DNA of 53,104 bases from a virus. Taxonomy: Duplodnaviria > Caudoviricetes. How positions within the stretch are numbered: position 1 is the stretch's first letter; each line of letters starts with the position of its first letter. The notes beneath the pieces were generated by a model that worked only from the letters and a program-made list of their open reading frames with translations, had not been told where the DNA came from and did not search any database. The position numbers were made by a program, and so were the translations under genes. Below, in pieces: positions 1 to 53,104 of the stretch. Where the stretch lies: IMG/VR virus record IMGVR_UViG_3300031787_000166, positions 1-53,104 of that record; one strand, written 5' to 3'.

Positions 1-248
1 AGCGAAATCTCAGACAAATGGGGGCTTTCCCCCAACGATGCAGAAGCCGCCGAGGGGGCTTGCCGGGGGGTGGCCGCGCAGGGGGGCGCGAGTCGCCGTG
101 GTAAGTAGCCGATGACCCCCATAAGTGCCGTGTTTACAAGGGTTTACGTTTGAGATAAGCGTGAGGGTGTTGGCTCCAACGGTGAGCCACGTTCTATCCT
201 CTCACAAGGAGACAGTCATGTCGTTCAGCAAGGTTCAGTCGGCTGCCA
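1..248. repeat. Left copy of 248-bp terminal direct repeat (circular overlap or terminal redundancy)
   Basis: Matches 52857-53104 except A/G at 42 vs 52898 and A/G at 121 vs 52977. Confidence 0.97.
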
Positions 249-634
249 AGAAGGAGTTGTTTGGGGCACAGGTCGAGCGCATCGACCCGCTCGAACTGGT
301 CACCGACGCCAAGGGCGTCGTCAGCGGAGCGAACCTCCGCATCGACTTCGAGACGGGCGATGTCTGGGCTAGGGTCGGATGCCTCGACACCGTGGGAGAG
401 GCCGAGACTCTCCCCGCCTCGGGCAACATGCCCGCCAAGGTCGTGGACAAGTTGGGGGTGGTCGAAGACGGCGCCACCTTCATGGTGGACGCCGCGGCGA
501 CCCCCAACGAGAAGATGCACGGGATCTTCTCGATCTGGAGAGCCCCGAAGGGCTTCCTCGTGCAACTGGTGAGGCACAGCGGAGTTGCCGCCAAGGCGGC
601 TCCCGCCGCTCGCACCGCAGTCCTGAAGCGCTAA
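218..634 (+). CDS. Hypothetical early protein (138 aa)
   Basis: AAGGAG SD before ATG 218; followed by a strong terminator. Confidence 0.8.
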   Translation: MSFSKVQSAAKKELFGAQVERIDPLELVTDAKGVVSGANLRIDFETGDVWARVGCLDTVGEAETLPASGNMPAKVVDKLGVVEDGATFMVDAAATPNEKMHGIFSIWRAPKGFLVQLVRHSGVAAKAAPAARTAVLKR

Positions 635-651
635 GCGCTTCCGTCCCCTCG

Positions 652-695
652 AAGGGCAGGGCAGCCACGCGCTGCCTTGCCCTTTTTTTGTTTTT
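652..695 (+). terminator. Rho-independent terminator
   Basis: AAGGGCAGGGCAGC-cacgc-GCTGCCTTGCCCTT stem followed by a T-run. Confidence 0.85.
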
Positions 696-761
696 CTGTG
701 CCGAGCCGCGTTGGTTCGGCAACCCGCAATCCGCCCCTCAAGGGCAATCAGGAGACATGCC

Positions 762-1109
762 ATGTACGCCATCTGCTACACCACCACCCCCGTCAACCGC
801 GACTCCATCCGTGAGGAAATCGAGTGGTGCCTCAAGTACGGCACCTACAACGCGCCGCGCCCCTCCCCCCTCAATATCCTCGCCACCTCGCCCGACTACT
901 ACACGGCGGTGCGCATCTCCGCCTCCCTCGCCGAGCGCGAACAGCGCGACATCGAGGTGCGGTCTATGACCTTCAACAGCGGCATCTCCGACACCCCGCT
1001 GCACACCTCCGTGCCCACGCCCACCCCACTCCACGAGGAGATCGACGCCGCCCTCGACGCCTTCGACGGCGTCCCCGCCGACACCAAGGAGGGCTCGCAG
1101 ATCCGCTGA
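762..1109 (+). CDS. Hypothetical protein
   Basis: AGGAG SD; C-ending codon bias (MYAICYTTT...). Confidence 0.75.
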   Translation: MYAICYTTTPVNRDSIREEIEWCLKYGTYNAPRPSPLNILATSPDYYTAVRISASLAEREQRDIEVRSMTFNSGISDTPLHTSVPTPTPLHEEIDAALDAFDGVPADTKEGSQIR

Positions 1110-1272
1110 CCGCATCTTCCCCCCGCCCTCCCTCCCCTTGACGGGGGAGGCGAGGGTTTCCTCCACCTCGCCCCTGCTGCCCGACCCACGGGCAGTGGGG
1201 GTTTTCCTTTCACGATTGCCGCGAAGCACGGTGCGCGGCAATCCCAAACCAATCCCGTGCCGAGACACAGCA

Positions 1273-1869
1273 ATGGTCGCAGTCAAGAAGAACATCAAGT
1301 GCAAGATCAAGCCGGAAGACCTGCTCGCCGCGGTCGTCTGGAACCCCGGCGCTCCTCCGCTCAACATCGACCTTGGCCTCGCCGCCAAGGTCATCGAGAA
1401 GAAGCGCTCCAAGCGCACGGCCATGATCGACGAGCTCGTCGCGGAGGAGAAGGCCAAGGGACGGCCGGCGGAGCGGATCGTCGCCGCCATCATCTACGAC
1501 GCGGAGAAGGCTCCGAGGTCCACCAACCGCAAGCAACTCGCCGAACTCGGCGTCGAACTCCCAAAGGATGCGACGTGTCTCACCAACGAGGAGGTTCACC
1601 TCTTCCTGTGGCGCGTGATCAACGGGTTGGCGTTGCTCGGCATCTACCTGGTGGGCACCAACCATCTCAGCGACCGCAACCTTCTCGGTCTTCTCCTCAC
1701 CAGCATCATCGATGAGCAGATCCGCGATATCCCGCCGAACCCCGACGTGTCGGAGTTCATCGACCTGACGCCGTGCAAGACCTCGTCCGAAGATCTCGCC
1801 GTCTCCTTCCGCGACTCGCTGACCCCGCGTCCTAACCGCCCCCTGCCCACCGCCACCCCCACCGCTTGA
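1273..1869 (+). CDS. Hypothetical protein resembling an uncharacterised cellular bacterial family
   Basis: MVAVKKNIK...; motif LWRVINGLALLGIYLVGTNHLSDRNL. Confidence 0.75.
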   Translation: MVAVKKNIKCKIKPEDLLAAVVWNPGAPPLNIDLGLAAKVIEKKRSKRTAMIDELVAEEKAKGRPAERIVAAIIYDAEKAPRSTNRKQLAELGVELPKDATCLTNEEVHLFLWRVINGLALLGIYLVGTNHLSDRNLLGLLLTSIIDEQIRDIPPNPDVSEFIDLTPCKTSSEDLAVSFRDSLTPRPNRPLPTATPTA

Positions 1870-1885
1870 CTCACCGCCCATGTCT

Positions 1886-1925
1886 CCCCCCTCGCACCGA
1901 GTCGTTTGGTGCGGGGGGGTTTCTC
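1886..1925 (+). terminator. Intergenic stem-loop (terminator-like)
   Basis: CCCCCCTCGCACCGA-gtcgt-TTGGTGCGGGGGGG then TTTCTC. Confidence 0.6.
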
Positions 1926-1946
1926 ATTCACCCACTGGACAACACA

Positions 1947-2198
1947 ATGCGCTCCGACTTCGTCATCTTTGAGCCTCACCCGACCGACATCGACCGCGTC
2001 CGCGTCACCGTCAAGTGCGTGGACTGCAACAAGAACCACTCGTTCGACATGGACGAGGCCGCATTCTTCTCGGGGATGGAGAAGCGCCGCAACGGCGCGC
2101 TCATCCAAGTCGCCTTCCCAAACCTCGCACCTGAACACCGCGAGATGCTCGTCTCCCGAATCTGCCCATCGTGCTTCGACGCCGTCACCCCCGACTAA
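1947..2198 (+). CDS. Small zinc-ribbon protein
   Basis: CVDC...CPSC. Confidence 0.75.
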   Translation: MRSDFVIFEPHPTDIDRVRVTVKCVDCNKNHSFDMDEAAFFSGMEKRRNGALIQVAFPNLAPEHREMLVSRICPSCFDAVTPD

Positions 2199-2207
2199 GG
2201 GAAACCC

Positions 2208-2453
2208 ATGCCCAAGCCCAAGCTCAAGACCGCCATGCTCGACCGAGCCGACGTCCCCCCTCCCCCGCTGCATCTCTTCCGTCTCAGATGCACTTATCAA
2301 TCAACCCACGAAGGCGAGCCCCACTACATCGTCGGCACCTGCCGCGAGGCGGTCGCCGAACTGTGGTACAGCCTCAACATGCGGGACATGGAAGACCCGT
2401 GCGAACTGGTCATCGACCAGATCCGCAGCGCCGAGGAGTCGTACCCCGCATGA
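2208..2453 (+). CDS. Hypothetical protein
   Basis: Tightly packed ORF; ATGA overlap with next gene. Confidence 0.7.
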   Translation: MPKPKLKTAMLDRADVPPPPLHLFRLRCTYQSTHEGEPHYIVGTCREAVAELWYSLNMRDMEDPCELVIDQIRSAEESYPA

Positions 2454-2746
2454 ACCCGGCCCGCTACAAACCCGCAATGGCCTGCCCGTGGGGTCACATC
2501 GAATCCTCGCAGACCGTCGCTCCTGGCATCTACTTCGTGCAGACCGCAAGCCACGGCGGATACCGCCTCTTGCCCGAGGTCTACGCCCGCATGCCCCAGC
2601 ACCTCCGCGAGTACTCCTTCACCAAGGACCAGTGGTTCGAGCAGGACTGCTCGTGGTGCGCCGTCGTCCTCGCCTTCCCAGAACACTTCAGTCCGGCCTA
2701 CATCGAGGCCGCCCGCCAGACCGAGCAAAGGAACTACAAGCCATGA
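2450..2746 (+). CDS. DUF7007-like protein
   Basis: PWG...APGIYFVQTASHGG...WFEQDCSW signature. Confidence 0.75.
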   Translation: MNPARYKPAMACPWGHIESSQTVAPGIYFVQTASHGGYRLLPEVYARMPQHLREYSFTKDQWFEQDCSWCAVVLAFPEHFSPAYIEAARQTEQRNYKP

Positions 2747-3108
2747 AGCAAGCACACATCCGCATCGACATCGAACTGCCTCCCGACGCACCCGAACCCA
2801 TGGCGGACAGCATCAACCGCTATGTCCAATCCATGCTTCGTCTCGCCTATCCCACGCTCGGCTCCAACTGCTGGCTCGACGACATCACCGAGCCAACCAC
2901 CAATCCCGAGCCGGCCGCCACGCCGGTCGAGTGGAAGGTCTCGTGCATCGCCCTCGAGCATTGGACCCGCACCTTCCGCGTCAAGGCGGCGACCCCGAGC
3001 GACGCCATCCAGTACGCCATGGAGCACGGCATCATCCACCACGACGAGTTCATCGACACCGAATCCCTCTCCAACTGGAGCGCCAAGCGTTGCGACCCCC
3101 AGTCCTGA
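2743..3108 (+). CDS. Hypothetical protein
   Basis: ATGA-coupled, MKQAHIRID... Confidence 0.7.
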   Translation: MKQAHIRIDIELPPDAPEPMADSINRYVQSMLRLAYPTLGSNCWLDDITEPTTNPEPAATPVEWKVSCIALEHWTRTFRVKAATPSDAIQYAMEHGIIHHDEFIDTESLSNWSAKRCDPQS

Positions 3109-3155
3109 CCGTCACCCCTTTACAATCTTCCAACTCTGTGTAACATAGGAGACTC

Positions 3156-3410
3156 GTGTCCCAACCCAAACTCAACATCAACGACTTCGTCATCCTCTCA
3201 CCGCGCCGTGTCCGCCTCCTATCCGACACGGACATGACGCCCGACCGGTTCTACCTCGTCTCTGTCCTCGAGGACAAGGGCGACAACTTCGACTTCGAGA
3301 TCCTCGACTCCGGCCCGTGCGCCCTTGTCGAGGCCCTCGCCATATCCGGCTGCATGAAGGGGCAGCGGGTGTGGTTACCAGGAGATCCCTTCGGAGACAG
3401 CGACCAATGA
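3156..3410 (+). CDS. Hypothetical protein
   Basis: AGGAG SD with GTG start. Confidence 0.7.
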   Translation: MSQPKLNINDFVILSPRRVRLLSDTDMTPDRFYLVSVLEDKGDNFDFEILDSGPCALVEALAISGCMKGQRVWLPGDPFGDSDQ

Positions 3411-4228
3411 CATCTCTCATACTTCACGCCGGCGGCTACTCCGCCAGCCTCGCCGACGTCACCAACGTGGCGACCCCCCGTCCGACCGCATCGCACTTCC
3501 CCATCCCGCACCGCCTGTTCCTCGACACCGTGCTCGAGGCCCTCTCCTACCACGGCTACGCCGTGACCAGTCAGGAGCACGGGCTCATGGGCAAGGGCGG
3601 CGAGGACTACTTCGGAGTCATCACCCTCGACCGCACCTCGGCCGACGGCGACTACACCCACGTCCTCGGTCTCCGCAACTCGCACCGCATGAAGTTCTCA
3701 GCACAGGCCGTGCTCGGAACCCGCGTCTTCGTCTGCGACAACCTCGCCTTCCGCTCGTCGGACGCCGTGGTCAAGTTCAGCCGCAAGCACACGGCCTTCA
3801 TCCTCCGAGACTTCCCCCGCATCTGCATCGACAAGGTCGCCGAGCTCCCCGGCTACTTCGACTCGACCGAGCAGCAGATCTCCCGATGGAAGAACCTCTT
3901 CCTCGGCACCGACCCAGTCGAGGTGCGCAAGAACGCAGCCGACCTGTGCATGACCGCCCTCGTCAAGGGCGCCACCAACGGACGGCTCCTGCCCCGTGTC
4001 TGGCACGAGTTCACCCGTCCCGACGGACCCGGCGGACACAACGCCCTCAAGGGCGACACGGTGTGGTCCCTCTTCAACGCCTTCACCGAGGTCGAGAAGC
4101 ACACCGACTCGCCCGCCGAGTCGCAGCGCCGCACCGCCCGCCTCTCCTCCATCATCGACGGCACCTGCCGTGCGATCGACGAGGAGAACGAGGAGCGCTT
4201 CAACTTCCAAGGCTCCCTCTACACCTGA
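3407..4228 (+). CDS. DUF932/DUF945-family protein
   Basis: T.SH.PIPH, LGLRNSH, G.RVFVCDNLAF, RKHT, TVWSLFNAFTE motifs. Confidence 0.85.
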   Translation: MTSLILHAGGYSASLADVTNVATPRPTASHFPIPHRLFLDTVLEALSYHGYAVTSQEHGLMGKGGEDYFGVITLDRTSADGDYTHVLGLRNSHRMKFSAQAVLGTRVFVCDNLAFRSSDAVVKFSRKHTAFILRDFPRICIDKVAELPGYFDSTEQQISRWKNLFLGTDPVEVRKNAADLCMTALVKGATNGRLLPRVWHEFTRPDGPGGHNALKGDTVWSLFNAFTEVEKHTDSPAESQRRTARLSSIIDGTCRAIDEENEERFNFQGSLYT

Positions 4229-4250
4229 TCCCACGCCGCCCCCACAACGA

Positions 4251-4280
4251 CCCGCCGATGCGACCGGCGGGCCTCTTTCC
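4251..4280 (+). promoter_or_regulatory. Intergenic hairpin with ATGCGAC loop
   Basis: CCCGCCG-atgcgac-CGGCGGG followed by cctctttcc. Confidence 0.55.
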
Positions 4281-4304
4281 CATTCACACCCACCGAGACA
4301 ACCC

Positions 4305-4772
4305 ATGCGAGTCAACATCATCGACACCAAGATCGAGATCCCCCGCTCCCTCTTCCCCACGATCTGCCGACACCTGCGTACCTCCACCTTCCTCAATCCC
4401 CGCAACATGGGCGGCGGCCGCTATGGCAAGGACGGCAGGGAGGAATCGTGGTTCTCAGGGGTCAACATGCTGGAACTGAAGAAGCACCTCGAGGCCGACG
4501 ACCTGCCCGCCGTCCTCGAGGAGTTCGGTTTCGAGGTCTCCCTTCAGGTCAGCACCGGCTCCATCATCGACCTGATGTACGACAACAAGCGAGGCGACGA
4601 GGGCATCCTCTTCGACTACATCGCCCAGGTCCTGCCTAGAAAGCACACCGTCACATGGTCCGACAATGACGGCGACTTCTACCAATGGCAGATCAGCAAC
4701 AAGCAACTCCGCACCATCGACGGCGTCGTCACATTCCCCAGGCCCCGTTCCAAGAAGAAGAGGACCAAGTGA
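4305..4772 (+). CDS. Hypothetical protein
   Basis: MRVNIIDTK...; codon bias; GTGA overlap with next gene. Confidence 0.75.
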   Translation: MRVNIIDTKIEIPRSLFPTICRHLRTSTFLNPRNMGGGRYGKDGREESWFSGVNMLELKKHLEADDLPAVLEEFGFEVSLQVSTGSIIDLMYDNKRGDEGILFDYIAQVLPRKHTVTWSDNDGDFYQWQISNKQLRTIDGVVTFPRPRSKKKRTK

Positions 4773-5470
4773 ACTCCCCCCGATTCCTCCACCGCGGCGC
4801 CTCCTACCCCCTGCTCACGTGGACCAGCACGATGGATTGCTGGTCGTGGTCCCTGCCTGCCGGCAAGGACGGCTCGTGCCCGATGGAGTCCCGCGCGCCG
4901 GGCTCCATCTGCAACTCGTGCTACGCGCAGCAGAACCGCTACCGCTTCTCCAACGTCCGCAACGCACAGGCCGCCCGCCTCTCCTTCCTGAAGGAGTCGC
5001 CCTATGCCTGCGAGTGGGCACTCACCACCTTCCTTCAGGAGGAGCGCCCCATCTACTTCCGTGTCCACGACAGCGGCGACTTCCACACCATCGACGCCAT
5101 CCGCATGTGGACCCGCATCTGCACCGCCGCACCCGACACCAACTTCTGGTTCCCGACCCGCGGTTGGATCTTCCCCCACTGGTTGCCCGCCCTGCAGAAG
5201 CTCAACGAGCTGCCGCATGTCAGCGTCCGTCCGTCGGCCATCCACTTCGGCGACGCCCCGCCCTTCGGGCTCGGGCTCTCCGCCGGCACGATGTCCGCCG
5301 CCGAGCACCCGTTCTCCGTCATGTCCTGCCCCAAGTCCGTGAAACACACGACCTGCCTCACCGAGTCGTGCCGCCGCTGTTGGTCCAAGGACACCGCCGT
5401 CAACTACCTGCCCCACGGACGCCTTCTTCCCGACCGACCCGTGCCCCTCACCATCGGAGCCACTTCTTGA
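4769..5470 (+). CDS. GP88-like (Gene product 88) protein, Cys-containing, radical-SAM-like
   Basis: WSLPAG..SCP...GSICNSCYA, FRVHDSGDF, FWFPTR, C..C..CW. Confidence 0.75.
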   Translation: MNSPRFLHRGASYPLLTWTSTMDCWSWSLPAGKDGSCPMESRAPGSICNSCYAQQNRYRFSNVRNAQAARLSFLKESPYACEWALTTFLQEERPIYFRVHDSGDFHTIDAIRMWTRICTAAPDTNFWFPTRGWIFPHWLPALQKLNELPHVSVRPSAIHFGDAPPFGLGLSAGTMSAAEHPFSVMSCPKSVKHTTCLTESCRRCWSKDTAVNYLPHGRLLPDRPVPLTIGATS

Positions 5471-5862
5471 CCCGCCACCCGCCCGCCACCGTCGAGGTCA
5501 TCGACGTCGAGGTCGAGTCCAACACCATCTTCCTCCTCTGCCGTTGGAACAAGTCCGAAGACCGCTCCTCGTCCGTGGTCCTCGAGGGGTGGTTCGACCA
5601 CGATCGACACTGCGGAATCGACGGCGTCGTCACCGACATGGGCGACGACCTCATCGACCACCTGCCCGCCGAACTCTGCCGCATGGTCCTCCACTACTGC
5701 ATCGACTTCTTCGATGCGGAGCAGTGGCTCCGCGATCACCTCTCCGAGACCAACCAGGAGGAAGGGAAGATCTTCCGTTCCCCTCAACCGCCCGACCACG
5801 ACGCGCTCGCCAAGGAGCAGCGCATGCTCAACGAAGAAAGGAATCCCGATGCCAAAGCGTGA
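5467..5862 (+). CDS. Hypothetical protein
   Basis: TTGA-coupled start; coding-like 3' part of ORF 4666..5862. Confidence 0.65.
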   Translation: MTRHPPATVEVIDVEVESNTIFLLCRWNKSEDRSSSVVLEGWFDHDRHCGIDGVVTDMGDDLIDHLPAELCRMVLHYCIDFFDAEQWLRDHLSETNQEEGKIFRSPQPPDHDALAKEQRMLNEERNPDAKA

Positions 5863-5947
5863 ACCGTCCCTGGGGCGGTTCTTAAACCCAGCCACCCTCT
5901 ACTTCTTACTCGTCATCGTCCTCTTCCTCACACTCTGTTCAACCTGA
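5849..5947 (+). CDS. Small membrane peptide (32 aa)
   Basis: AAGGA SD; LYFLLVIVLFLTL hydrophobic segment. Confidence 0.5.
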   Translation: MPKREPSLGRFLNPATLYFLLVIVLFLTLCST

Positions 5948-5957
5948 GACACCAACC

Positions 5958-6596
5958 ATGCAAGACCACATCTCCGAATCCATCGCCTCCTCCGAGGCGC
6001 TCGCCTGCTCCCTGCGCGGCCTGATCAACACGATCCGCCGCGAGCACCCCGCCCCGCCCCCCGTCCCCGGCCTGACCACGGCGCGCTTCTGCGACCTGCT
6101 CACCCCGGACTGCGTCACACCCACCCACGAGGAGTCCAACCTGCTCGACCGCATCGAGCACCTCATCGACCGCCGCGTCGAGTCCGCCATCGCCGACAAG
6201 ATCCTGACCGAGCACCAGATCGACGACCTCTTCAAGGAGCGGGCCAAGGAACTCGAGGACACCTACTGGTTCGAGCGCATGGTCAACCGCATGATCGACA
6301 ACCGCACCGAGTCGATCGGCGAGGAACTGACGAACGACACCCAGTTCATCCGCTCCCTCGTGACCGAACTCAACAGCAACATCAACGAGGAGATCCGCGA
6401 CGGCATCAAGGCCGAGTACCAGTCGGGAGACTTCGACGACAAGGTCGAGGAGGTCTTCGTCGACAAGTTCATCCGGCTCCTCGACCAGCTCGACGAGGAG
6501 AGCCTCGACGCACTCGCCGCCGCCGTGCTCAAGCGCATCGAGCTCCGCCCCCGCAACTCCTCCGCCACCTTCACCCCCACCACCCCCGGCACCTGA
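5958..6596 (+). CDS. Acidic helical/coiled-coil hypothetical protein
   Basis: 212-aa ORF with strong codon bias. Confidence 0.8.
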   Translation: MQDHISESIASSEALACSLRGLINTIRREHPAPPPVPGLTTARFCDLLTPDCVTPTHEESNLLDRIEHLIDRRVESAIADKILTEHQIDDLFKERAKELEDTYWFERMVNRMIDNRTESIGEELTNDTQFIRSLVTELNSNINEEIRDGIKAEYQSGDFDDKVEEVFVDKFIRLLDQLDEESLDALAAAVLKRIELRPRNSSATFTPTTPGT

Positions 6597-6602
6597 ACCA
6601 CC

Positions 6603-6806
6603 ATGAAACTCCAACACGACCACGTCGCCCTCATCATCTCTTCAAAGGACCTGCCCCGCTACATCGACGCCATCACGGAGGGACATGCTTCCATCCGCCT
6701 TGTCCTGTCATCATCCAATGACAACGGGGAGATCGAACGACTGACCCGCGAGGCCAACCGCCTGAAGGAACTCCTCTTCCGCCTCGAGGACCTGAACCGC
6801 AAGTGA
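6603..6806 (+). CDS. Hypothetical protein
   Basis: Fills gap; coiled-coil C-terminus. Confidence 0.65.
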   Translation: MKLQHDHVALIISSKDLPRYIDAITEGHASIRLVLSSSNDNGEIERLTREANRLKELLFRLEDLNRK

Positions 6807-6813
6807 CCGCACC

Positions 6814-6840
6814 GAGGGGGCGATGCGACCGCCCCTCTCC
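6814..6840 (+). promoter_or_regulatory. Intergenic hairpin with ATGCGAC loop
   Basis: GAGGGGGCG-atgcgac-CGCCCCTC; same loop as the hairpin at 4251. Confidence 0.55.
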
Positions 6841-6862
6841 TCCGCCCCCACTGGAACCACAC

Positions 6863-7114
6863 ATGCCAAAGCCCGTCGACACCACCCACTACTACCGCAA
6901 CCACCTCTCTCCGCTCGTCGGCTGCCGCGTCATCGCCATCCTCGTCGACGGCGAGGACCCGTACGACCGCCCGTACATCGGCTACCATTTACACGACGAC
7001 AAGACTGGCAAGACCTACGAACTCGTCGCCCTCGCCGACCCCGAGGGCAACGGACCCGGCCACCTCGCCATCACCCTCCTCACCGCCTCCAACACACTGG
7101 ACACCACCCCATGA
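6863..7114 (+). CDS. Hypothetical phage protein
   Basis: MPKPVDTT...DPEGNGPGHL. Confidence 0.7.
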   Translation: MPKPVDTTHYYRNHLSPLVGCRVIAILVDGEDPYDRPYIGYHLHDDKTGKTYELVALADPEGNGPGHLAITLLTASNTLDTTP

Positions 7115-7380
7115 CCACCCCAAGCCAAGCGCACATCGAGGGCCAGCGACTCCTTCTCCAGATCGACGAGTCCGTCAAGGCTGCCCACGCCGCCCTCACC
7201 GACAACGAACTTGCGGCTCACCGTGCCGCCGCCGTCGGCGCCATGATCTGCCTCGCCCGAGGCAGGCCGGCCCTCGTGTCGCCCGAGATGATCGACGACT
7301 ATCTCCATGCGATGGACGACGTGATCACCCTCACCGCCCAGACCTTCGCCGACATCAAGGCGCGAAGGGAGAATGCATGA
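7111..7380 (+). CDS. Hypothetical protein
   Basis: ATGA-coupled at both ends. Confidence 0.7.
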   Translation: MTTPSQAHIEGQRLLLQIDESVKAAHAALTDNELAAHRAAAVGAMICLARGRPALVSPEMIDDYLHAMDDVITLTAQTFADIKARRENA

Positions 7381-7655
7381 AGCTCAAGACCTTCGACCCC
7401 AAACGCTGGACACACAACGTCCAGCTCGTCCGCCTCCCCTTCCCCCCGTTTCAGGACGACACGCACCACGAGAAGCTCGTCGCCTTCAACCGCGACCTCG
7501 AGGAACTGCTCGTCCGCCACGACCTCCCGCGCGACGTCTCCTACATTGGCTTCTACAGATCGAACGCCGACTGGGACAACGTGGAGTCCCTCTCCGCCTG
7601 CACCAACCACCCCACGCGCGGCAAGTCCGCAGAAGGAATCGACAATGAACCCTGA
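7377..7655 (+). CDS. Hypothetical protein
   Basis: GGAG SD; ATGA overlap. Confidence 0.7.
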   Translation: MKLKTFDPKRWTHNVQLVRLPFPPFQDDTHHEKLVAFNRDLEELLVRHDLPRDVSYIGFYRSNADWDNVESLSACTNHPTRGKSAEGIDNEP

Positions 7656-8040
7656 GACTGACCCCACCAAAGACATCGACATCGACGCGCTGTTTCAGGT
7701 GCTTGCCCATGTGAGAGGTACTTATGAACACCGCGCCACGCTGAACGCGCTCGTCGCGGAGCGGGACGGGCTGAAGCAGCGCGTGGCGGAACTGGAAGCG
7801 CACGCAGCGAAACTGCTTGGCGTGAACTATGACCTGCGTATTCGCCTCCAAGCAAACCCGCCCGCCGACCGCGACCGCGAACTGCGGGAGCGGCTGGTGT
7901 GCGCGGCGCTGACGGGGCTGCTTTCAAACACCAACTATGACAGCGACACGGACACTCCATCATCTTCGGCTGCGTGGAGTGTGGCATACGCGGACGCAAC
8001 GCTCGCCGCGATGCGGAAGGGGGAAGCCGATGGAAAGTGA
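7645..8040 (+). CDS. Hypothetical protein (mosaic cassette 1)
   Basis: Coiled coil plus C-terminal AALTGLL...AYADATLA phage motif; shifted codon usage. Confidence 0.7.
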   Translation: MNPETDPTKDIDIDALFQVLAHVRGTYEHRATLNALVAERDGLKQRVAELEAHAAKLLGVNYDLRIRLQANPPADRDRELRERLVCAALTGLLSNTNYDSDTDTPSSSAAWSVAYADATLAAMRKGEADGK

Positions 8041-8316
8041 CACGCCGAGGACGGATGCGAATGACTGGATCACGCAGGTCGCAAGCGTGAATCTGACGGG
8101 TCAAGATTGCGTCGAGGAGGAGCGCGTTGTCGATGCGGCCTTTGCGCGCAAACTTGAGCGCGAACTTGCCGCGATGCGCAAGCAGCGCGACGAGGCGGTA
8201 CTGGCGCTGAAGGAGATCGCGCATCAGGACTATCGTGGACACCCGTCTACGGAATCGCAGATTGCGATGAACGCCATCGCCGCGATGCGGAAGGGGGACG
8301 GCAATGGAAAGTGACA
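8003..8316 (+). repeat. 40-bp gene-junction direct repeat (8003-8042 and 8277-8316)
   Basis: TCGCCGCGATGCGGAAGGGGGA-n5-ATGGAAAGTGACA, 37/40 identical. Confidence 0.9.
8030..8314 (+). CDS. Hypothetical protein (mosaic cassette 2)
   Basis: MESDTPRTDA...FARKLEREL phage motif. Confidence 0.7.
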   Translation: MESDTPRTDANDWITQVASVNLTGQDCVEEERVVDAAFARKLERELAAMRKQRDEAVLALKEIAHQDYRGHPSTESQIAMNAIAAMRKGDGNGK

Positions 8317-8615
8317 TCGTCGATCGACTGCGAGGTGGGGCGACAAAGGATTACGGTTGCCAATGCCCCAAGTGCGAGGCCGCCGACGAGATCGAAAGCC
8401 TTCGCGCCGAACTCGCCGCCATGCGCCAGCAGCGCGACGAGGCGCACGGCTTGATTCGAAAATGGCGGCTCAACCTCGTCGATGTCGTCGAGGTTGGCGA
8501 TTACATGGACGCCATGACTTCTGAGGCGCGCATCAGCATGAACGACGCCGACAAGCGCGCGTTCCTCGCGGCAACGACGGCATGGATGGGAGACAAGGAA
8601 GGGGGTGGCGCGTGA
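8304..8615 (+). CDS. Hypothetical protein (mosaic cassette 3)
   Basis: MESDIVDRLR...EAADEIESLR phage motif. Confidence 0.7.
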   Translation: MESDIVDRLRGGATKDYGCQCPKCEAADEIESLRAELAAMRQQRDEAHGLIRKWRLNLVDVVEVGDYMDAMTSEARISMNDADKRAFLAATTAWMGDKEGGGA

Positions 8616-8812
8616 GTGATCTTGAGCTTTTTGAGTTGTGGCAAAACCACTACATCTCACTCTGGAGTGATGGAGAAATTGGCGTGTCAGATGGTGTTGG
8701 ATTTGTCGGAACAGTTGATGCAACAGAAACTCGTAAACTTTATGAAGCACTTCGTAGATATTACGGAGATGACAAACTTGACAGCGAACCCGCTAAAGGG
8801 GGTGGCGCGTGA
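8599..8812 (+). repeat. 17-bp gene-junction direct repeat (8599-8615 and 8796-8812)
   Basis: AAGGGGGTGGCGCGTGA, exact in both copies. Confidence 0.9.
8612..8812 (+). CDS. AT-rich hypothetical protein (mosaic cassette 4)
   Basis: GTGA-coupled at both ends; flanked by 17-bp direct repeats. Confidence 0.65.
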   Translation: MSDLELFELWQNHYISLWSDGEIGVSDGVGFVGTVDATETRKLYEALRRYYGDDKLDSEPAKGGGA

Positions 8813-9462
8813 TCCTACCGCTGTTCCCGTCGCATCCCGAGTGCAGGTCGTGCGACAGGTGGCAGGAGGCGTCGTGCAATCCGGGGATCCCCACCGAAGG
8901 GATCGGGGACCCCGGGCTGCCGGCCCTCGTCGTGGTCGGCGCATCGCCCGGCTACCACGAGCACCGCTCGAACGCCCCCTTCAGGGGCGCGGCCGGCCGC
9001 CTCCTTCGTGACGTGATGCTTGCCGAACTTTCCAACTTGTGTACTATCTACCTGACCAACCTCGTGCGTTGCGGCCGCGAGCCCGACGCCAAATCCAAGC
9101 ACTACAAATCCTGCTTCCCCCACCACTCATCCGACCTTCGTGCCATCCTCGATACCCCCCATCCCGCCCACTACGTCCTGCTCCTGGGTGCGCCGGCCAC
9201 CGTCCAGTTCCACCGCCTGCACCTCGGCCTCAAGCTGCGCCACGCCGACGCGATCGCGCAGAACGGCCGGCACCACACCGTCCTCGGCCGCTCGGTCCCC
9301 GTCTTCACGACGCTGCACCCCGGCGCCATCCTGCTCAACAACTCCCTGATCCACAACGTCGAGGACCATGTCGACCTCCTCATCTCCACCATCCGCGGCC
9401 ACGCCCCGTCCCCGACCGAACCCGACATCCAGCCGGCCCGATCCCCGCACCATCTCCCTTGA
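8809..9462 (+). CDS. Uracil-DNA glycosylase family 4-like domain (SPO1 polymerase N-terminal type)
   Basis: CRSC, VVVGASPG..E...PFRGAAG.LL, YLTNLVRC, LLLGA.A, TLHPGA. Confidence 0.85.
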   Translation: MILPLFPSHPECRSCDRWQEASCNPGIPTEGIGDPGLPALVVVGASPGYHEHRSNAPFRGAAGRLLRDVMLAELSNLCTIYLTNLVRCGREPDAKSKHYKSCFPHHSSDLRAILDTPHPAHYVLLLGAPATVQFHRLHLGLKLRHADAIAQNGRHHTVLGRSVPVFTTLHPGAILLNNSLIHNVEDHVDLLISTIRGHAPSPTEPDIQPARSPHHLP

Positions 9463-11434
9463 CATCGAGACCTATGGCATCACACGATTCACCCCCACTG
9501 GGCGGCTCTTGCCCGAGCAGACCGTCTTCCACCCCGCCCGCTCCACGGATTCCGATGGGGTACTACGTGGTGACCTCATCGCCACCGTCGCTGTTACCGT
9601 TGCCCGAGCCGACGGTCCTCTTCATACCCTTGAGCCCGGCCCAACGTTCATTTTTGAAATGGGTAAGGCGTCCGCCCGATCCCACCTGGCCCGATGGCTC
9701 TCGCATGCTCAGGTCATCCTGGGAATGAACCTGCAGTTCGACCTGCTCTACCTCCGCTCCCAGCCCGACTTCCGATTCCACCTTCATTCGCAGACGCTGA
9801 TCGACCTCTCGGTCCTCAACTACCTGCACTCCGAGCTGCGCCCCGAGCGGTCGCTCAAGGCGCTCGGTCCCGTGCTCGGCACCCACGCCTACCCCAAGGA
9901 GCAGCTCGACCGCAGCCGGCGCTACAAGGACGCGCGATCGCCCGAGCTTCACCGCTACAACGCGGCCGACACCCACAACACCCTCCTCGCATGCGCCGAG
10001 CTGGCGCGCCGCATCCGCGCCGACTACCCCGGCACGGCCAAGCTCTCGCCCGAGTGCATCGCCCACTACTCCGACACCATCTGGACCGTGATCCGCATGT
10101 CCGAGGCCGGCGTCCCCATGTCCGTGCCGCGGCTCGAGGAACTGGAGCGCCGCCTCTCCGCCGAGCTCTCCGACCTGTCCACCCAGGGCCTGGTCCACGG
10201 CCTCGTGCTCGAGGGCCCGGGCTCCACCGCCTCCAAGAAATCCCTCATGGAGAAGGCCTGCCTCCACGTCGAGGAGCACCACGACCCGTCCATCCGGTCG
10301 CACCACCTGTTCCAGCTCACCGACAAGAAGCGCGAGATCGCCGTCAACGACGTGAACCGCCAGCTCTTCCTCTCGTTCCCGCTGCCCGAGACCCTCGCCG
10401 CCCCACTCCAAATCCTCGGGCGCCACTCGTCCGTGCAGAAGCTCATCTCCTCGTACACCTGCCCGCTCCTCCGCCACCGCCGCACCGACCCGGACGACCG
10501 CTCCTCCCGCCTCGTGCGCCGACCCAACTCTCCAGTGGGGGTCTCCTATCCCACGTGGTTCGTCACCCCCACTGCCTCGAAGGACGGGTCCGGCGCCGAG
10601 GGCGGCACCCTGCAGGGGCGCATCACCTGCAAGAACTTCCGGCACCAGACCGATCCCGACGAGATCAAGGAGTGCTACGCCAGCCGCTGGCCGCGCGGGC
10701 ACATCGTCGGCTACGACCTGTCGCAGATCGAGATGGTGGTGGCCGGCCTCCTGTCCGGCGACGACGCCCTCTGCTCCGCCTTCTGCGCCGACCCGCCGCT
10801 CGACCTGCACACGGCGCGCGCGACCCAGGTCTTCGGCCCCGCCATCAAGGACGACCCCGACTTCAAGAAGGTGTACCGCCAGGCGTCGAAGGGCGCCAAC
10901 TTCGGGGACCTCTTCCGCGCCGGGGCCCAGACCCTGCAGACCCAGGTGTTCAAGCAGACCGGAGTAGTGATCCCGCTTTCACTGTGCGAGAACATCGTGA
11001 AGACTCGCCCCCTCGTGCGGCCCGGACTGTGGGCGTGGCAGCAGGAGCTGATCCGGTCGACCCGGGAGCGCGGCTACCTCGAGCTCCCGTTCATCGGCCA
11101 GTCCCGGCGCTTCATGGGCGGCGACGCCTACGACATCTCCGAGATCGTGAACATGCCTGTCCAGTGCACGGCGGGCAACGTGCTGCTCCGCATCCAGCAC
11201 CGGCTGGATCGCACCCTTCCCTCGATCAATGCGGCGGCGCCCGACATCCTCATGTTCCTCAACGTGTACGACGCGATCTACTTCGACTGCCGCGACGACC
11301 CCGCCGTCGAGCGCCTCGACGTCCTCTTCCGTGACGCCTTCACCTACGTGACAACGGAGGGCTACTGGGCTAGACTGTGCGCACTTCACTCCCGAACCAT
11401 CCCGATACGCTATGAGCGCACCATCTACACCTGA
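9368..11434 (+). CDS. polA: Family A DNA polymerase with 3'-5' exonuclease; true start uncertain
   Basis: ExoI LDIET, ExoII NLQFDL, ExoIII YNAAD; TLQGRIT; motif A DLSQIE; motif B RQASKGANFG; N.PVQ.TA; motif C VYDA. Confidence 0.93.
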   Translation: MSTSSSPPSAATPRPRPNPTSSRPDPRTISLDIETYGITRFTPTGRLLPEQTVFHPARSTDSDGVLRGDLIATVAVTVARADGPLHTLEPGPTFIFEMGKASARSHLARWLSHAQVILGMNLQFDLLYLRSQPDFRFHLHSQTLIDLSVLNYLHSELRPERSLKALGPVLGTHAYPKEQLDRSRRYKDARSPELHRYNAADTHNTLLACAELARRIRADYPGTAKLSPECIAHYSDTIWTVIRMSEAGVPMSVPRLEELERRLSAELSDLSTQGLVHGLVLEGPGSTASKKSLMEKACLHVEEHHDPSIRSHHLFQLTDKKREIAVNDVNRQLFLSFPLPETLAAPLQILGRHSSVQKLISSYTCPLLRHRRTDPDDRSSRLVRRPNSPVGVSYPTWFVTPTASKDGSGAEGGTLQGRITCKNFRHQTDPDEIKECYASRWPRGHIVGYDLSQIEMVVAGLLSGDDALCSAFCADPPLDLHTARATQVFGPAIKDDPDFKKVYRQASKGANFGDLFRAGAQTLQTQVFKQTGVVIPLSLCENIVKTRPLVRPGLWAWQQELIRSTRERGYLELPFIGQSRRFMGGDAYDISEIVNMPVQCTAGNVLLRIQHRLDRTLPSINAAAPDILMFLNVYDAIYFDCRDDPAVERLDVLFRDAFTYVTTEGYWARLCALHSRTIPIRYERTIYT

Positions 11435-11437
11435 CCC

Positions 11438-11737
11438 ATGCCTAAGATCCCTGACAACCACCGCAAGGTCATCGCACTGCTTCGCCGCGGGCACAACGCA
11501 GCCGAGGTAGCCGAGCACGTAGGCCTGTCCCGCAAGCGCGTGTTCGACCTCGCGCGCCGGCACACCCTGCCCACCAACCCGCACGTCAAGCCGAACGGCC
11601 GGATCGAGAAGCAGATCGTTCGCGCCTCCCGGGTCCTCACCATCCCCGAGATCTCGGCCGCCTTCCGTCTCGCCGAACCCCGTGTCCGCGAGATCCTCAC
11701 CCGGATCGACCGCCAGACCAAGGCCGCCCTCGCTTGA
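11438..11737 (+). CDS. Helix-turn-helix DNA-binding protein (two HTH-like units)
   Basis: NAAEVAEHVGLSRKRV; TIPEISAAFRLAEPRVREIL. Confidence 0.75.
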   Translation: MPKIPDNHRKVIALLRRGHNAAEVAEHVGLSRKRVFDLARRHTLPTNPHVKPNGRIEKQIVRASRVLTIPEISAAFRLAEPRVREILTRIDRQTKAALA

Positions 11738-12282
11738 AGCGCAGCTGGACCATCCTCCAGGACGACCGGGAAAAGACCCCCCTCCTCTTCCCGGCCAACA
11801 TGGTCATGCTCGACGACGCCCACATCCCTTGCGATCGCCGGTCCTGCACCATTTCACTTACGGTCACCAAGAAACGCTTACCAACCGGCGACTACGCCCT
11901 AGAAGGCTTTGAGTCCAAGGTCTTGATCGAGCGCAAGAAGGACCTGCCCGAGCTCTTCGCGAACCTGCTGACCCCCACTGGTCGCGAGCGATTCGTCAAG
12001 GCCTGCGACCGGCTGAGATCGGAATGCACCCATCCGATACTCATTCTCGAAGGGACCGTCGGCCACCTGGTCAGGATGGCCAAGCCTCGACTCGACGTGG
12101 ATCCATGGCTGGTGGTCGACGCCCTTCACCGAATCTGCCTTGAACGCCGCATCCAAATCCTCTACCTTCCCGCAGCAACCCCCGACCAGCGCCGATCAGT
12201 GGGGGAGGAAGTCGCAAGACTGCTGATCAACGGAGCGATCACCCATGCCGAACCGCCCTCTCCAAACGTTCCGAGCAGTTGA
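11734..12282 (+). CDS. ERCC4/XPF-family structure-specific nuclease
   Basis: LPTGDY...LIERKKDLPEL...LILEG. Confidence 0.85.
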   Translation: MKRSWTILQDDREKTPLLFPANMVMLDDAHIPCDRRSCTISLTVTKKRLPTGDYALEGFESKVLIERKKDLPELFANLLTPTGRERFVKACDRLRSECTHPILILEGTVGHLVRMAKPRLDVDPWLVVDALHRICLERRIQILYLPAATPDQRRSVGEEVARLLINGAITHAEPPSPNVPSS

Positions 12283-13102
12283 GCCTGCGCACTTCGGCTT
12301 CGCGGCCGGAGCCACCCTCGCTTCCCAGCCCTTCGTCCTGTACCACGAGCAGTCGACGGCGGTGGTGGGCGCGGGCTCCGCCGGAACCAACGTGGCCGCC
12401 ACGTTCCTCTCGACGTTCGCGGCCAACCGGTTCCAGCCGTGGCTATGGCGGGACAACGACTCGTGCTACCCGGTCGAGGTGCCCAATGCCTACGACCGCA
12501 TCCACATCTGGCCGCTCTTCATCGTCTCGTCCTCGAACTCGGCCAACGCTCCGTCGACCCTGACGTTCGGCACCCTGACCAGCTACGCGGCTCCGTTCAT
12601 CATGCCCTTCGGCCTGGCCCCGCAGACGCGCGGCTTCACGACGAGCAACCGGTTGAACCCCGACTTCGCCCGCCTGCCCGACGACATCCTTGCCGCGGCG
12701 AGCCTCGTCTCCTCGTTCAACTCCCGCGCGAACGGACTGTGGAACGCGCTCCCACCCTACGCCTCGAACTTCTCGACGTCGAACGGCCTGATGGCCGTCG
12801 GCTCGGCCACGAACCCGACCTCGTTCGGGCGCGCGACCACCGGCACCGGCCTCGGCTACGCCCTGCCGGACGACTTCTCGATCTCGAACGGCGGCACGGG
12901 CGCCCTCTCCGAATCGGCGGCCCAGTACGCCACGGGCGGCCAAGTCCTGATCGGGATGGGCCACGACTTCCAGACGCTTGGTGCCGAAGAGATCGTGGTC
13001 GCGCCCGGCGCCTCCCCCGCCAACATCACGTTCAACCACCCGGGAACCAACGGCGCCAGCTACCGGGTCAACTACTTCCTAATGGGCACCTTCCTCGGAT
13101 GA
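12245..13102 (+). CDS. Hypothetical beta-rich protein, virion-like composition
   Basis: 285 aa, rich in A/S/T/G/N, no Lys. Confidence 0.7.
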   Translation: MPNRPLQTFRAVEPAHFGFAAGATLASQPFVLYHEQSTAVVGAGSAGTNVAATFLSTFAANRFQPWLWRDNDSCYPVEVPNAYDRIHIWPLFIVSSSNSANAPSTLTFGTLTSYAAPFIMPFGLAPQTRGFTTSNRLNPDFARLPDDILAAASLVSSFNSRANGLWNALPPYASNFSTSNGLMAVGSATNPTSFGRATTGTGLGYALPDDFSISNGGTGALSESAAQYATGGQVLIGMGHDFQTLGAEEIVVAPGASPANITFNHPGTNGASYRVNYFLMGTFLG

Positions 13103-13106
13103 CGCC

Positions 13107-13328
13107 ATGGACCCATCGCAGACCGCTACAATCCTCGGCGCCATCGTGGCCCTGATCACCATTTGCTCCACGATTCTCGGCGTCGGCTGGAAGCTCGGCC
13201 AGATCGCCTCGGGCATCAGGATCGAGATCGCCGAGATCAAGGGCATCCTCGCCGTGTCGGCGGAACGCATCTCGCAAATCGAACGGCGCGTCGAGCGCCT
13301 CGAGAAGAACCAAGGAGAAACCCAATGA
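13107..13328 (+). CDS. Membrane protein, one TM plus coiled coil (holin/antiholin-like)
   Basis: ILGAIVALITICSTILGVGW then heptad repeats. Confidence 0.6.
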   Translation: MDPSQTATILGAIVALITICSTILGVGWKLGQIASGIRIEIAEIKGILAVSAERISQIERRVERLEKNQGETQ

Positions 13329-13531
13329 AGATCAAGAGTTGGAAGACCACCGCCGCGGGCGCCGCGGCCATCATCATCGCCATCGCCTCGCTCGTGCAGG
13401 CTCAGTTCGACGGCGACCCGAACACCGTCCCCAACTTCGAGGTCGCGTTCTCCGCGGTCATGGCCGGACTCGTCGGCTTGTTCGCGCGCGACAACGACGT
13501 GACGTCCGAGCAGGCGGGCGTGGTCAAGTGA
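13325..13531 (+). CDS. Putative holin (2 TM)
   Basis: KSWKTTAAG...GLVGLFARD; AAGGAG SD. Confidence 0.65.
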   Translation: MKIKSWKTTAAGAAAIIIAIASLVQAQFDGDPNTVPNFEVAFSAVMAGLVGLFARDNDVTSEQAGVVK

Positions 13532-13532
13532 C

Positions 13533-13727
13533 ATGCTCGAGTTCTTCACCGGACTCTTCACGGCGCTCCTCCGTTTCCTTCAAGGTCTCGCTGAGAGACC
13601 GGCTCGTGCCGTGGATTCTCCTGTGGACCGTCGTCTTCTGCGTCGCGGTGGTCGTCGCATCTCTGAGTGGCTGCGCGGCAAGGGCGGTGCTGGTCCCGGA
13701 GGCGGCGCCGGTACGGCTGGGTCCTGA
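13533..13727 (+). CDS. Small N-terminally hydrophobic protein (i-spanin-like position)
   Basis: MLEFFTGLFTALLRFL; overlaps the lipoprotein gene in another frame. Confidence 0.5.
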   Translation: MLEFFTGLFTALLRFLQGLAERPARAVDSPVDRRLLRRGGRRISEWLRGKGGAGPGGGAGTAGS

Positions 13728-13842
13728 CGTCCGCGGGCGCGTGTACGTCCGCGTCGACGGCGAGTGGATCCTGTCCGACAACCGCGTCCGCCTCAACGAG
13801 GGCTGGTACCTCGTGCCCCCTAGCTTCGTCGAAGAGGAATGA
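13606..13842 (+). CDS. Lipoprotein (o-spanin-like)
   Basis: Hydrophobic signal plus lipobox LSG-C; starts inside the upstream gene. Confidence 0.55.
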   Translation: MPWILLWTVVFCVAVVVASLSGCAARAVLVPEAAPVRLGPDVRGRVYVRVDGEWILSDNRVRLNEGWYLVPPSFVEEE

Positions 13843-13849
13843 GGCGGAT

Positions 13850-14359
13850 GTGCTCAACCGCAGCCGTGATCCCCGGGACCACGTAGGGTTCCTCACGCTG
13901 TGGGTGGGAGAGGCGCACCGAGCGCAGCGGTTCCCCAAGTGGGAGCGCGACGAGCTGCTGTCCGAAGCCTACATCCAGGCCGACCGCCTGCTCACCTCGG
14001 TCTACGACCCCGAGCGATCGACCGTCGTCACGTTCCTCAAGCGCTTCCTGCCCGGCGCCGTGCACTACCGCTACTGGACCTCGAACGGATTCCGTTTCAC
14101 CCCCACTGGTCCCCGCTTGAAACTGCACGTTACATCTGATACACTTTGTGAAGTGGTGGCCCCGTCGCCGCCGCCCTCCTCGTTCCAGCTGCCCGACCTG
14201 AGCGAGGAGGAATGGATCATCGTCAGGCTCAGGCTCGATGGATACACCATGTCGCGGATCGCATCCGTGCTGGGGCTGCGTTCGCCCCAGTCCATCTACA
14301 ACAGGATCGTCAAGATCAAGGACAAGTTTCATGGAGAATCCCACACCGATGCCGGTTGA
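13850..14359 (+). CDS. Sigma-70/ECF-like transcription factor
   Basis: DELLSEAYI...YDPERST (region 2-like); LSEEEWIIVRLR.DGYTMSRIASVLG (region 4 HTH). Confidence 0.75.
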   Translation: MLNRSRDPRDHVGFLTLWVGEAHRAQRFPKWERDELLSEAYIQADRLLTSVYDPERSTVVTFLKRFLPGAVHYRYWTSNGFRFTPTGPRLKLHVTSDTLCEVVAPSPPPSSFQLPDLSEEEWIIVRLRLDGYTMSRIASVLGLRSPQSIYNRIVKIKDKFHGESHTDAG

Positions 14360-15746
14360 CCACGGAAGGTCGGCCCGCCTCTACCTCGAGACGGAGGGCC
14401 TCGTCGCCCGCATCCCGTCCATCCGTTCGTCCGACTACTCGTCCGCCCTGTCCGACCCGTTCGGCTACTACCTCCGCCGCCGGCTCGGGCTCACGCCCGC
14501 GCTCATGTACTCGGAGGCCCTCTCGCGGGGCTCATACTTCCACACGCTCTTCGCGCTCTACGACCGCGACGACCGATGGAAGATGTTCCGTGCGCAGTGC
14601 GCGTCCCGTCTCGAGGAACTCAACACCCTGTGCCGCGACCTCTCGTTCACCGAGGCCACCCGCGCCGAGGCGGTGCAGAACGAGCAGATCGACCAGGCGA
14701 CGGCGGCCGCATGGTTCGCCGCGTTCGAGAACCTGCCCTGCCTCGACGGCGGGTCCGCGGCCAAGTGGCTCTTGGGCTACGAGAAGCTGGGCGCCGAGCT
14801 CCGCTTCACGTGGGTGGACGAGCGCACGCCCAAGACCCGTCAGGTCGCGCAGTTCGACCTGCTCCTCCTCAACCGCGACACCAACACCCTGTGGATCGTG
14901 GACGCGAAGACGACCGCCTCGCCCCCACTGATCCGGCTGGCCACGGTCAAGCACGAGTTCCAGACGCAGCACTACCTTCACGCGCTCGAGTGGTTCCTGC
15001 AGCGCGGGCTCCTGCACAAGAGGTACCCGACCCTGCCCAAGAACGTGCGCATCGGCGGCATGATGCACGTCGCCGTGCTCAAGCCCTCGATCCAGTTCGG
15101 GCAGTCCGACCGCGACTTCCACTGGGAATCCGAAGGCAAGCGCACTGGCGTGGCCGGCCGCATCATCCGCACCCCTGTCAACCTGCGCGACCAGGGCACA
15201 CACGTGATCCAGTGGACGGCGAACCAGCCCTACGCCGAGCCGTTCTGCGGCACCGTCGACGAGTGCCTCGCCGAACTGCACGAGCGCACGGGCAAGAAGC
15301 CGGAGAAAGCGTACACCGGCGAACCCTCGCTTCACAACTTTACAAGTCGGTGTCTCCGATGGTACAAGGGCGAGGCCGAGTACATCGACCGGGCGCCCGA
15401 CTTCGTCAACGATCCCCCCATCAACATTTCCTACACGCATGCGTCGGTCATGCTTGACAGGGACTGGCGCAACGACTATCTTTCCCGTGTTGCCATGATC
15501 TACAACTTGGCAACCCTTGAGGCAAACCCATGCAACTTCCTGAAGAACATCGACTCGATCCGAATGGGCGCCAAGCTGGCGCAGTACAGTCCCTTCTACC
15601 TGACGGAGCCGAAGGAGTGGCCGGCGCTGGTGAACAGCAGGCAGTTCCTCGTGGCGCATCGCGACGCCGGCGATCTTCCGGCGATTCCGGAACCGCACGA
15701 GTTCGACGGTCTCGTGGAAAGTCTCGAACCCGCGCCCCAAGTCTGA
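14331..15746 (+). CDS. PD-(D/E)XK exonuclease (RecB/Cas4-like)
   Basis: SSDY...DPFGYY, GSYFH, AQFDLL...WIVDAKT, QTQHY. Confidence 0.8.
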   Translation: MENPTPMPVDHGRSARLYLETEGLVARIPSIRSSDYSSALSDPFGYYLRRRLGLTPALMYSEALSRGSYFHTLFALYDRDDRWKMFRAQCASRLEELNTLCRDLSFTEATRAEAVQNEQIDQATAAAWFAAFENLPCLDGGSAAKWLLGYEKLGAELRFTWVDERTPKTRQVAQFDLLLLNRDTNTLWIVDAKTTASPPLIRLATVKHEFQTQHYLHALEWFLQRGLLHKRYPTLPKNVRIGGMMHVAVLKPSIQFGQSDRDFHWESEGKRTGVAGRIIRTPVNLRDQGTHVIQWTANQPYAEPFCGTVDECLAELHERTGKKPEKAYTGEPSLHNFTSRCLRWYKGEAEYIDRAPDFVNDPPINISYTHASVMLDRDWRNDYLSRVAMIYNLATLEANPCNFLKNIDSIRMGAKLAQYSPFYLTEPKEWPALVNSRQFLVAHRDAGDLPAIPEPHEFDGLVESLEPAPQV

Positions 15747-16111
15747 TGTTCGAGGAGGAGTACATCCGCCTCGTCATCGGCCCCAAGCTGCTTCCGCTCT
15801 GTGCAAAGTGCTCGTCGATGCAAGAGGTCTGCTCGGAGTTCCGCGACCAGTGGGGGTTCACCCTCAACCGGACCCGCGCGCTCCGTTGGCTCGACGTCCT
15901 CGGCATCACCCCGAAGAAGCAGACGCTCTTCGTGGGTCTAGCACCGGTCGTCCCGCGCCCTGAGCCCGCGATGATCGACCTCGGGCCTGGCCCGGACACG
16001 TCCGCTCCTCCGATCGACGTTCCGGGTCAGACCCTCTTCCCGGGTTTCACGAACATGGCCCCGCCGGGCGGCATGTTCGCCAACGTTCCCATGCCCGGCT
16101 TCAGCGAGTAA
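15746..16111 (+). CDS. Hypothetical protein
   Basis: TGATG coupling; MFEEEYIRL... Confidence 0.65.
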   Translation: MFEEEYIRLVIGPKLLPLCAKCSSMQEVCSEFRDQWGFTLNRTRALRWLDVLGITPKKQTLFVGLAPVVPRPEPAMIDLGPGPDTSAPPIDVPGQTLFPGFTNMAPPGGMFANVPMPGFSE

Positions 16112-16120
16112 GGAGATCAG

Positions 16121-17017
16121 ATGTCCGTCACGATGCATGCAGGAAAGTTGCCGCAGCAGCGGTACCCGACCTTGGGGTTCCAAGGTGTGCGGATGGTCCA
16201 TCCGCCCGACAAGCTCTTCGGGCTCCTCTGCGGTCTGCCGGGAGAAGGCAAGTCGCAGTTCGCCCACTCGCACCCCGATGCCTGGGTGTGCAACATGGAC
16301 TCGACCTCGACCCTCGGCAATCCCCGCGCCATCATCTGGCCGGGCATCAACCCGCAGGGCCAGGCGATCGACGTCGACGGCCGCCCCCTCGTCCTCACGT
16401 GGGAGGCGGTCAAGGCGAAGCTCGACATCCTCGTCGCCCTCGCCAAGAACAACGAGCCACGTCCCGCCACCGTCATCTTCGATTCGCTTGGCACGTGGAT
16501 CCCCCTGCTCAAGGACTGGATCACGCGCTCGAACGACAAGGGCGACTGGCGAGACATGGACGGCCGGCGCGCGTGGGACCAGCTCTACGACATGGTGATC
16601 GACACGTGCCTCATGCTGCGCCGCTGCGGCTACGGCGTCTACATCATCTGCCATGTCGTGAACGCCAAGGTTCCGCTCGGCGACGACCGCTACGTGTTCA
16701 AGCCCGAGCTCACGATCACGGACGGGTTCTACAAGCGCCTGTACCCGCTGTTCGAGCTCGTCGCCGCGATCTCGTCCGAGTGGATCACGGAGCAGCGCGA
16801 GGTCGTGCAGCCACCGATTGTCAAGGATGGCAAGACCGTCACCTTGAAGCCGAAGGTGATCACCGAAAAGCGCAAGAAGCATCTCTTCGCGGTAGACTCC
16901 GAGACCCTCTCGGGCATCACGAAGCACCGCGTCAAGATGGCGGGAGAGTTCGAGCTCCCGGAAGAGAACGGCTGGGATGAGTTCGTCCGTCACTACACCA
17001 ACAATGCCAGCGCGTAA
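16121..17017 (+). CDS. AAA_24/Sak4-like P-loop ATPase (recombination)
   Basis: GLPGEGKS Walker A; VIFDS Walker B; lies between exonuclease and SSB-like gene. Confidence 0.8.
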   Translation: MSVTMHAGKLPQQRYPTLGFQGVRMVHPPDKLFGLLCGLPGEGKSQFAHSHPDAWVCNMDSTSTLGNPRAIIWPGINPQGQAIDVDGRPLVLTWEAVKAKLDILVALAKNNEPRPATVIFDSLGTWIPLLKDWITRSNDKGDWRDMDGRRAWDQLYDMVIDTCLMLRRCGYGVYIICHVVNAKVPLGDDRYVFKPELTITDGFYKRLYPLFELVAAISSEWITEQREVVQPPIVKDGKTVTLKPKVITEKRKKHLFAVDSETLSGITKHRVKMAGEFELPEENGWDEFVRHYTNNASA

Positions 17018-17045
17018 CGCTGGCTCATTTCACGGAGAGTAAGTC

Positions 17046-17609
17046 ATGGCAAATCAGAAGATGTCCGCACTGTTCGCAGCTCAGAAGAAGGCCTTCGGCG
17101 ACGCCAACCCCGACACGGGCGTGGGTGGTCTCGGAGAGTGGCCGGCGGAGGGCGAGCACGACTGCTACATCCTCGCCCTCGAGATCAATGAGAAGGCGTC
17201 GTACCGCTTCACGGACGGTCAAGGCCAGCAGCTGGAGTTGCCCGCGGTGGAGTTCCGCTTCCGGTACCAGCTCCTCAACGACGAGACCAACCCGGACTCG
17301 CCGCTCGTGTGGGGCGGAGCGCCCTTCACGTTCCCGGACGACGCCGACAAGGTCACGTCGGACGGCCGCCGCACCGGCCTCACGATCGAGCGCAACCGCT
17401 TCTGCGGTCACCTCTCGACCCTGCTTGGAAGCAAGGTCGGAACGGCTGATGGTCTCGACGTGGCCGCGGCGATCGAGAAGGTCACCGAGCTCCTCGGCTC
17501 CGACACGCAGGTCGTCGCGACCGTGCGCTGCCAGTACCGCAAGGGCAAGGGCAACAGCGCCAACCGGATCTACAAGACCGAGTTCCTGACCAAGCTCCTG
17601 TCCCAGTGA
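17046..17609 (+). CDS. Putative single-stranded DNA-binding protein
   Basis: P.EGEHDCYI OB-fold-like start; synteny with exonuclease and ATPase. Confidence 0.55.
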   Translation: MANQKMSALFAAQKKAFGDANPDTGVGGLGEWPAEGEHDCYILALEINEKASYRFTDGQGQQLELPAVEFRFRYQLLNDETNPDSPLVWGGAPFTFPDDADKVTSDGRRTGLTIERNRFCGHLSTLLGSKVGTADGLDVAAAIEKVTELLGSDTQVVATVRCQYRKGKGNSANRIYKTEFLTKLLSQ

Positions 17610-17634
17610 CAGGCTGACGAAACCCCCACTGAGC

Positions 17635-17675
17635 GAGGGGGTGGGACCCACAAGTTCCACCCCCTCTTCCTTTCC
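17635..17675 (+). terminator. Stem-loop terminator
   Basis: GAGGGGGTGGGAC-ccacaa-GTTCCACCCCCTC then TTCCTTTC. Confidence 0.65.
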
Positions 17676-17753
17676 TCCATGAGGGGAGGCAGGGGTGCAT
17701 CCGGACCAACCTCCTTTCGGTCTATGCCCCGTTGTCTCACGGTAAGCATCGCG

Positions 17754-18242
17754 ATGGATCAGCCTACTGAGCCCCTGCCTCTCTTTGAGGAAACCCGGAT
17801 CCGTGCCCGGATCCTGCCCTACAACCTAAACCTGTACCGCCAGGCCCGCTTCATGGTGCCGCCCGTCTCGGTGCGCATCGACGTCACCCAGGCGCTTGCA
17901 CAGCCCCGCGTAGCCCGCCCGTGGCCGAGCCTCGCCTCTGGAACCCCCACTGATCTGCGGGTCACGCTGAGCCCGCAGGGCCGCCTGTGGCTGGTCGCCA
18001 CGCTGGAGGGCCTTCCGCCCTCGACCGGGCAAGAACTCCTGCCCGGCAGCTTCTCCGTCCGTTCCTCGTTGAACCGGCTGGGGATCGACATCAAGCGCGA
18101 GGCGATCGCCGACCTGGCCGAACGGCTGACCCCGGTCTTCCCCGACCACCGCATCCTGTTCCGGCTCTACCCCCGTCTCGCCACGGGCCTCGCCCAGTTC
18201 AACCAAGACCACAGCTACAGCCGGGTCCTGATCGCGCTCTAG
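17754..18242 (+). CDS. Hypothetical protein, last gene of + arm (start uncertain)
   Basis: Open frame converging on the virion arm with overlapping stop codons. Confidence 0.55.
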   Translation: MDQPTEPLPLFEETRIRARILPYNLNLYRQARFMVPPVSVRIDVTQALAQPRVARPWPSLASGTPTDLRVTLSPQGRLWLVATLEGLPPSTGQELLPGSFSVRSSLNRLGIDIKREAIADLAERLTPVFPDHRILFRLYPRLATGLAQFNQDHSYSRVLIAL

Positions 18243-21200
18243 TAGCCCCCGAACGGCTCGAACGGCTGGGCCGCGGCGGCTGCCTGCTGCTGCTCCTGCG
18301 ACAGGGGCAACGCCTCCACGCGCCGCGCCTGCATCCGCTGCCGCGCCGTGTCCGCGCCCGCCAGCGCCTCTTCCTCCAGGCCCATCTGCGGCGACCGCTG
18401 CCGGGACATCTCGAGGTACTGCGGCCGAAGGTCCGGGGGCATCCGGTCCAGGATCCTCTCGCTCCTCGACACCAGCCGGTTCTGCATGGCCTCGTCCAGC
18501 TGGTCCTTGCTGACCGTCAGCTTCATCTTGAAGCGGCGCTCGAACTCCGACTGGATCCCCTGCATCTTCGGAATGTCGTTGGCCAGGAGCGCGGCGATCG
18601 CCCGCCTCCGGTACTGCACAATCTGGTCACGGTTCTTCAACAGCATGCCGTCGAAGTCGCTCGACTCCTTGAAGGTGCCGAGGTCGACGCCGAGCGCGCG
18701 CGCGAAGATCTGCCCCTTCGACTGGTAGTCGATCAGGGTTCCGTCGCCCTTGAAGACGGCCACGCGACCGTCCTCGGTCTGCTGCTTCGGGTCGATGTAC
18801 GTCTTCTGCAGCGAGCCGGGCAGCCCCAGGAGCGGTGAGTTCGGCATGTCGCCCATCATGTTCATCAGGCGCGCCGTGGCCACGCCGCCAGGCAGCAGCC
18901 GCGGGAGGTTGTCCTGCAGGAGCGCGCGCTGCCCAGGGTCCAGGGCGCCGCGCACCATGTTGATCGGGATGTCCACGATCGGGGGGATCGGGATCCACTC
19001 GTTCCCCGTCTGGAAGAACCGGCTGCCGCCGGCCACCTGCCCGAGGCTGGCGCCGTAGAGCGAGGGGCTCAGGTCGACGCCGAACGCATTCTTCCCGAAC
19101 TCGTAGAACATGGCGCTGATGCCCATGCCCCGAATGAAGTCGATGCCCATGCCACCCCAGCCGCGGTCGCCCAGCATCCTCGAGTCCTTCGTCAGCGCCG
19201 TCGCCGACCGCAGCGGGAACGTGAGGAACTGCCGCATCAGCGGGTTGTTGAACGCGCGGCCGAACGGCCCCACCCCCTGAAACATCATCGGCGTGTTCAC
19301 GGTCGAGCCGCCGAACTGCGTCGCGCTCACCATCTCGTCGACGTCGTTGAGCATGCGGTAGTACCCGCCCGTGCCCGGCTTCGTGGTCACGCCCGTGCTC
19401 CGGTACAGGTTCTCCACCGAGTGCGCCGCGACGCTTCGATTCAGCCACTCGGCCTTCTCGAACAACTTCATCGGGTAATCGAAGAAGTAGCTCTCGCGCC
19501 GCGCCACGCCGCTCAGCGCCTCGCTCTTGTGGCTGATCGTGTCGAGCGTCGAGAACGTGTCCCTTCCGATCTGGATCAGGTTCTCCCCGTCCACGTTCGA
19601 GAACTTGAAGTGCTTGTTGATGAGCGCCTCGTGCTCGAGGTCGCCGAGCGCCCTGAACCCGTGCGTCCCCACGCGATCGGCCACGTACCCGCCCATCTCC
19701 TTGAACGCGGCGCCATACGCCTTCATCACGTTGCCGAGCCCACCGTAGACGCTCGTGTACAGCAGGGGCTGCATGAGGTTCATCGCCACGCTGCTCAGGT
19801 TGAGGCCGAGGTGCGTGACGTACAGGTACTTCGCGAGCGTCCCCGTCACCCCCTTCGCCTCGCCGAAGCTCAGCTCCGCGTCCACCATCCCCTTCAGCCG
19901 CGAATGCACTCCCTGCCCCCACTGGCCCGCGCCCTTCAGCGCCTCGCCGACACCCGAGTCCAGCACCGCGCCGAGCGCCTGCTTGCCCTTGATCAGCGCC
20001 ATGTGCGACGCGGTGTGCTCCACCTTCTGCACCCCCACTGCCTGCCGCAGGATCGTCTCGAGCGCCTCCTTCGCGAAGCGGTCCTCGAGCAGGTAGTGCT
20101 GGTCGAAGAAGACCTCGGCCAGCGACTTCTTCGCCGACACCAGCGGGCTCTTGAGCCGCGCCGCCGCGAGCTCCTTCACCTTGGCCTCGCTCGCCATCTT
20201 CAGCGACGAACCGACCGCCTCGTTCACGCGCGGCAGCTCGTCCAGCGTCTGCACGTAGAGCGCATGCGTCACGCCCGTGTCCCTGAAGTAGCGGGCCAGC
20301 GACTCCTGCGCGTTGATCCGGTAGACCCGCGCCGACTCGCCGCGCGCCGTCATGCGCTGCACCCGGTTCACCGCCTTGGACAGCAGCTTCGAGCCGTCGG
20401 CCGTCGGGCCGAACATGCCGTAGAGCTCGCGCAGGTCGTCCGGGTCCCAGGTGCCGGCCACGCTCGACCGGCTCAGCGACGAACCCGTGGCCACGAGCGC
20501 ACGGCTGCGCCGCTGCTCGACGATGTCCATCATGGCGCCGCCACCCTTCACGTCGATGAGGTTGCGCGGCATGTAGTCGGCTGGCTGGTTCTCGATGATC
20601 TGCTTGAGGAACTCCTTCGCGTCGTTCACGTCGAGCTGGCCCTTCGCGATCCGCTGCGCCACGTCCGGCCCCAGCATGATCGCGGCGACCTCCGCGCCGG
20701 TGCCGCTCATCGCGCCCTTCCCCTGCATGCCCATCCTCACGCCCTGCACCATCCGCACCAGCTTGTCCTCGTCGGCCAAGAACTTGCCCGCCTTCGCGCT
20801 CGCCGCAGCGTCCCCGAACATCGCCATGCGGCGCTCCGCCGCCGCGGCGCGGTACGAATCACGGAGCCGCGTGAGCCCCAGCCTCCCGATCTCCGCATCC
20901 ATGTCCGTCGCCAGGTACGCGGGCACCTGCCGCTTGATGAACCCCATCTTGCCCTTCTTGTAGGTGGGGATCAGCTCGGTGCGCGCCTTGTCGAACCCCT
21001 CGAGCGAGGCCCACAGCGCCAGGTTCCGGCGCTTCGCCAGCGCCTTCTTGGAGGGGTCAGCCACCTTGTCGTGGTTGAGAGAGTCAAGGCCGTGCTTCTC
21101 AAGCACCTCGCGCAGCGGCTCGCCGACCCTCTCGAGCAGCTGCTTCTCCAGCTGGTCCACGCCCTTGGCGAAAGCCTGCGTGGCCGGCGTCAGCGCCGTC

Positions 21201-21598
21201 CCCCTGAACATCTGCTGCGGAGCCAGCAACCCGAGCGCCGCATGCAGCCCGCCCTGCTCCTTCACGAACGGGTGGAACCGCGCGCCCATGTCGAACACGG
21301 CCTTGCCCGAGCGGGCGAGCATGCTTCCCCCCACTGGACTCGTGACGGCCATCAACAGCACGAACGGATTCGTCAGGATGTCCACCGCCGTGTCCGTGAC
21401 GGCGTTGCGGCCGATGCGGTCCTTGAGCCGATCGACCAGCGAATCCCGCTCCGAAGGGCTCAGCCCGTCCGCGTCCACCAGCGTCTGCATGGCGCCGCGC
21501 GCGGTCATCTCCCCGTCCAGCGCCTGCGTCAGCAGCACCATCGGCTTGTCGTAGGACGCAAGCGACTCGTACCGGAGGTTCATCGGCATCTGGCTCAT
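18239..21598 (-). CDS. Large internal virion/ejection protein
   Basis: 1119 aa, helical; last gene of the structural arm, as in podoviruses. Confidence 0.65.
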   Translation of the reverse strand: MSQMPMNLRYESLASYDKPMVLLTQALDGEMTARGAMQTLVDADGLSPSERDSLVDRLKDRIGRNAVTDTAVDILTNPFVLLMAVTSPVGGSMLARSGKAVFDMGARFHPFVKEQGGLHAALGLLAPQQMFRGTALTPATQAFAKGVDQLEKQLLERVGEPLREVLEKHGLDSLNHDKVADPSKKALAKRRNLALWASLEGFDKARTELIPTYKKGKMGFIKRQVPAYLATDMDAEIGRLGLTRLRDSYRAAAAERRMAMFGDAAASAKAGKFLADEDKLVRMVQGVRMGMQGKGAMSGTGAEVAAIMLGPDVAQRIAKGQLDVNDAKEFLKQIIENQPADYMPRNLIDVKGGGAMMDIVEQRRSRALVATGSSLSRSSVAGTWDPDDLRELYGMFGPTADGSKLLSKAVNRVQRMTARGESARVYRINAQESLARYFRDTGVTHALYVQTLDELPRVNEAVGSSLKMASEAKVKELAAARLKSPLVSAKKSLAEVFFDQHYLLEDRFAKEALETILRQAVGVQKVEHTASHMALIKGKQALGAVLDSGVGEALKGAGQWGQGVHSRLKGMVDAELSFGEAKGVTGTLAKYLYVTHLGLNLSSVAMNLMQPLLYTSVYGGLGNVMKAYGAAFKEMGGYVADRVGTHGFRALGDLEHEALINKHFKFSNVDGENLIQIGRDTFSTLDTISHKSEALSGVARRESYFFDYPMKLFEKAEWLNRSVAAHSVENLYRSTGVTTKPGTGGYYRMLNDVDEMVSATQFGGSTVNTPMMFQGVGPFGRAFNNPLMRQFLTFPLRSATALTKDSRMLGDRGWGGMGIDFIRGMGISAMFYEFGKNAFGVDLSPSLYGASLGQVAGGSRFFQTGNEWIPIPPIVDIPINMVRGALDPGQRALLQDNLPRLLPGGVATARLMNMMGDMPNSPLLGLPGSLQKTYIDPKQQTEDGRVAVFKGDGTLIDYQSKGQIFARALGVDLGTFKESSDFDGMLLKNRDQIVQYRRRAIAALLANDIPKMQGIQSEFERRFKMKLTVSKDQLDEAMQNRLVSRSERILDRMPPDLRPQYLEMSRQRSPQMGLEEEALAGADTARQRMQARRVEALPLSQEQQQAAAAAQPFEPFGGY

Positions 21599-21611
21599 GC
21601 GTCAGAGAGTA

Positions 21612-21648
21612 TCCAAAAGAGAAAGCCGCCCGGGTGGAGCGGCCTCCT
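21612..21648 (-). terminator. Rho-independent terminator
   Basis: GCCGC-tccacccgg-GCGGC followed by TTTCTCTTTT on the - strand. Confidence 0.6.
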
Positions 21649-21669
21649 CCAAGGGGAAAAGATGCTCGA

Positions 21670-22107
21670 TCAATACTGGCTGCGCCAGCGCACCTGGATG
21701 TGGAAGCCGTCGATGCCCGCGAGGGCACTCGCGCTCACCAGCCACAGCGTCGAGCCGGCCTCCATCAGGTTGTTCGCGGTCTGGATCGTGAAGCCTGCGG
21801 TCGTGCCGGAAATCCAGCGCGCCGGGAAGGTGCCGCCGGACGCCAGCTGCTTGGCCACGGTGATGTTGGTTTGTGCCGCGATGCCCGCGTCGGTGGGGAC
21901 CGCATCGCTCGTGACCTTGACGAAGCGCAGGTCCTCGTTCGCGGTCGGCGCGTCCTGGAAGTACATCACGATCGAGTCGATCACGCTGATCCGGTCGAAG
22001 TGCTGGATCGGGATGAACTGCGCCGTCGTGCCGGGGGTCACGAGAATCGTCGTGACGTGAAAGTCGTTCGGGTAGTAGCGGGTTTCGAGCGGGAGTTGTC
22101 CAGCCAT
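21670..22107 (-). CDS. Putative small virion protein
   Basis: GAGG SD; beta-strand-rich 145 aa. Confidence 0.7.
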   Translation of the reverse strand: MAGQLPLETRYYPNDFHVTTILVTPGTTAQFIPIQHFDRISVIDSIVMYFQDAPTANEDLRFVKVTSDAVPTDAGIAAQTNITVAKQLASGGTFPARWISGTTAGFTIQTANNLMEAGSTLWLVSASALAGIDGFHIQVRWRSQY

Positions 22108-22115
22108 GGTTCACC

Positions 22116-22604
22116 TCATCGGGCTTCAATAAGTGCTTCCAACACCCCTTGATTATCAGGGGATCCAGTGGGGGTTCCAAAGCCGCCCGTGGCCATTTGG
22201 TACGCCACGCTCTCAAGGAAGTCGGTGCGCCCACCGCCGATCACGACGGCGCCGTTCGGGATGGCGCGCCCCACCATCAGCTGATTGTACAGCTGCGGGT
22301 TCGCCGTCGCCAGCCGGATCAGATTCTCCGACATGGCCCGCTGCAGGCGCCGCGCGCGCATCGCCCGTGCCGCCTCAAGCCTCTGCCTCTGGAGCTCGAG
22401 CTTGAGGTCCTTGCTGAACCCGGTGAACTCCTCCTTGACCGAGCTCCCCAGCTGGCCGCCCAGCTCCAAGCCCACCAGCGCCGTAGGCACTCCCACTCCG
22501 AACGCCATGCCTGGGCTCGAGAAGTCAAGCCCGACGGCCCTGCCCGCCTTGGCGGGTCCGCTCACGAGCGAACCAAGACTCTTGAATGCTGATCCGACGC
22601 TCAT
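22116..22604 (-). CDS. Hypothetical virion-associated protein
   Basis: MSVGSAFK...; ATGA-coupled; Gly-rich hydrophobic segment. Confidence 0.65.
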   Translation of the reverse strand: MSVGSAFKSLGSLVSGPAKAGRAVGLDFSSPGMAFGVGVPTALVGLELGGQLGSSVKEEFTGFSKDLKLELQRQRLEAARAMRARRLQRAMSENLIRLATANPQLYNQLMVGRAIPNGAVVIGGGRTDFLESVAYQMATGGFGTPTGSPDNQGVLEALIEAR

Positions 22605-22966
22605 TGAGCCACCTCGATCCACTGGTACTCGGGATTGCGCAGGACCATCCGATCGGCCACGTCGCGCCGCACCGCCGCGGCGAACCCGACCAGACTCTTT
22701 CCCTCCACGACCCGAGACCAAAGCCAGGTTCGAGACTTGCGGCGCACTGCGGCGCTGCCCCGCTCGTCCCAAAGCCACTTGCGCAGGTCCGCCTTGGCCT
22801 TGAGGGCCTCGCCTCGGACGACAAGCGGCCGGCTCGTGACGTTCACGAGCACGTGTCCTGCGGGCCATGGATCTTCGGTCAGCTTCACGAGCGCGAAACC
22901 CTTCCTGTTGTGCTGCTCCACGACCCTGTGGCTCAGCTCCTTGACGTTCTCGAGCTTCACCATCAC
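22601..22966 (-). CDS. Hypothetical protein
   Basis: Coupled to both neighbours. Confidence 0.65.
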   Translation of the reverse strand: MMVKLENVKELSHRVVEQHNRKGFALVKLTEDPWPAGHVLVNVTSRPLVVRGEALKAKADLRKWLWDERGSAAVRRKSRTWLWSRVVEGKSLVGFAAAVRRDVADRMVLRNPEYQWIEVAQ

Positions 22967-25662
22967 ATCCTCGCCATCAACTCTCCGACGCCTGGCTGGC
23001 TCGGCACAGCAAGGGACCGCAGGCTGGCCTCGTGCCCACGCAGGAGCGACGAAAGCGCCTGATCCGAGATCGACTGGTTCCTCGACTGCATGATCCCCTG
23101 CTGGTTCTGGATCGCAGCCATGTCCGTCATGTAGCGCATCTGCCTCATCTGGTCGTTCACCATCTGGTCCTGCTGCGCACCGCCGCCGACCGCGCCCAAG
23201 GCCTGCAGCATCTTCAGGCGCCGCTCGTCCGCGGCATCCAGCGTTCCCTGCTTCAACAGATCAAGAACCGTGTACGCGCTGTAGATCGCGGCGAGCGGCC
23301 CAAGGAACCGCCCCAACCACGCCGGTTTAGAACCAACCGGCCCTACGGCATCGCCTCCGGCCGCAGCAGCCGGTGCCGTCGCGCCCTTGGTGGGCCCAAG
23401 CATGCCGACCAAGCTGGTCGGTGCCGCCCCCGCAGCCGACGCAGCAGCCGGAGCCGCAGCCGAAGCCGCAGCGCCCGTCGCAGCGCCCGCTGCAGTGGTG
23501 GCGGCCGTTGCCGCGGCCTTGGCGCCCGTGCTGATCGTCTTCGGGACGCGCTTGCCGGCCTTCAAGAGCTTGATGGCGTCGCTCGCGTCCCCCTGATTCG
23601 TGATCGCATCCGCCTGCTCCTGCGTGATGAGGCCTGCCTTCACGCCCTTCTTGAGCGAGCTGGCCTGCGCCTTGCTGACCGGGTTCGCGCGCCATGCGTC
23701 CTTGGCGGCCGGAGCCGATCCGTCGGTCACGGGCGTGAACGAGCCACCCGCGGGCACCGCGCCGCCCGCCGCCTTCTTGATCTCGCCGAGATCCTGGGAC
23801 GCGGCGAACTTGGACTTGGGCAGGTCGGCCTCGGGCATGCCCGCCTCGAGGAGCGCTTTCTTCTGAGCTTCGGTGATGGGCTCGAACTTGCCGGTCTTCG
23901 TCCCCATCTCGTCCATCAGGTCGGAAGCTTCTCCGAACGTCGTCGGCAGCTTCGCTTCGTCGATCCCGTTCTTGATCAAAACCGACTTCTGCCTCGCGCT
24001 GATGGGCTGCGCGCGCCAGTTCCGATCCAGCTTGAACGGCGCCACCGACGCAGCTGCGCCCGGTGCGGGAGCCGAAGCCGGAGCCGCGGTAGCCACCGCC
24101 GCGGGCGCAGCGCCCAAGGGAGTGAACGAACCGCCAGTCGGAAGACGGCCTCCTCCCACGGGAGACGACGCGGGCGCGGAAGCGGTCGGGGTCGGAGTGG
24201 GCGTCGGGGTTCGGCCAAGGGCCTCTCCCGTCTCGGCCAACGTGCCCCGCTTGGGTTCGGCCGCGGTCTCGATCGACTCTTGAATCGCGCGATCGCCCTT
24301 GTTCAACCGAATGTTGAGCAGACGGTCCTTCACGGTTCCGCCGACGCTCATGGCCTGCCCGCGCAGATTCTCGAAAGTCTGCGGGTTCACCGCGCCCTTG
24401 CCTGTGGCCGCAGCGCGGCCCCTGCCCATCATAATGTTGGCCTGGTCGTCGACCCGCTTTGCCCAGTCCCCGAGCCCCACGGCCTCGCCGATGTCCGGCC
24501 CGAGACGATCGCGAAGCAGAGCCACCTCGACCATATGAGCCCGAACCGCCGGCTGTTGGGCGCGGGCAAAGGTCAGTGCGGGCCCGCCGCCCAGATGCTT
24601 GTAGATCAGGTCGTCGGCTGCTTCGCGCGAAAGCTTGGCGGCTTCCTTCTTGAAGTTGACGCCCTGCAACGCCCGGCGCGCCGCCATCTGCTCATCGGTC
24701 GCCCCCGCCTCGATGAACCCCGATCGCCCGGCAGGAACCGGCGTAAACGACCCTCCTCCTTCAGGCGCATCGCCCCCGAGAACAGAAGCCTTTGGCGCGG
24801 TTCCGAAGCGGCCGCGCGCGCCCCTCGGCTGCTCCTTCTTCACGAAGTCCGCGATCACCTTCTCGGCTTCAGGGGTCTGCGGAATCTGATCGACCCGATC
24901 GACTCCGAACTTGGCGAGAAGCTCCCCTCGCAACTTCAGGTAGTCGTTCTGATCCTTCGCAACCTTCCCGACGGCTTCCTCGATGCGCGTCACGTCGGGA
25001 GGAGTCCTTCCCGACGGAACACCCCCACTGACCGGCACTTCAGCCGGACGGACAAAGCCGCCTGCGATTCCAGAAGTCTTTCCCTTGGGCTCGGGAAGCG
25101 GGGCGGCTCCCGCCTTCGCGGTGGCCTGCGAAAGCGGGTCGCGTGGTGCGGACGCTGGAGCCGGCGCAGGCTCAGGCATGGCCGCGAGCTTCTCAAGCTC
25201 CGCCTTGCGCCGCGCCTCTTCCTTGCGATTCGATTCCGCGATTGCCGCATACTCGGCCTCTTGCTTGAGCTTCGCTGCAGCCTGCGCACGAGCCGAGCTT
25301 TCTGCGAGTTCCTCCGCGGAAACTTCGCCCTTCTTCGCAAGCGTCTCGGTGCCTCGAACGCTCGTCTTCACTTCAGGAGCAATCGAAGGAGCCGCAACCG
25401 CATTCGCCGCAGGCACCAGCTTGCCTTCTTGAAGCACGATAAGACCGGCCTCTTTCGCCGCTTTCAACTGCGCCTTGGCCTCGTTTGCCCGCGGCTCCAA
25501 AGCGGCCAACTGCGCTTGCGCCTTCTCGAGCGCCGCTCGAGTTTTGTTACCAGCATCGCCCGTCAGGCGTTCCGCCTTATCCGTAAGGTCTTTCACCGCT
25601 CTTTCGACCTTGAAGAACTCAAACACCGTCTTCTGCAGGCCGTCAAGTTGGTCTTGGTTCAT
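22963..25662 (-). CDS. Ala/Pro-rich internal virion protein with three small helical repeats
   Basis: 899 aa; PISARQ/PITEAQ/PVSKAQ...(G)xAS repeats; GGSFTP three times. Confidence 0.7.
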   Translation of the reverse strand: MNQDQLDGLQKTVFEFFKVERAVKDLTDKAERLTGDAGNKTRAALEKAQAQLAALEPRANEAKAQLKAAKEAGLIVLQEGKLVPAANAVAAPSIAPEVKTSVRGTETLAKKGEVSAEELAESSARAQAAAKLKQEAEYAAIAESNRKEEARRKAELEKLAAMPEPAPAPASAPRDPLSQATAKAGAAPLPEPKGKTSGIAGGFVRPAEVPVSGGVPSGRTPPDVTRIEEAVGKVAKDQNDYLKLRGELLAKFGVDRVDQIPQTPEAEKVIADFVKKEQPRGARGRFGTAPKASVLGGDAPEGGGSFTPVPAGRSGFIEAGATDEQMAARRALQGVNFKKEAAKLSREAADDLIYKHLGGGPALTFARAQQPAVRAHMVEVALLRDRLGPDIGEAVGLGDWAKRVDDQANIMMGRGRAAATGKGAVNPQTFENLRGQAMSVGGTVKDRLLNIRLNKGDRAIQESIETAAEPKRGTLAETGEALGRTPTPTPTPTASAPASSPVGGGRLPTGGSFTPLGAAPAAVATAAPASAPAPGAAASVAPFKLDRNWRAQPISARQKSVLIKNGIDEAKLPTTFGEASDLMDEMGTKTGKFEPITEAQKKALLEAGMPEADLPKSKFAASQDLGEIKKAAGGAVPAGGSFTPVTDGSAPAAKDAWRANPVSKAQASSLKKGVKAGLITQEQADAITNQGDASDAIKLLKAGKRVPKTISTGAKAAATAATTAAGAATGAAASAAAPAAASAAGAAPTSLVGMLGPTKGATAPAAAAGGDAVGPVGSKPAWLGRFLGPLAAIYSAYTVLDLLKQGTLDAADERRLKMLQALGAVGGGAQQDQMVNDQMRQMRYMTDMAAIQNQQGIMQSRNQSISDQALSSLLRGHEASLRSLAVPSQPGVGELMARM

Positions 25663-27323
25663 CGGTTGACTCCTGTCATGCGGGCGAGTTCCTCAAGACG
25701 AGACGCCGTGTCCGTGCCCCCGAGATACCGCTGTTCCGCGATCACGGACTCGAGAGCGTCCCGTTCGTCTTCGGCTCCAGCCTCCAGCCGGCGGGTGATT
25801 CCTGCCTGCTCTTCTTCGATCTTCTTGGCGCGCTGCTGATACACGCGCGGATCGAGCGTCTCGAGTTCCGGCGGAACCTCGGTCAGGATCCTGCGGACCT
25901 CCGCTTCCTGCTCGGGGGTCATCATGCCCATCTGGCGCATCCTGTCGATGTCGTCCATGAAGCCGTCGTACTGGGGATCGTTCGCGTACTGGATCGACTT
26001 GCGGGCGTTCTCCAACGCTCCTTGCATGTCGAAGCGCGACAGGTCGTGCACGGTGCCCCCCACTGGCTTCATCAGCTTCTCGTCGATCATCACGCCCTGC
26101 ACCTGATCGCCGACCGCCGACAACCCGGAAAGGGTCTTGTCGATCATGTCGAACTGATTCTTGTCAGAAGTCTCCGTGAACTGGCCGAGCAGCTCGGTGC
26201 GGTTCTGGCCGATCTTCTCAAGCCCATCGAAGATGGCGCTGATCTGCGTGTCGTCCATGCCCAGCTGACGCAGCTTGCCGATGCCCTTCGCGATCTCCCC
26301 TCTCAAGGCAGGAGCCGTGTCGCCCATCGCAGGACCGAACTCGGCGAGAAGCGCGGCCTTGGTCGCGATGTCGGAAGCGACGGCCGCGGCGTTCTTAGCT
26401 TCTCCTGGCTCGAGGCCGAAGGCGTCGCGGTTCAGATCGATCGCGTTGCTCACGACCGATACGGCCATGACCTTGGGGTCCTTCATAAACTCGGCGGCCT
26501 GCGCCTGCGCAAGCGTCGGATTGCCCGTGGACCCGAAAAACTTCAACGCCGAGTCAAACGCCATCAAGATCGTGGCGTCTACCGTGCTTGGAAACCTGTT
26601 GGCACCCAAATCGGCTTGTCTAATTTGTGAGGCCTCCAGTACCGCTCCTACTCTGCCTGCTTCCTGGAAGAAGCTTCCTTCGGTCGTGGCCTTGGTGAGC
26701 GCATGCGTGAAGCCGGCGAGCATCGCCTTGTCTGCTTGGCCGCGACGCAAGTCGAGGCTCTCCTTGAGGGCCTTGAGACGCGCGGAGATGTCGTTGTACT
26801 TCGTGTTGTGGATGCCTTTTTCGCTGGTCAGCATGTTCAGCGCGGCCTGCGTCGAGGCGGCGAGGGCCTGCAGCTTGTCGGATTCGCCGGCCAGTTCGCG
26901 ACGTTTCGCTCGGAACTCGGCGATGCGCGGATCGTTCTTGGCAAGCGCCTGGATCGCCTTCTCGTTCATCTCGCGTTCGTTCTGAATCTGCGCCATCTTG
27001 ATCCTGATGGCGTTGTCGATATCCGCCTGCTGCTTGTCGAACGCCATGCGCTTGTCGAACTGCGCACCCTGCTGAGACAGCTCGGCCTGCTGCTGTCGCT
27101 CGCGGCTCTCGTTGAGCTTGCGGTAGTTCTCGGCTTCGGCCTGAAGGCCCATGCGGAACTGCTGGCCCTGCTGCGCCATCTTCTGGGCCTCGAGGGCAAG
27201 CCCTTGGCGCGCACGGAGATCCTGCTGCTTGATGGCCCAGTTCTCGCGGGCGCCCTGGAGGTTCTGCGCCCCCATCTGCATACCGCCCATGAACTGCTCT
27301 GCGTTGCTCGGGATTCTGCTCAT
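25659..27323 (-). CDS. Putative internal virion/ejection protein
   Basis: Q/A-rich coiled-coil N-terminus; position in structural arm. Confidence 0.65.
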   Translation of the reverse strand: MSRIPSNAEQFMGGMQMGAQNLQGARENWAIKQQDLRARQGLALEAQKMAQQGQQFRMGLQAEAENYRKLNESRERQQQAELSQQGAQFDKRMAFDKQQADIDNAIRIKMAQIQNEREMNEKAIQALAKNDPRIAEFRAKRRELAGESDKLQALAASTQAALNMLTSEKGIHNTKYNDISARLKALKESLDLRRGQADKAMLAGFTHALTKATTEGSFFQEAGRVGAVLEASQIRQADLGANRFPSTVDATILMAFDSALKFFGSTGNPTLAQAQAAEFMKDPKVMAVSVVSNAIDLNRDAFGLEPGEAKNAAAVASDIATKAALLAEFGPAMGDTAPALRGEIAKGIGKLRQLGMDDTQISAIFDGLEKIGQNRTELLGQFTETSDKNQFDMIDKTLSGLSAVGDQVQGVMIDEKLMKPVGGTVHDLSRFDMQGALENARKSIQYANDPQYDGFMDDIDRMRQMGMMTPEQEAEVRRILTEVPPELETLDPRVYQQRAKKIEEEQAGITRRLEAGAEDERDALESVIAEQRYLGGTDTASRLEELARMTGVNR

Positions 27324-28477
27324 GTGAAATCTCGGAAGTCAGGGAGGTTGATGTTCTCGAGGCCCGGAGTCGTCGCCGCGTTGAGGAACCCCGTCAGCCC
27401 CGCGAACACGCTGATCGGCTGGTAGGGGTTGCCCATGTACATGTCGTACCGCTCTCGCTGGCCCGATGCAAGCAGCATCGCCGCCTGACTGGCAAGGGAC
27501 GCATACGCCTGTTCGCCCATGACCCGCAGGTTGGAGCCCAGCTCGCGCATCTGCTGGCCCATCTTCTGGGCCTCAAGGGTCTGCGACCCGAACGCCGTTC
27601 CCACCTGACCGGCGATCTGCGCGCCCTGTGCCGTCATGCTCGCCTGCGCCTGCTTCATCGAAGCAGTCATTTGCCCGAGCTGCGCCATCTGCTGGTTCAT
27701 GTTCGAGAAGATGCCCGAAACGATCTGCGAGGTCTGCGTCTGCGTGTCCATCCAGTTCTGCTGCTTGAGCGCCGCCTTCTCGCCCGGGCTCAGGTCGCCC
27801 ATCATCTCGATTTCCTGATTGCGCGCGGCTGCGCTCCGCCCGATCCCAAACCCTGCGTTGGCGGCGTCCTGCGCACTCGTGTCGCGGAACTGCCGTTCCA
27901 CGTCCATCGATTTCTGGACTGCGGCCTCCATCTGGCTGCCCATCTGGTCGAGCCTCTGGTTCACGTTCCCGAGCTGCTGATCGCGGAACTTGGCGAAGGC
28001 GTCGAAATCCTTCTGTCCCTGCTGCTCGAGCCCGCCGGCGATCCCTTGAAGCGCGCTCCGCTGACCCTGCCCAAGACCCTGCATCGTGGCCGCCGCGTTC
28101 TGCGTGGCGTCCATGAAGCCCTCGGTCGCTTGATTCATACGTTCAAACTGGTAGTCCGCCGCCCCCTGCTGCCGCGACATGTCGAAACCGACCGCCCCTG
28201 CGAGCGCCTGATCGACGTCAAGGAACGGGCTGTTTGGTCCGGCGCGCCGCAAGTTCCGATTGACCTGATCGACCATCGGATGGCCATACGGCACCGCAGA
28301 GCTCACAGGGTTCCTGGGCGACTCGAACTTCTGCGGGCCTCTTGAAGTACCCCCGTTGTTCATCGGGACGGGCCGCGAGCCGCGACTTCGAGCCTGCGAG
28401 AACGGATTCCCCCACTGGGAGAAAGAGCTCACAGGGTCTTGGTTTCCGGGTGCTGGGAAAACTTGCGGTCGGTTCAT
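27320..28477 (-). CDS. Putative DNA ejection/pilot protein
   Basis: MNRPQVFP...; Q/M/A/G-rich; immediately after the nozzle gene. Confidence 0.65.
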   Translation of the reverse strand: MNRPQVFPAPGNQDPVSSFSQWGNPFSQARSRGSRPVPMNNGGTSRGPQKFESPRNPVSSAVPYGHPMVDQVNRNLRRAGPNSPFLDVDQALAGAVGFDMSRQQGAADYQFERMNQATEGFMDATQNAAATMQGLGQGQRSALQGIAGGLEQQGQKDFDAFAKFRDQQLGNVNQRLDQMGSQMEAAVQKSMDVERQFRDTSAQDAANAGFGIGRSAAARNQEIEMMGDLSPGEKAALKQQNWMDTQTQTSQIVSGIFSNMNQQMAQLGQMTASMKQAQASMTAQGAQIAGQVGTAFGSQTLEAQKMGQQMRELGSNLRVMGEQAYASLASQAAMLLASGQRERYDMYMGNPYQPISVFAGLTGFLNAATTPGLENINLPDFRDFT

Positions 28478-31400
28478 CAGCTGCCTCGCGGGTTCGTGGT
28501 GCGCTCGACGTTGGTGATCGTTCCCTTGACGATGCAGCCGAGCAGCCTGAAGTCGAGATCGGGACACAGGATACGGATTCCGGGCGTCAGCGAGGTGCCC
28601 TTCACGCCGTACCGCCCCTCTGTAGCATCGGAACCGAAGGCCGCGTACACCACGCCCTCGAGGTCCTGCACCGAAGGATACTGCTCTCCGTCCGTGTCCA
28701 CCGTGTCGGCGACCGCGTACTGCGTCTCCGTCGTGCCGCGCCAGACCAGCCCGCGGAACCGGTTCAGCCGGTGGTTGGCCGTGACCGAGTCGGTCAGTGG
28801 GGGTCCCGAGACGTCGCTGAACGCGGCCCCGATCGAGCTGACCACCTTCATGCGGAAGAAGTCGGCGTTCGAGAACTGCATCCCCTGCGCGTCCACCAGC
28901 CCGACCGGCCAGCCGCCCCACTCGAACACGACCGGGCTCACGACAAAGACGTCGCCCGACTTCACGCCGGTGAGCCATGCGTTCGCGCCCGTCGTCGAGA
29001 TGGGAACCACCTGCGTCGTCGAGTTGTAGGCCACCTGGAACTTCTTGCCGATGTGCGCCTTGTTATGGGTGCTGTGCACAAGGTAGGCGTAGGCCCCCTT
29101 CCAGCCGTCCGTGACCGCCACCGTTCCCGTACCCGTGCTGATCGGGATCAGGGAGTTGCCCGTGTCCCAGTTGGCGGACGCCACGAAGCGGGAGTCGCCC
29201 GCGAAGTCGAGCAGCGTCAGGCGGCGCGCGCCGTTCCAGCTCGCCGTGGCGCCCGAGATCGTCCGGTTCCGATCTTCGTCCGTGACGTAGACGGCCGGCG
29301 CGAATGTGGCGCTCGAGCCGATTCCTGAAAGACGCGAATCCGGATTGTTCAAGAGGAAGAGGGCGCGGCGCGTCAGGTCGTTCTTGAACCCCGACCCGTT
29401 CAGGAACCCGATCGGCCACGGCCCCTGCTGGCAGTCCGTGAAAGGCATGTCTACCACCTTCGTGGTGCGACCTGACGCGAACCACAGGACGTAGGCCTCC
29501 TGCTGCACGGGGTTGAACACGAAGAGCGCGTTCATGTACGGGTCGTGGGCGACCTGCACCGAGGCGAGGTCGGCAGCCCACTCGCGCACGATCACCTGGT
29601 TCAGGTTCCTGATCTCGTCGAGCTGCCCCTGCATGTCAACGCTGTTGAGCCCGTGCGTCGTCACGAAGTAGGCCGCGCTTCCCACCGAGTCCACGGCCCT
29701 GTGGTTCACGACGCCATAGCCCTGATGCATCTCGGTCACCCGCAAGTAGGGCCCGCTCTTCCTCACGTGGTAGATGCGATCGGTAGACAAGCCCAGCAGG
29801 TTGGAACCTGCCTTCGCAAACGTCACTACCTCGTTGCTCGGGATCGTCGGGTTGTAGCGGTTGAATGGTGGAAACAGCTCAGGACTCATCTCCATCGTGG
29901 AGCTCCAGCGCATTTCCCCGAGTCCGCGCACGACGTCCTGCGTCGACTGCTGATCCGGGGTGCTCGCTGGCGGAGCCACGATCTTCGAGACGATAAGCGT
30001 GTTCTGCAGAAGCCCAGCCGCGCCTGCGAACGGCATCTTCTCGTCGAAGACGCTGCGGTCCACGTAGGCCTGCTGGTAGACGAGCTGCTTGTCCTCGAGC
30101 TCGTAGAAGTACATCGCATGCCTGTTGCTCGTGCTCGCCGGATCGAACGGACGAGTCGTTCCGTTCCGGCAAGTCCAGTAGTCCTTGAGCGTGATCACCG
30201 CATCGAGAAGCGGAATGCCTGCCATCATCGTCCCGCCCGCGTCCTGAATCTTCACGCTCCTGTACACGTACATCGTGTCGTACTTGGACGAGTCGTAGAC
30301 GACCTCGATGCCGATGTACTGATCCTGTTTCACGCTGATGTTGTTGCCGTTCTGCGTCCGGACGACGATGAAGTCCTCGCTGCGAACCTGCCCGACCTCG
30401 CTGAACGCGCTCCTGCGTCCCGTGCTCGAGTCCACGAGCACGTACCCAAAGCTGTAGTCGCCCGGCTCGAACTTGCGCGCCTGGAACCTGTTCTCCGTCG
30501 TGAACGACCCCACCGGGCTCTCTTCGTAGAACCCGGTGCAGTCCGTGCGGAGCGCCGCGACCTTCCACAGGTACTTCTTGCCGTAGGCCAACCGGCCCTG
30601 CGGGAACAGGCTCGCAGGCTCGAAGTACGTCACGCTCAGGCCGGGGGGCATCGTGACCAGCTGATGGTTGTTCAGGGCGCCTTTGCCCTCCTCGACCATG
30701 TAGACGAGCCACTTCACGTTCGCGTCGACCGCGGCGCCGCTCGTGTAGTACGTGGTCCAGTCGAGACGCGGCGTGACGCTCACGCCCGTCTGCTTGTTCG
30801 CCGGACTCAGGAGCTGCGTGACCACGCCCGTTACATCGGTGCAGGCCGAACCAGTGGGGGTGTGCGTGTACGAGGTTCCAGGCTGCGTCACGGCGCCCGG
30901 CGCAGGGAAGGCGTCGCCCGAGCACAGGCCCGAGACCTGATCGGGAAAGAGCACGTCGCCCGAATACGGGTTGTCTGAAAGAAGGATGATCTGCGCGGTG
31001 GCTGGGCGCTTTGCGTCGGCCGTCGTGAACGAACCCGGCGCGATGCCGCGCTCCGGGCTCTCGAGGGCCGGCTGAAGCCCGGGCCCTGTCGAAGTCACGA
31101 CATTGGCCTTGAGGAAGGTCTTGGAGACGAAGGTGATCGTCAGCTTCGGGCGAACGAACGGACTCTGTTGGCCGCGGCCCGAAACGGTCACAAGGCCTGT
31201 GGTTACCGTCGACGAGCGGAGGATCACATCGACCTTGGAAACACCTGATTGATACAAACTTCCAAGGCTTTTCGTGACAATCGTCTTGAAGTTGCTGTCT
31301 TCAAACGTGATCTTGCCGACGAAACCCCCACTGATCTGGACGTTCGAGGTATGCAAGGTGTCCCAGTCGCCGCCGGCGGTGTTCCAGTTGACGGCGGTCT

Positions 31401-32181
31401 TACGCAGGTCCCAGGTCGCGGTCGACTCCTGCCACGGCGTGCCGGTAAAGGACGGATCCGTGACGGCGTTGATGGTGAGGGGGACCGGAGAAGAGTTGGT
31501 ATTGCCGGAGACGATCAGCTCGAGCTTGGCGCTTTCGACCGCAAAGCCTGCTTCAGAACTTGTGTCGAATCGCATCAAGATGTTGCGCAGGTTGGTGGCG
31601 CTGGCCGTCTGAAGCTCGTTTGTGGTCCCGTAGTTCGTGGTGTTGTTGACCGCGGAGATGAAGGTGTCGGCTTCGGCATCGTACTCTTTCGTGCGAGTGG
31701 CCTCGACGTAGAAGAGGATCGGACTGCGGCCTTCGATGAACACGTAGACGAAGCGCCCTACGACCTGCACCGACATCTGCGCCGTTTCCTTGATCGGCAC
31801 GGCTGCTGCAAGCAAGAAGCACTTGGTCCACGTTTGCGTGACGGAGTTCCAGTAGTCGATGAAGATGTCTGCGGTCTGGACCGCGGCCGTGACCTTGGCG
31901 CGGTACACGAAGCCGTAACCGTACTGCTCGGACCCGATGCGAAAGTCGACAGGAAAAAATTCAGTCACCACCGACTTCGAGGTGTAGCCCGGATAGCTAG
32001 GGAGCTGGTCGAAATCGTAGACCTTCTTGAAGCCTGCGAACGGACGAAGGCCTCCTTCGCTGCGTCCATCGACTCCGGTCATCTCGGAGGAGAGGCCGCG
32101 CTGGACGCCAGGACGCTCGACACGCTTGTCAAGCGTGGTGTCGATCACGGGATAGGACCAGTCGTTCTTGATGTCAGGCAT
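28477..32181 (-). CDS. Tail nozzle/tubular B-like protein with inserted DNRLRE(CBM96)-like and Fn3-like domains
   Basis: 1234 aa; ADTFIS...TNYG...RNILMRFD, WQESTATW...W..AGGD; LLSPAN...TPRLDW...YLWKV...SFTT; RWSS and YGVVN propeller-type motifs. Confidence 0.65.
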   Translation of the reverse strand: MPDIKNDWSYPVIDTTLDKRVERPGVQRGLSSEMTGVDGRSEGGLRPFAGFKKVYDFDQLPSYPGYTSKSVVTEFFPVDFRIGSEQYGYGFVYRAKVTAAVQTADIFIDYWNSVTQTWTKCFLLAAAVPIKETAQMSVQVVGRFVYVFIEGRSPILFYVEATRTKEYDAEADTFISAVNNTTNYGTTNELQTASATNLRNILMRFDTSSEAGFAVESAKLELIVSGNTNSSPVPLTINAVTDPSFTGTPWQESTATWDLRKTAVNWNTAGGDWDTLHTSNVQISGGFVGKITFEDSNFKTIVTKSLGSLYQSGVSKVDVILRSSTVTTGLVTVSGRGQQSPFVRPKLTITFVSKTFLKANVVTSTGPGLQPALESPERGIAPGSFTTADAKRPATAQIILLSDNPYSGDVLFPDQVSGLCSGDAFPAPGAVTQPGTSYTHTPTGSACTDVTGVVTQLLSPANKQTGVSVTPRLDWTTYYTSGAAVDANVKWLVYMVEEGKGALNNHQLVTMPPGLSVTYFEPASLFPQGRLAYGKKYLWKVAALRTDCTGFYEESPVGSFTTENRFQARKFEPGDYSFGYVLVDSSTGRRSAFSEVGQVRSEDFIVVRTQNGNNISVKQDQYIGIEVVYDSSKYDTMYVYRSVKIQDAGGTMMAGIPLLDAVITLKDYWTCRNGTTRPFDPASTSNRHAMYFYELEDKQLVYQQAYVDRSVFDEKMPFAGAAGLLQNTLIVSKIVAPPASTPDQQSTQDVVRGLGEMRWSSTMEMSPELFPPFNRYNPTIPSNEVVTFAKAGSNLLGLSTDRIYHVRKSGPYLRVTEMHQGYGVVNHRAVDSVGSAAYFVTTHGLNSVDMQGQLDEIRNLNQVIVREWAADLASVQVAHDPYMNALFVFNPVQQEAYVLWFASGRTTKVVDMPFTDCQQGPWPIGFLNGSGFKNDLTRRALFLLNNPDSRLSGIGSSATFAPAVYVTDEDRNRTISGATASWNGARRLTLLDFAGDSRFVASANWDTGNSLIPISTGTGTVAVTDGWKGAYAYLVHSTHNKAHIGKKFQVAYNSTTQVVPISTTGANAWLTGVKSGDVFVVSPVVFEWGGWPVGLVDAQGMQFSNADFFRMKVVSSIGAAFSDVSGPPLTDSVTANHRLNRFRGLVWRGTTETQYAVADTVDTDGEQYPSVQDLEGVVYAAFGSDATEGRYGVKGTSLTPGIRILCPDLDFRLLGCIVKGTITNVERTTNPRGS

Positions 32182-32644
32182 TGATGGCTCCCCTCAGAGT
32201 ATCGGTCAAAGGAGCCTTTTCTGAGTCGGGCGTCCACTTGGAAAGTGGACATGTCGAGGCAGGCATTCGCGCCTTCACCGTGAGCTCGGAACGGTTCCAT
32301 TCCGGACACCCGCACTTGGTGCACCAACCCAGCTTCTCGGGTTCGTCGGCCCTGCGCAGATGCGGGCATGCGTTGCATACCTCAAGACGAAGAAGGTACT
32401 CTTCGTTCGTGAGGGGCTGGTGCGTGACGAGGCTTGATTCGGCTCGAACCCAGGAAACGGCTCGATTCACCAAAGAAGGTGGAGAGTTCCCGACAGCCGG
32501 AACGCTGACAGGAACGTACATAGGCGCCTTGAAATGGGCGCATTGATTGCACCGTTCTTCTGGCGCGGGAGAGTTGCCGATGCGGGGGTGACGGCACATC
32601 TCCTCCTGACGCCAATAGCAATTTCTCACATGCTCCATCCCCAT
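32174..32644 (-). CDS. Cys-rich DUF6171-like protein
   Basis: RLEVCNAC...CTKCGC...KARMPASTCPLSKW. Confidence 0.7.
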   Translation of the reverse strand: MGMEHVRNCYWRQEEMCRHPRIGNSPAPEERCNQCAHFKAPMYVPVSVPAVGNSPPSLVNRAVSWVRAESSLVTHQPLTNEEYLLRLEVCNACPHLRRADEPEKLGWCTKCGCPEWNRSELTVKARMPASTCPLSKWTPDSEKAPLTDTLRGAINA

Positions 32645-34176
32645 GACGTGGTCCTTTCTTCGACTTCGCACCAGCCCGGCCAATAGCATCTGCGCACAGT
32701 GTACGGGGCCACCCCGGAGGAAGAACAGCTAGGCGGGCAAAAGACAGCGCTGTTGGGGGTACAGCTGCAAATAGATCCCTGCGGGCAATAAGGATCCCCG
32801 GCATTTTCGACAGCGCAAAAGTACGGAGAGTCGCCTTGGTTGTTTGGGTCGTTGGAGCCCCCGTTGCAGTAGGGGGGAAACTCCAGCACTTGCTCCAAAG
32901 GCTGACAAGGGGAACAGCCTACGCCCGCCATGTCAATGCCGTCAGCCCCAAAACCGTACAGAGGTGAAGGGTGCATCGAGCAGCCGTTGATCGGGCTGTC
33001 GAATGTACTTGAATTAAGGCAGTTGCTCTTGCCGAAGATCGCGAACGGCCTGATGCAGAACGGCGTTTGAAGTTCGACAACGCAATTTTCCGGCTCCCCA
33101 CAAGGCCACGGACAACAAGGGTCCATGGTTCGATCGTAGATTGAATCGAAGAACTTGTCCGTTGTGTCTGGACTGAAGATCAGCACGGGTTTGACACATT
33201 GGGCATCGGCCTTGCACTGGGTTCCCACGCACACAATCGTGATCACATCTCCCGGGCGAACGAAAATGCTCGGTGAGCCCACGAGAAAAGGCGGAGGTCC
33301 AGGGATGGAGTTGGGGCAGGAACCAAAGTCTGGCGGACACTCTCCTGGTCCGCAACTCGAACCCCCCGCCGTAAGTTGTCCGTTGTAGGTGAATTCTCGG
33401 GTTTCCAAAAGTCTGAAGTCAATTTGGTCTGGACTCTGGGGGCATTCAATGCCTTCGCAACCCGCTCCTGAACAAGCATCGTTGCTGTCTGCAGCGGTGC
33501 CGCAATTCCAGGACAAACACGGATTGGGCCCGGTTCGAGGACTTGGCTCCGGCCAGTAGCCGTTTGCATCGAAGAAATCCTGACAAGTGCCTAGATTGCC
33601 CAAAGAGCTATTTATTCCGCAAGGAACGCACTGAGCGCCAGGTACGGAAGTAGAAGTGCAGCCGCCCGGTTGCGGACAGGTCCAGTAGAATCCGCAAGGC
33701 GGATTTCCATTGACGCAAAGGCTCATCAGGCCCGCATACGTCGCGCTGAATTCAGAGTTGGGACTGCCATAAGTCACGCAGTCCCCTATTTCAGTCCGGC
33801 TTCCGCATTGGAGAGGCGCCCACGGAAGCTGCCAACACGTGTAGCTTTGTCCGACGTCGCGGAGGTAGATCTTCTTCTGATAGGAAAAGTTGCAGGTCTG
33901 GGCCGAGTACCGGTACAAGGCGTTGAATGGGGCTATTCCGGCCTCTGCAACAACGCAAGTGCTGCCTGAACGAGTCAAGGTCGCCGTGACCGTCCAATGG
34001 ATCTCTTCAATCAGCAGGGTCTGAGTGCCCGGAAGAATCTTCTTGTTCGTGATCGCGCTTGCGCTCAAGGAAACGTTGATCGGGCCCGTAGGACTGCAAC
34101 TCCACCAATCGCAGCATTGGCTGGCGCAAGATTCGGAATTGCAGCAGCATCCGGTCGAGACCACTCCGTTGCTCAT
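32626..34176 (-). CDS. Extremely Cys-rich protein in tail module (about 48 Cys in 516 aa)
   Basis: GCCC N-terminus; lower GC at third codon positions. Confidence 0.8.
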   Translation of the reverse strand: MSNGVVSTGCCCNSESCASQCCDWWSCSPTGPINVSLSASAITNKKILPGTQTLLIEEIHWTVTATLTRSGSTCVVAEAGIAPFNALYRYSAQTCNFSYQKKIYLRDVGQSYTCWQLPWAPLQCGSRTEIGDCVTYGSPNSEFSATYAGLMSLCVNGNPPCGFYWTCPQPGGCTSTSVPGAQCVPCGINSSLGNLGTCQDFFDANGYWPEPSPRTGPNPCLSWNCGTAADSNDACSGAGCEGIECPQSPDQIDFRLLETREFTYNGQLTAGGSSCGPGECPPDFGSCPNSIPGPPPFLVGSPSIFVRPGDVITIVCVGTQCKADAQCVKPVLIFSPDTTDKFFDSIYDRTMDPCCPWPCGEPENCVVELQTPFCIRPFAIFGKSNCLNSSTFDSPINGCSMHPSPLYGFGADGIDMAGVGCSPCQPLEQVLEFPPYCNGGSNDPNNQGDSPYFCAVENAGDPYCPQGSICSCTPNSAVFCPPSCSSSGVAPYTVRRCYWPGWCEVEERTTSWGWSM

Positions 34177-34955
34177 ACGCAGGTCACCTGAAGAGGATTG
34201 GGTTCACTAAACCAAGGTACGCAAGTGAGGTCGAGCATCATGTCGACGACGGCTCCCGTTGGAATCTTCAACCTTGTCAAAAGTGCAGGACCAGGGGGAA
34301 TGTTGCCGCCGTCGTTGTTGTAGCTGAGTTCGTACTCGTTGATCGACATGCCGTTCAAAATGCTTGAACGAAGCCCCCCAATCTCTACCCAAGAGTAGGC
34401 CCAGTAGTTGCGCCCGCCGCTCAAAATGGGTCCGAAAGCCCCTGTGATCGAGGCTTTGAATGCGGTGTGGGACAGCCCGCAGCCACAATCGCACCCGTTG
34501 CCGCCACCACCACCGCCGCCGCCTCCGCCACTTCCCGAACCGCAGCCGGACGCAAGGCATTCGTCGATCCCGAGGTAGACGCCGTTCGGGTCCTGCAGGC
34601 ACTTGCCTGAGACGCAAGAGTAGCGAATGCGCTCCTCGGGCCCGATCGGAGGCACCGAGTCCGGGTGCGCCGTGGGCGCGTCGGGCGAACCAAGGTTGGC
34701 AATCAAGTTGAAGATCGAAGGAGCCGAATCGCCTAGTTGACCCCCACTGCCTCCCGGGCCGTTGATGAGGGGCGAAGGACCCGTCTGCTCGGGCAGAGCG
34801 CCAGGAGCCGTCGTAGGGCCTGCATCGGTGAAGCGCAGCCCAGGCACGACCGTGAAGCGCTGGAACCCCTGATCGAGGCGGCTCGACAGCGGCTTCGAGA
34901 AGCCGGGGCTGATCTCGAAGTCGCGGTTGGCCTGGTTGAACAGCTCGTCGGGCAT
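34173..34955 (-). CDS. Tail-associated protein with small Cys module and poly-Gly linker
   Basis: YSCVSGKCLQDPNGVYLGIDECLASGC; GGGGGGGGG. Confidence 0.75.
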   Translation of the reverse strand: MPDELFNQANRDFEISPGFSKPLSSRLDQGFQRFTVVPGLRFTDAGPTTAPGALPEQTGPSPLINGPGGSGGQLGDSAPSIFNLIANLGSPDAPTAHPDSVPPIGPEERIRYSCVSGKCLQDPNGVYLGIDECLASGCGSGSGGGGGGGGGGNGCDCGCGLSHTAFKASITGAFGPILSGGRNYWAYSWVEIGGLRSSILNGMSINEYELSYNNDGGNIPPGPALLTRLKIPTGAVVDMMLDLTCVPWFSEPNPLQVTCV

Positions 34956-35839
34956 CAGAAGGTGAAGAGGTTCTTGTTGTCGACCGTGGCGCCGGTAAAG
35001 CGCTTGCCTGATCGCGAGTTCATGTTGCCGATCAGATCGTGCGCCGTCTTGATCGCGGACTTGTAGGAAAGGGTCAGAAGCTGCATCTGGGCTCCCGTGA
35101 TCTTGCGGCCGGTGCCCGCGCGCATCGCGGCGCTCAGCGAGATCGCGTCGATCATCGGTTCTAGGAGGAACGGAACCACCTCATACGGATACGAGCCGGC
35201 GGCGTTCGTGGCCGCTGTGCGAAGCGTGAGGACGCGCGTGGCCGCCGCGTGTTGGGATACGACCAGCTCATCGGTCACCCCCGATCCGAAGATGCGCAGG
35301 TAGCAGCCAACGTAGGCGTTCTCGCGCTTGTCGACCGATCCAAGCGTCACGTTCGCCGGCATCGTGAACGTGCCGTTCGCGTGGAGGACCCCGTGGTTCC
35401 CGTTCTCGTAGTGGGCCTCGACGTCGCCGCTCGGGATGTAGGCCACGGTCATGTCGCGGTCGGCGGTCGGCGGAGGCTCGAACGAGATCAGGTTGCCCTC
35501 GAGCGCCCAGCCGTTCCCGTAGGTGTTGAAGCGGTTGCGCGGATGGAAGTCCTCGGTCCAGTACCCCGTCGAGGCGTTCATCAGCCCGACGCGCATGATC
35601 TGCCGCACAGTGGGGGGCAGCCTGTAGTGCTGGGTTCCCGTCTTCACCGCGAGCGTGAGGATCTGGACGATCTGGTTGTCGCTCATCATGGAGACGCGAG
35701 AAAGCACGTCGTTCATGGCGCTCGCGAGGAAGAAGCGCACGAGGTAGTTGTCGTCGTACTTGGCATCGAGGTCGGGATCGTCCAGGTAGTGGCGGACCTT
35801 CTCGCAGTACGTCTTGAGGATGGAGCCGGATGAGTGCAT
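34955..35839 (-). CDS. Head-tail adaptor (tubular A-like)
   Basis: VRHYLDD...GTQHYRLP...ISFEPPP...VAYIP pattern; downstream of capsid gene. Confidence 0.65.
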   Translation of the reverse strand: MHSSGSILKTYCEKVRHYLDDPDLDAKYDDNYLVRFFLASAMNDVLSRVSMMSDNQIVQILTLAVKTGTQHYRLPPTVRQIMRVGLMNASTGYWTEDFHPRNRFNTYGNGWALEGNLISFEPPPTADRDMTVAYIPSGDVEAHYENGNHGVLHANGTFTMPANVTLGSVDKRENAYVGCYLRIFGSGVTDELVVSQHAAATRVLTLRTAATNAAGSYPYEVVPFLLEPMIDAISLSAAMRAGTGRKITGAQMQLLTLSYKSAIKTAHDLIGNMNSRSGKRFTGATVDNKNLFTF

Positions 35840-35842
35840 GGT

Positions 35843-36394
35843 TCAGCCTGTGGAGATGATCTTGTTCTGTGCCGCCCAGTTCAGGAGTTCACGCATCTCC
35901 TCGACGTCGGAGTCGTTGTCGGGAACGTCTTCAAGACTCAGATTGTCCGCGGCCTCGTTCAAGCCCTTCTTGCGGAGGACCGAGGCCATGTCGTCCATGA
36001 TGGTCTTGCGCTCGAGGAGCCGCAGTTGCTTCTCGCTGATCCGGTCGAGCCGCGCGCGCCGCTCCTCCTCGACCACGACGTGGCCCGGGCGGCACCGGCT
36101 CTCGATCCACTCCATGTCGGGCAGGTCGGCGGGGTTCTCCTCGGGCTTCTTCGAGAAGATGCAGATCTCGACACACACGGCGATCCCCTGCCCCCAGGTG
36201 CGCGGCTTCACGGACCAGCAGGCCAGCCCGAACATCTTCGACTTGCGGTGGAAGTAGACGAACAGGTCCTTCTGGGAGGTGCGCTCCCTCACCGCTTTGA
36301 TCCAAGGACCGTCGGGCACGAGCTCGAACCGCTCGGGGCTCATCTCGGTGCCGAGCATGAGTGCTGCCGTGATCTCGTCGTCGCTCATCGCCAT
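35843..36394 (-). CDS. Hypothetical protein downstream of capsid gene
   Basis: GGAG SD; coding bias. Confidence 0.75.
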   Translation of the reverse strand: MAMSDDEITAALMLGTEMSPERFELVPDGPWIKAVRERTSQKDLFVYFHRKSKMFGLACWSVKPRTWGQGIAVCVEICIFSKKPEENPADLPDMEWIESRCRPGHVVVEEERRARLDRISEKQLRLLERKTIMDDMASVLRKKGLNEAADNLSLEDVPDNDSDVEEMRELLNWAAQNKIISTG

Positions 36395-36403
36395 GCAGGT
36401 CTC

Positions 36404-36440
36404 CAAAGAATAGGGGCCGCCCCATTCACGAGGCGGCCCC
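36404..36440 (-). terminator. Terminator after major capsid gene
   Basis: GGGGCCGCC...GGCGGCCCC then TATTCTTT on the - strand. Confidence 0.75.
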
Positions 36441-36466
36441 AGTGTAACCGTTCCGTCAGCCGGGGA

Positions 36467-38176
36467 TCACATGTAGAGGCGATCCTCGGTCAGGCCGGTC
36501 AGCTTCATGCCGTTCGGCTGGTCGGGGACGAGCTGCATGCGGATGCGGCCGGGCATCTGCGATGCCTGCGTGACGAGGTTGGCTCCGCCGCCAGACGCCG
36601 TCTGGAAGATCGGCAGCTGGTTCGTGCTGGTGCCGGTGATGGCGCCCGCGACGAACTCGAACGGGATGAACGCATCGGCCTCGCTCATCTTGGAGACGCC
36701 CTTCGGGCTCGGGGGCACGTACTTCTTCCAGTTCGATCCGCCGAGCTTGATGCCGTACAGGGTGCCCGCCTCGACGAAGCGCGAGGTGTGGCCCTTGTAG
36801 GTCTTGCCCTCGAACGTGAAGCTGAAGCCCTCGGTCTGGCCTTCGTTCTGGATCGCCGCCGGGCGGTTGGTGCGGTCGATGCGGTACTGGCCGATCTTCT
36901 GGGCCTCGTAGGCGCTCCACACGCCCTCGGACGCGATCAGGGTGTCGATCGTGTTGCCGAGCGGCTCGAAGGCGCTGTGGACGCGCTGGAGGTAGCGCTT
37001 CATGTTGTACTCGGTCAGGACGCCGTTGACCGCGTACTTGAAGCTCTTGAACTCCGGACGCTCCGCCACGTCGATGAAGTCGGTCGAATCCGACTCCGCT
37101 CCGAGCAGAGCCGTCGGACGGGTGCCACCCGTCTCGGCGCCGTTCTTGAGCCAGCTGTTGATGCCCGCGATGCCGGTGTAGGTGAGCGAACCTGCGCCGT
37201 CCACAAGGTGGCTGTTGGCGTAGACGACGTCCACGAATCCGTTCATCGTGCTCATCGTGGTCACGGTGCTCGTGGTGACGGAGCCAGCTGCGCCCGTGTG
37301 CTTCTGCCACGAGGTCGGGTTGACGCCGGTGCCCGGGGTCGCCGGCGCGCCGCCTGCGATGCAGGTGACCTTGTTGGTCAGCGGATCGACGCTCTCGACA
37401 AGAACCTGAAGACGGGTCGCGCGGGTGCCGTCGCCGAGGGCGAGGGTTCCCGACGTGGTGGCCGTCGACTGGTCGTTCGAGTCGTTCGCCCGGACGCCGG
37501 TCTGGTTGCCGGAGTCGTAGCTCGAGTTCCAGAGGAAGTCGATGCGCTGGCCGCGCGCGAAGCGGTGAATGGCGAAGTTCGATGGCTCGAACGTGAATCG
37601 GAAGGCGTTGCCCACCGCGGTCGAAGCCGAGAAGTTGGTCGCCGTGCAGAGCTTGTACGACTCGTTCTGCGAGAGGTACCAGTAGTTGCACAGCGTGAGC
37701 GCCATGTTGCGGGCGAATGCCGTGAGCTTCGGGGCCACGACCTGGTTGATGAGCGCCGGGGTGGCGTCGGCCTGCTTCTCGCCGAGGGTGATCATCAGGT
37801 TGGTGACCATCGAGCGCATCGGGATCGCGAGTCGGTACGCCGTGGCGTTCGGACCCTCGAGCGGGCTCGGGTAGGCCTGGTTGGCCGACTGAACGTGCAT
37901 CGACGGACCAAGGGCGTTCGTGAGATCGCCGTACAGGTCCTTGTCGCCGAAGCCCTGGCCCGCCTCGATCACGCCCGTGAGGCTGCCCATGAAGAGCTTC
38001 GTGATCTTGAGGTCGCGGCCGAGGTCGCCGGAGTTGCCGACGCCGAAGCTGGTGACGGCCTTGTCGCGCCACACCGGATCGAGACCTGCAAGGAAGACCT
38101 TGAGGCTCTTGTTGAGAACTTCCTGAATGCGATTGGACTGACGATCGAAGATCGAGCCCGTTGTTGCGAATGGCAT
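36467..38176 (-). CDS. Major capsid protein (569 aa)
   Basis: Follows portal and scaffold; strong codon bias; own terminator; C-terminal P..NG.KLTGL. Confidence 0.75.
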   Translation of the reverse strand: MPFATTGSIFDRQSNRIQEVLNKSLKVFLAGLDPVWRDKAVTSFGVGNSGDLGRDLKITKLFMGSLTGVIEAGQGFGDKDLYGDLTNALGPSMHVQSANQAYPSPLEGPNATAYRLAIPMRSMVTNLMITLGEKQADATPALINQVVAPKLTAFARNMALTLCNYWYLSQNESYKLCTATNFSASTAVGNAFRFTFEPSNFAIHRFARGQRIDFLWNSSYDSGNQTGVRANDSNDQSTATTSGTLALGDGTRATRLQVLVESVDPLTNKVTCIAGGAPATPGTGVNPTSWQKHTGAAGSVTTSTVTTMSTMNGFVDVVYANSHLVDGAGSLTYTGIAGINSWLKNGAETGGTRPTALLGAESDSTDFIDVAERPEFKSFKYAVNGVLTEYNMKRYLQRVHSAFEPLGNTIDTLIASEGVWSAYEAQKIGQYRIDRTNRPAAIQNEGQTEGFSFTFEGKTYKGHTSRFVEAGTLYGIKLGGSNWKKYVPPSPKGVSKMSEADAFIPFEFVAGAITGTSTNQLPIFQTASGGGANLVTQASQMPGRIRMQLVPDQPNGMKLTGLTEDRLYM

Positions 38177-38203
38177 GTTTCGTTCCTACGCCCTTTGGGC
38201 GCT

Positions 38204-39118
38204 TCAGATTGCGGATTCAGACGGTGACGATGCGGCTGCCCGCGCGATCGTGTCGGCCGCGAACTCCTTGACCTGCGCCTCGAGGGCGCTGAAGTCGGTT
38301 CCGGGCTTCCACTCGGGCTCGGGCACGGGCTTCGACTTGAGGATCTCCTGCGCGTCCAGTCCGTCTGCTGTTTCCGACGTCCGACCGAGACGGTCGAGAT
38401 CGCCGATTACCGAACGGAAGGTTCCCACGACAGGCTCCACGGCCTTGCCCACCTCCTCCTCCATCCACGCATCCTCGAAGGTGCCGGCCTGGCTCCGTCG
38501 GCTCTGCATGCGCTCGAGCGCCTGGCGCTCCAGCTGCCCACGCAGCGTCGTCTCGGCCTGCCGGACCCCCTCGTCTCCGCGGAGGGACTTGGCGGCTTCC
38601 AGAAGTCTCTGCACTTCCGGGTTCTTTTTCATCGTGTTCTCGAGCGCGCGATTCAGATTGTCGCGCAGTTCGCGCACACGCATGCGGTGAAGTTCGGCCC
38701 GCTGGGCCTCGAGCTGTTCCTGAAGTTGCTGGGTCATGTCGTCCTCTTGGGTTCCCCCACTGGGCTGTTCGTCTTCGAGTCCCGGCAGTTCGATCTCCTC
38801 GATCTCGTCCTCGGAGCCGGTGCCTCCGGGCGAATCGTCCTCGTACACGGGTGGTTTCTCGGCCCCTGCGCTGGTCGCCTGGATGTAGGCTTCGATCTGC
38901 GCGTCGTCGTAGCCCTGCGTCCGAAGAGTCCGGCGCACGGCCTCGCGTCGCGCCTCGGGCTCGATGTCGCTGCGGAACAGAAGCCCGACGTTGTCGAGCT
39001 CTTCGCGCAGCTCCTCGGCGTAGGCCTTCTGATCGTCGAGCTCCTTGCGCGCCGCAAGAAGTTCTCCGAGCGTGGTGGTCGTTCCGTCTTCGAGCGTGAT
39101 CTTTGTGTTTGGGTCCAT
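38204..39118 (-). CDS. Capsid scaffolding protein
   Basis: Acidic coiled coil; DGTTTTLGEL; between portal and capsid. Confidence 0.7.
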   Translation of the reverse strand: MDPNTKITLEDGTTTTLGELLAARKELDDQKAYAEELREELDNVGLLFRSDIEPEARREAVRRTLRTQGYDDAQIEAYIQATSAGAEKPPVYEDDSPGGTGSEDEIEEIELPGLEDEQPSGGTQEDDMTQQLQEQLEAQRAELHRMRVRELRDNLNRALENTMKKNPEVQRLLEAAKSLRGDEGVRQAETTLRGQLERQALERMQSRRSQAGTFEDAWMEEEVGKAVEPVVGTFRSVIGDLDRLGRTSETADGLDAQEILKSKPVPEPEWKPGTDFSALEAQVKEFAADTIARAAASSPSESAI

Positions 39119-39127
39119 CTTGGTCTC

Positions 39128-41137
39128 TTACATGAGGGGCATGGCGGGTTGAGGGGCAGGTGCCCCGCCCTGCATGGACCCCATCTGGGCCATCTGCTGG
39201 TCCAGTTTCGACAGCATAGCCATATCGTCAGGATTGGGAAGGGCGTTCGGAAGTACCAATCCCATGAAGCCCACCAGCGTCTTGTGGTACTCGATGAAGG
39301 CGTTCTGCACGGATGCCTCCGCGAGCGCCATGATCGGGCTGGCCATGAACGAGTTGAGGACGCGGATCTGGAACTCGGGCTTGACGGTCTGCGGAGTCAG
39401 GATCAGCTGACCCGGGCTCTTGCCGTCGCCGTAGAGGAGGAGGCAGTTGCGCACCACGGACTCGTAGGCGCTCTGATGCTCGTCCGACCACATCGCGAAG
39501 TCGAGACCCTCCTTCAAGGCGAAGAGCATGAAGGTATCGGGGTCGATCTGGAACTGCTGCTGGAGCTGGAGCGCCTCCTGCTTGCGCGCGACCTTGGACC
39601 GCGGGTTGATGTCCCTGATCTTGAAGGAGAGCTGAGACAGGGACGGCAGCGGGTTCGTCTCGAACGAGACCGCCATCGTCTCGGGATCCACCACGACGCC
39701 CGCAAGGTCGAGCGTCAGCTGGTCCACCGTGAAGGTGCGAGGGCTGAAGACGACCTCGCGCACGGCGCCCGAAAGCACCGACCGGTAGGCGTCGCCCCAC
39801 GCCTGCTGCACCCCTGCAGTGGGGGTGTTCATCGCGCGGTTCACCTGCTCGTCGAGGAACTGCAGGCCTGTGGCCGAATCAACCCGCCCCTTCTCAGCAA
39901 GGAGATCGCGGATCGGATTGAGACGGTCGATCTGCTGTACGGCGAACGAACTGACTTTGCCGGGGACGTCGCCGCTCGTGAACGGCGTGATGTTGAACGG
40001 CCTGAAGCCTTCGCTGATCGGATCGGGCTCCCACGGGAAGACGCGCAGTCCTTGGCCAACGTCTCGCAGCATTGTGTTCGAGTTGAAGGAGCCGTGCGGC
40101 AGCACGAGGACGCCGTACTTGTCGATGTCGCGGATGTTCTGGAACAGGGACTTCTGCAGGCGCTCGGCCTCGCGGCACAGCGAGAAGAGAAGGTCGAACA
40201 CGCCGGCGCCGTGGAAGGAGCCGTTCTCCATGAAACGCGCGAAGCCGATCGGGCAGTAGACCTCGCGCCCATCGAACGACTCGTCGTGCAGGGTGCATTC
40301 GCCGCTCGTCACGATGTAGCGTTCGACCGTGTCGCGCGGGCCCTTCAGCCAAAGCTCGCGCACCCTCACGACCTGCTGCGCCTCCTTGTCCGAGTCGTAG
40401 AGCGCCATGCGATCGTCCGAGTAGGTGACCTGGGAACCGAGCGTGTACTCGTTCGCGGTCTGCTGCTCGTAGGACTCGCCCGGCTTGATCGTGTAGTACT
40501 CGATGCGGTCCTTGTTGCGCGTCACCTTCGAGCCGAACTTCTCCTTGAGGTACTCCATGGAGACCATGCGCTGGCGCAGGAGGCCGCGCTGCTTGGTGTA
40601 GTCGTGCACGAGGCTCGGAAACGGGAACAGCTCCATCGGGTGCACGACCTCGAGGTCCGCGGTGAGGCCGACCGTCGGGTGATTCACCATGTGCCCGGTG
40701 ATCCCGCAGGAGCCGAGGAGGGTGAAGAGGTGGTTGAACTGCGGCACCACGCGCTGGAGCTGGTGCTCCGAGACCACCTGATCCAGCATGATCTGTGCGA
40801 TCGATCGCTGCCGGATCGAGCTCAGCGAGGAGCCGACTCGCTGCACGAGCGGCCTGAAGTCAAGGCTGCTCAGGCGCCCCGAGATCTGGTCTACCGCCTT
40901 CAGCAGCTCCGCCGACTGGAACTCCAGGCGATCCTGCTCGTCCAGGTACGAGTACCGCACCGTCCCACTCTCCGGGTCGAACACGTCGAACTGCCTCGCC
41001 CCCTGCAGGTAGTACAGGGCCACCAGCCATGTCGCCCGCCGGTACGACAGCCGGTTCGTCTCCCGCTCCACGTGGGCGTCGATGATCCGGGCCAGCGCCA
41101 TCGGGTCCTTCGTGAGCTTGATCGGATCGGTTGCCAT
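39128..41137 (-). CDS. Portal protein
   Basis: 669 aa after terminase; EVVHPMELFP; GRVDSATGL.FL.EQ; Q/M/P-rich tail. Confidence 0.8.
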   Translation of the reverse strand: MATDPIKLTKDPMALARIIDAHVERETNRLSYRRATWLVALYYLQGARQFDVFDPESGTVRYSYLDEQDRLEFQSAELLKAVDQISGRLSSLDFRPLVQRVGSSLSSIRQRSIAQIMLDQVVSEHQLQRVVPQFNHLFTLLGSCGITGHMVNHPTVGLTADLEVVHPMELFPFPSLVHDYTKQRGLLRQRMVSMEYLKEKFGSKVTRNKDRIEYYTIKPGESYEQQTANEYTLGSQVTYSDDRMALYDSDKEAQQVVRVRELWLKGPRDTVERYIVTSGECTLHDESFDGREVYCPIGFARFMENGSFHGAGVFDLLFSLCREAERLQKSLFQNIRDIDKYGVLVLPHGSFNSNTMLRDVGQGLRVFPWEPDPISEGFRPFNITPFTSGDVPGKVSSFAVQQIDRLNPIRDLLAEKGRVDSATGLQFLDEQVNRAMNTPTAGVQQAWGDAYRSVLSGAVREVVFSPRTFTVDQLTLDLAGVVVDPETMAVSFETNPLPSLSQLSFKIRDINPRSKVARKQEALQLQQQFQIDPDTFMLFALKEGLDFAMWSDEHQSAYESVVRNCLLLYGDGKSPGQLILTPQTVKPEFQIRVLNSFMASPIMALAEASVQNAFIEYHKTLVGFMGLVLPNALPNPDDMAMLSKLDQQMAQMGSMQGGAPAPQPAMPLM

Positions 41138-41480
41138 TGGTTGCCTTTCTTGCCGCGTACCCTCCCGGGATCATGCGGATTCGTTCCTTCGTCGGAGCAT
41201 ACTGCTTGACCGCTTCCTGCGCGGGCAGGGCTCCCTCGTGGAAACCCCCACTGGAGCCGACGGACGCATGCCGCGGCCCGTTGCCGTAGTAGGCCAGGCA
41301 GAGGATCCCTAGCCAAGCATCAGAGACGGTAACGGTCGCGCCCACCGCGCCGCCCAGTGGGGGTTCCTTGACGTCGGTTCCGCCAAAGTACCAGCGGGCC
41401 ATGGCCTCGAACAGCCCGATCGGGATGCGGGTTTCAGATCTTGGAGCCGGGGGATCGCTGGACGGTCGGGGTTCGTGCAT
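40860..41480 (-). CDS. Hypothetical protein between TerL and portal, reading 278 nt into the portal gene
   Basis: Globular-looking N-terminal half (two ..YF/YG. repeats); low-complexity overlapping tail. Confidence 0.55.
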   Translation of the reverse strand: MHEPRPSSDPPAPRSETRIPIGLFEAMARWYFGGTDVKEPPLGGAVGATVTVSDAWLGILCLAYYGNGPRHASVGSSGGFHEGALPAQEAVKQYAPTKERIRMIPGGYAARKATNGNRSDQAHEGPDGAGPDHRRPRGAGDEPAVVPAGDMAGGPVLPAGGEAVRRVRPGEWDGAVLVPGRAGSPGVPVGGAAEGGRPDLGAPEQP

Positions 41481-43398
41481 CGAGAATCTCGTTGATCTGT
41501 TCGGCGGTCAGCTGGTTGAGGTCGAGTCCTTCGCCGATGTGGACCCCGTTTTCGTAGAAGTTGCCGTCCCGCAGGCGCTCGAACAGGGTCTTGTCGGATG
41601 GCGCGCCGGGCGTCTTGGATAGGCGGCCGCGCAGGACGAACTGGGACATGGCGACTGCATCGATGCAGTCGTCCTTCTCGAGTCCCCCGTCGGGCGCCTC
41701 GGGGTTGAAGGACTCGATCTGGTCGAAGAGGTGGCGCCACGGGAGCATCTCGCGCCGCCACAGGGGCAGCTTGATCTTGCCGTGCTCGAAACGGAAGCCA
41801 AGGGCGGCGATCTTGTCCGTCTTCTCGGCCATGCCTGGGTTCAGCTTGACGATCTTGGGCAGGTGCTCGGTGCCCGCCATGTCGCGCGCGCGCGTGGACA
41901 CGATCGAGTTCAGGGAGTTGTAGAGGGAGACGCCCTCGCGGATCGACTCGGGGTGGACCGTGGGGCAGCGCCATCGGTCGGCCATCTCAAAGACCGCTTT
42001 CACCTGGACGGTCTCCTTGGTCTGCTGGGCCCAGAGGTCAAGGACGAAGAGGTCGTTCTGGGGAGTCACCGCCATGAGGCAGGCCACTTTGAAGTCAGAG
42101 TCGGTGGTGGCCGTGTGCGAGGTGTCCGCCGTCATAAAGAGGCGGGCGTACTTCGTAAGGAAGTCAGGCAGCGGCATCTTGATCCGGTGCGTCTCGCCTT
42201 CACGCAGCTCGTTCCAGCAGATGTTGGCCTTGGTCTGGAGCGGCTGGTCGATTTTGTCGTCGATTTCCTCGAGCGTCCAGCCGTGGCGGTGCTCGTCAAG
42301 GGTGCCGAAGAAGGCGCCGTGGCCGTCGCCCGGGGAGGCCATGTATTCGGAGGCGAAGTTTGATTCGCCGATCGTCTCGCGGATCTCCTCGAGCGACATG
42401 GACTCGGCGAACCGCGAGTTGTCCACGGCGAGGAGCAGGCGGTCGCTCTTGGTGGCGGGCCACATGTCCGGCCAGCAGGACACGATGCGTCCATTCTCCT
42501 CGAGCGCGGCGGGGATCACCAGGCGCGCCCAGCGGTTGAAGCGCGGGTCCTTCGCGCGCAGGCCCTCGGGGGTCTCCTCGAGCTGCATGGCATGCCACAG
42601 GTAGTGGCGCTTCGACACGAAGGTGCCGACCCAGTCGACGCCGGTGTCCGGGCGCGTGACCATCGGGATCACGATCTTGAAGAGGAGCTCGTCCATGTAG
42701 GAGCGGAGCACCGACATCGCCGTGGTGGCCTTGGGATCGTACTCGGGGTCGTCGAGCCGGTATCGGCGCGGACGTCCGCCGCGCTGCTTCGACGACGCGC
42801 TCAGGAACCGGATCCACGAGCTGTTGGCGAGGACCATGTGCTCCGTGCTGAAGGAGCCCTCGCCGCGCCGCGGCACGATGCGGTCGCCGTCGAACTCGGA
42901 CGAGAAGTCGTCGATGATGCGGGAGTTGTGGATGAACTGCCGCTTGAGCCGCTCGCCGACCTCGCGCGTGTTCGGGTGGCTCGACGTGGCGTAGACGAAG
43001 GAGTAGGCCGGCCGCGTCAGCAGGCGGAGCAGCATGTCCTTGCAGTTGAGGTAGCTCTTGGCCGAGCCGCGCGGCGCAACGCTCGCCGTGAGGCGATACG
43101 CGGCCCACTGGCGCGCGAGCACCCAGTGAAAGTCGGGCGTCTCAAGCGGAGTGTCGTCGTAGAACAGCGGATTGAAGTCCGCGTCCTGATCCGGCATCAG
43201 GTAGTAGCGATCGAAGAACCAGAGGGACGAGACAAGGTTGTCGCCGCGCTCCTCGGGATCTTTCGTGGGCAGCGACCAGAGGCAGCAGGCGTTGACGCGG
43301 GCCTGGCGCTGGCCGTCGGCGGTCAGCGTGTCGTAGTCGGCCGGCAGCGGGTGCAGGTCGTTTCCTTCGGCGCGGGTAGCGATGCGCTTCGGGTCCAT
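41434..43398 (-). CDS. terL: Terminase large subunit
   Basis: APRGSAKS Walker A; GGRP....LDDPE Walker B; MTADTS...DF and KDDCIDA nuclease motifs. Confidence 0.92.
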   Translation of the reverse strand: MDPKRIATRAEGNDLHPLPADYDTLTADGQRQARVNACCLWSLPTKDPEERGDNLVSSLWFFDRYYLMPDQDADFNPLFYDDTPLETPDFHWVLARQWAAYRLTASVAPRGSAKSYLNCKDMLLRLLTRPAYSFVYATSSHPNTREVGERLKRQFIHNSRIIDDFSSEFDGDRIVPRRGEGSFSTEHMVLANSSWIRFLSASSKQRGGRPRRYRLDDPEYDPKATTAMSVLRSYMDELLFKIVIPMVTRPDTGVDWVGTFVSKRHYLWHAMQLEETPEGLRAKDPRFNRWARLVIPAALEENGRIVSCWPDMWPATKSDRLLLAVDNSRFAESMSLEEIRETIGESNFASEYMASPGDGHGAFFGTLDEHRHGWTLEEIDDKIDQPLQTKANICWNELREGETHRIKMPLPDFLTKYARLFMTADTSHTATTDSDFKVACLMAVTPQNDLFVLDLWAQQTKETVQVKAVFEMADRWRCPTVHPESIREGVSLYNSLNSIVSTRARDMAGTEHLPKIVKLNPGMAEKTDKIAALGFRFEHGKIKLPLWRREMLPWRHLFDQIESFNPEAPDGGLEKDDCIDAVAMSQFVLRGRLSKTPGAPSDKTLFERLRDGNFYENGVHIGEGLDLNQLTAEQINEILDARTPTVQRSPGSKI

Positions 43399-43821
43399 CA
43401 ACCCCCACTGGTCACGAGGAGGTGGGCGGCGGCCAGAATGCAGAGGCCGGCCATCATCTCGGCGGGGTTCTCGGTGGCGGGGCTCATGCGGTGCAGCCTC
43501 GAGGCGATGCGCACCCACTTCGGCTTGAAGCGGTTCTCGTGCACGAGTTCGGCGCGGATCGCGGCCCCGAAGGAAGAGGCGCCTCCGACGGCGCGGTCGA
43601 GGTCGATCACGCCCAGGTCCTCGTAGACGTAGGCGCCCCAGGACGCGAAGTCCTCATTCCGCAGCTCGGGGAGGCGGGCCTCCAGCAGATCCAGCGAGCC
43701 CGGTCGGGGGAAGGACTCGGCTTGCGAGGCTTCCGGTGCCGAGAGACTTGAGCCCTCGGACCTGGGAGAGGAGTCTTGATTCGGAACGGGTCTGTTCGAG
43801 AATGTTGCCTTGTTCGTCATG
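43398..43821 (-). CDS. Hypothetical protein (start uncertain; overlaps upstream gene)
   Basis: TGATG coupling to terL; coding-like 3' half. Confidence 0.55.
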
Positions 43822-44088
43822 GCTGACCATCTTAGCAGAACCGGTGACGATGAGTCCATTCACATCGGCGACTTCCCGTACACGCCTGTTCAACCTTTGA
43901 AGGGCGGAAAGCCTCGTGTTGTCGTCGAGCGAGTTGCGCGCGATGTCGATGTACATCCTGACCTCCTCCTCGATGTCGAAGTTGGAGGCCTTTATGGCGT
44001 TGGCCACGCCGTCCACGGAGAACATGGCTCGGATCACGTCCTCGCCGTTCTCGATCTCGGGTTCCTGCGGCGGGTCCTTGCGGCTCAA
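43654..44088 (-). CDS. Candidate terminase small subunit
   Basis: GGGAGG SD with TTG start; helical ..DIAR...DDNTRLSALQRL; upstream of terL. Confidence 0.5.
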   Translation of the reverse strand: MSRKDPPQEPEIENGEDVIRAMFSVDGVANAIKASNFDIEEEVRMYIDIARNSLDDNTRLSALQRLNRRVREVADVNGLIVTGSAKMVSHDEQGNILEQTRSESRLLSQVRGLKSLGTGSLASRVLPPTGLAGSAGGPPPRAAE

Positions 44089-45593
44089 GCGGCCTCCCTC
44101 TGGTCGCGCGCCATCGTCAGGCCCATGATCAGCATCCCTGCGATCGCGGCCACCATCACGGGGTTGCGGACGCGCAGCCCGAGCTCGGAGGCGGTATCGC
44201 GCACCTTCTTCGTGAGCATGTTCGTGTTGAACCCGCCGCCGCGCTGGCCTCGCACCTCGCGCGTGGCGGCTGGAGGCGTCCGCGGGGGCTTCGCAGGGAC
44301 CTGCGCCACCTCCTCGCCCAGCTTCAGGAAGTCGTCTTCGGCGAGCTCGGCCCGGGCCTTCTGCATCATGTGCATGGCGCGGCTCTTGTCCGTCCACGGG
44401 CGTCCTCGGTCGCGGGCGATTTCCGACATCTCGTTGCGCATTTCGATCATCTTGTCGGATCCGAAGCGCTTCTCGAGGGCCTGCTCGGTGCGGTCAAGCA
44501 GATCTTCGTCCGAAAGCGCCGCCACGGCCTTGCGCACCGTGGGGTTGCTCTCGAAGAGCTCGAGCTCGCGTATGTTCTTCGCCATGGCCGCGGCCTGAGC
44601 CTCGGTCAGGGGCATGACGGGGAGGTTGGGCATGCCTGGTTGGCGTGCCGCGTCGCGTCCCGTCCGGAATCCCGCGCTCGGTCCCAGCATGTTCTGGAAG
44701 ACGTAGGTGGCGATCGCGCGCTGGGCGATCGGCATCTTGCGTCCTTCCACGGCCGCAAGGATCATGTTGCCCGCCATCAGGTCGAGAGCTGCCGCGGGAA
44801 CTCCCCGTGCGCCCTTCTTCGTCCCGTCGTAGATGCGGCCACCCGGGCTGCGGCGGTGCAGGCCCACCGCCGACAGGTCGGAGCTGCCGGGAATCGTGGC
44901 CACCGAGTTCAGCATGACGGCGGCGCGGACGGCTCGGTTGATCGTGACGGGATCGGCCGCGCGCGGAGAGAGGCCTCCGACCATGAGCTCGTAGCGCAGG
45001 CTGTCGCGCACGGGCTTCAGCTCTTCGACGACCCCCCGCAGTTCGTCCACGGTGTAGCCGTACTTGCCGGTCGAGACGCCTGCGATCCTCTTGCGCACGG
45101 CATCGTAGAGCTGCTTGGTGGCCTCCGGGTCGTCGGCGATCACGGGGCGAAGGAACGAACTGTTGTAGTCGAGGGACGGATCGAATCCGCCAAGAACGAA
45201 AGGGAAAGGACCCTTCTTCGAGACGGTGCGCTCGTATCCGAAGTGCGGCTTGATCGGTTCAGAGGTCAGGAGAGAGATCGTCTCGTCCACGAGCTCGGGA
45301 TGGTTGAGCGCGTTGAGGCTGCCTTTCTGCTGCATCTGCCCGCGCAGCGGATGAAACATTTGCGAGATGTTTCCTTCGGGCCGGGTCTTGGGCGAGCGAA
45401 GCAGGGCTTGAACCGCTTTGCCTTCAAGCACTTCCTTGCGCGAAATGACGGCCTGCTCGAGGTCGCCGCTGCGCGGAAGCAGAACCTCGGGATTGAGCCG
45501 CAGGTCGGAGACACCGGCGCCGCGCAGGATCTCGTCGGCCAGGCGGGAGAGACCGGTCTTCGAGATCGTGAGATGGCTCGGCGCGATCGACAT
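44085..45593 (-). CDS. Hypothetical protein (502 aa, C-terminal hydrophobic segment)
   Basis: Long ORF; VMVAAIAGMLIMGL. Confidence 0.75.
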   Translation of the reverse strand: MSIAPSHLTISKTGLSRLADEILRGAGVSDLRLNPEVLLPRSGDLEQAVISRKEVLEGKAVQALLRSPKTRPEGNISQMFHPLRGQMQQKGSLNALNHPELVDETISLLTSEPIKPHFGYERTVSKKGPFPFVLGGFDPSLDYNSSFLRPVIADDPEATKQLYDAVRKRIAGVSTGKYGYTVDELRGVVEELKPVRDSLRYELMVGGLSPRAADPVTINRAVRAAVMLNSVATIPGSSDLSAVGLHRRSPGGRIYDGTKKGARGVPAAALDLMAGNMILAAVEGRKMPIAQRAIATYVFQNMLGPSAGFRTGRDAARQPGMPNLPVMPLTEAQAAAMAKNIRELELFESNPTVRKAVAALSDEDLLDRTEQALEKRFGSDKMIEMRNEMSEIARDRGRPWTDKSRAMHMMQKARAELAEDDFLKLGEEVAQVPAKPPRTPPAATREVRGQRGGGFNTNMLTKKVRDTASELGLRVRNPVMVAAIAGMLIMGLTMARDQREAA

Positions 45594-45599
45594 GGGTAA

Positions 45600-47138
45600 T
45601 CAGGCGTGAAGGGCGATGCCGGTGACGTCGCCGGCCGTGACAGCGGAGTTGTTGGTCAGTCCTTGGGCGCCCGTGACCATGATGGTGATGCCCGTCGAGA
45701 ATCCTGCCCCGCCTTCAAGGCTCCATTGCACTGTCCGGCCCGGAGGAATGGCGATCTCGGCCAGCGCGGAGGTCGTGCCCGGAGTGACGGAGGCGGAGAG
45801 GGCGTTGAAGATCTTGATGAAGCGCGCCGCCGCATTCGTGTTGGTGAGGGCGATGCTGAGCAAGCGGCCCGCGCCCGACTTGAGCTGCTGGGCCGCAGGG
45901 GTCGCAGGGCACAACACGTTCGTGAGGGTCGCGGCCCCCGTGGCGTTGGCCCGGTACTGGACACCGACATCGCCGACGGCGGCCGTTCCCGCAACGAGTC
46001 CGACCGTTTGCGAAGCTGCGATCTGGACTTGACCGATGGGGGTCGAGGCCGCGGTCGCGCCCGCAAGCAGGACGCTCGATGCCTGTCCCGCCGCGGTCGA
46101 GCCGCGTCCCGCCGTGATTTCCGCGGTCAGCTCCGCGTAGTCCTGGCAGTTGATGAACTGCATCTGGTAGCTGATGGCCGCAGGAGCCTGACCACGGGCA
46201 GCGCGGCCTGTTCCGGTGACATAGGTGCCGCCGAAGGTGGTGCCTTGGAGCTCAAGGGTGTTCGCGTCCACCACGGTCACGGTGAACACGCCGCGGACGA
46301 CTGCACCGCTGTTGGTGACCCCATTCAGAGACTCCACCCAGAACTTCTCGTTGGTAGATCCACCGTGTCCAGTACAGGTCACGCGGATCACGCCGCCCGT
46401 TCCAGAGACGGCTCCCGTGATCGACCGCCATGTCGAGAAGTTCATCGAACGGACGCGAATCTTGTAGAGCGCGTTCGGATCGGGAATCTGCTGATGCCGG
46501 ACATAGGAGTTCGAGCGACCGACCGTGGCGTTGTCGATCTGCCGCGAGTGGAAGTACGCCTCGTCGCTGAACGGCTCAATCTCAAGGACGGCGAGGCCGT
46601 TGGTCGTCTGGATGGTCGAGGCCGCGCTGACAAGCGGCGCGATGCCTCCGTTCTGGACTTCGTAAGAGGCCAGCGTCAGCGTGGTCGAGACGGCACCACC
46701 GAAGTCCCACCCCACGCGGTGAAGCTCGTTTGGAAGCCCGGTCACGGGATCGACCGACACCAGCTCGACATAGTGGTGCGTGTTCGCCTGACGGGTCGCG
46801 CCCGTGTTGATTCCCGCCATCACGCGGCACGGGATCGTGAAGGTCTCCTTCGACAGCAGCTCCGCGTAGCCGCCCGCCGTCGTTCCCGAGGCGATGGTCA
46901 GCAGACCGCTGGACACAGTGGCCGTGGTTCCGTCCGCGGTCACGACATCCCATTGGTTCGATAGGGGCTGGGTGAAGGAGTCGCGCCACTTCTTCTGGAC
47001 GCTCTTCATCTTCACCATGTCGTCGAACGGGTCGTAGCCGTCGATGCGGTGGACGGGCGTGTGAACTCCACCGCTCTCGACGGTGCGGAGAATCTCCGTC
47101 AAGCCGTTGCCGTCCCTGACTGTCACGTTGTTCGCCAT
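45600..47138 (-). CDS. Putative tail fibre/spike or decoration protein
   Basis: T/G/A/S-rich; ITGA...VTCTGHG (FCCH-like) module; C-terminal LKSGAGRL...TNTNAAARFIKIFN module. Confidence 0.65.
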   Translation of the reverse strand: MANNVTVRDGNGLTEILRTVESGGVHTPVHRIDGYDPFDDMVKMKSVQKKWRDSFTQPLSNQWDVVTADGTTATVSSGLLTIASGTTAGGYAELLSKETFTIPCRVMAGINTGATRQANTHHYVELVSVDPVTGLPNELHRVGWDFGGAVSTTLTLASYEVQNGGIAPLVSAASTIQTTNGLAVLEIEPFSDEAYFHSRQIDNATVGRSNSYVRHQQIPDPNALYKIRVRSMNFSTWRSITGAVSGTGGVIRVTCTGHGGSTNEKFWVESLNGVTNSGAVVRGVFTVTVVDANTLELQGTTFGGTYVTGTGRAARGQAPAAISYQMQFINCQDYAELTAEITAGRGSTAAGQASSVLLAGATAASTPIGQVQIAASQTVGLVAGTAAVGDVGVQYRANATGAATLTNVLCPATPAAQQLKSGAGRLLSIALTNTNAAARFIKIFNALSASVTPGTTSALAEIAIPPGRTVQWSLEGGAGFSTGITIMVTGAQGLTNNSAVTAGDVTGIALHA

Positions 47139-47147
47139 GGTCAGACC

Positions 47148-47306
47148 TCAGAAGAAGAATGGAATGTACATGCTGTTGTCAGAGAGGGAGTAGTCGAGAA
47201 AGTAGAGGTTGGCCGGTGGTCCGCCCTGGCCGCGGCGCGAGGCGGACGTGAGGATTCGGAGCAAGCGATTGTTCGGTGAGATACGAGAGCGACGACTACG
47301 TCCCAT
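47148..47306 (-). CDS. Small protein (52 aa), not in ORF track
   Basis: MGRSRRSR...LDYSLSDNSMYIPFFF; GAGGTG SD. Confidence 0.6.
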   Translation of the reverse strand: MGRSRRSRISPNNRLLRILTSASRRGQGGPPANLYFLDYSLSDNSMYIPFFF

Positions 47307-47309
47307 GAG

Positions 47310-48251
47310 TCACCTCGGAGGCTCTGTCTTGTACGGGTGGCCTACGGGGAGACCGCCCTGCACTCCCCACTTCCATGCGAGGTATCCCTCGATCCTCTCC
47401 CACACAGACTGCGTGGCGGCGTTCGCGTTCCGAACGACGATGAACTCGCCGAAGGTGGTCGCCGAATGAAGAGACGGCGTTCCGCCGTTTCCGTCTGCAC
47501 CTAGGCACAGGCCATGGAGTTGGCCCGCGGTCGCTGAACCGACGGACGAACCAACGGTGGAGCCATACGTCCTCCGTAGGAGCGTCGTAGTCCCGTTGAA
47601 GACAGTTCCGTTGAGCCACAGGCCGCTTGGATGCTTCGGCGTTCCAGCGCCCGAGTAGACGGTGTAGTCCGCTCCGAATGTGTCCAACCCTCCACCCAAC
47701 AATCCACCCACGACCCCGATGATCCCTACCGGGTTCGGATTACCGCCGTACACCCAGTAGTCGAAAGTGTAGGTCTGATTCGTACCGCCAATGCTTCGAT
47801 GGAACCCGCTCCACGGTCTCACGTTGCTTGTCGGGAATCCAGCGAACGGAGGTGGCTTGCAGATGTAGAACACCGCGAACGGCATTGGTTCGCCGTTGGG
47901 GTTCTGCGGCCAACCCGGATAGTTGGCGGGATTCGACCGAAGCGCGTCGTTCGATCCGTCGAACACGATCCCCGGCATCCCGTTCATCGCGGTCGCGTTG
48001 TACTGAGGTTGATTGGCGCTGACAGTCTGCTCAAGATGATTGAGCAACGGAGTCTTGTCACGCCAAGACTCAACAGAGGGAAGTCCTCCAACCGGAGGAA
48101 CCACCGTCGAAGCATGCGTAGCGTCGTACCACGCAAGAAGATCGGACTGAATCCGCAACGGAGTCCAAACAGAAGGGCCCGCGGACGCAACGACCGTAGC
48201 CCTTGTGAGCCTCGACCGGCTTGCAGTCCGCGGGCGCCTTCCCCGGCCCAT
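47310..48251 (-). CDS. LamG/concanavalin-A-like virion adhesin
   Basis: WTP...AWYDA...W.DK....L.Q...NQP...FDGSND; IEGYLAWKWG...LP..HPYK. Confidence 0.75.
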   Translation of the reverse strand: MGRGRRPRTASRSRLTRATVVASAGPSVWTPLRIQSDLLAWYDATHASTVVPPVGGLPSVESWRDKTPLLNHLEQTVSANQPQYNATAMNGMPGIVFDGSNDALRSNPANYPGWPQNPNGEPMPFAVFYICKPPPFAGFPTSNVRPWSGFHRSIGGTNQTYTFDYWVYGGNPNPVGIIGVVGGLLGGGLDTFGADYTVYSGAGTPKHPSGLWLNGTVFNGTTTLLRRTYGSTVGSSVGSATAGQLHGLCLGADGNGGTPSLHSATTFGEFIVVRNANAATQSVWERIEGYLAWKWGVQGGLPVGHPYKTEPPR

Positions 48252-48358
48252 TACTTGCAGCCCTTGCCCTTCCCCTTGGCCTTGCCCTTCGGCATCGACT
48301 TTGCGGGAGTTGCGGGCTTGCCGTACAGGAACGCGGGCTTCTTGCCTTCCTTCTTCAT
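48251..48358 (-). CDS. Tiny Lys-rich protein (start uncertain)
   Basis: MKKEGKKPAFL...KGKAKGKGKGCK; TAATG coupling. Confidence 0.45.
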   Translation of the reverse strand: MKKEGKKPAFLYGKPATPAKSMPKGKAKGKGKGCK

Positions 48359-48413
48359 CTCTGACTCGCTTTCCGGGCCTCTGCGGCCCATAGGTGACAG
48401 TTCGATCATACCG

Positions 48414-48638
48414 TCAACTCTTGCGCAGCGAGTCGGGAAGGAGCACCTCAATCTTGATTTTGATGCCGGCTTCCTTCTCCTCAGAACCGCACTCCTCGCA
48501 CTCGCCCTCCTCGTCAAGCTCTTCGCCGCAGCCCGGGCACTTCTTGGGGCGCTGCTTCGACGGCTTGCCTGGCTTCTTCAGCAGGCCTGGAGGCGGCATC
48601 ATCTCAAGCGATTCAGATCGACGGTTCGCGAGGCTCAT
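48414..48638 (-). CDS. Small Zn-ribbon/acidic protein
   Basis: CPGC...CEEC. Confidence 0.6.
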   Translation of the reverse strand: MSLANRRSESLEMMPPPGLLKKPGKPSKQRPKKCPGCGEELDEEGECEECGSEEKEAGIKIKIEVLLPDSLRKS

Positions 48639-48887
48639 TCAGCACTTCCATGCCCGGAGGCTCTTGTTGATGCGGGAGTTCGGATCGGACGCGGTCTTCT
48701 TGGACGTGAGCTTCTTCTTCATGCCCTGCATCCGGGCGCAGAAGCTGTCGCGCCTAGGTCCGCCCTCCGGCTGCGGCGCCTTGAGGTTCGAGCCCGTGGC
48801 TCGGTTGTAGGCGGAGCGGCCCGCCGCGTTGAGACCCCCACTGGGATCGCGGTGCTCGGCCTTGAAGTCGAAGCGCTTCTTCGCCAT
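48639..48887 (-). CDS. DUF6321-like small basic protein
   Basis: GGLNAAGR..YN..TGSNLKAP...SFCARM...DPNSRINKSLRAWKC. Confidence 0.8.
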   Translation of the reverse strand: MAKKRFDFKAEHRDPSGGLNAAGRSAYNRATGSNLKAPQPEGGPRRDSFCARMQGMKKKLTSKKTASDPNSRINKSLRAWKC

Positions 48888-49018
48888 CAGCGGCTCCGCT
48901 TCTTCGGCGCCTTCTTGGGGAGGGCCTTGATGGACGGCGTCTTCTTGGCCCACTTGCGGGCGGTCTCGGGCATCGTCGCGAACATGTAGCGGGCCTGGGC
49001 CTTGCTCTTGAACGGCAT
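48887..49018 (-). CDS. Small basic phage protein (43 aa), not in ORF track
   Basis: MPFKSKAQARYMFA..PETARKW; AGGAG SD. Confidence 0.75.
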   Translation of the reverse strand: MPFKSKAQARYMFATMPETARKWAKKTPSIKALPKKAPKKRSR

Positions 49019-49029
49019 GTCAGGACTCC

Positions 49030-49596
49030 TTAGAACTCGTCTTCCTCAAGCGTTCGGCGGGTGACGTGCCTGGTTCGATTCAACTTCCTTCCCCGAGCCG
49101 CAGCCTCTCGATCCAGCTTTCTCTGATAGGCCAGGTCCATGTCGTCCATCTCCCTGGTTCCTAGCGAACGCCTAGGGCCCCCGAGGGTTGCGCCGAACGA
49201 TCCATCGGGCCTCTGCCAGATGCCGGCTTCCCGGGAAGTGATCTTGCCTCGCTTTGAAGTCTGCCGGGTATAGCCTGTTTCACGAGGTTCAGACCGCGGT
49301 TTACCCAGTCGACCCAGAAACTTCTCTTCGTCGGATTCGTACTTGGCTGTCTTCTGCGAGGCCTTCTTGACGAACGATTCCTGCTTCAACGCCTTGTGCA
49401 GGTTCGCGGGGATCACGACCTTTCCCTCCGGCACGGCCTTGCCCGTCTGCTTCCGGTAGTAGTCCGCGATCTTGCCTCGGTTCTTCTGGTAGCTGCCCAT
49501 CATGCGTTCGACGTCCGGTCCAAAGCCGGAACCCTTGCGGATTCCGCGGACAAGATCCGTGAACATCTCTCGGGCGATGACGACGAACTTGGCCAT
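49030..49596 (-). CDS. Basic hypothetical protein
   Basis: 188 aa; K/R-rich. Confidence 0.65.
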   Translation of the reverse strand: MAKFVVIAREMFTDLVRGIRKGSGFGPDVERMMGSYQKNRGKIADYYRKQTGKAVPEGKVVIPANLHKALKQESFVKKASQKTAKYESDEEKFLGRLGKPRSEPRETGYTRQTSKRGKITSREAGIWQRPDGSFGATLGGPRRSLGTREMDDMDLAYQRKLDREAAARGRKLNRTRHVTRRTLEEDEF

Positions 49597-49597
49597 G

Positions 49598-50071
49598 TCA
49601 GGGTTCCTCGTGGCAGTGGGGGTTCAGGAGGCCGAGCATGCGGCGGCCGGCGTCCTTGAGTTCTTCGGCGGTGCGGGCCTCGAGCTCGACGCCGTCCATG
49701 ATGCGCACCTTGTTGATCTCCTCGACAAGCATCGGAAGATTCTGCTGGATGTACTCGAGGGACAGCTTGTTCGTGAGGTGCTTTCCGCGGCGGCCGCCGA
49801 GGAGCGAGGCAGAGCCGGGCGCGAGGAAGTCCTTCTGCCCGAAGCGCGTCGCGGCCCACAGGCCGATGCGGAACATGTGGATGTTGACGAGCCAGTCGTC
49901 GCCGATCTGGAGGAGCGGCACGTGGATGCTGCGGCAGAAGCGCCGGAACGAGAGAGGATTCATCCCGAGCTCGGAGCAGAAGCGGGACTCGTGCACCCAG
50001 CGCAGGCCGCCGCCCACCGAGAAGGAGAAGGCCTTGTCGCGCGGACGCTTCTTGTAGCCTGGTCTGGTCAT
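49598..50071 (-). CDS. Hypothetical protein, possibly DNA-binding
   Basis: FCSELGMNPLSFRRFC HTH-like stretch. Confidence 0.65.
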   Translation of the reverse strand: MTRPGYKKRPRDKAFSFSVGGGLRWVHESRFCSELGMNPLSFRRFCRSIHVPLLQIGDDWLVNIHMFRIGLWAATRFGQKDFLAPGSASLLGGRRGKHLTNKLSLEYIQQNLPMLVEEINKVRIMDGVELEARTAEELKDAGRRMLGLLNPHCHEEP

Positions 50072-51189
50072 CGGGATCCGTAGCGTAGCGGAGGCACGAA
50101 GTTCGCGAGGTCCATGAGCTGGCGCTGCGGGGTCTGGCGGAGCGAGCGGCGCGCGGAGCCGATCGGGTCGGCCGGATCGCGGCGCGACGAGTCCCAGAGG
50201 CCGGGATCGTTCGTGGGGTTGCGCGCGACGTCGTCCGCGAGCATCTGCTCGTAGAGCGCGTCGGTGCGCTTCTTCTCCTCGGCGAGGCGCATCTGCCGGC
50301 CGTAGTCGGTGGCCTCGAGGTTGAGTTCGCCAGTGGGGGTGAGAACACCTGCGTCGCGAAGCCGGCCTTCGGGCGTTTCGTTCGTGAAGCGCCGCGGGTC
50401 CTGGTAGACGAAGGGTGCGGCAGGTTCCCGGGGACGGGGAGGGGCGCTAGGCGTGGCAGCCTGGCCGTCGACGTAGACAGGGGATTCGCCGGGGTTCAGG
50501 TAGAACTTGCGGCCTTCGGGCGTTTCGCCGTAGAGAGTGTCTTCGCCGACAAGATTGAGCTGGCTGTATGTGAGGTTGAAGCCTGGGGGTACACCGATGT
50601 AGTCTCCGTCCGTCCTGGGCTCGCGGGGCTTGACAAGTGGGTTGGTTCGTGTAGACTGAGGGGGCGCTGCACGGGATGGACCGGTTGCCAGGGCCCCGGC
50701 TGTGTTGGCTTGGGCCCTGGCCATCCGGGATTCCCGACGCGCCCTGGTATCGGCGAACCGTTCGTAGACCTGCTCGCGGGCCTGCTCGTTCCTTTCGGCC
50801 GTGCGAGTTTCGGCGTCGATACCGGCCAAGGTGTTCCTGAGCCTTTCGTCAGCGCGGCGACGGCTCAGCGGGTTGACTTGATACCCTTGGGATTCGCGCT
50901 GCATGAAGCCGGCGAGTTCGGCTTGATGCGCCTCGCGCGCGGCGACACGACGAAGATCGAAACTAGACGAAGAAGCAGCGACAGGAGCAGGAGCGTAGGG
51001 CTTTGCCCGTCCGGAAGGCGGGGACGTGGTCCCTGCGGATCCGGGCGGTTGCGTCTGTTCCTTTGGTTCGTCCGGCTTCGACGTGTACATAAAGGAAGCT
51101 GGAGCTTGGTCGGCTGCCTTTCGCTTGTCGATGAGTTCCTCTAGGAACGGGTCTGCGCTTGCGAAGCTGTAGTTCGTTGACTTGTACAT
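50068..51189 (-). CDS. Hypothetical Pro/Ala/Arg-rich protein, first gene of - arm
   Basis: GGAG SD before MYKSTNY. Confidence 0.65.
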   Translation of the reverse strand: MYKSTNYSFASADPFLEELIDKRKAADQAPASFMYTSKPDEPKEQTQPPGSAGTTSPPSGRAKPYAPAPVAASSSSFDLRRVAAREAHQAELAGFMQRESQGYQVNPLSRRRADERLRNTLAGIDAETRTAERNEQAREQVYERFADTRARRESRMARAQANTAGALATGPSRAAPPQSTRTNPLVKPREPRTDGDYIGVPPGFNLTYSQLNLVGEDTLYGETPEGRKFYLNPGESPVYVDGQAATPSAPPRPREPAAPFVYQDPRRFTNETPEGRLRDAGVLTPTGELNLEATDYGRQMRLAEEKKRTDALYEQMLADDVARNPTNDPGLWDSSRRDPADPIGSARRSLRQTPQRQLMDLANFVPPLRYGSR

Positions 51190-51216
51190 GAAGTTCTCCG
51201 GCGCGTGGCGCCAGTA

Positions 51217-51245
51217 AGGATAATCAGATGACGCTCGGTACACAA
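51217..51245 (-). promoter_or_regulatory. Candidate sigma70-type promoter for the leftward operon
   Basis: TTGTGT-N17-TATCCT in the AT-rich divergent gap. Confidence 0.35.
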
Positions 51246-51272
51246 CAAAACCCTTTGCGCACAACGGAGCCG

Positions 51273-52655
51273 ATGAAGGTGGCCCGGGCGATGCTCAAGG
51301 TGTGCTTCGAGGACGGGATGGGGCTCAAGGAGGTGCAGGGCCGGCTGTTCGAGTGGTACGGCGGCAGGTGGGTGCAGAGGGACGTGCAGTGGCTGGAGGA
51401 CGCGGTGTGGCGCTGGACCGAGGACTTGCACGTGAGCGACGACCCGAACGGGCTCGTCGTGGAGAGGTATCAGACGAACGAGCACAAGGTGAACGGGGTC
51501 GTGAGGGCTCTTCAGGCCTTGTGCCGCGTGGCTGCGACGGAGGTGCCCCAGTGGCTGGACGCGGGCGCGCGGGGACAGGTGGAGGACCCCCACTGCTGCA
51601 TTGCGTTTCGGGACGTCGTGGTGGACGTGAAGGCCAGCGCGCGCGTGGGGGCGATGGTGTGCGTCCCCCGGGGACCGGAGTGGTTTGATCCGTGCGTCAT
51701 GGACGTGGACTTGGATTCGGACGCCGAGTGCCCGCGGTGGATGCGGTGCCTCGAGGAATGGAGCGGCGGGGACGCCGCGTGGAAGGAGCTGCTGCAGCGG
51801 TGGATGGGGTACTCGCTGATGAGCCACCGGAGGTACGCGAAGTGGATGCTGTTCCACGGGAAGGTGCGCGCTGGCAAGGGCACGATCGGGACGGTGATGC
51901 GGTGGCTCTTGGGCGGAACCGGATTCGTGGGCACCAGTCTTGACGAGCTGGCGGGGAGTTTCGGGCTCGACGGGCTTGAGTTCTCGAGGGTGCTGTGCGT
52001 GAGCGAGGTGAGCGAGCTCGATGGGCGCGAGGGCGAGGTCGCGGTGCGGGTCCTGAAGAACGTGCTGGGCCGCGACCCGATCAGCATCAACGCGAAGTAC
52101 CGGCGGCAAGTCAGGAACGTGGTCGTGAATGCGGCGCCGTGGGTCCAAGCGAACGAGATCCCTCAGTTGCCGAACAAGGGGCGCGGGCTGAGCACGAAGA
52201 TGCTGGTGCTGCCGTTCGAGCGGAGCTTCGAGGGCAAGGAGCAGCACGACCTGATGGACGTGCTGAAGGGCGAGTTGGCCGGGATCGCGGCGTGGGCGCT
52301 CCGGGGCGCCATGAAGCTGGAGGCCGCGGAGGACGGCGACAAGTTTCCCCCCACTGGAAGCGGTGTGCGGGTCGTGCGCGACTACCACCTGACGAACAAC
52401 CCGTTCGACTACTTCCTTGAGGCGCGGTTCGTCCGGAACAAGCAGGGGTTCGTGGCCAACGAGCTCGTGAGGCGCGAGTGGAAGGACTGGTGCAGGGTCA
52501 ATAACGTGAAGATGCACGTCGCGGACAACCAACTTGTCAGGCGCCTGACGAGCGAAAGCAGCTGGGATCTGTGCAAGATCAGGAAAGGTGGCGAAGGTAC
52601 GCGCGGGATCGGGGGTCTTTCGCTGAAGATGGACAAAGACGACGAAGTGGACTGA
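51273..52655 (+). CDS. D5/P4-type SF3 helicase with no primase domain
   Basis: IAFRD D5_N-like region; CPRW..CL; LQRWMGYSL; GKVRAGKGT; CVSE; ANEIP; winged-helix C-terminus. Confidence 0.88.
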   Translation: MKVARAMLKVCFEDGMGLKEVQGRLFEWYGGRWVQRDVQWLEDAVWRWTEDLHVSDDPNGLVVERYQTNEHKVNGVVRALQALCRVAATEVPQWLDAGARGQVEDPHCCIAFRDVVVDVKASARVGAMVCVPRGPEWFDPCVMDVDLDSDAECPRWMRCLEEWSGGDAAWKELLQRWMGYSLMSHRRYAKWMLFHGKVRAGKGTIGTVMRWLLGGTGFVGTSLDELAGSFGLDGLEFSRVLCVSEVSELDGREGEVAVRVLKNVLGRDPISINAKYRRQVRNVVVNAAPWVQANEIPQLPNKGRGLSTKMLVLPFERSFEGKEQHDLMDVLKGELAGIAAWALRGAMKLEAAEDGDKFPPTGSGVRVVRDYHLTNNPFDYFLEARFVRNKQGFVANELVRREWKDWCRVNNVKMHVADNQLVRRLTSESSWDLCKIRKGGEGTRGIGGLSLKMDKDDEVD

Positions 52656-52860
52656 TCCGGGAGGGACTGACAGGTTTTCGCCACAACCTTTTCTCCCTAT
52701 ATGCTTTTTATACCCCCCTTCTTTCTTCTTTTCTCTTGTCAGAGTTGTCAGAGAGAAGAGAGAGAGGGGGAGTAAAGGGGATCCGGAAACGGGGACGCCC
52801 TGTTTATGGGACGGAGTGGGGCAGGCAGGGTTGACTTTTGTTGTCGGGAAACTGGCAGCG
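52656..52860. other. Candidate replication origin / genome-end region
   Basis: Non-coding; pyrimidine tract then complementary purine tract; TGTCAG/CTGACA repeats; adjacent to helicase. Confidence 0.45.
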
Positions 52861-53104
52861 AAATCTCAGACAAATGGGGGCTTTCCCCCAACGATGCGGA
52901 AGCCGCCGAGGGGGCTTGCCGGGGGGTGGCCGCGCAGGGGGGCGCGAGTCGCCGTGGTAAGTAGCCGATGACCCCCGTAAGTGCCGTGTTTACAAGGGTT
53001 TACGTTTGAGATAAGCGTGAGGGTGTTGGCTCCAACGGTGAGCCACGTTCTATCCTCTCACAAGGAGACAGTCATGTCGTTCAGCAAGGTTCAGTCGGCT
53101 GCCA
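52857..53104. repeat. Right copy of terminal direct repeat
   Basis: Matches 1-248; ends inside the start of the first gene. Confidence 0.97.

What the first reader, a model, noticed from the sequence alone, without database searches (positions are those of the whole stretch)
1193..52356. Genome-wide asymmetric 9-mer CCCCCACTG (35 copies) written into coding sequence: an unexplained DNA address system
Seen: 35 exact copies, 23 on + and 12 on -, averaging one per 1.5 kb. A base-composition estimate at about 66% GC gives only 1-2. The preceding base is A in about 24 of 35 and the following base is G in about 20 of 35, giving (A)CCCCCACTG(G). Most copies lie inside genes (PolA, portal, helicase, nozzle, exonuclease). 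They are read in all six frames (PTG, PHW, PPL, QWG, SGG, xVG) and force codons such as ACT, CCA and AGT that are otherwise uncommon here, so selection appears to act on the DNA rather than the protein. Orientation does not follow transcription. Several copies form close opposed pairs (10533/10566, 41245/41355, 11972/12197, 28409/28795). It does not match Chi (GCTGGTGG), KOPS (GGGNAGGG), HIP1, matS, parS or the Neisseria/Haemophilus uptake sequences. Inference: a recognition site for a host or phage protein. Options are a Chi-like self signal that protects incoming DNA, a nucleoid/SMC-type loading site, a packaging or ejection signal, or a priming site.
Basis: partly seen in the sequence, partly recalled or inferred. 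Interest (0 to 1): 0.92.

Follow-up and report, generated by a model that had tools for sequence, protein, structure and literature searches.

The report
Phage family's strand-specific 9-mer address
An uncultured freshwater phage family writes the exact word CCCCCACTG, or a related 'dialect' of it, every 1.5-2 kb through its genes on both DNA strands, most likely as a mark read by one of the phage's own DNA enzymes; what that enzyme does there is untested.

Summary
CCCCCACTG occurs 35 times (23+, 12-) in a 53,104-bp complete phage record. Shuffles give 0.66, a motif-masked Markov background 0.16-0.57, and synonymous-codon shuffles 2.1. It is the commonest 9-mer, and its one-mismatch neighbours sit at background level. 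The full site is about 13 bp, ACCCCCACTGRWY.

All close relatives carry it at 24-35 copies per genome across 49.5-66.6% GC. Sites are kept at orthologous positions in 64% of aligned pairs, against 14% for control 9-mers. Distant relatives carry dialects sharing a CCCC-N-C-Y core.

It is rare in 657 sampled bacterial genomes. In IMG/VR a dense signature was found only in this family, which points to a phage-encoded reader rather than a host signal.

The sites are polar:
- Each strand's series is evenly spaced.
- Same-strand neighbours avoid each other.
- Close pairs are inverted.
- A uniform 2:1 strand bias holds family-wide and follows neither transcription nor local GC skew.

No primase or methyltransferase domain was detected. 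The best guess (about 0.3) is a site for strand-specific nicking or initiation of DNA synthesis by a phage enzyme, akin to the nick motifs of phages tf and T5 but on both strands. The function remains untested.

The parts
1193..1201 (-). motif copy; antisense in ORF 1138-1869 (AVGV)
   Evidence: kept in 1 of 1 aligned relatives
5173..5181 (+). motif copy; sense in GP88-like ORF 4685-5470 (FPHW)
   Evidence: kept in 0 of 3 aligned relatives
6845..6853 (+). motif copy; outside my ORF calls
   Evidence: kept 1 of 2
9492..9500 (+). motif copy; sense in PolA (TPTG)
   Evidence: kept 0 of 4
10533..10541 (-). motif copy; antisense in PolA; left member of a G-form-first inverted pair, gap 24
   Evidence: kept 1 of 3
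10566..10574 (+). motif copy; sense in PolA (TPTA); right member of the pair
   Evidence: kept 3 of 4
11972..11980 (+). motif copy; sense in ERCC4 nuclease gene
   Evidence: kept 2 of 5
12197..12205 (-). motif copy; antisense in ERCC4 nuclease gene; deeply conserved
   Evidence: kept 5 of 5
14100..14108 (+). motif copy; outside my ORF calls; lineage-specific gain
   Evidence: kept 0 of 4, relatives differ at 5 or more bases
14922..14930 (+). motif copy; sense in PD-(D/E)XK exonuclease (PPL)
   Evidence: kept 4 of 4
15848..15856 (-). motif copy; outside my ORF calls
   Evidence: kept 1 of 1
17623..17631 (+). motif copy between ORFs 17046-17609 and 17679-18242; deeply conserved
   Evidence: kept 5 of 5
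17944..17952 (+). motif copy; sense in ORF 17679-18242
   Evidence: not aligned to relatives
19916..19924 (+). motif copy; antisense in 1119-aa ORF (QWG)
   Evidence: kept 0 of 5
20032..20040 (+). motif copy; antisense in 1119-aa ORF; with 19916 one of only 2 close direct pairs seen
   Evidence: kept 1 of 5
21328..21336 (+). motif copy; antisense in 1119-aa ORF
   Evidence: kept 2 of 3
22166..22174 (-). motif copy; outside my ORF calls
   Evidence: kept 0 of 5
25022..25030 (+). motif copy; antisense in ORF 22963-25662
   Evidence: not aligned
26057..26065 (+). motif copy; antisense in ORF 25659-27323
   Evidence: not aligned
28409..28417 (+). motif copy; antisense in ORF 27320-28978
   Evidence: not aligned
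28795..28803 (-). motif copy; sense, where two ORF calls overlap
   Evidence: kept 2 of 4
30852..30860 (-). motif copy; sense in 1234-aa ORF (CBM96 domain)
   Evidence: kept 1 of 2
31325..31333 (+). motif copy; antisense in 1234-aa ORF
   Evidence: kept 0 of 1
34741..34749 (+). motif copy; antisense in ORF 34173-34955
   Evidence: not aligned
35608..35616 (-). motif copy; sense in adaptor-like ORF 34955-35839
   Evidence: kept 1 of 4
38754..38762 (+). motif copy; antisense in ORF 38204-39118
   Evidence: kept 2 of 2
39817..39825 (-). motif copy; sense in ORF 39128-41137
   Evidence: kept 2 of 5
41245..41253 (+). motif copy in the short conserved ORF between TerL and the next gene; deeply conserved; seen as the G-form on the transcribed strand
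   Evidence: kept 5 of 5 and in 26 of 28 distinct relatives' sequences
41355..41363 (-). motif copy; partner of 41245 (gap 101)
   Evidence: kept 2 of 4 and in 19 of 28
43402..43410 (+). motif copy; antisense in TerL (QWG)
   Evidence: kept 1 of 1
48835..48843 (+). motif copy; outside my ORF calls
   Evidence: kept 2 of 2
49614..49622 (-). motif copy; sense in ORF 49598-50071
   Evidence: kept 1 of 1
50331..50339 (-). motif copy; sense in ORF 50068-51264
   Evidence: not aligned
51587..51595 (+). motif copy; sense in D5_N/SF3 helicase gene
   Evidence: kept 4 of 4
52348..52356 (+). motif copy; sense in D5_N/SF3 helicase gene
   Evidence: kept 4 of 4
11438..11737 (+). candidate reader (inferred only): 99-aa protein with two helix-turn-helix units. 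The first recognition helix (SRKRV) is conserved across dialect groups and the C-terminal half diverges.
   Evidence: Pfam HTH_23 3e-7; alignment A4; PDB profile hits to Bin3 invertase HTH and KorA at E 0.04; found in 8 of 13 relatives' records, of which the 5 without are incomplete or divergent
11734..12282 (+). candidate catalytic partner (inferred only): ERCC4-type nuclease with GD...ERK invariant; its gene overlaps the HTH gene's end
   Evidence: Pfam ERCC4 2.6e-7; phrog_3490; alignment A5; adjacent to the HTH gene in G001, G003, G004, G005, G411, G412 and G413
51228..52655 (+). alternative candidate reader: D5_N + SF3 helicase lacking the N-terminal primase part of its PHROG families
   Evidence: present in all 13 relatives' records
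49598..50071 (-). alternative candidate reader: 157-aa core protein; low-confidence model shows a beta-beta-alpha-alpha-beta-beta-alpha unit plus long helices
   Evidence: pLDDT 58.6; found in 12 of 13 relatives' records

Best explanation
ACCCCCACTGRWY is a cis-acting, strand-specific site read by a sequence-specific DNA enzyme that this phage family encodes and that co-evolves with the site. The most likely action is cutting one strand at the site, that is site-specific nicking. This would resemble the nick-associated 9-mers of Pseudomonas phages tf and Rembedalsseter and the nicks of T5, but with two independent, evenly spaced series, one on each strand.

No primase is recognisable next to PolA, the SF3 helicase, the annealase-like ATPase and the nucleases. 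I therefore infer that the 3'-OH ends made at the sites start strand-displacement synthesis. On that view the word would be a distributed set of start marks found only on phage DNA. A candidate enzyme is the double-HTH protein (11438-11737) together with the ERCC4 nuclease whose gene overlaps it (11734-12282).

Shown: the site, its enrichment, its conservation, the dialects, its polarity, and its rarity in the bacteria sampled.

For: - Specificity fits an enzyme-grade site. The exact word has 35 copies against 0.16-0.66 expected, while the one-mismatch variants across six genomes are at background: 54 observed against 60-124 expected. Weaker flanks extend the site to about 13 bp (239 non-orthologous sites).
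- It is a family trait that does not depend on base composition. All 41 loci with TerL at 73% identity or more, and 14 of 15 PolA loci, carry it at 0.30-0.91 per kb. The 39 loci with TerL at 55% or less have 0-1 copy. Whole genomes hold 24-35 copies at 49.5-66.6% GC.
- Purifying selection acts on the sites: 147 of 230 aligned site pairs are kept, against 13.9% of control 9-mers. Sites also turn over, by substitution and not by insertion.
- Dialects share a CCCC-N-C-Y core: CTCCCCCAC, TTCCCCGCT, TTCCCCACTA, CCCCCACTC, AACCCCTCC, ACCCCTCCAC.
- It is not a host word in the genomes sampled. The 10-mer reaches at most 21 copies in each of 401 Pseudomonadota genomes and 2-5 in 5 others. The 11-mer reaches at most 7 in 251 Actinomycetota.
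- In IMG/VR, 20 of 23 pair-scan hits related to this phage have further copies. Of the 78 unrelated hits, 73 have only the pair and 5 have one more.
- The sites are polar. Per-strand spacing CV is 0.49-0.79 (+) and 0.18-0.89 (-), against about 0.9 for random placement. Same-strand adjacent pairs under 800 bp number 34 against 50.9 expected, and 0 of 4000 label permutations were that low. Of 17 pairs under 130 bp, 15 are inverted.
- A uniform strand bias holds family-wide: 122 to 58 in six genomes and 90 to 48 in eight dialect genomes once oriented by TerL.
- Six-frame searches of the window and four relatives find no Prim-Pol, Toprim_2 or N6/N4 methyltransferase.
- There is a precedent. In phage Rembedalsseter, WACTRTGAC marks 13 nicks, occurs inside genes, and is enriched in 61 related phages that share little nucleotide similarity; its function is unknown (PMC11780129, passages read).
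Against: - No physical evidence of nicks exists. Every public run holding the phage is kept as contigs only.
- The ends of 37 related records (74 ends) lie no nearer to sites than chance predicts.
- Known nick motifs lie on one strand only. Here both strands carry sites.
- Close inverted pairs, with gaps of 7-27 nt, some of them conserved in three genomes, would place opposed nicks 16-36 bp apart. That risks double-strand breaks, and a nick model predicts such pairs should be avoided, not preferred.
- One relative (G415) has 125 copies of CCCCTCC in 40 kb, which is very dense for nicks.
- The link between the HTH protein and the ERCC4 nuclease rests only on conserved gene adjacency.
- Failing to detect a primase does not show that none exists, because most proteins here match no family at all.
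Confidence: 0.3

Rival explanations
1. The site is where primers are made or the replicative helicase is loaded, without any nick. An unrecognised phage primase, or the D5_N/SF3 helicase acting as initiator, would recognise the site on the template strand. The two evenly spaced series would then be Okazaki or initiation sites for each template. The 2:1 bias would reflect which strand is more often the lagging-strand template, for example during rolling-circle replication.
For: - Each strand's series is evenly spaced at about 2.3-2.9 kb (+) and 4.4-8 kb (-), and same-strand neighbours avoid each other.
- The sites lie in all frames and ignore transcription direction.
- Close inverted pairs look like bidirectional start points and are harmless under this model.
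- The helicase is a core gene in all 13 relatives' records.
- If the C-rich strand is the template, the complement of every dialect starts with a purine (AG or GG). This is my own reading of the words; the primase rules behind it are recalled.
Against: - No Prim-Pol or Toprim_2 domain is found in six frames, and the helicase lacks the N-terminal primase part of its PHROG families.
- Known primases read 3-5 nt (recalled), not 9-13.
- The strand bias does not switch at the cumulative GC-skew minimum near 30 kb.
Confidence: 0.2
2. The sites only bind a phage DNA-binding protein and nothing is cut or started there. This would be a genome-wide operator or architectural system, comparable to mycobacteriophage stoperators or P1 C1 operators. 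The function could be, for example, marking phage DNA as self, organising it for packaging, or blocking a translocating enzyme in one direction.
For: - The site is an asymmetric 13-bp sequence present 24-35 times per genome, with dialects, as expected for a protein and site that co-evolve.
- A conserved double-HTH protein and a second small core protein are available as readers.
Against: - Orientation is independent of transcription: 14 sense to 13 antisense. Also, 27 of 35 sites lie inside ORFs. Stoperators, by recall, lie between genes and are oriented with transcription.
- No repressor or integrase was recognised in the ORFs scanned.
- Simple binding to double-stranded DNA does not explain why same-strand sites repel each other while opposite-strand sites sit side by side.
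Confidence: 0.18
3. The word is a host-determined polar signal, such as a Chi-like sequence for the host's RecBCD or AddAB, or another host sequence such as an uptake signal. The phage would accumulate it to protect or recombine its circularly permuted linear DNA.
For: - The G-rich strand (CAGTGGGGG, AGCGGGGAA, GTGGAGGGG) resembles known Chi words, listed as 5-8-mers in PMC5959072 (passages).
- The polarity and per-orientation even spacing fit a signal read by a processive enzyme.
- Chi-rich phages are known (PMC12315714, abstract).
Against: - The site is 9-13 nt long.
- It is rare in the 657 sampled bacterial genomes. A truncated pair scan of 185,579 species' genomes showed no genome with dense copies; I counted copies in 80 of its 120 rows.
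- The same word occurs in phages from 49.5 to 66.6% GC.
- No unrelated IMG/VR phage found by the pair scan carries it densely.
- The phage has its own recombination genes, a Sak4-like ATPase and a PD-(D/E)XK exonuclease, whereas Chi-rich lambdoid phages lack such modules.
- The host is unknown, so this explanation is not excluded.
Confidence: 0.07
4. The word is the target of a sequence-specific base modification, either methylation or a hypermodification, made by a phage or host enzyme.
For: - The word is exact and asymmetric, as modification motifs are.
- A UDG-superfamily ORF lies next to PolA, which hints at unusual base metabolism.
Against: - Being a modification target does not by itself select for 60-200-fold enrichment, even spacing or positional conservation.
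- No N6/N4 methyltransferase is found in six frames, and none appears in the ORFs scanned with Pfam. C5 and other methyltransferase families were not searched in six frames.
Confidence: 0.06

Closest known systems
Nick-associated 9-mer (T/W)ACTRTG(A/M)C of Pseudomonas phages tf, Rembedalsseter and about 60 relatives (PMC11780129, passages read; PMC3517423 seen only as a search listing)
   Same: - A non-palindromic 9-mer far above chance (about 9-13 copies against 0.7 expected).
- It lies inside coding sequence.
- It is conserved across a phage family that shares little nucleotide identity.
- These are lytic podovirus-type genomes with two convergent gene blocks.
- The function is unknown.
   Different: - There every site lies on one strand, sites are concentrated in one part of the genome, and nicks were shown physically.
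- Here both strands carry evenly spaced series at a 2:1 ratio, with 24-35 copies and clear dialects, and no physical data exist.
- No sequence relationship was found: the window's TerL, ERCC4 and HTH proteins gave no tblastn match in the phage collection.
T5/BF23 and phiKMV-type localised nicks (mentioned in the passages; details recalled)
   Same: Sequence-specific interruptions of one strand in virion DNA of lytic phages. The enzyme responsible is presumed to be phage-encoded.
   Different: The nicks lie on one strand only, the sites are few, and the consensus sequences are different.
GCCCA-associated single-strand interruptions of haloarchaeal pleomorphic virus HRPV-3 (PMC3384331, passages)
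   Same: A C-rich short motif with 27 sites on both strands, showing polarity, some of them in close groups.
   Different: - The motif is a 5-mer.
- The interruptions are short single-stranded stretches.
- Their polarity follows transcription.
- The virus infects archaea, and the authors suspect a host enzyme.
Chi-enriched phages (lambdoid LLS group: PMC12315714, abstract; P1: recalled)
   Same: A polar G-rich word accumulated in a phage genome at roughly one per 2 kb.
   Different: Chi is a 5-8-mer that is abundant in the host, and the phages that accumulate it lack their own recombination module. Here the word is 9-13 nt, is rare in the bacteria sampled, and the phage has its own recombination genes.
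Stoperators of Cluster A mycobacteriophages and DUS/USS 'dialects' of Neisseriaceae and Pasteurellaceae (both recalled; no call)
   Same: Asymmetric exact words, tens of copies per phage genome (stoperators) or about one per kb (DUS), with lineage-specific dialects around a conserved core.
   Different: Stoperators lie between genes and are oriented with transcription. DUS and USS are features of the host chromosome, read by the competence machinery.

Membership tests
Phage nick-associated motifs (T5, phiKMV, tf type) | Physical single-strand interruptions at the motif in virion DNA | not testable with these tools
   All 22 runs listed are kept as contigs. Laying 4 of them showed no places where molecules begin or end.
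Phage nick-associated motifs (T5, phiKMV, tf type) | Motif enriched and conserved across a phage family, inside genes, independent of reading frame | tested here: met
Phage nick-associated motifs (T5, phiKMV, tf type) | All sites on one strand | tested here: not met
   23+ and 12- in the window; 122 to 58 in six genomes
Chi (RecBCD/AddAB hotspot) | Word over-represented in the host chromosome, about one per 3-5 kb | tested here: inconclusive
   The host is unknown. The word reaches at most 21 copies per genome in the 401 + 5 genomes searched with the 10-mer, and at most 7 in the 251 searched with the 11-mer.
Chi (RecBCD/AddAB hotspot) | Shared by unrelated phages and DNA of the same host; Chi-rich phages lack their own recombination module | tested here: not met
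   A dense signature appears only in this family among 101 IMG/VR pair hits. A Sak4-like ATPase and a PD-(D/E)XK exonuclease are present. The rule is taken from the abstract of PMC12315714.
Chi (RecBCD/AddAB hotspot) | Length of 5-8 nt | tested here: not met
   All 35 copies of each 8-mer sub-word lie inside the 9-mer, and the flanks add information. The Chi table is in PMC5959072.
Stoperator-type operators (recalled definition) | Sites between genes and oriented with transcription | tested here: not met
   27 of 35 sites lie inside ORFs; 14 are sense and 13 antisense.
KOPS/AIMS-type polar chromosome words | Strong strand skew that switches at the origin and terminus | tested here: not met
   The + fraction is a uniform 0.68 along the genome. 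A constant model fits better than the local-skew model, with log-likelihoods of -113.1 and -139.6.
Primase recognition sites | A primase encoded by the replicon, with a short (3-5 nt) template word | tested here: not met
   No Prim-Pol or Toprim_2 in six frames of the window and 4 relatives. The word is 9-13 nt. An unrecognised primase is not excluded.
DNA uptake sequences (DUS/USS) | About one per kb in the genome of a competent host | tested here: inconclusive
   Not found in the 657 genomes sampled. The host is unknown.

The most novel reading that the evidence does not exclude
The family replicates without a primase by means of a sequence-addressed system. A bipartite reader that co-evolves with the site, possibly the double-HTH protein with the ERCC4 nuclease, opens or nicks the 13-bp word on either strand at evenly spaced marks. 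PolA then starts strand-displacement synthesis there, and the annealase, SSB-like protein and exonuclease pair the displaced strands. The word would thus be a replicon-specific 'self' code that confines phage DNA synthesis to phage DNA. Its dialects would act as incompatibility barriers between related phages.
Probability: 0.15. Interest if true: 0.88.

Novelty: new variant of a known kind. Interest (0 to 1): 0.7.

Why it matters
Genome-wide phage-specific words are known from only a few cultured phages, where they mark nicks of unknown purpose. This case differs from those in several ways:
- It covers a whole uncultured freshwater family, with dozens of records from 41 to 67% GC.
- Selection on the sites is unusually clear.
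- Dialects evolve around a fixed core.
- Two independent strand-specific series have regular spacing.
- A constant 2:1 polarity holds across the family.

The site has a sharp definition, and a short list of conserved small DNA-binding and nuclease genes could be tested as its reader. That makes the long-open question of what such marks are for directly testable. If the marks turn out to be start sites for DNA synthesis, they would define a new way for a virus to restrict replication to its own DNA. They would also provide new sequence-specific nicking or binding proteins with 9-13-bp specificity.

Tried and rejected
1. Strand bias as a by-product of GC skew. I first thought (fC/fG)^5 explained the 2:1 bias. 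A per-site test rejects this. Where local composition predicts 31% on +, 69% are on +. Log-likelihoods are -139.6 for the composition model, -113.1 for a constant bias and -124.8 for 0.5.

2. Depletion of one-mismatch neighbours, which would suggest repair biased towards the word. Observed 54 against 60 (order 3) to 124 (order 1) expected in six genomes. There is no clear depletion once the background is modelled at higher order.

3. Sites as inserted mini-elements. At one locus with 0, 1 or 2 copies in three genomes, the alignment shows substitutions and small indels rather than a clean insertion.

4. The conserved 101-nt stretch between 41245 and 41355 as an RNA or a pac element. It lies in an open frame with a conserved peptide. 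There are no tRNA genes and no Rfam matches anywhere in the window.

5. Contig ends as a trace of nicks. The 74 ends lie at a median of 1028 nt from the nearest site, against 1159 expected; 5% lie within 100 nt against 6% expected.

6. Public runs. All runs holding the stretch are kept as contigs, labelled freshwater, lake water and 'fungus metagenome'. Laying four of them gave no ends and no usable variant list, because only 40 of 658 differences were shown. No conclusion on nicks, expression or habitat is drawn from them.

7. Complex prediction of the ERCC4 nuclease with the HTH protein gave 'no answer', with score 0.00 in two runs. This counts neither for nor against binding.

8. Structure of gp17046: pLDDT 83.8. 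Foldseek gave only weak SSB/OB-fold-like hits (E 0.02 or worse, TM 0.26 or lower). It may be an SSB and is not a reader candidate. The gp49598 model has pLDDT 58.6, so no fold search was run on it.

9. Protein Atlas search for the 1119-aa protein found only 'large polyvalent protein'-type clusters.

10. The genome-contig scan for direct pairs stopped at 120 rows. I counted copies in 80 of the 120 loci: 55 had only the pair, 17 had three copies and 8 had four or more. tblastx of all 120 against the phages gave only short high-GC noise.

11. Bacterial genome G353 has 24 copies, which are a repeated element with paired sites about 160 bp apart and not a genome-wide word.

12. A literature search for the word itself returned 817 papers, and the 20 listed were unrelated primer sequences. 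I found no paper on this motif. Searches made.

13. megablast of window 1-20000 and tblastn of TerL, ERCC4 and the HTH protein against the phage collection gave no match. PolA and the helicase reach only 24-29% identity to cultured phages.

15. The sampled bacterial sets include unpublished genomes: G393, and G438, G468, G502, G508, G540, G568, G594 and G646. They enter only the tallies (0-2 copies each), and no claim depends on them.

16. Caveats on the statistics. The six close genomes share orthologous sites, so their P values are not independent. G005 and five of the dialect records are incomplete but were treated as circles. My ORF calls are a GC3-based heuristic.

Full report
WHAT IS THERE

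The window is a whole IMG/VR virus record: 53,104 bp, no end repeats found, 100% complete by CheckV's estimate.

CCCCCACTG occurs 35 times at exactly the coordinates given, 23 on + and 12 on -. Every control puts the expected count far lower:
- Dinucleotide-preserving shuffles give 0.66 (maximum 3; 0 of 100 reach 35).
- The word read backwards occurs 5 times.
- Markov backgrounds of order 1-3, estimated with the motif masked, give 0.57, 0.27 and 0.16.
- Shuffling synonymous codons within ORFs gives 2.13 +/- 1.23 (maximum 6 of 500) against 28 counted in ORFs.
- The 504 words of the same composition average 1.04 copies. The next highest has 7 and overlaps the motif.

It is the commonest 9-mer of the genome, and all 35 copies of each 8-mer sub-word lie inside it. 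The 27 one-mismatch variants are at background: 5-6 copies in the window, and 54 against 60-124 expected over six genomes.

From 239 non-orthologous sites in relatives, the site extends to about 13 bp:
- position -1: A in 69%;
- position +9: G in 46%, A in 38%;
- position +10: T in 52%, A in 28%;
- position +11: C in 44%, T in 31%.

This gives ACCCCCACTGRWY.

CODING CONTEXT

A GC3-based ORF call gives two gene blocks.
- A + block runs from 51228 across the record's ends to 18242. It holds the D5_N/SF3 helicase, a UDG-like ORF, PolA, a double-HTH protein, an ERCC4 nuclease, a PD-(D/E)XK exonuclease and a Sak4-like ATPase.
- A - block runs from about 51264 down to 18239. It holds TerL, an SU10-adaptor-like protein, a CBM96-bearing 1234-aa protein and a 1119-aa protein.

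Most proteins match no family.

27 of 35 sites lie in called ORFs, 14 sense and 13 antisense, in all six frames. They impose rare codons: ACT is 7% of Thr codons, with 10 of 65 in the motif, and AGT is 4% of Ser codons, with 4 of 42 in the motif. Selection therefore acts on the DNA.

A FAMILY TRAIT WITH DIALECTS

TerL and PolA searches of IMG/VR returned 95 loci.
- All 41 loci with TerL at 73% identity or more carry the word at 0.30-0.87 per kb.
- 14 of 15 PolA loci carry it at 0.44-0.91 per kb.
- The 39 loci with TerL at 55% or less have 0-1 copy.

Five whole or near-whole relatives hold 35, 28, 32, 24 and 26 copies, at 62.9-66.6% GC and, for G004, 49.5% GC. Nucleotide identity to the window is only 70-77% over the alignable 35-60% of the genome.

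Across all genome pairs, 147 of 230 aligned sites keep the word, against 13.9% of control 9-mers. Against the 49.5%-GC genome alone the figures are 50 of 66 against about 4%.

Some sites are kept in every aligned relative:
- 12197-, 17623+ and 41245+ in 5 of 5;
- 14922+, 51587+ and 52348+ in 4 of 4.

Other sites are lineage-specific, and the relatives differ there at 4-6 bases. One locus aligned in detail shows gain or loss by substitution.

More distant relatives (TerL 38-55% identity) carry their own words:
- CTCCCCCAC(T), 12 copies;
- TTCCCCGCT, 18 and 12 copies;
- TTCCCCACTA, 11-13 copies;
- CCCCCACTC, 17 and 10 copies;
- AACCCCTCC, 44 copies, with CCCCTCC at 125 copies in 40 kb;
- ACCCCTCCAC, 12 copies in 14 kb;
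- possibly CCCCCTGATCC, 4 copies in 13 kb.

All share the core CCCC-N-C-Y. The most distant record (G419, TerL 38%, 57% complete) shows no clear word.

HOST OR PHAGE?

The host is unknown, and the phage occurs in freshwater and lake runs. Three kinds of search argue against a host signal.

First, counts in sampled bacterial genomes are low:
- The 10-mer ACCCCCACTG has 24 copies in the window, about one per 2.2 kb.
- It has 2-5 copies in five assorted bacterial genomes, including a Cyanobium MAG.
- It has at most 21 copies per genome in 401 evenly drawn Pseudomonadota, usually fewer than the backwards control.
- The 11-mer has at most 7 copies in 251 Actinomycetota.

The rows are scattered over many taxa, and no genome shows dense copies.

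Third, the same kind of scan for inverted pairs in IMG/VR gave 101 stretches.
- 23 are related to this phage, and 20 of these have further copies (0.15-0.72 extra per kb).
- 78 are unrelated. Of these, 73 have only the pair, a plain hairpin, and 5 have one further copy.

A host signal such as Chi or an uptake sequence should also show up in the host and in unrelated phages of that host. Chi-rich phages, moreover, lack their own recombination genes (PMC12315714, abstract), whereas this phage has them. A reader encoded by the phage is therefore much the likelier.

POLARITY

- Combined spacing is somewhat more even than random: CV 0.69-0.88 against 0.95.
- Each strand taken alone is more even still. 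The + series has CV 0.49-0.79, with P of 0.013 or less in 5 of 6 genomes. The - series has CV 0.18-0.89.
- Ten of 13 testable strand sets in the dialect genomes also have a CV below the random mean, one equals it and two exceed it.
- Among 93 adjacent pairs closer than 800 bp in 13 genomes, 34 are same-strand against 50.9 expected. None of 4000 label permutations was that low.
- Of the 17 pairs closer than 130 bp, 15 are inverted and 13 of those have the C-rich form first.
- One CCCCCACTG-N9-CAGTGGGGG arrangement sits at the same place in three genomes with different spacers.
- The C-rich form lies on the window's + strand in 122 of 180 sites of six genomes. This fraction stays the same wherever local GC skew points, and it is independent of gene direction.
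- Eight dialect genomes, once oriented by TerL, give 90 to 48.

So there are two independent strand-specific series at a fixed 2:1 ratio. These statistics share orthologous sites between genomes and should be read as consistent trends and not as independent tests.

WHO COULD READ IT

The genes shared by all dialect groups are:
- PolA;
- the 99-aa double-HTH protein;
- the ERCC4 nuclease;
- the exonuclease;
- the Sak4-like ATPase;
- a 187-aa protein with weak SSB-like fold matches;
- the two giant proteins;
- the structural block;
- a 157-aa protein with a possible winged-helix unit and long helices (low-confidence model);
- the helicase.

The double-HTH protein has a first recognition helix that is invariant across dialects and a divergent second half. 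That mirrors a fixed CCCC core with a variable remainder, but any protein would diverge with phylogeny, so this is no more than a lead. Its gene overlaps that of the ERCC4 nuclease in every genome where both were found. The nuclease keeps its GD...ERK residues.

Six-frame searches of the window and four relatives find no Prim-Pol, Toprim_2 or N6/N4 methyltransferase.

COMPARISON WITH WHAT IS KNOWN

The nearest documented phenomenon is the nick-associated 9-mer of Pseudomonas phages tf and Rembedalsseter. It has 13 sites, all on one strand and inside genes. It is enriched in 61 related phages that share little nucleotide similarity, and its function is unknown (PMC11780129). T5 and phiKMV nicks, and the GCCCA-linked interruptions of HRPV-3 (PMC3384331), are further examples.

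The present case shares the sharp word, the enrichment and the family-wide conservation. It differs in having both strands marked, even spacing, many more copies and explicit dialects. It fails the 'one strand only' feature, and the defining physical nicks cannot be tested here.

VERDICT

The finding is real and far beyond chance. I rate it a new variant of the known kind 'phage-specific genome-wide strand marks'.

My best mechanism is strand-specific nicking or initiation by a phage enzyme (0.3). The rivals, in order, are:
- priming or helicase loading without a nick (0.2);
- pure binding (0.18);
- a host Chi-like signal (0.07);
- a modification target (0.06).

The close, preferred inverted pairs are the main argument against simple virion nicks, and they fit start sites better. 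None of these mechanisms has been tested physically.

Noticed in passing
window 8809-9462 (+): An ORF of the uracil-DNA-glycosylase superfamily (Pfam UDG, E 9.8e-14) ends inside the start of the PolA ORF (9368). My GC3-based gene call had missed it.
   Followed up: partly
window 1-30000 versus 30001-53104: The + strand is strongly C-rich (GC skew -0.07 to -0.23) over the first 30 kb, whichever strand the genes lie on, and slightly G-rich after that. The cumulative minimum lies near 28-32 kb, where GC content is also lowest (0.595 at 32-36 kb). Motif orientation does not switch there.
   Followed up: partly
G411 and G414 (loci L243-L245, L252-L253): These two relatives carry a second, unrelated enriched word, CACCGCAGC, with 14 and 10 copies against about 0.5 expected, in addition to their C-run dialect.
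   Followed up: no
G415 (loci L254-L255): Extreme density of the dialect core: CCCCTCC occurs 125 times in 40 kb (25 expected) and AACCCCTCC 44 times.
   Followed up: no
window 41138-41480 (-): An open frame starting at 41480 lies between TerL and the next large ORF, encodes a conserved peptide (WYFGG...) and runs on to 40860 in a different frame from the ORF that starts at 41137. The two calls overlap by about 280 nt, so one start is wrong or the arrangement is unusual.
   Followed up: no
IMG/VR loci L267-L366 (78 unrelated stretches): Many unrelated viral contigs, several of them about 61-62 kb long and near 48-54% GC, carry a single CCCCCACTG-loop-CAGTGGGGG hairpin and no other copy. This is probably a conserved stem-loop of another phage group.
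   Followed up: no
bacterial genome G353 (locus L240 and other places listed): A 1.8-Mb genome has 24 copies of the word, mostly as inverted pairs about 160 bp apart at several loci. This looks like a small repeated element with the word in its terminal repeats.
   Followed up: no
window 7700-8600: In the contigs of three or four public runs, many alternative joints skip 60-630 bases here, suggesting a variable or repeat-rich stretch among co-occurring strains.
   Followed up: no
G004 (loci L113-L115): This 49.5%-GC relative has a 99-bp direct terminal repeat. Its ends map to about window 22.5-23.5 kb, inside the - gene block and about 580 bp from the conserved N9 inverted pair.
   Followed up: partly
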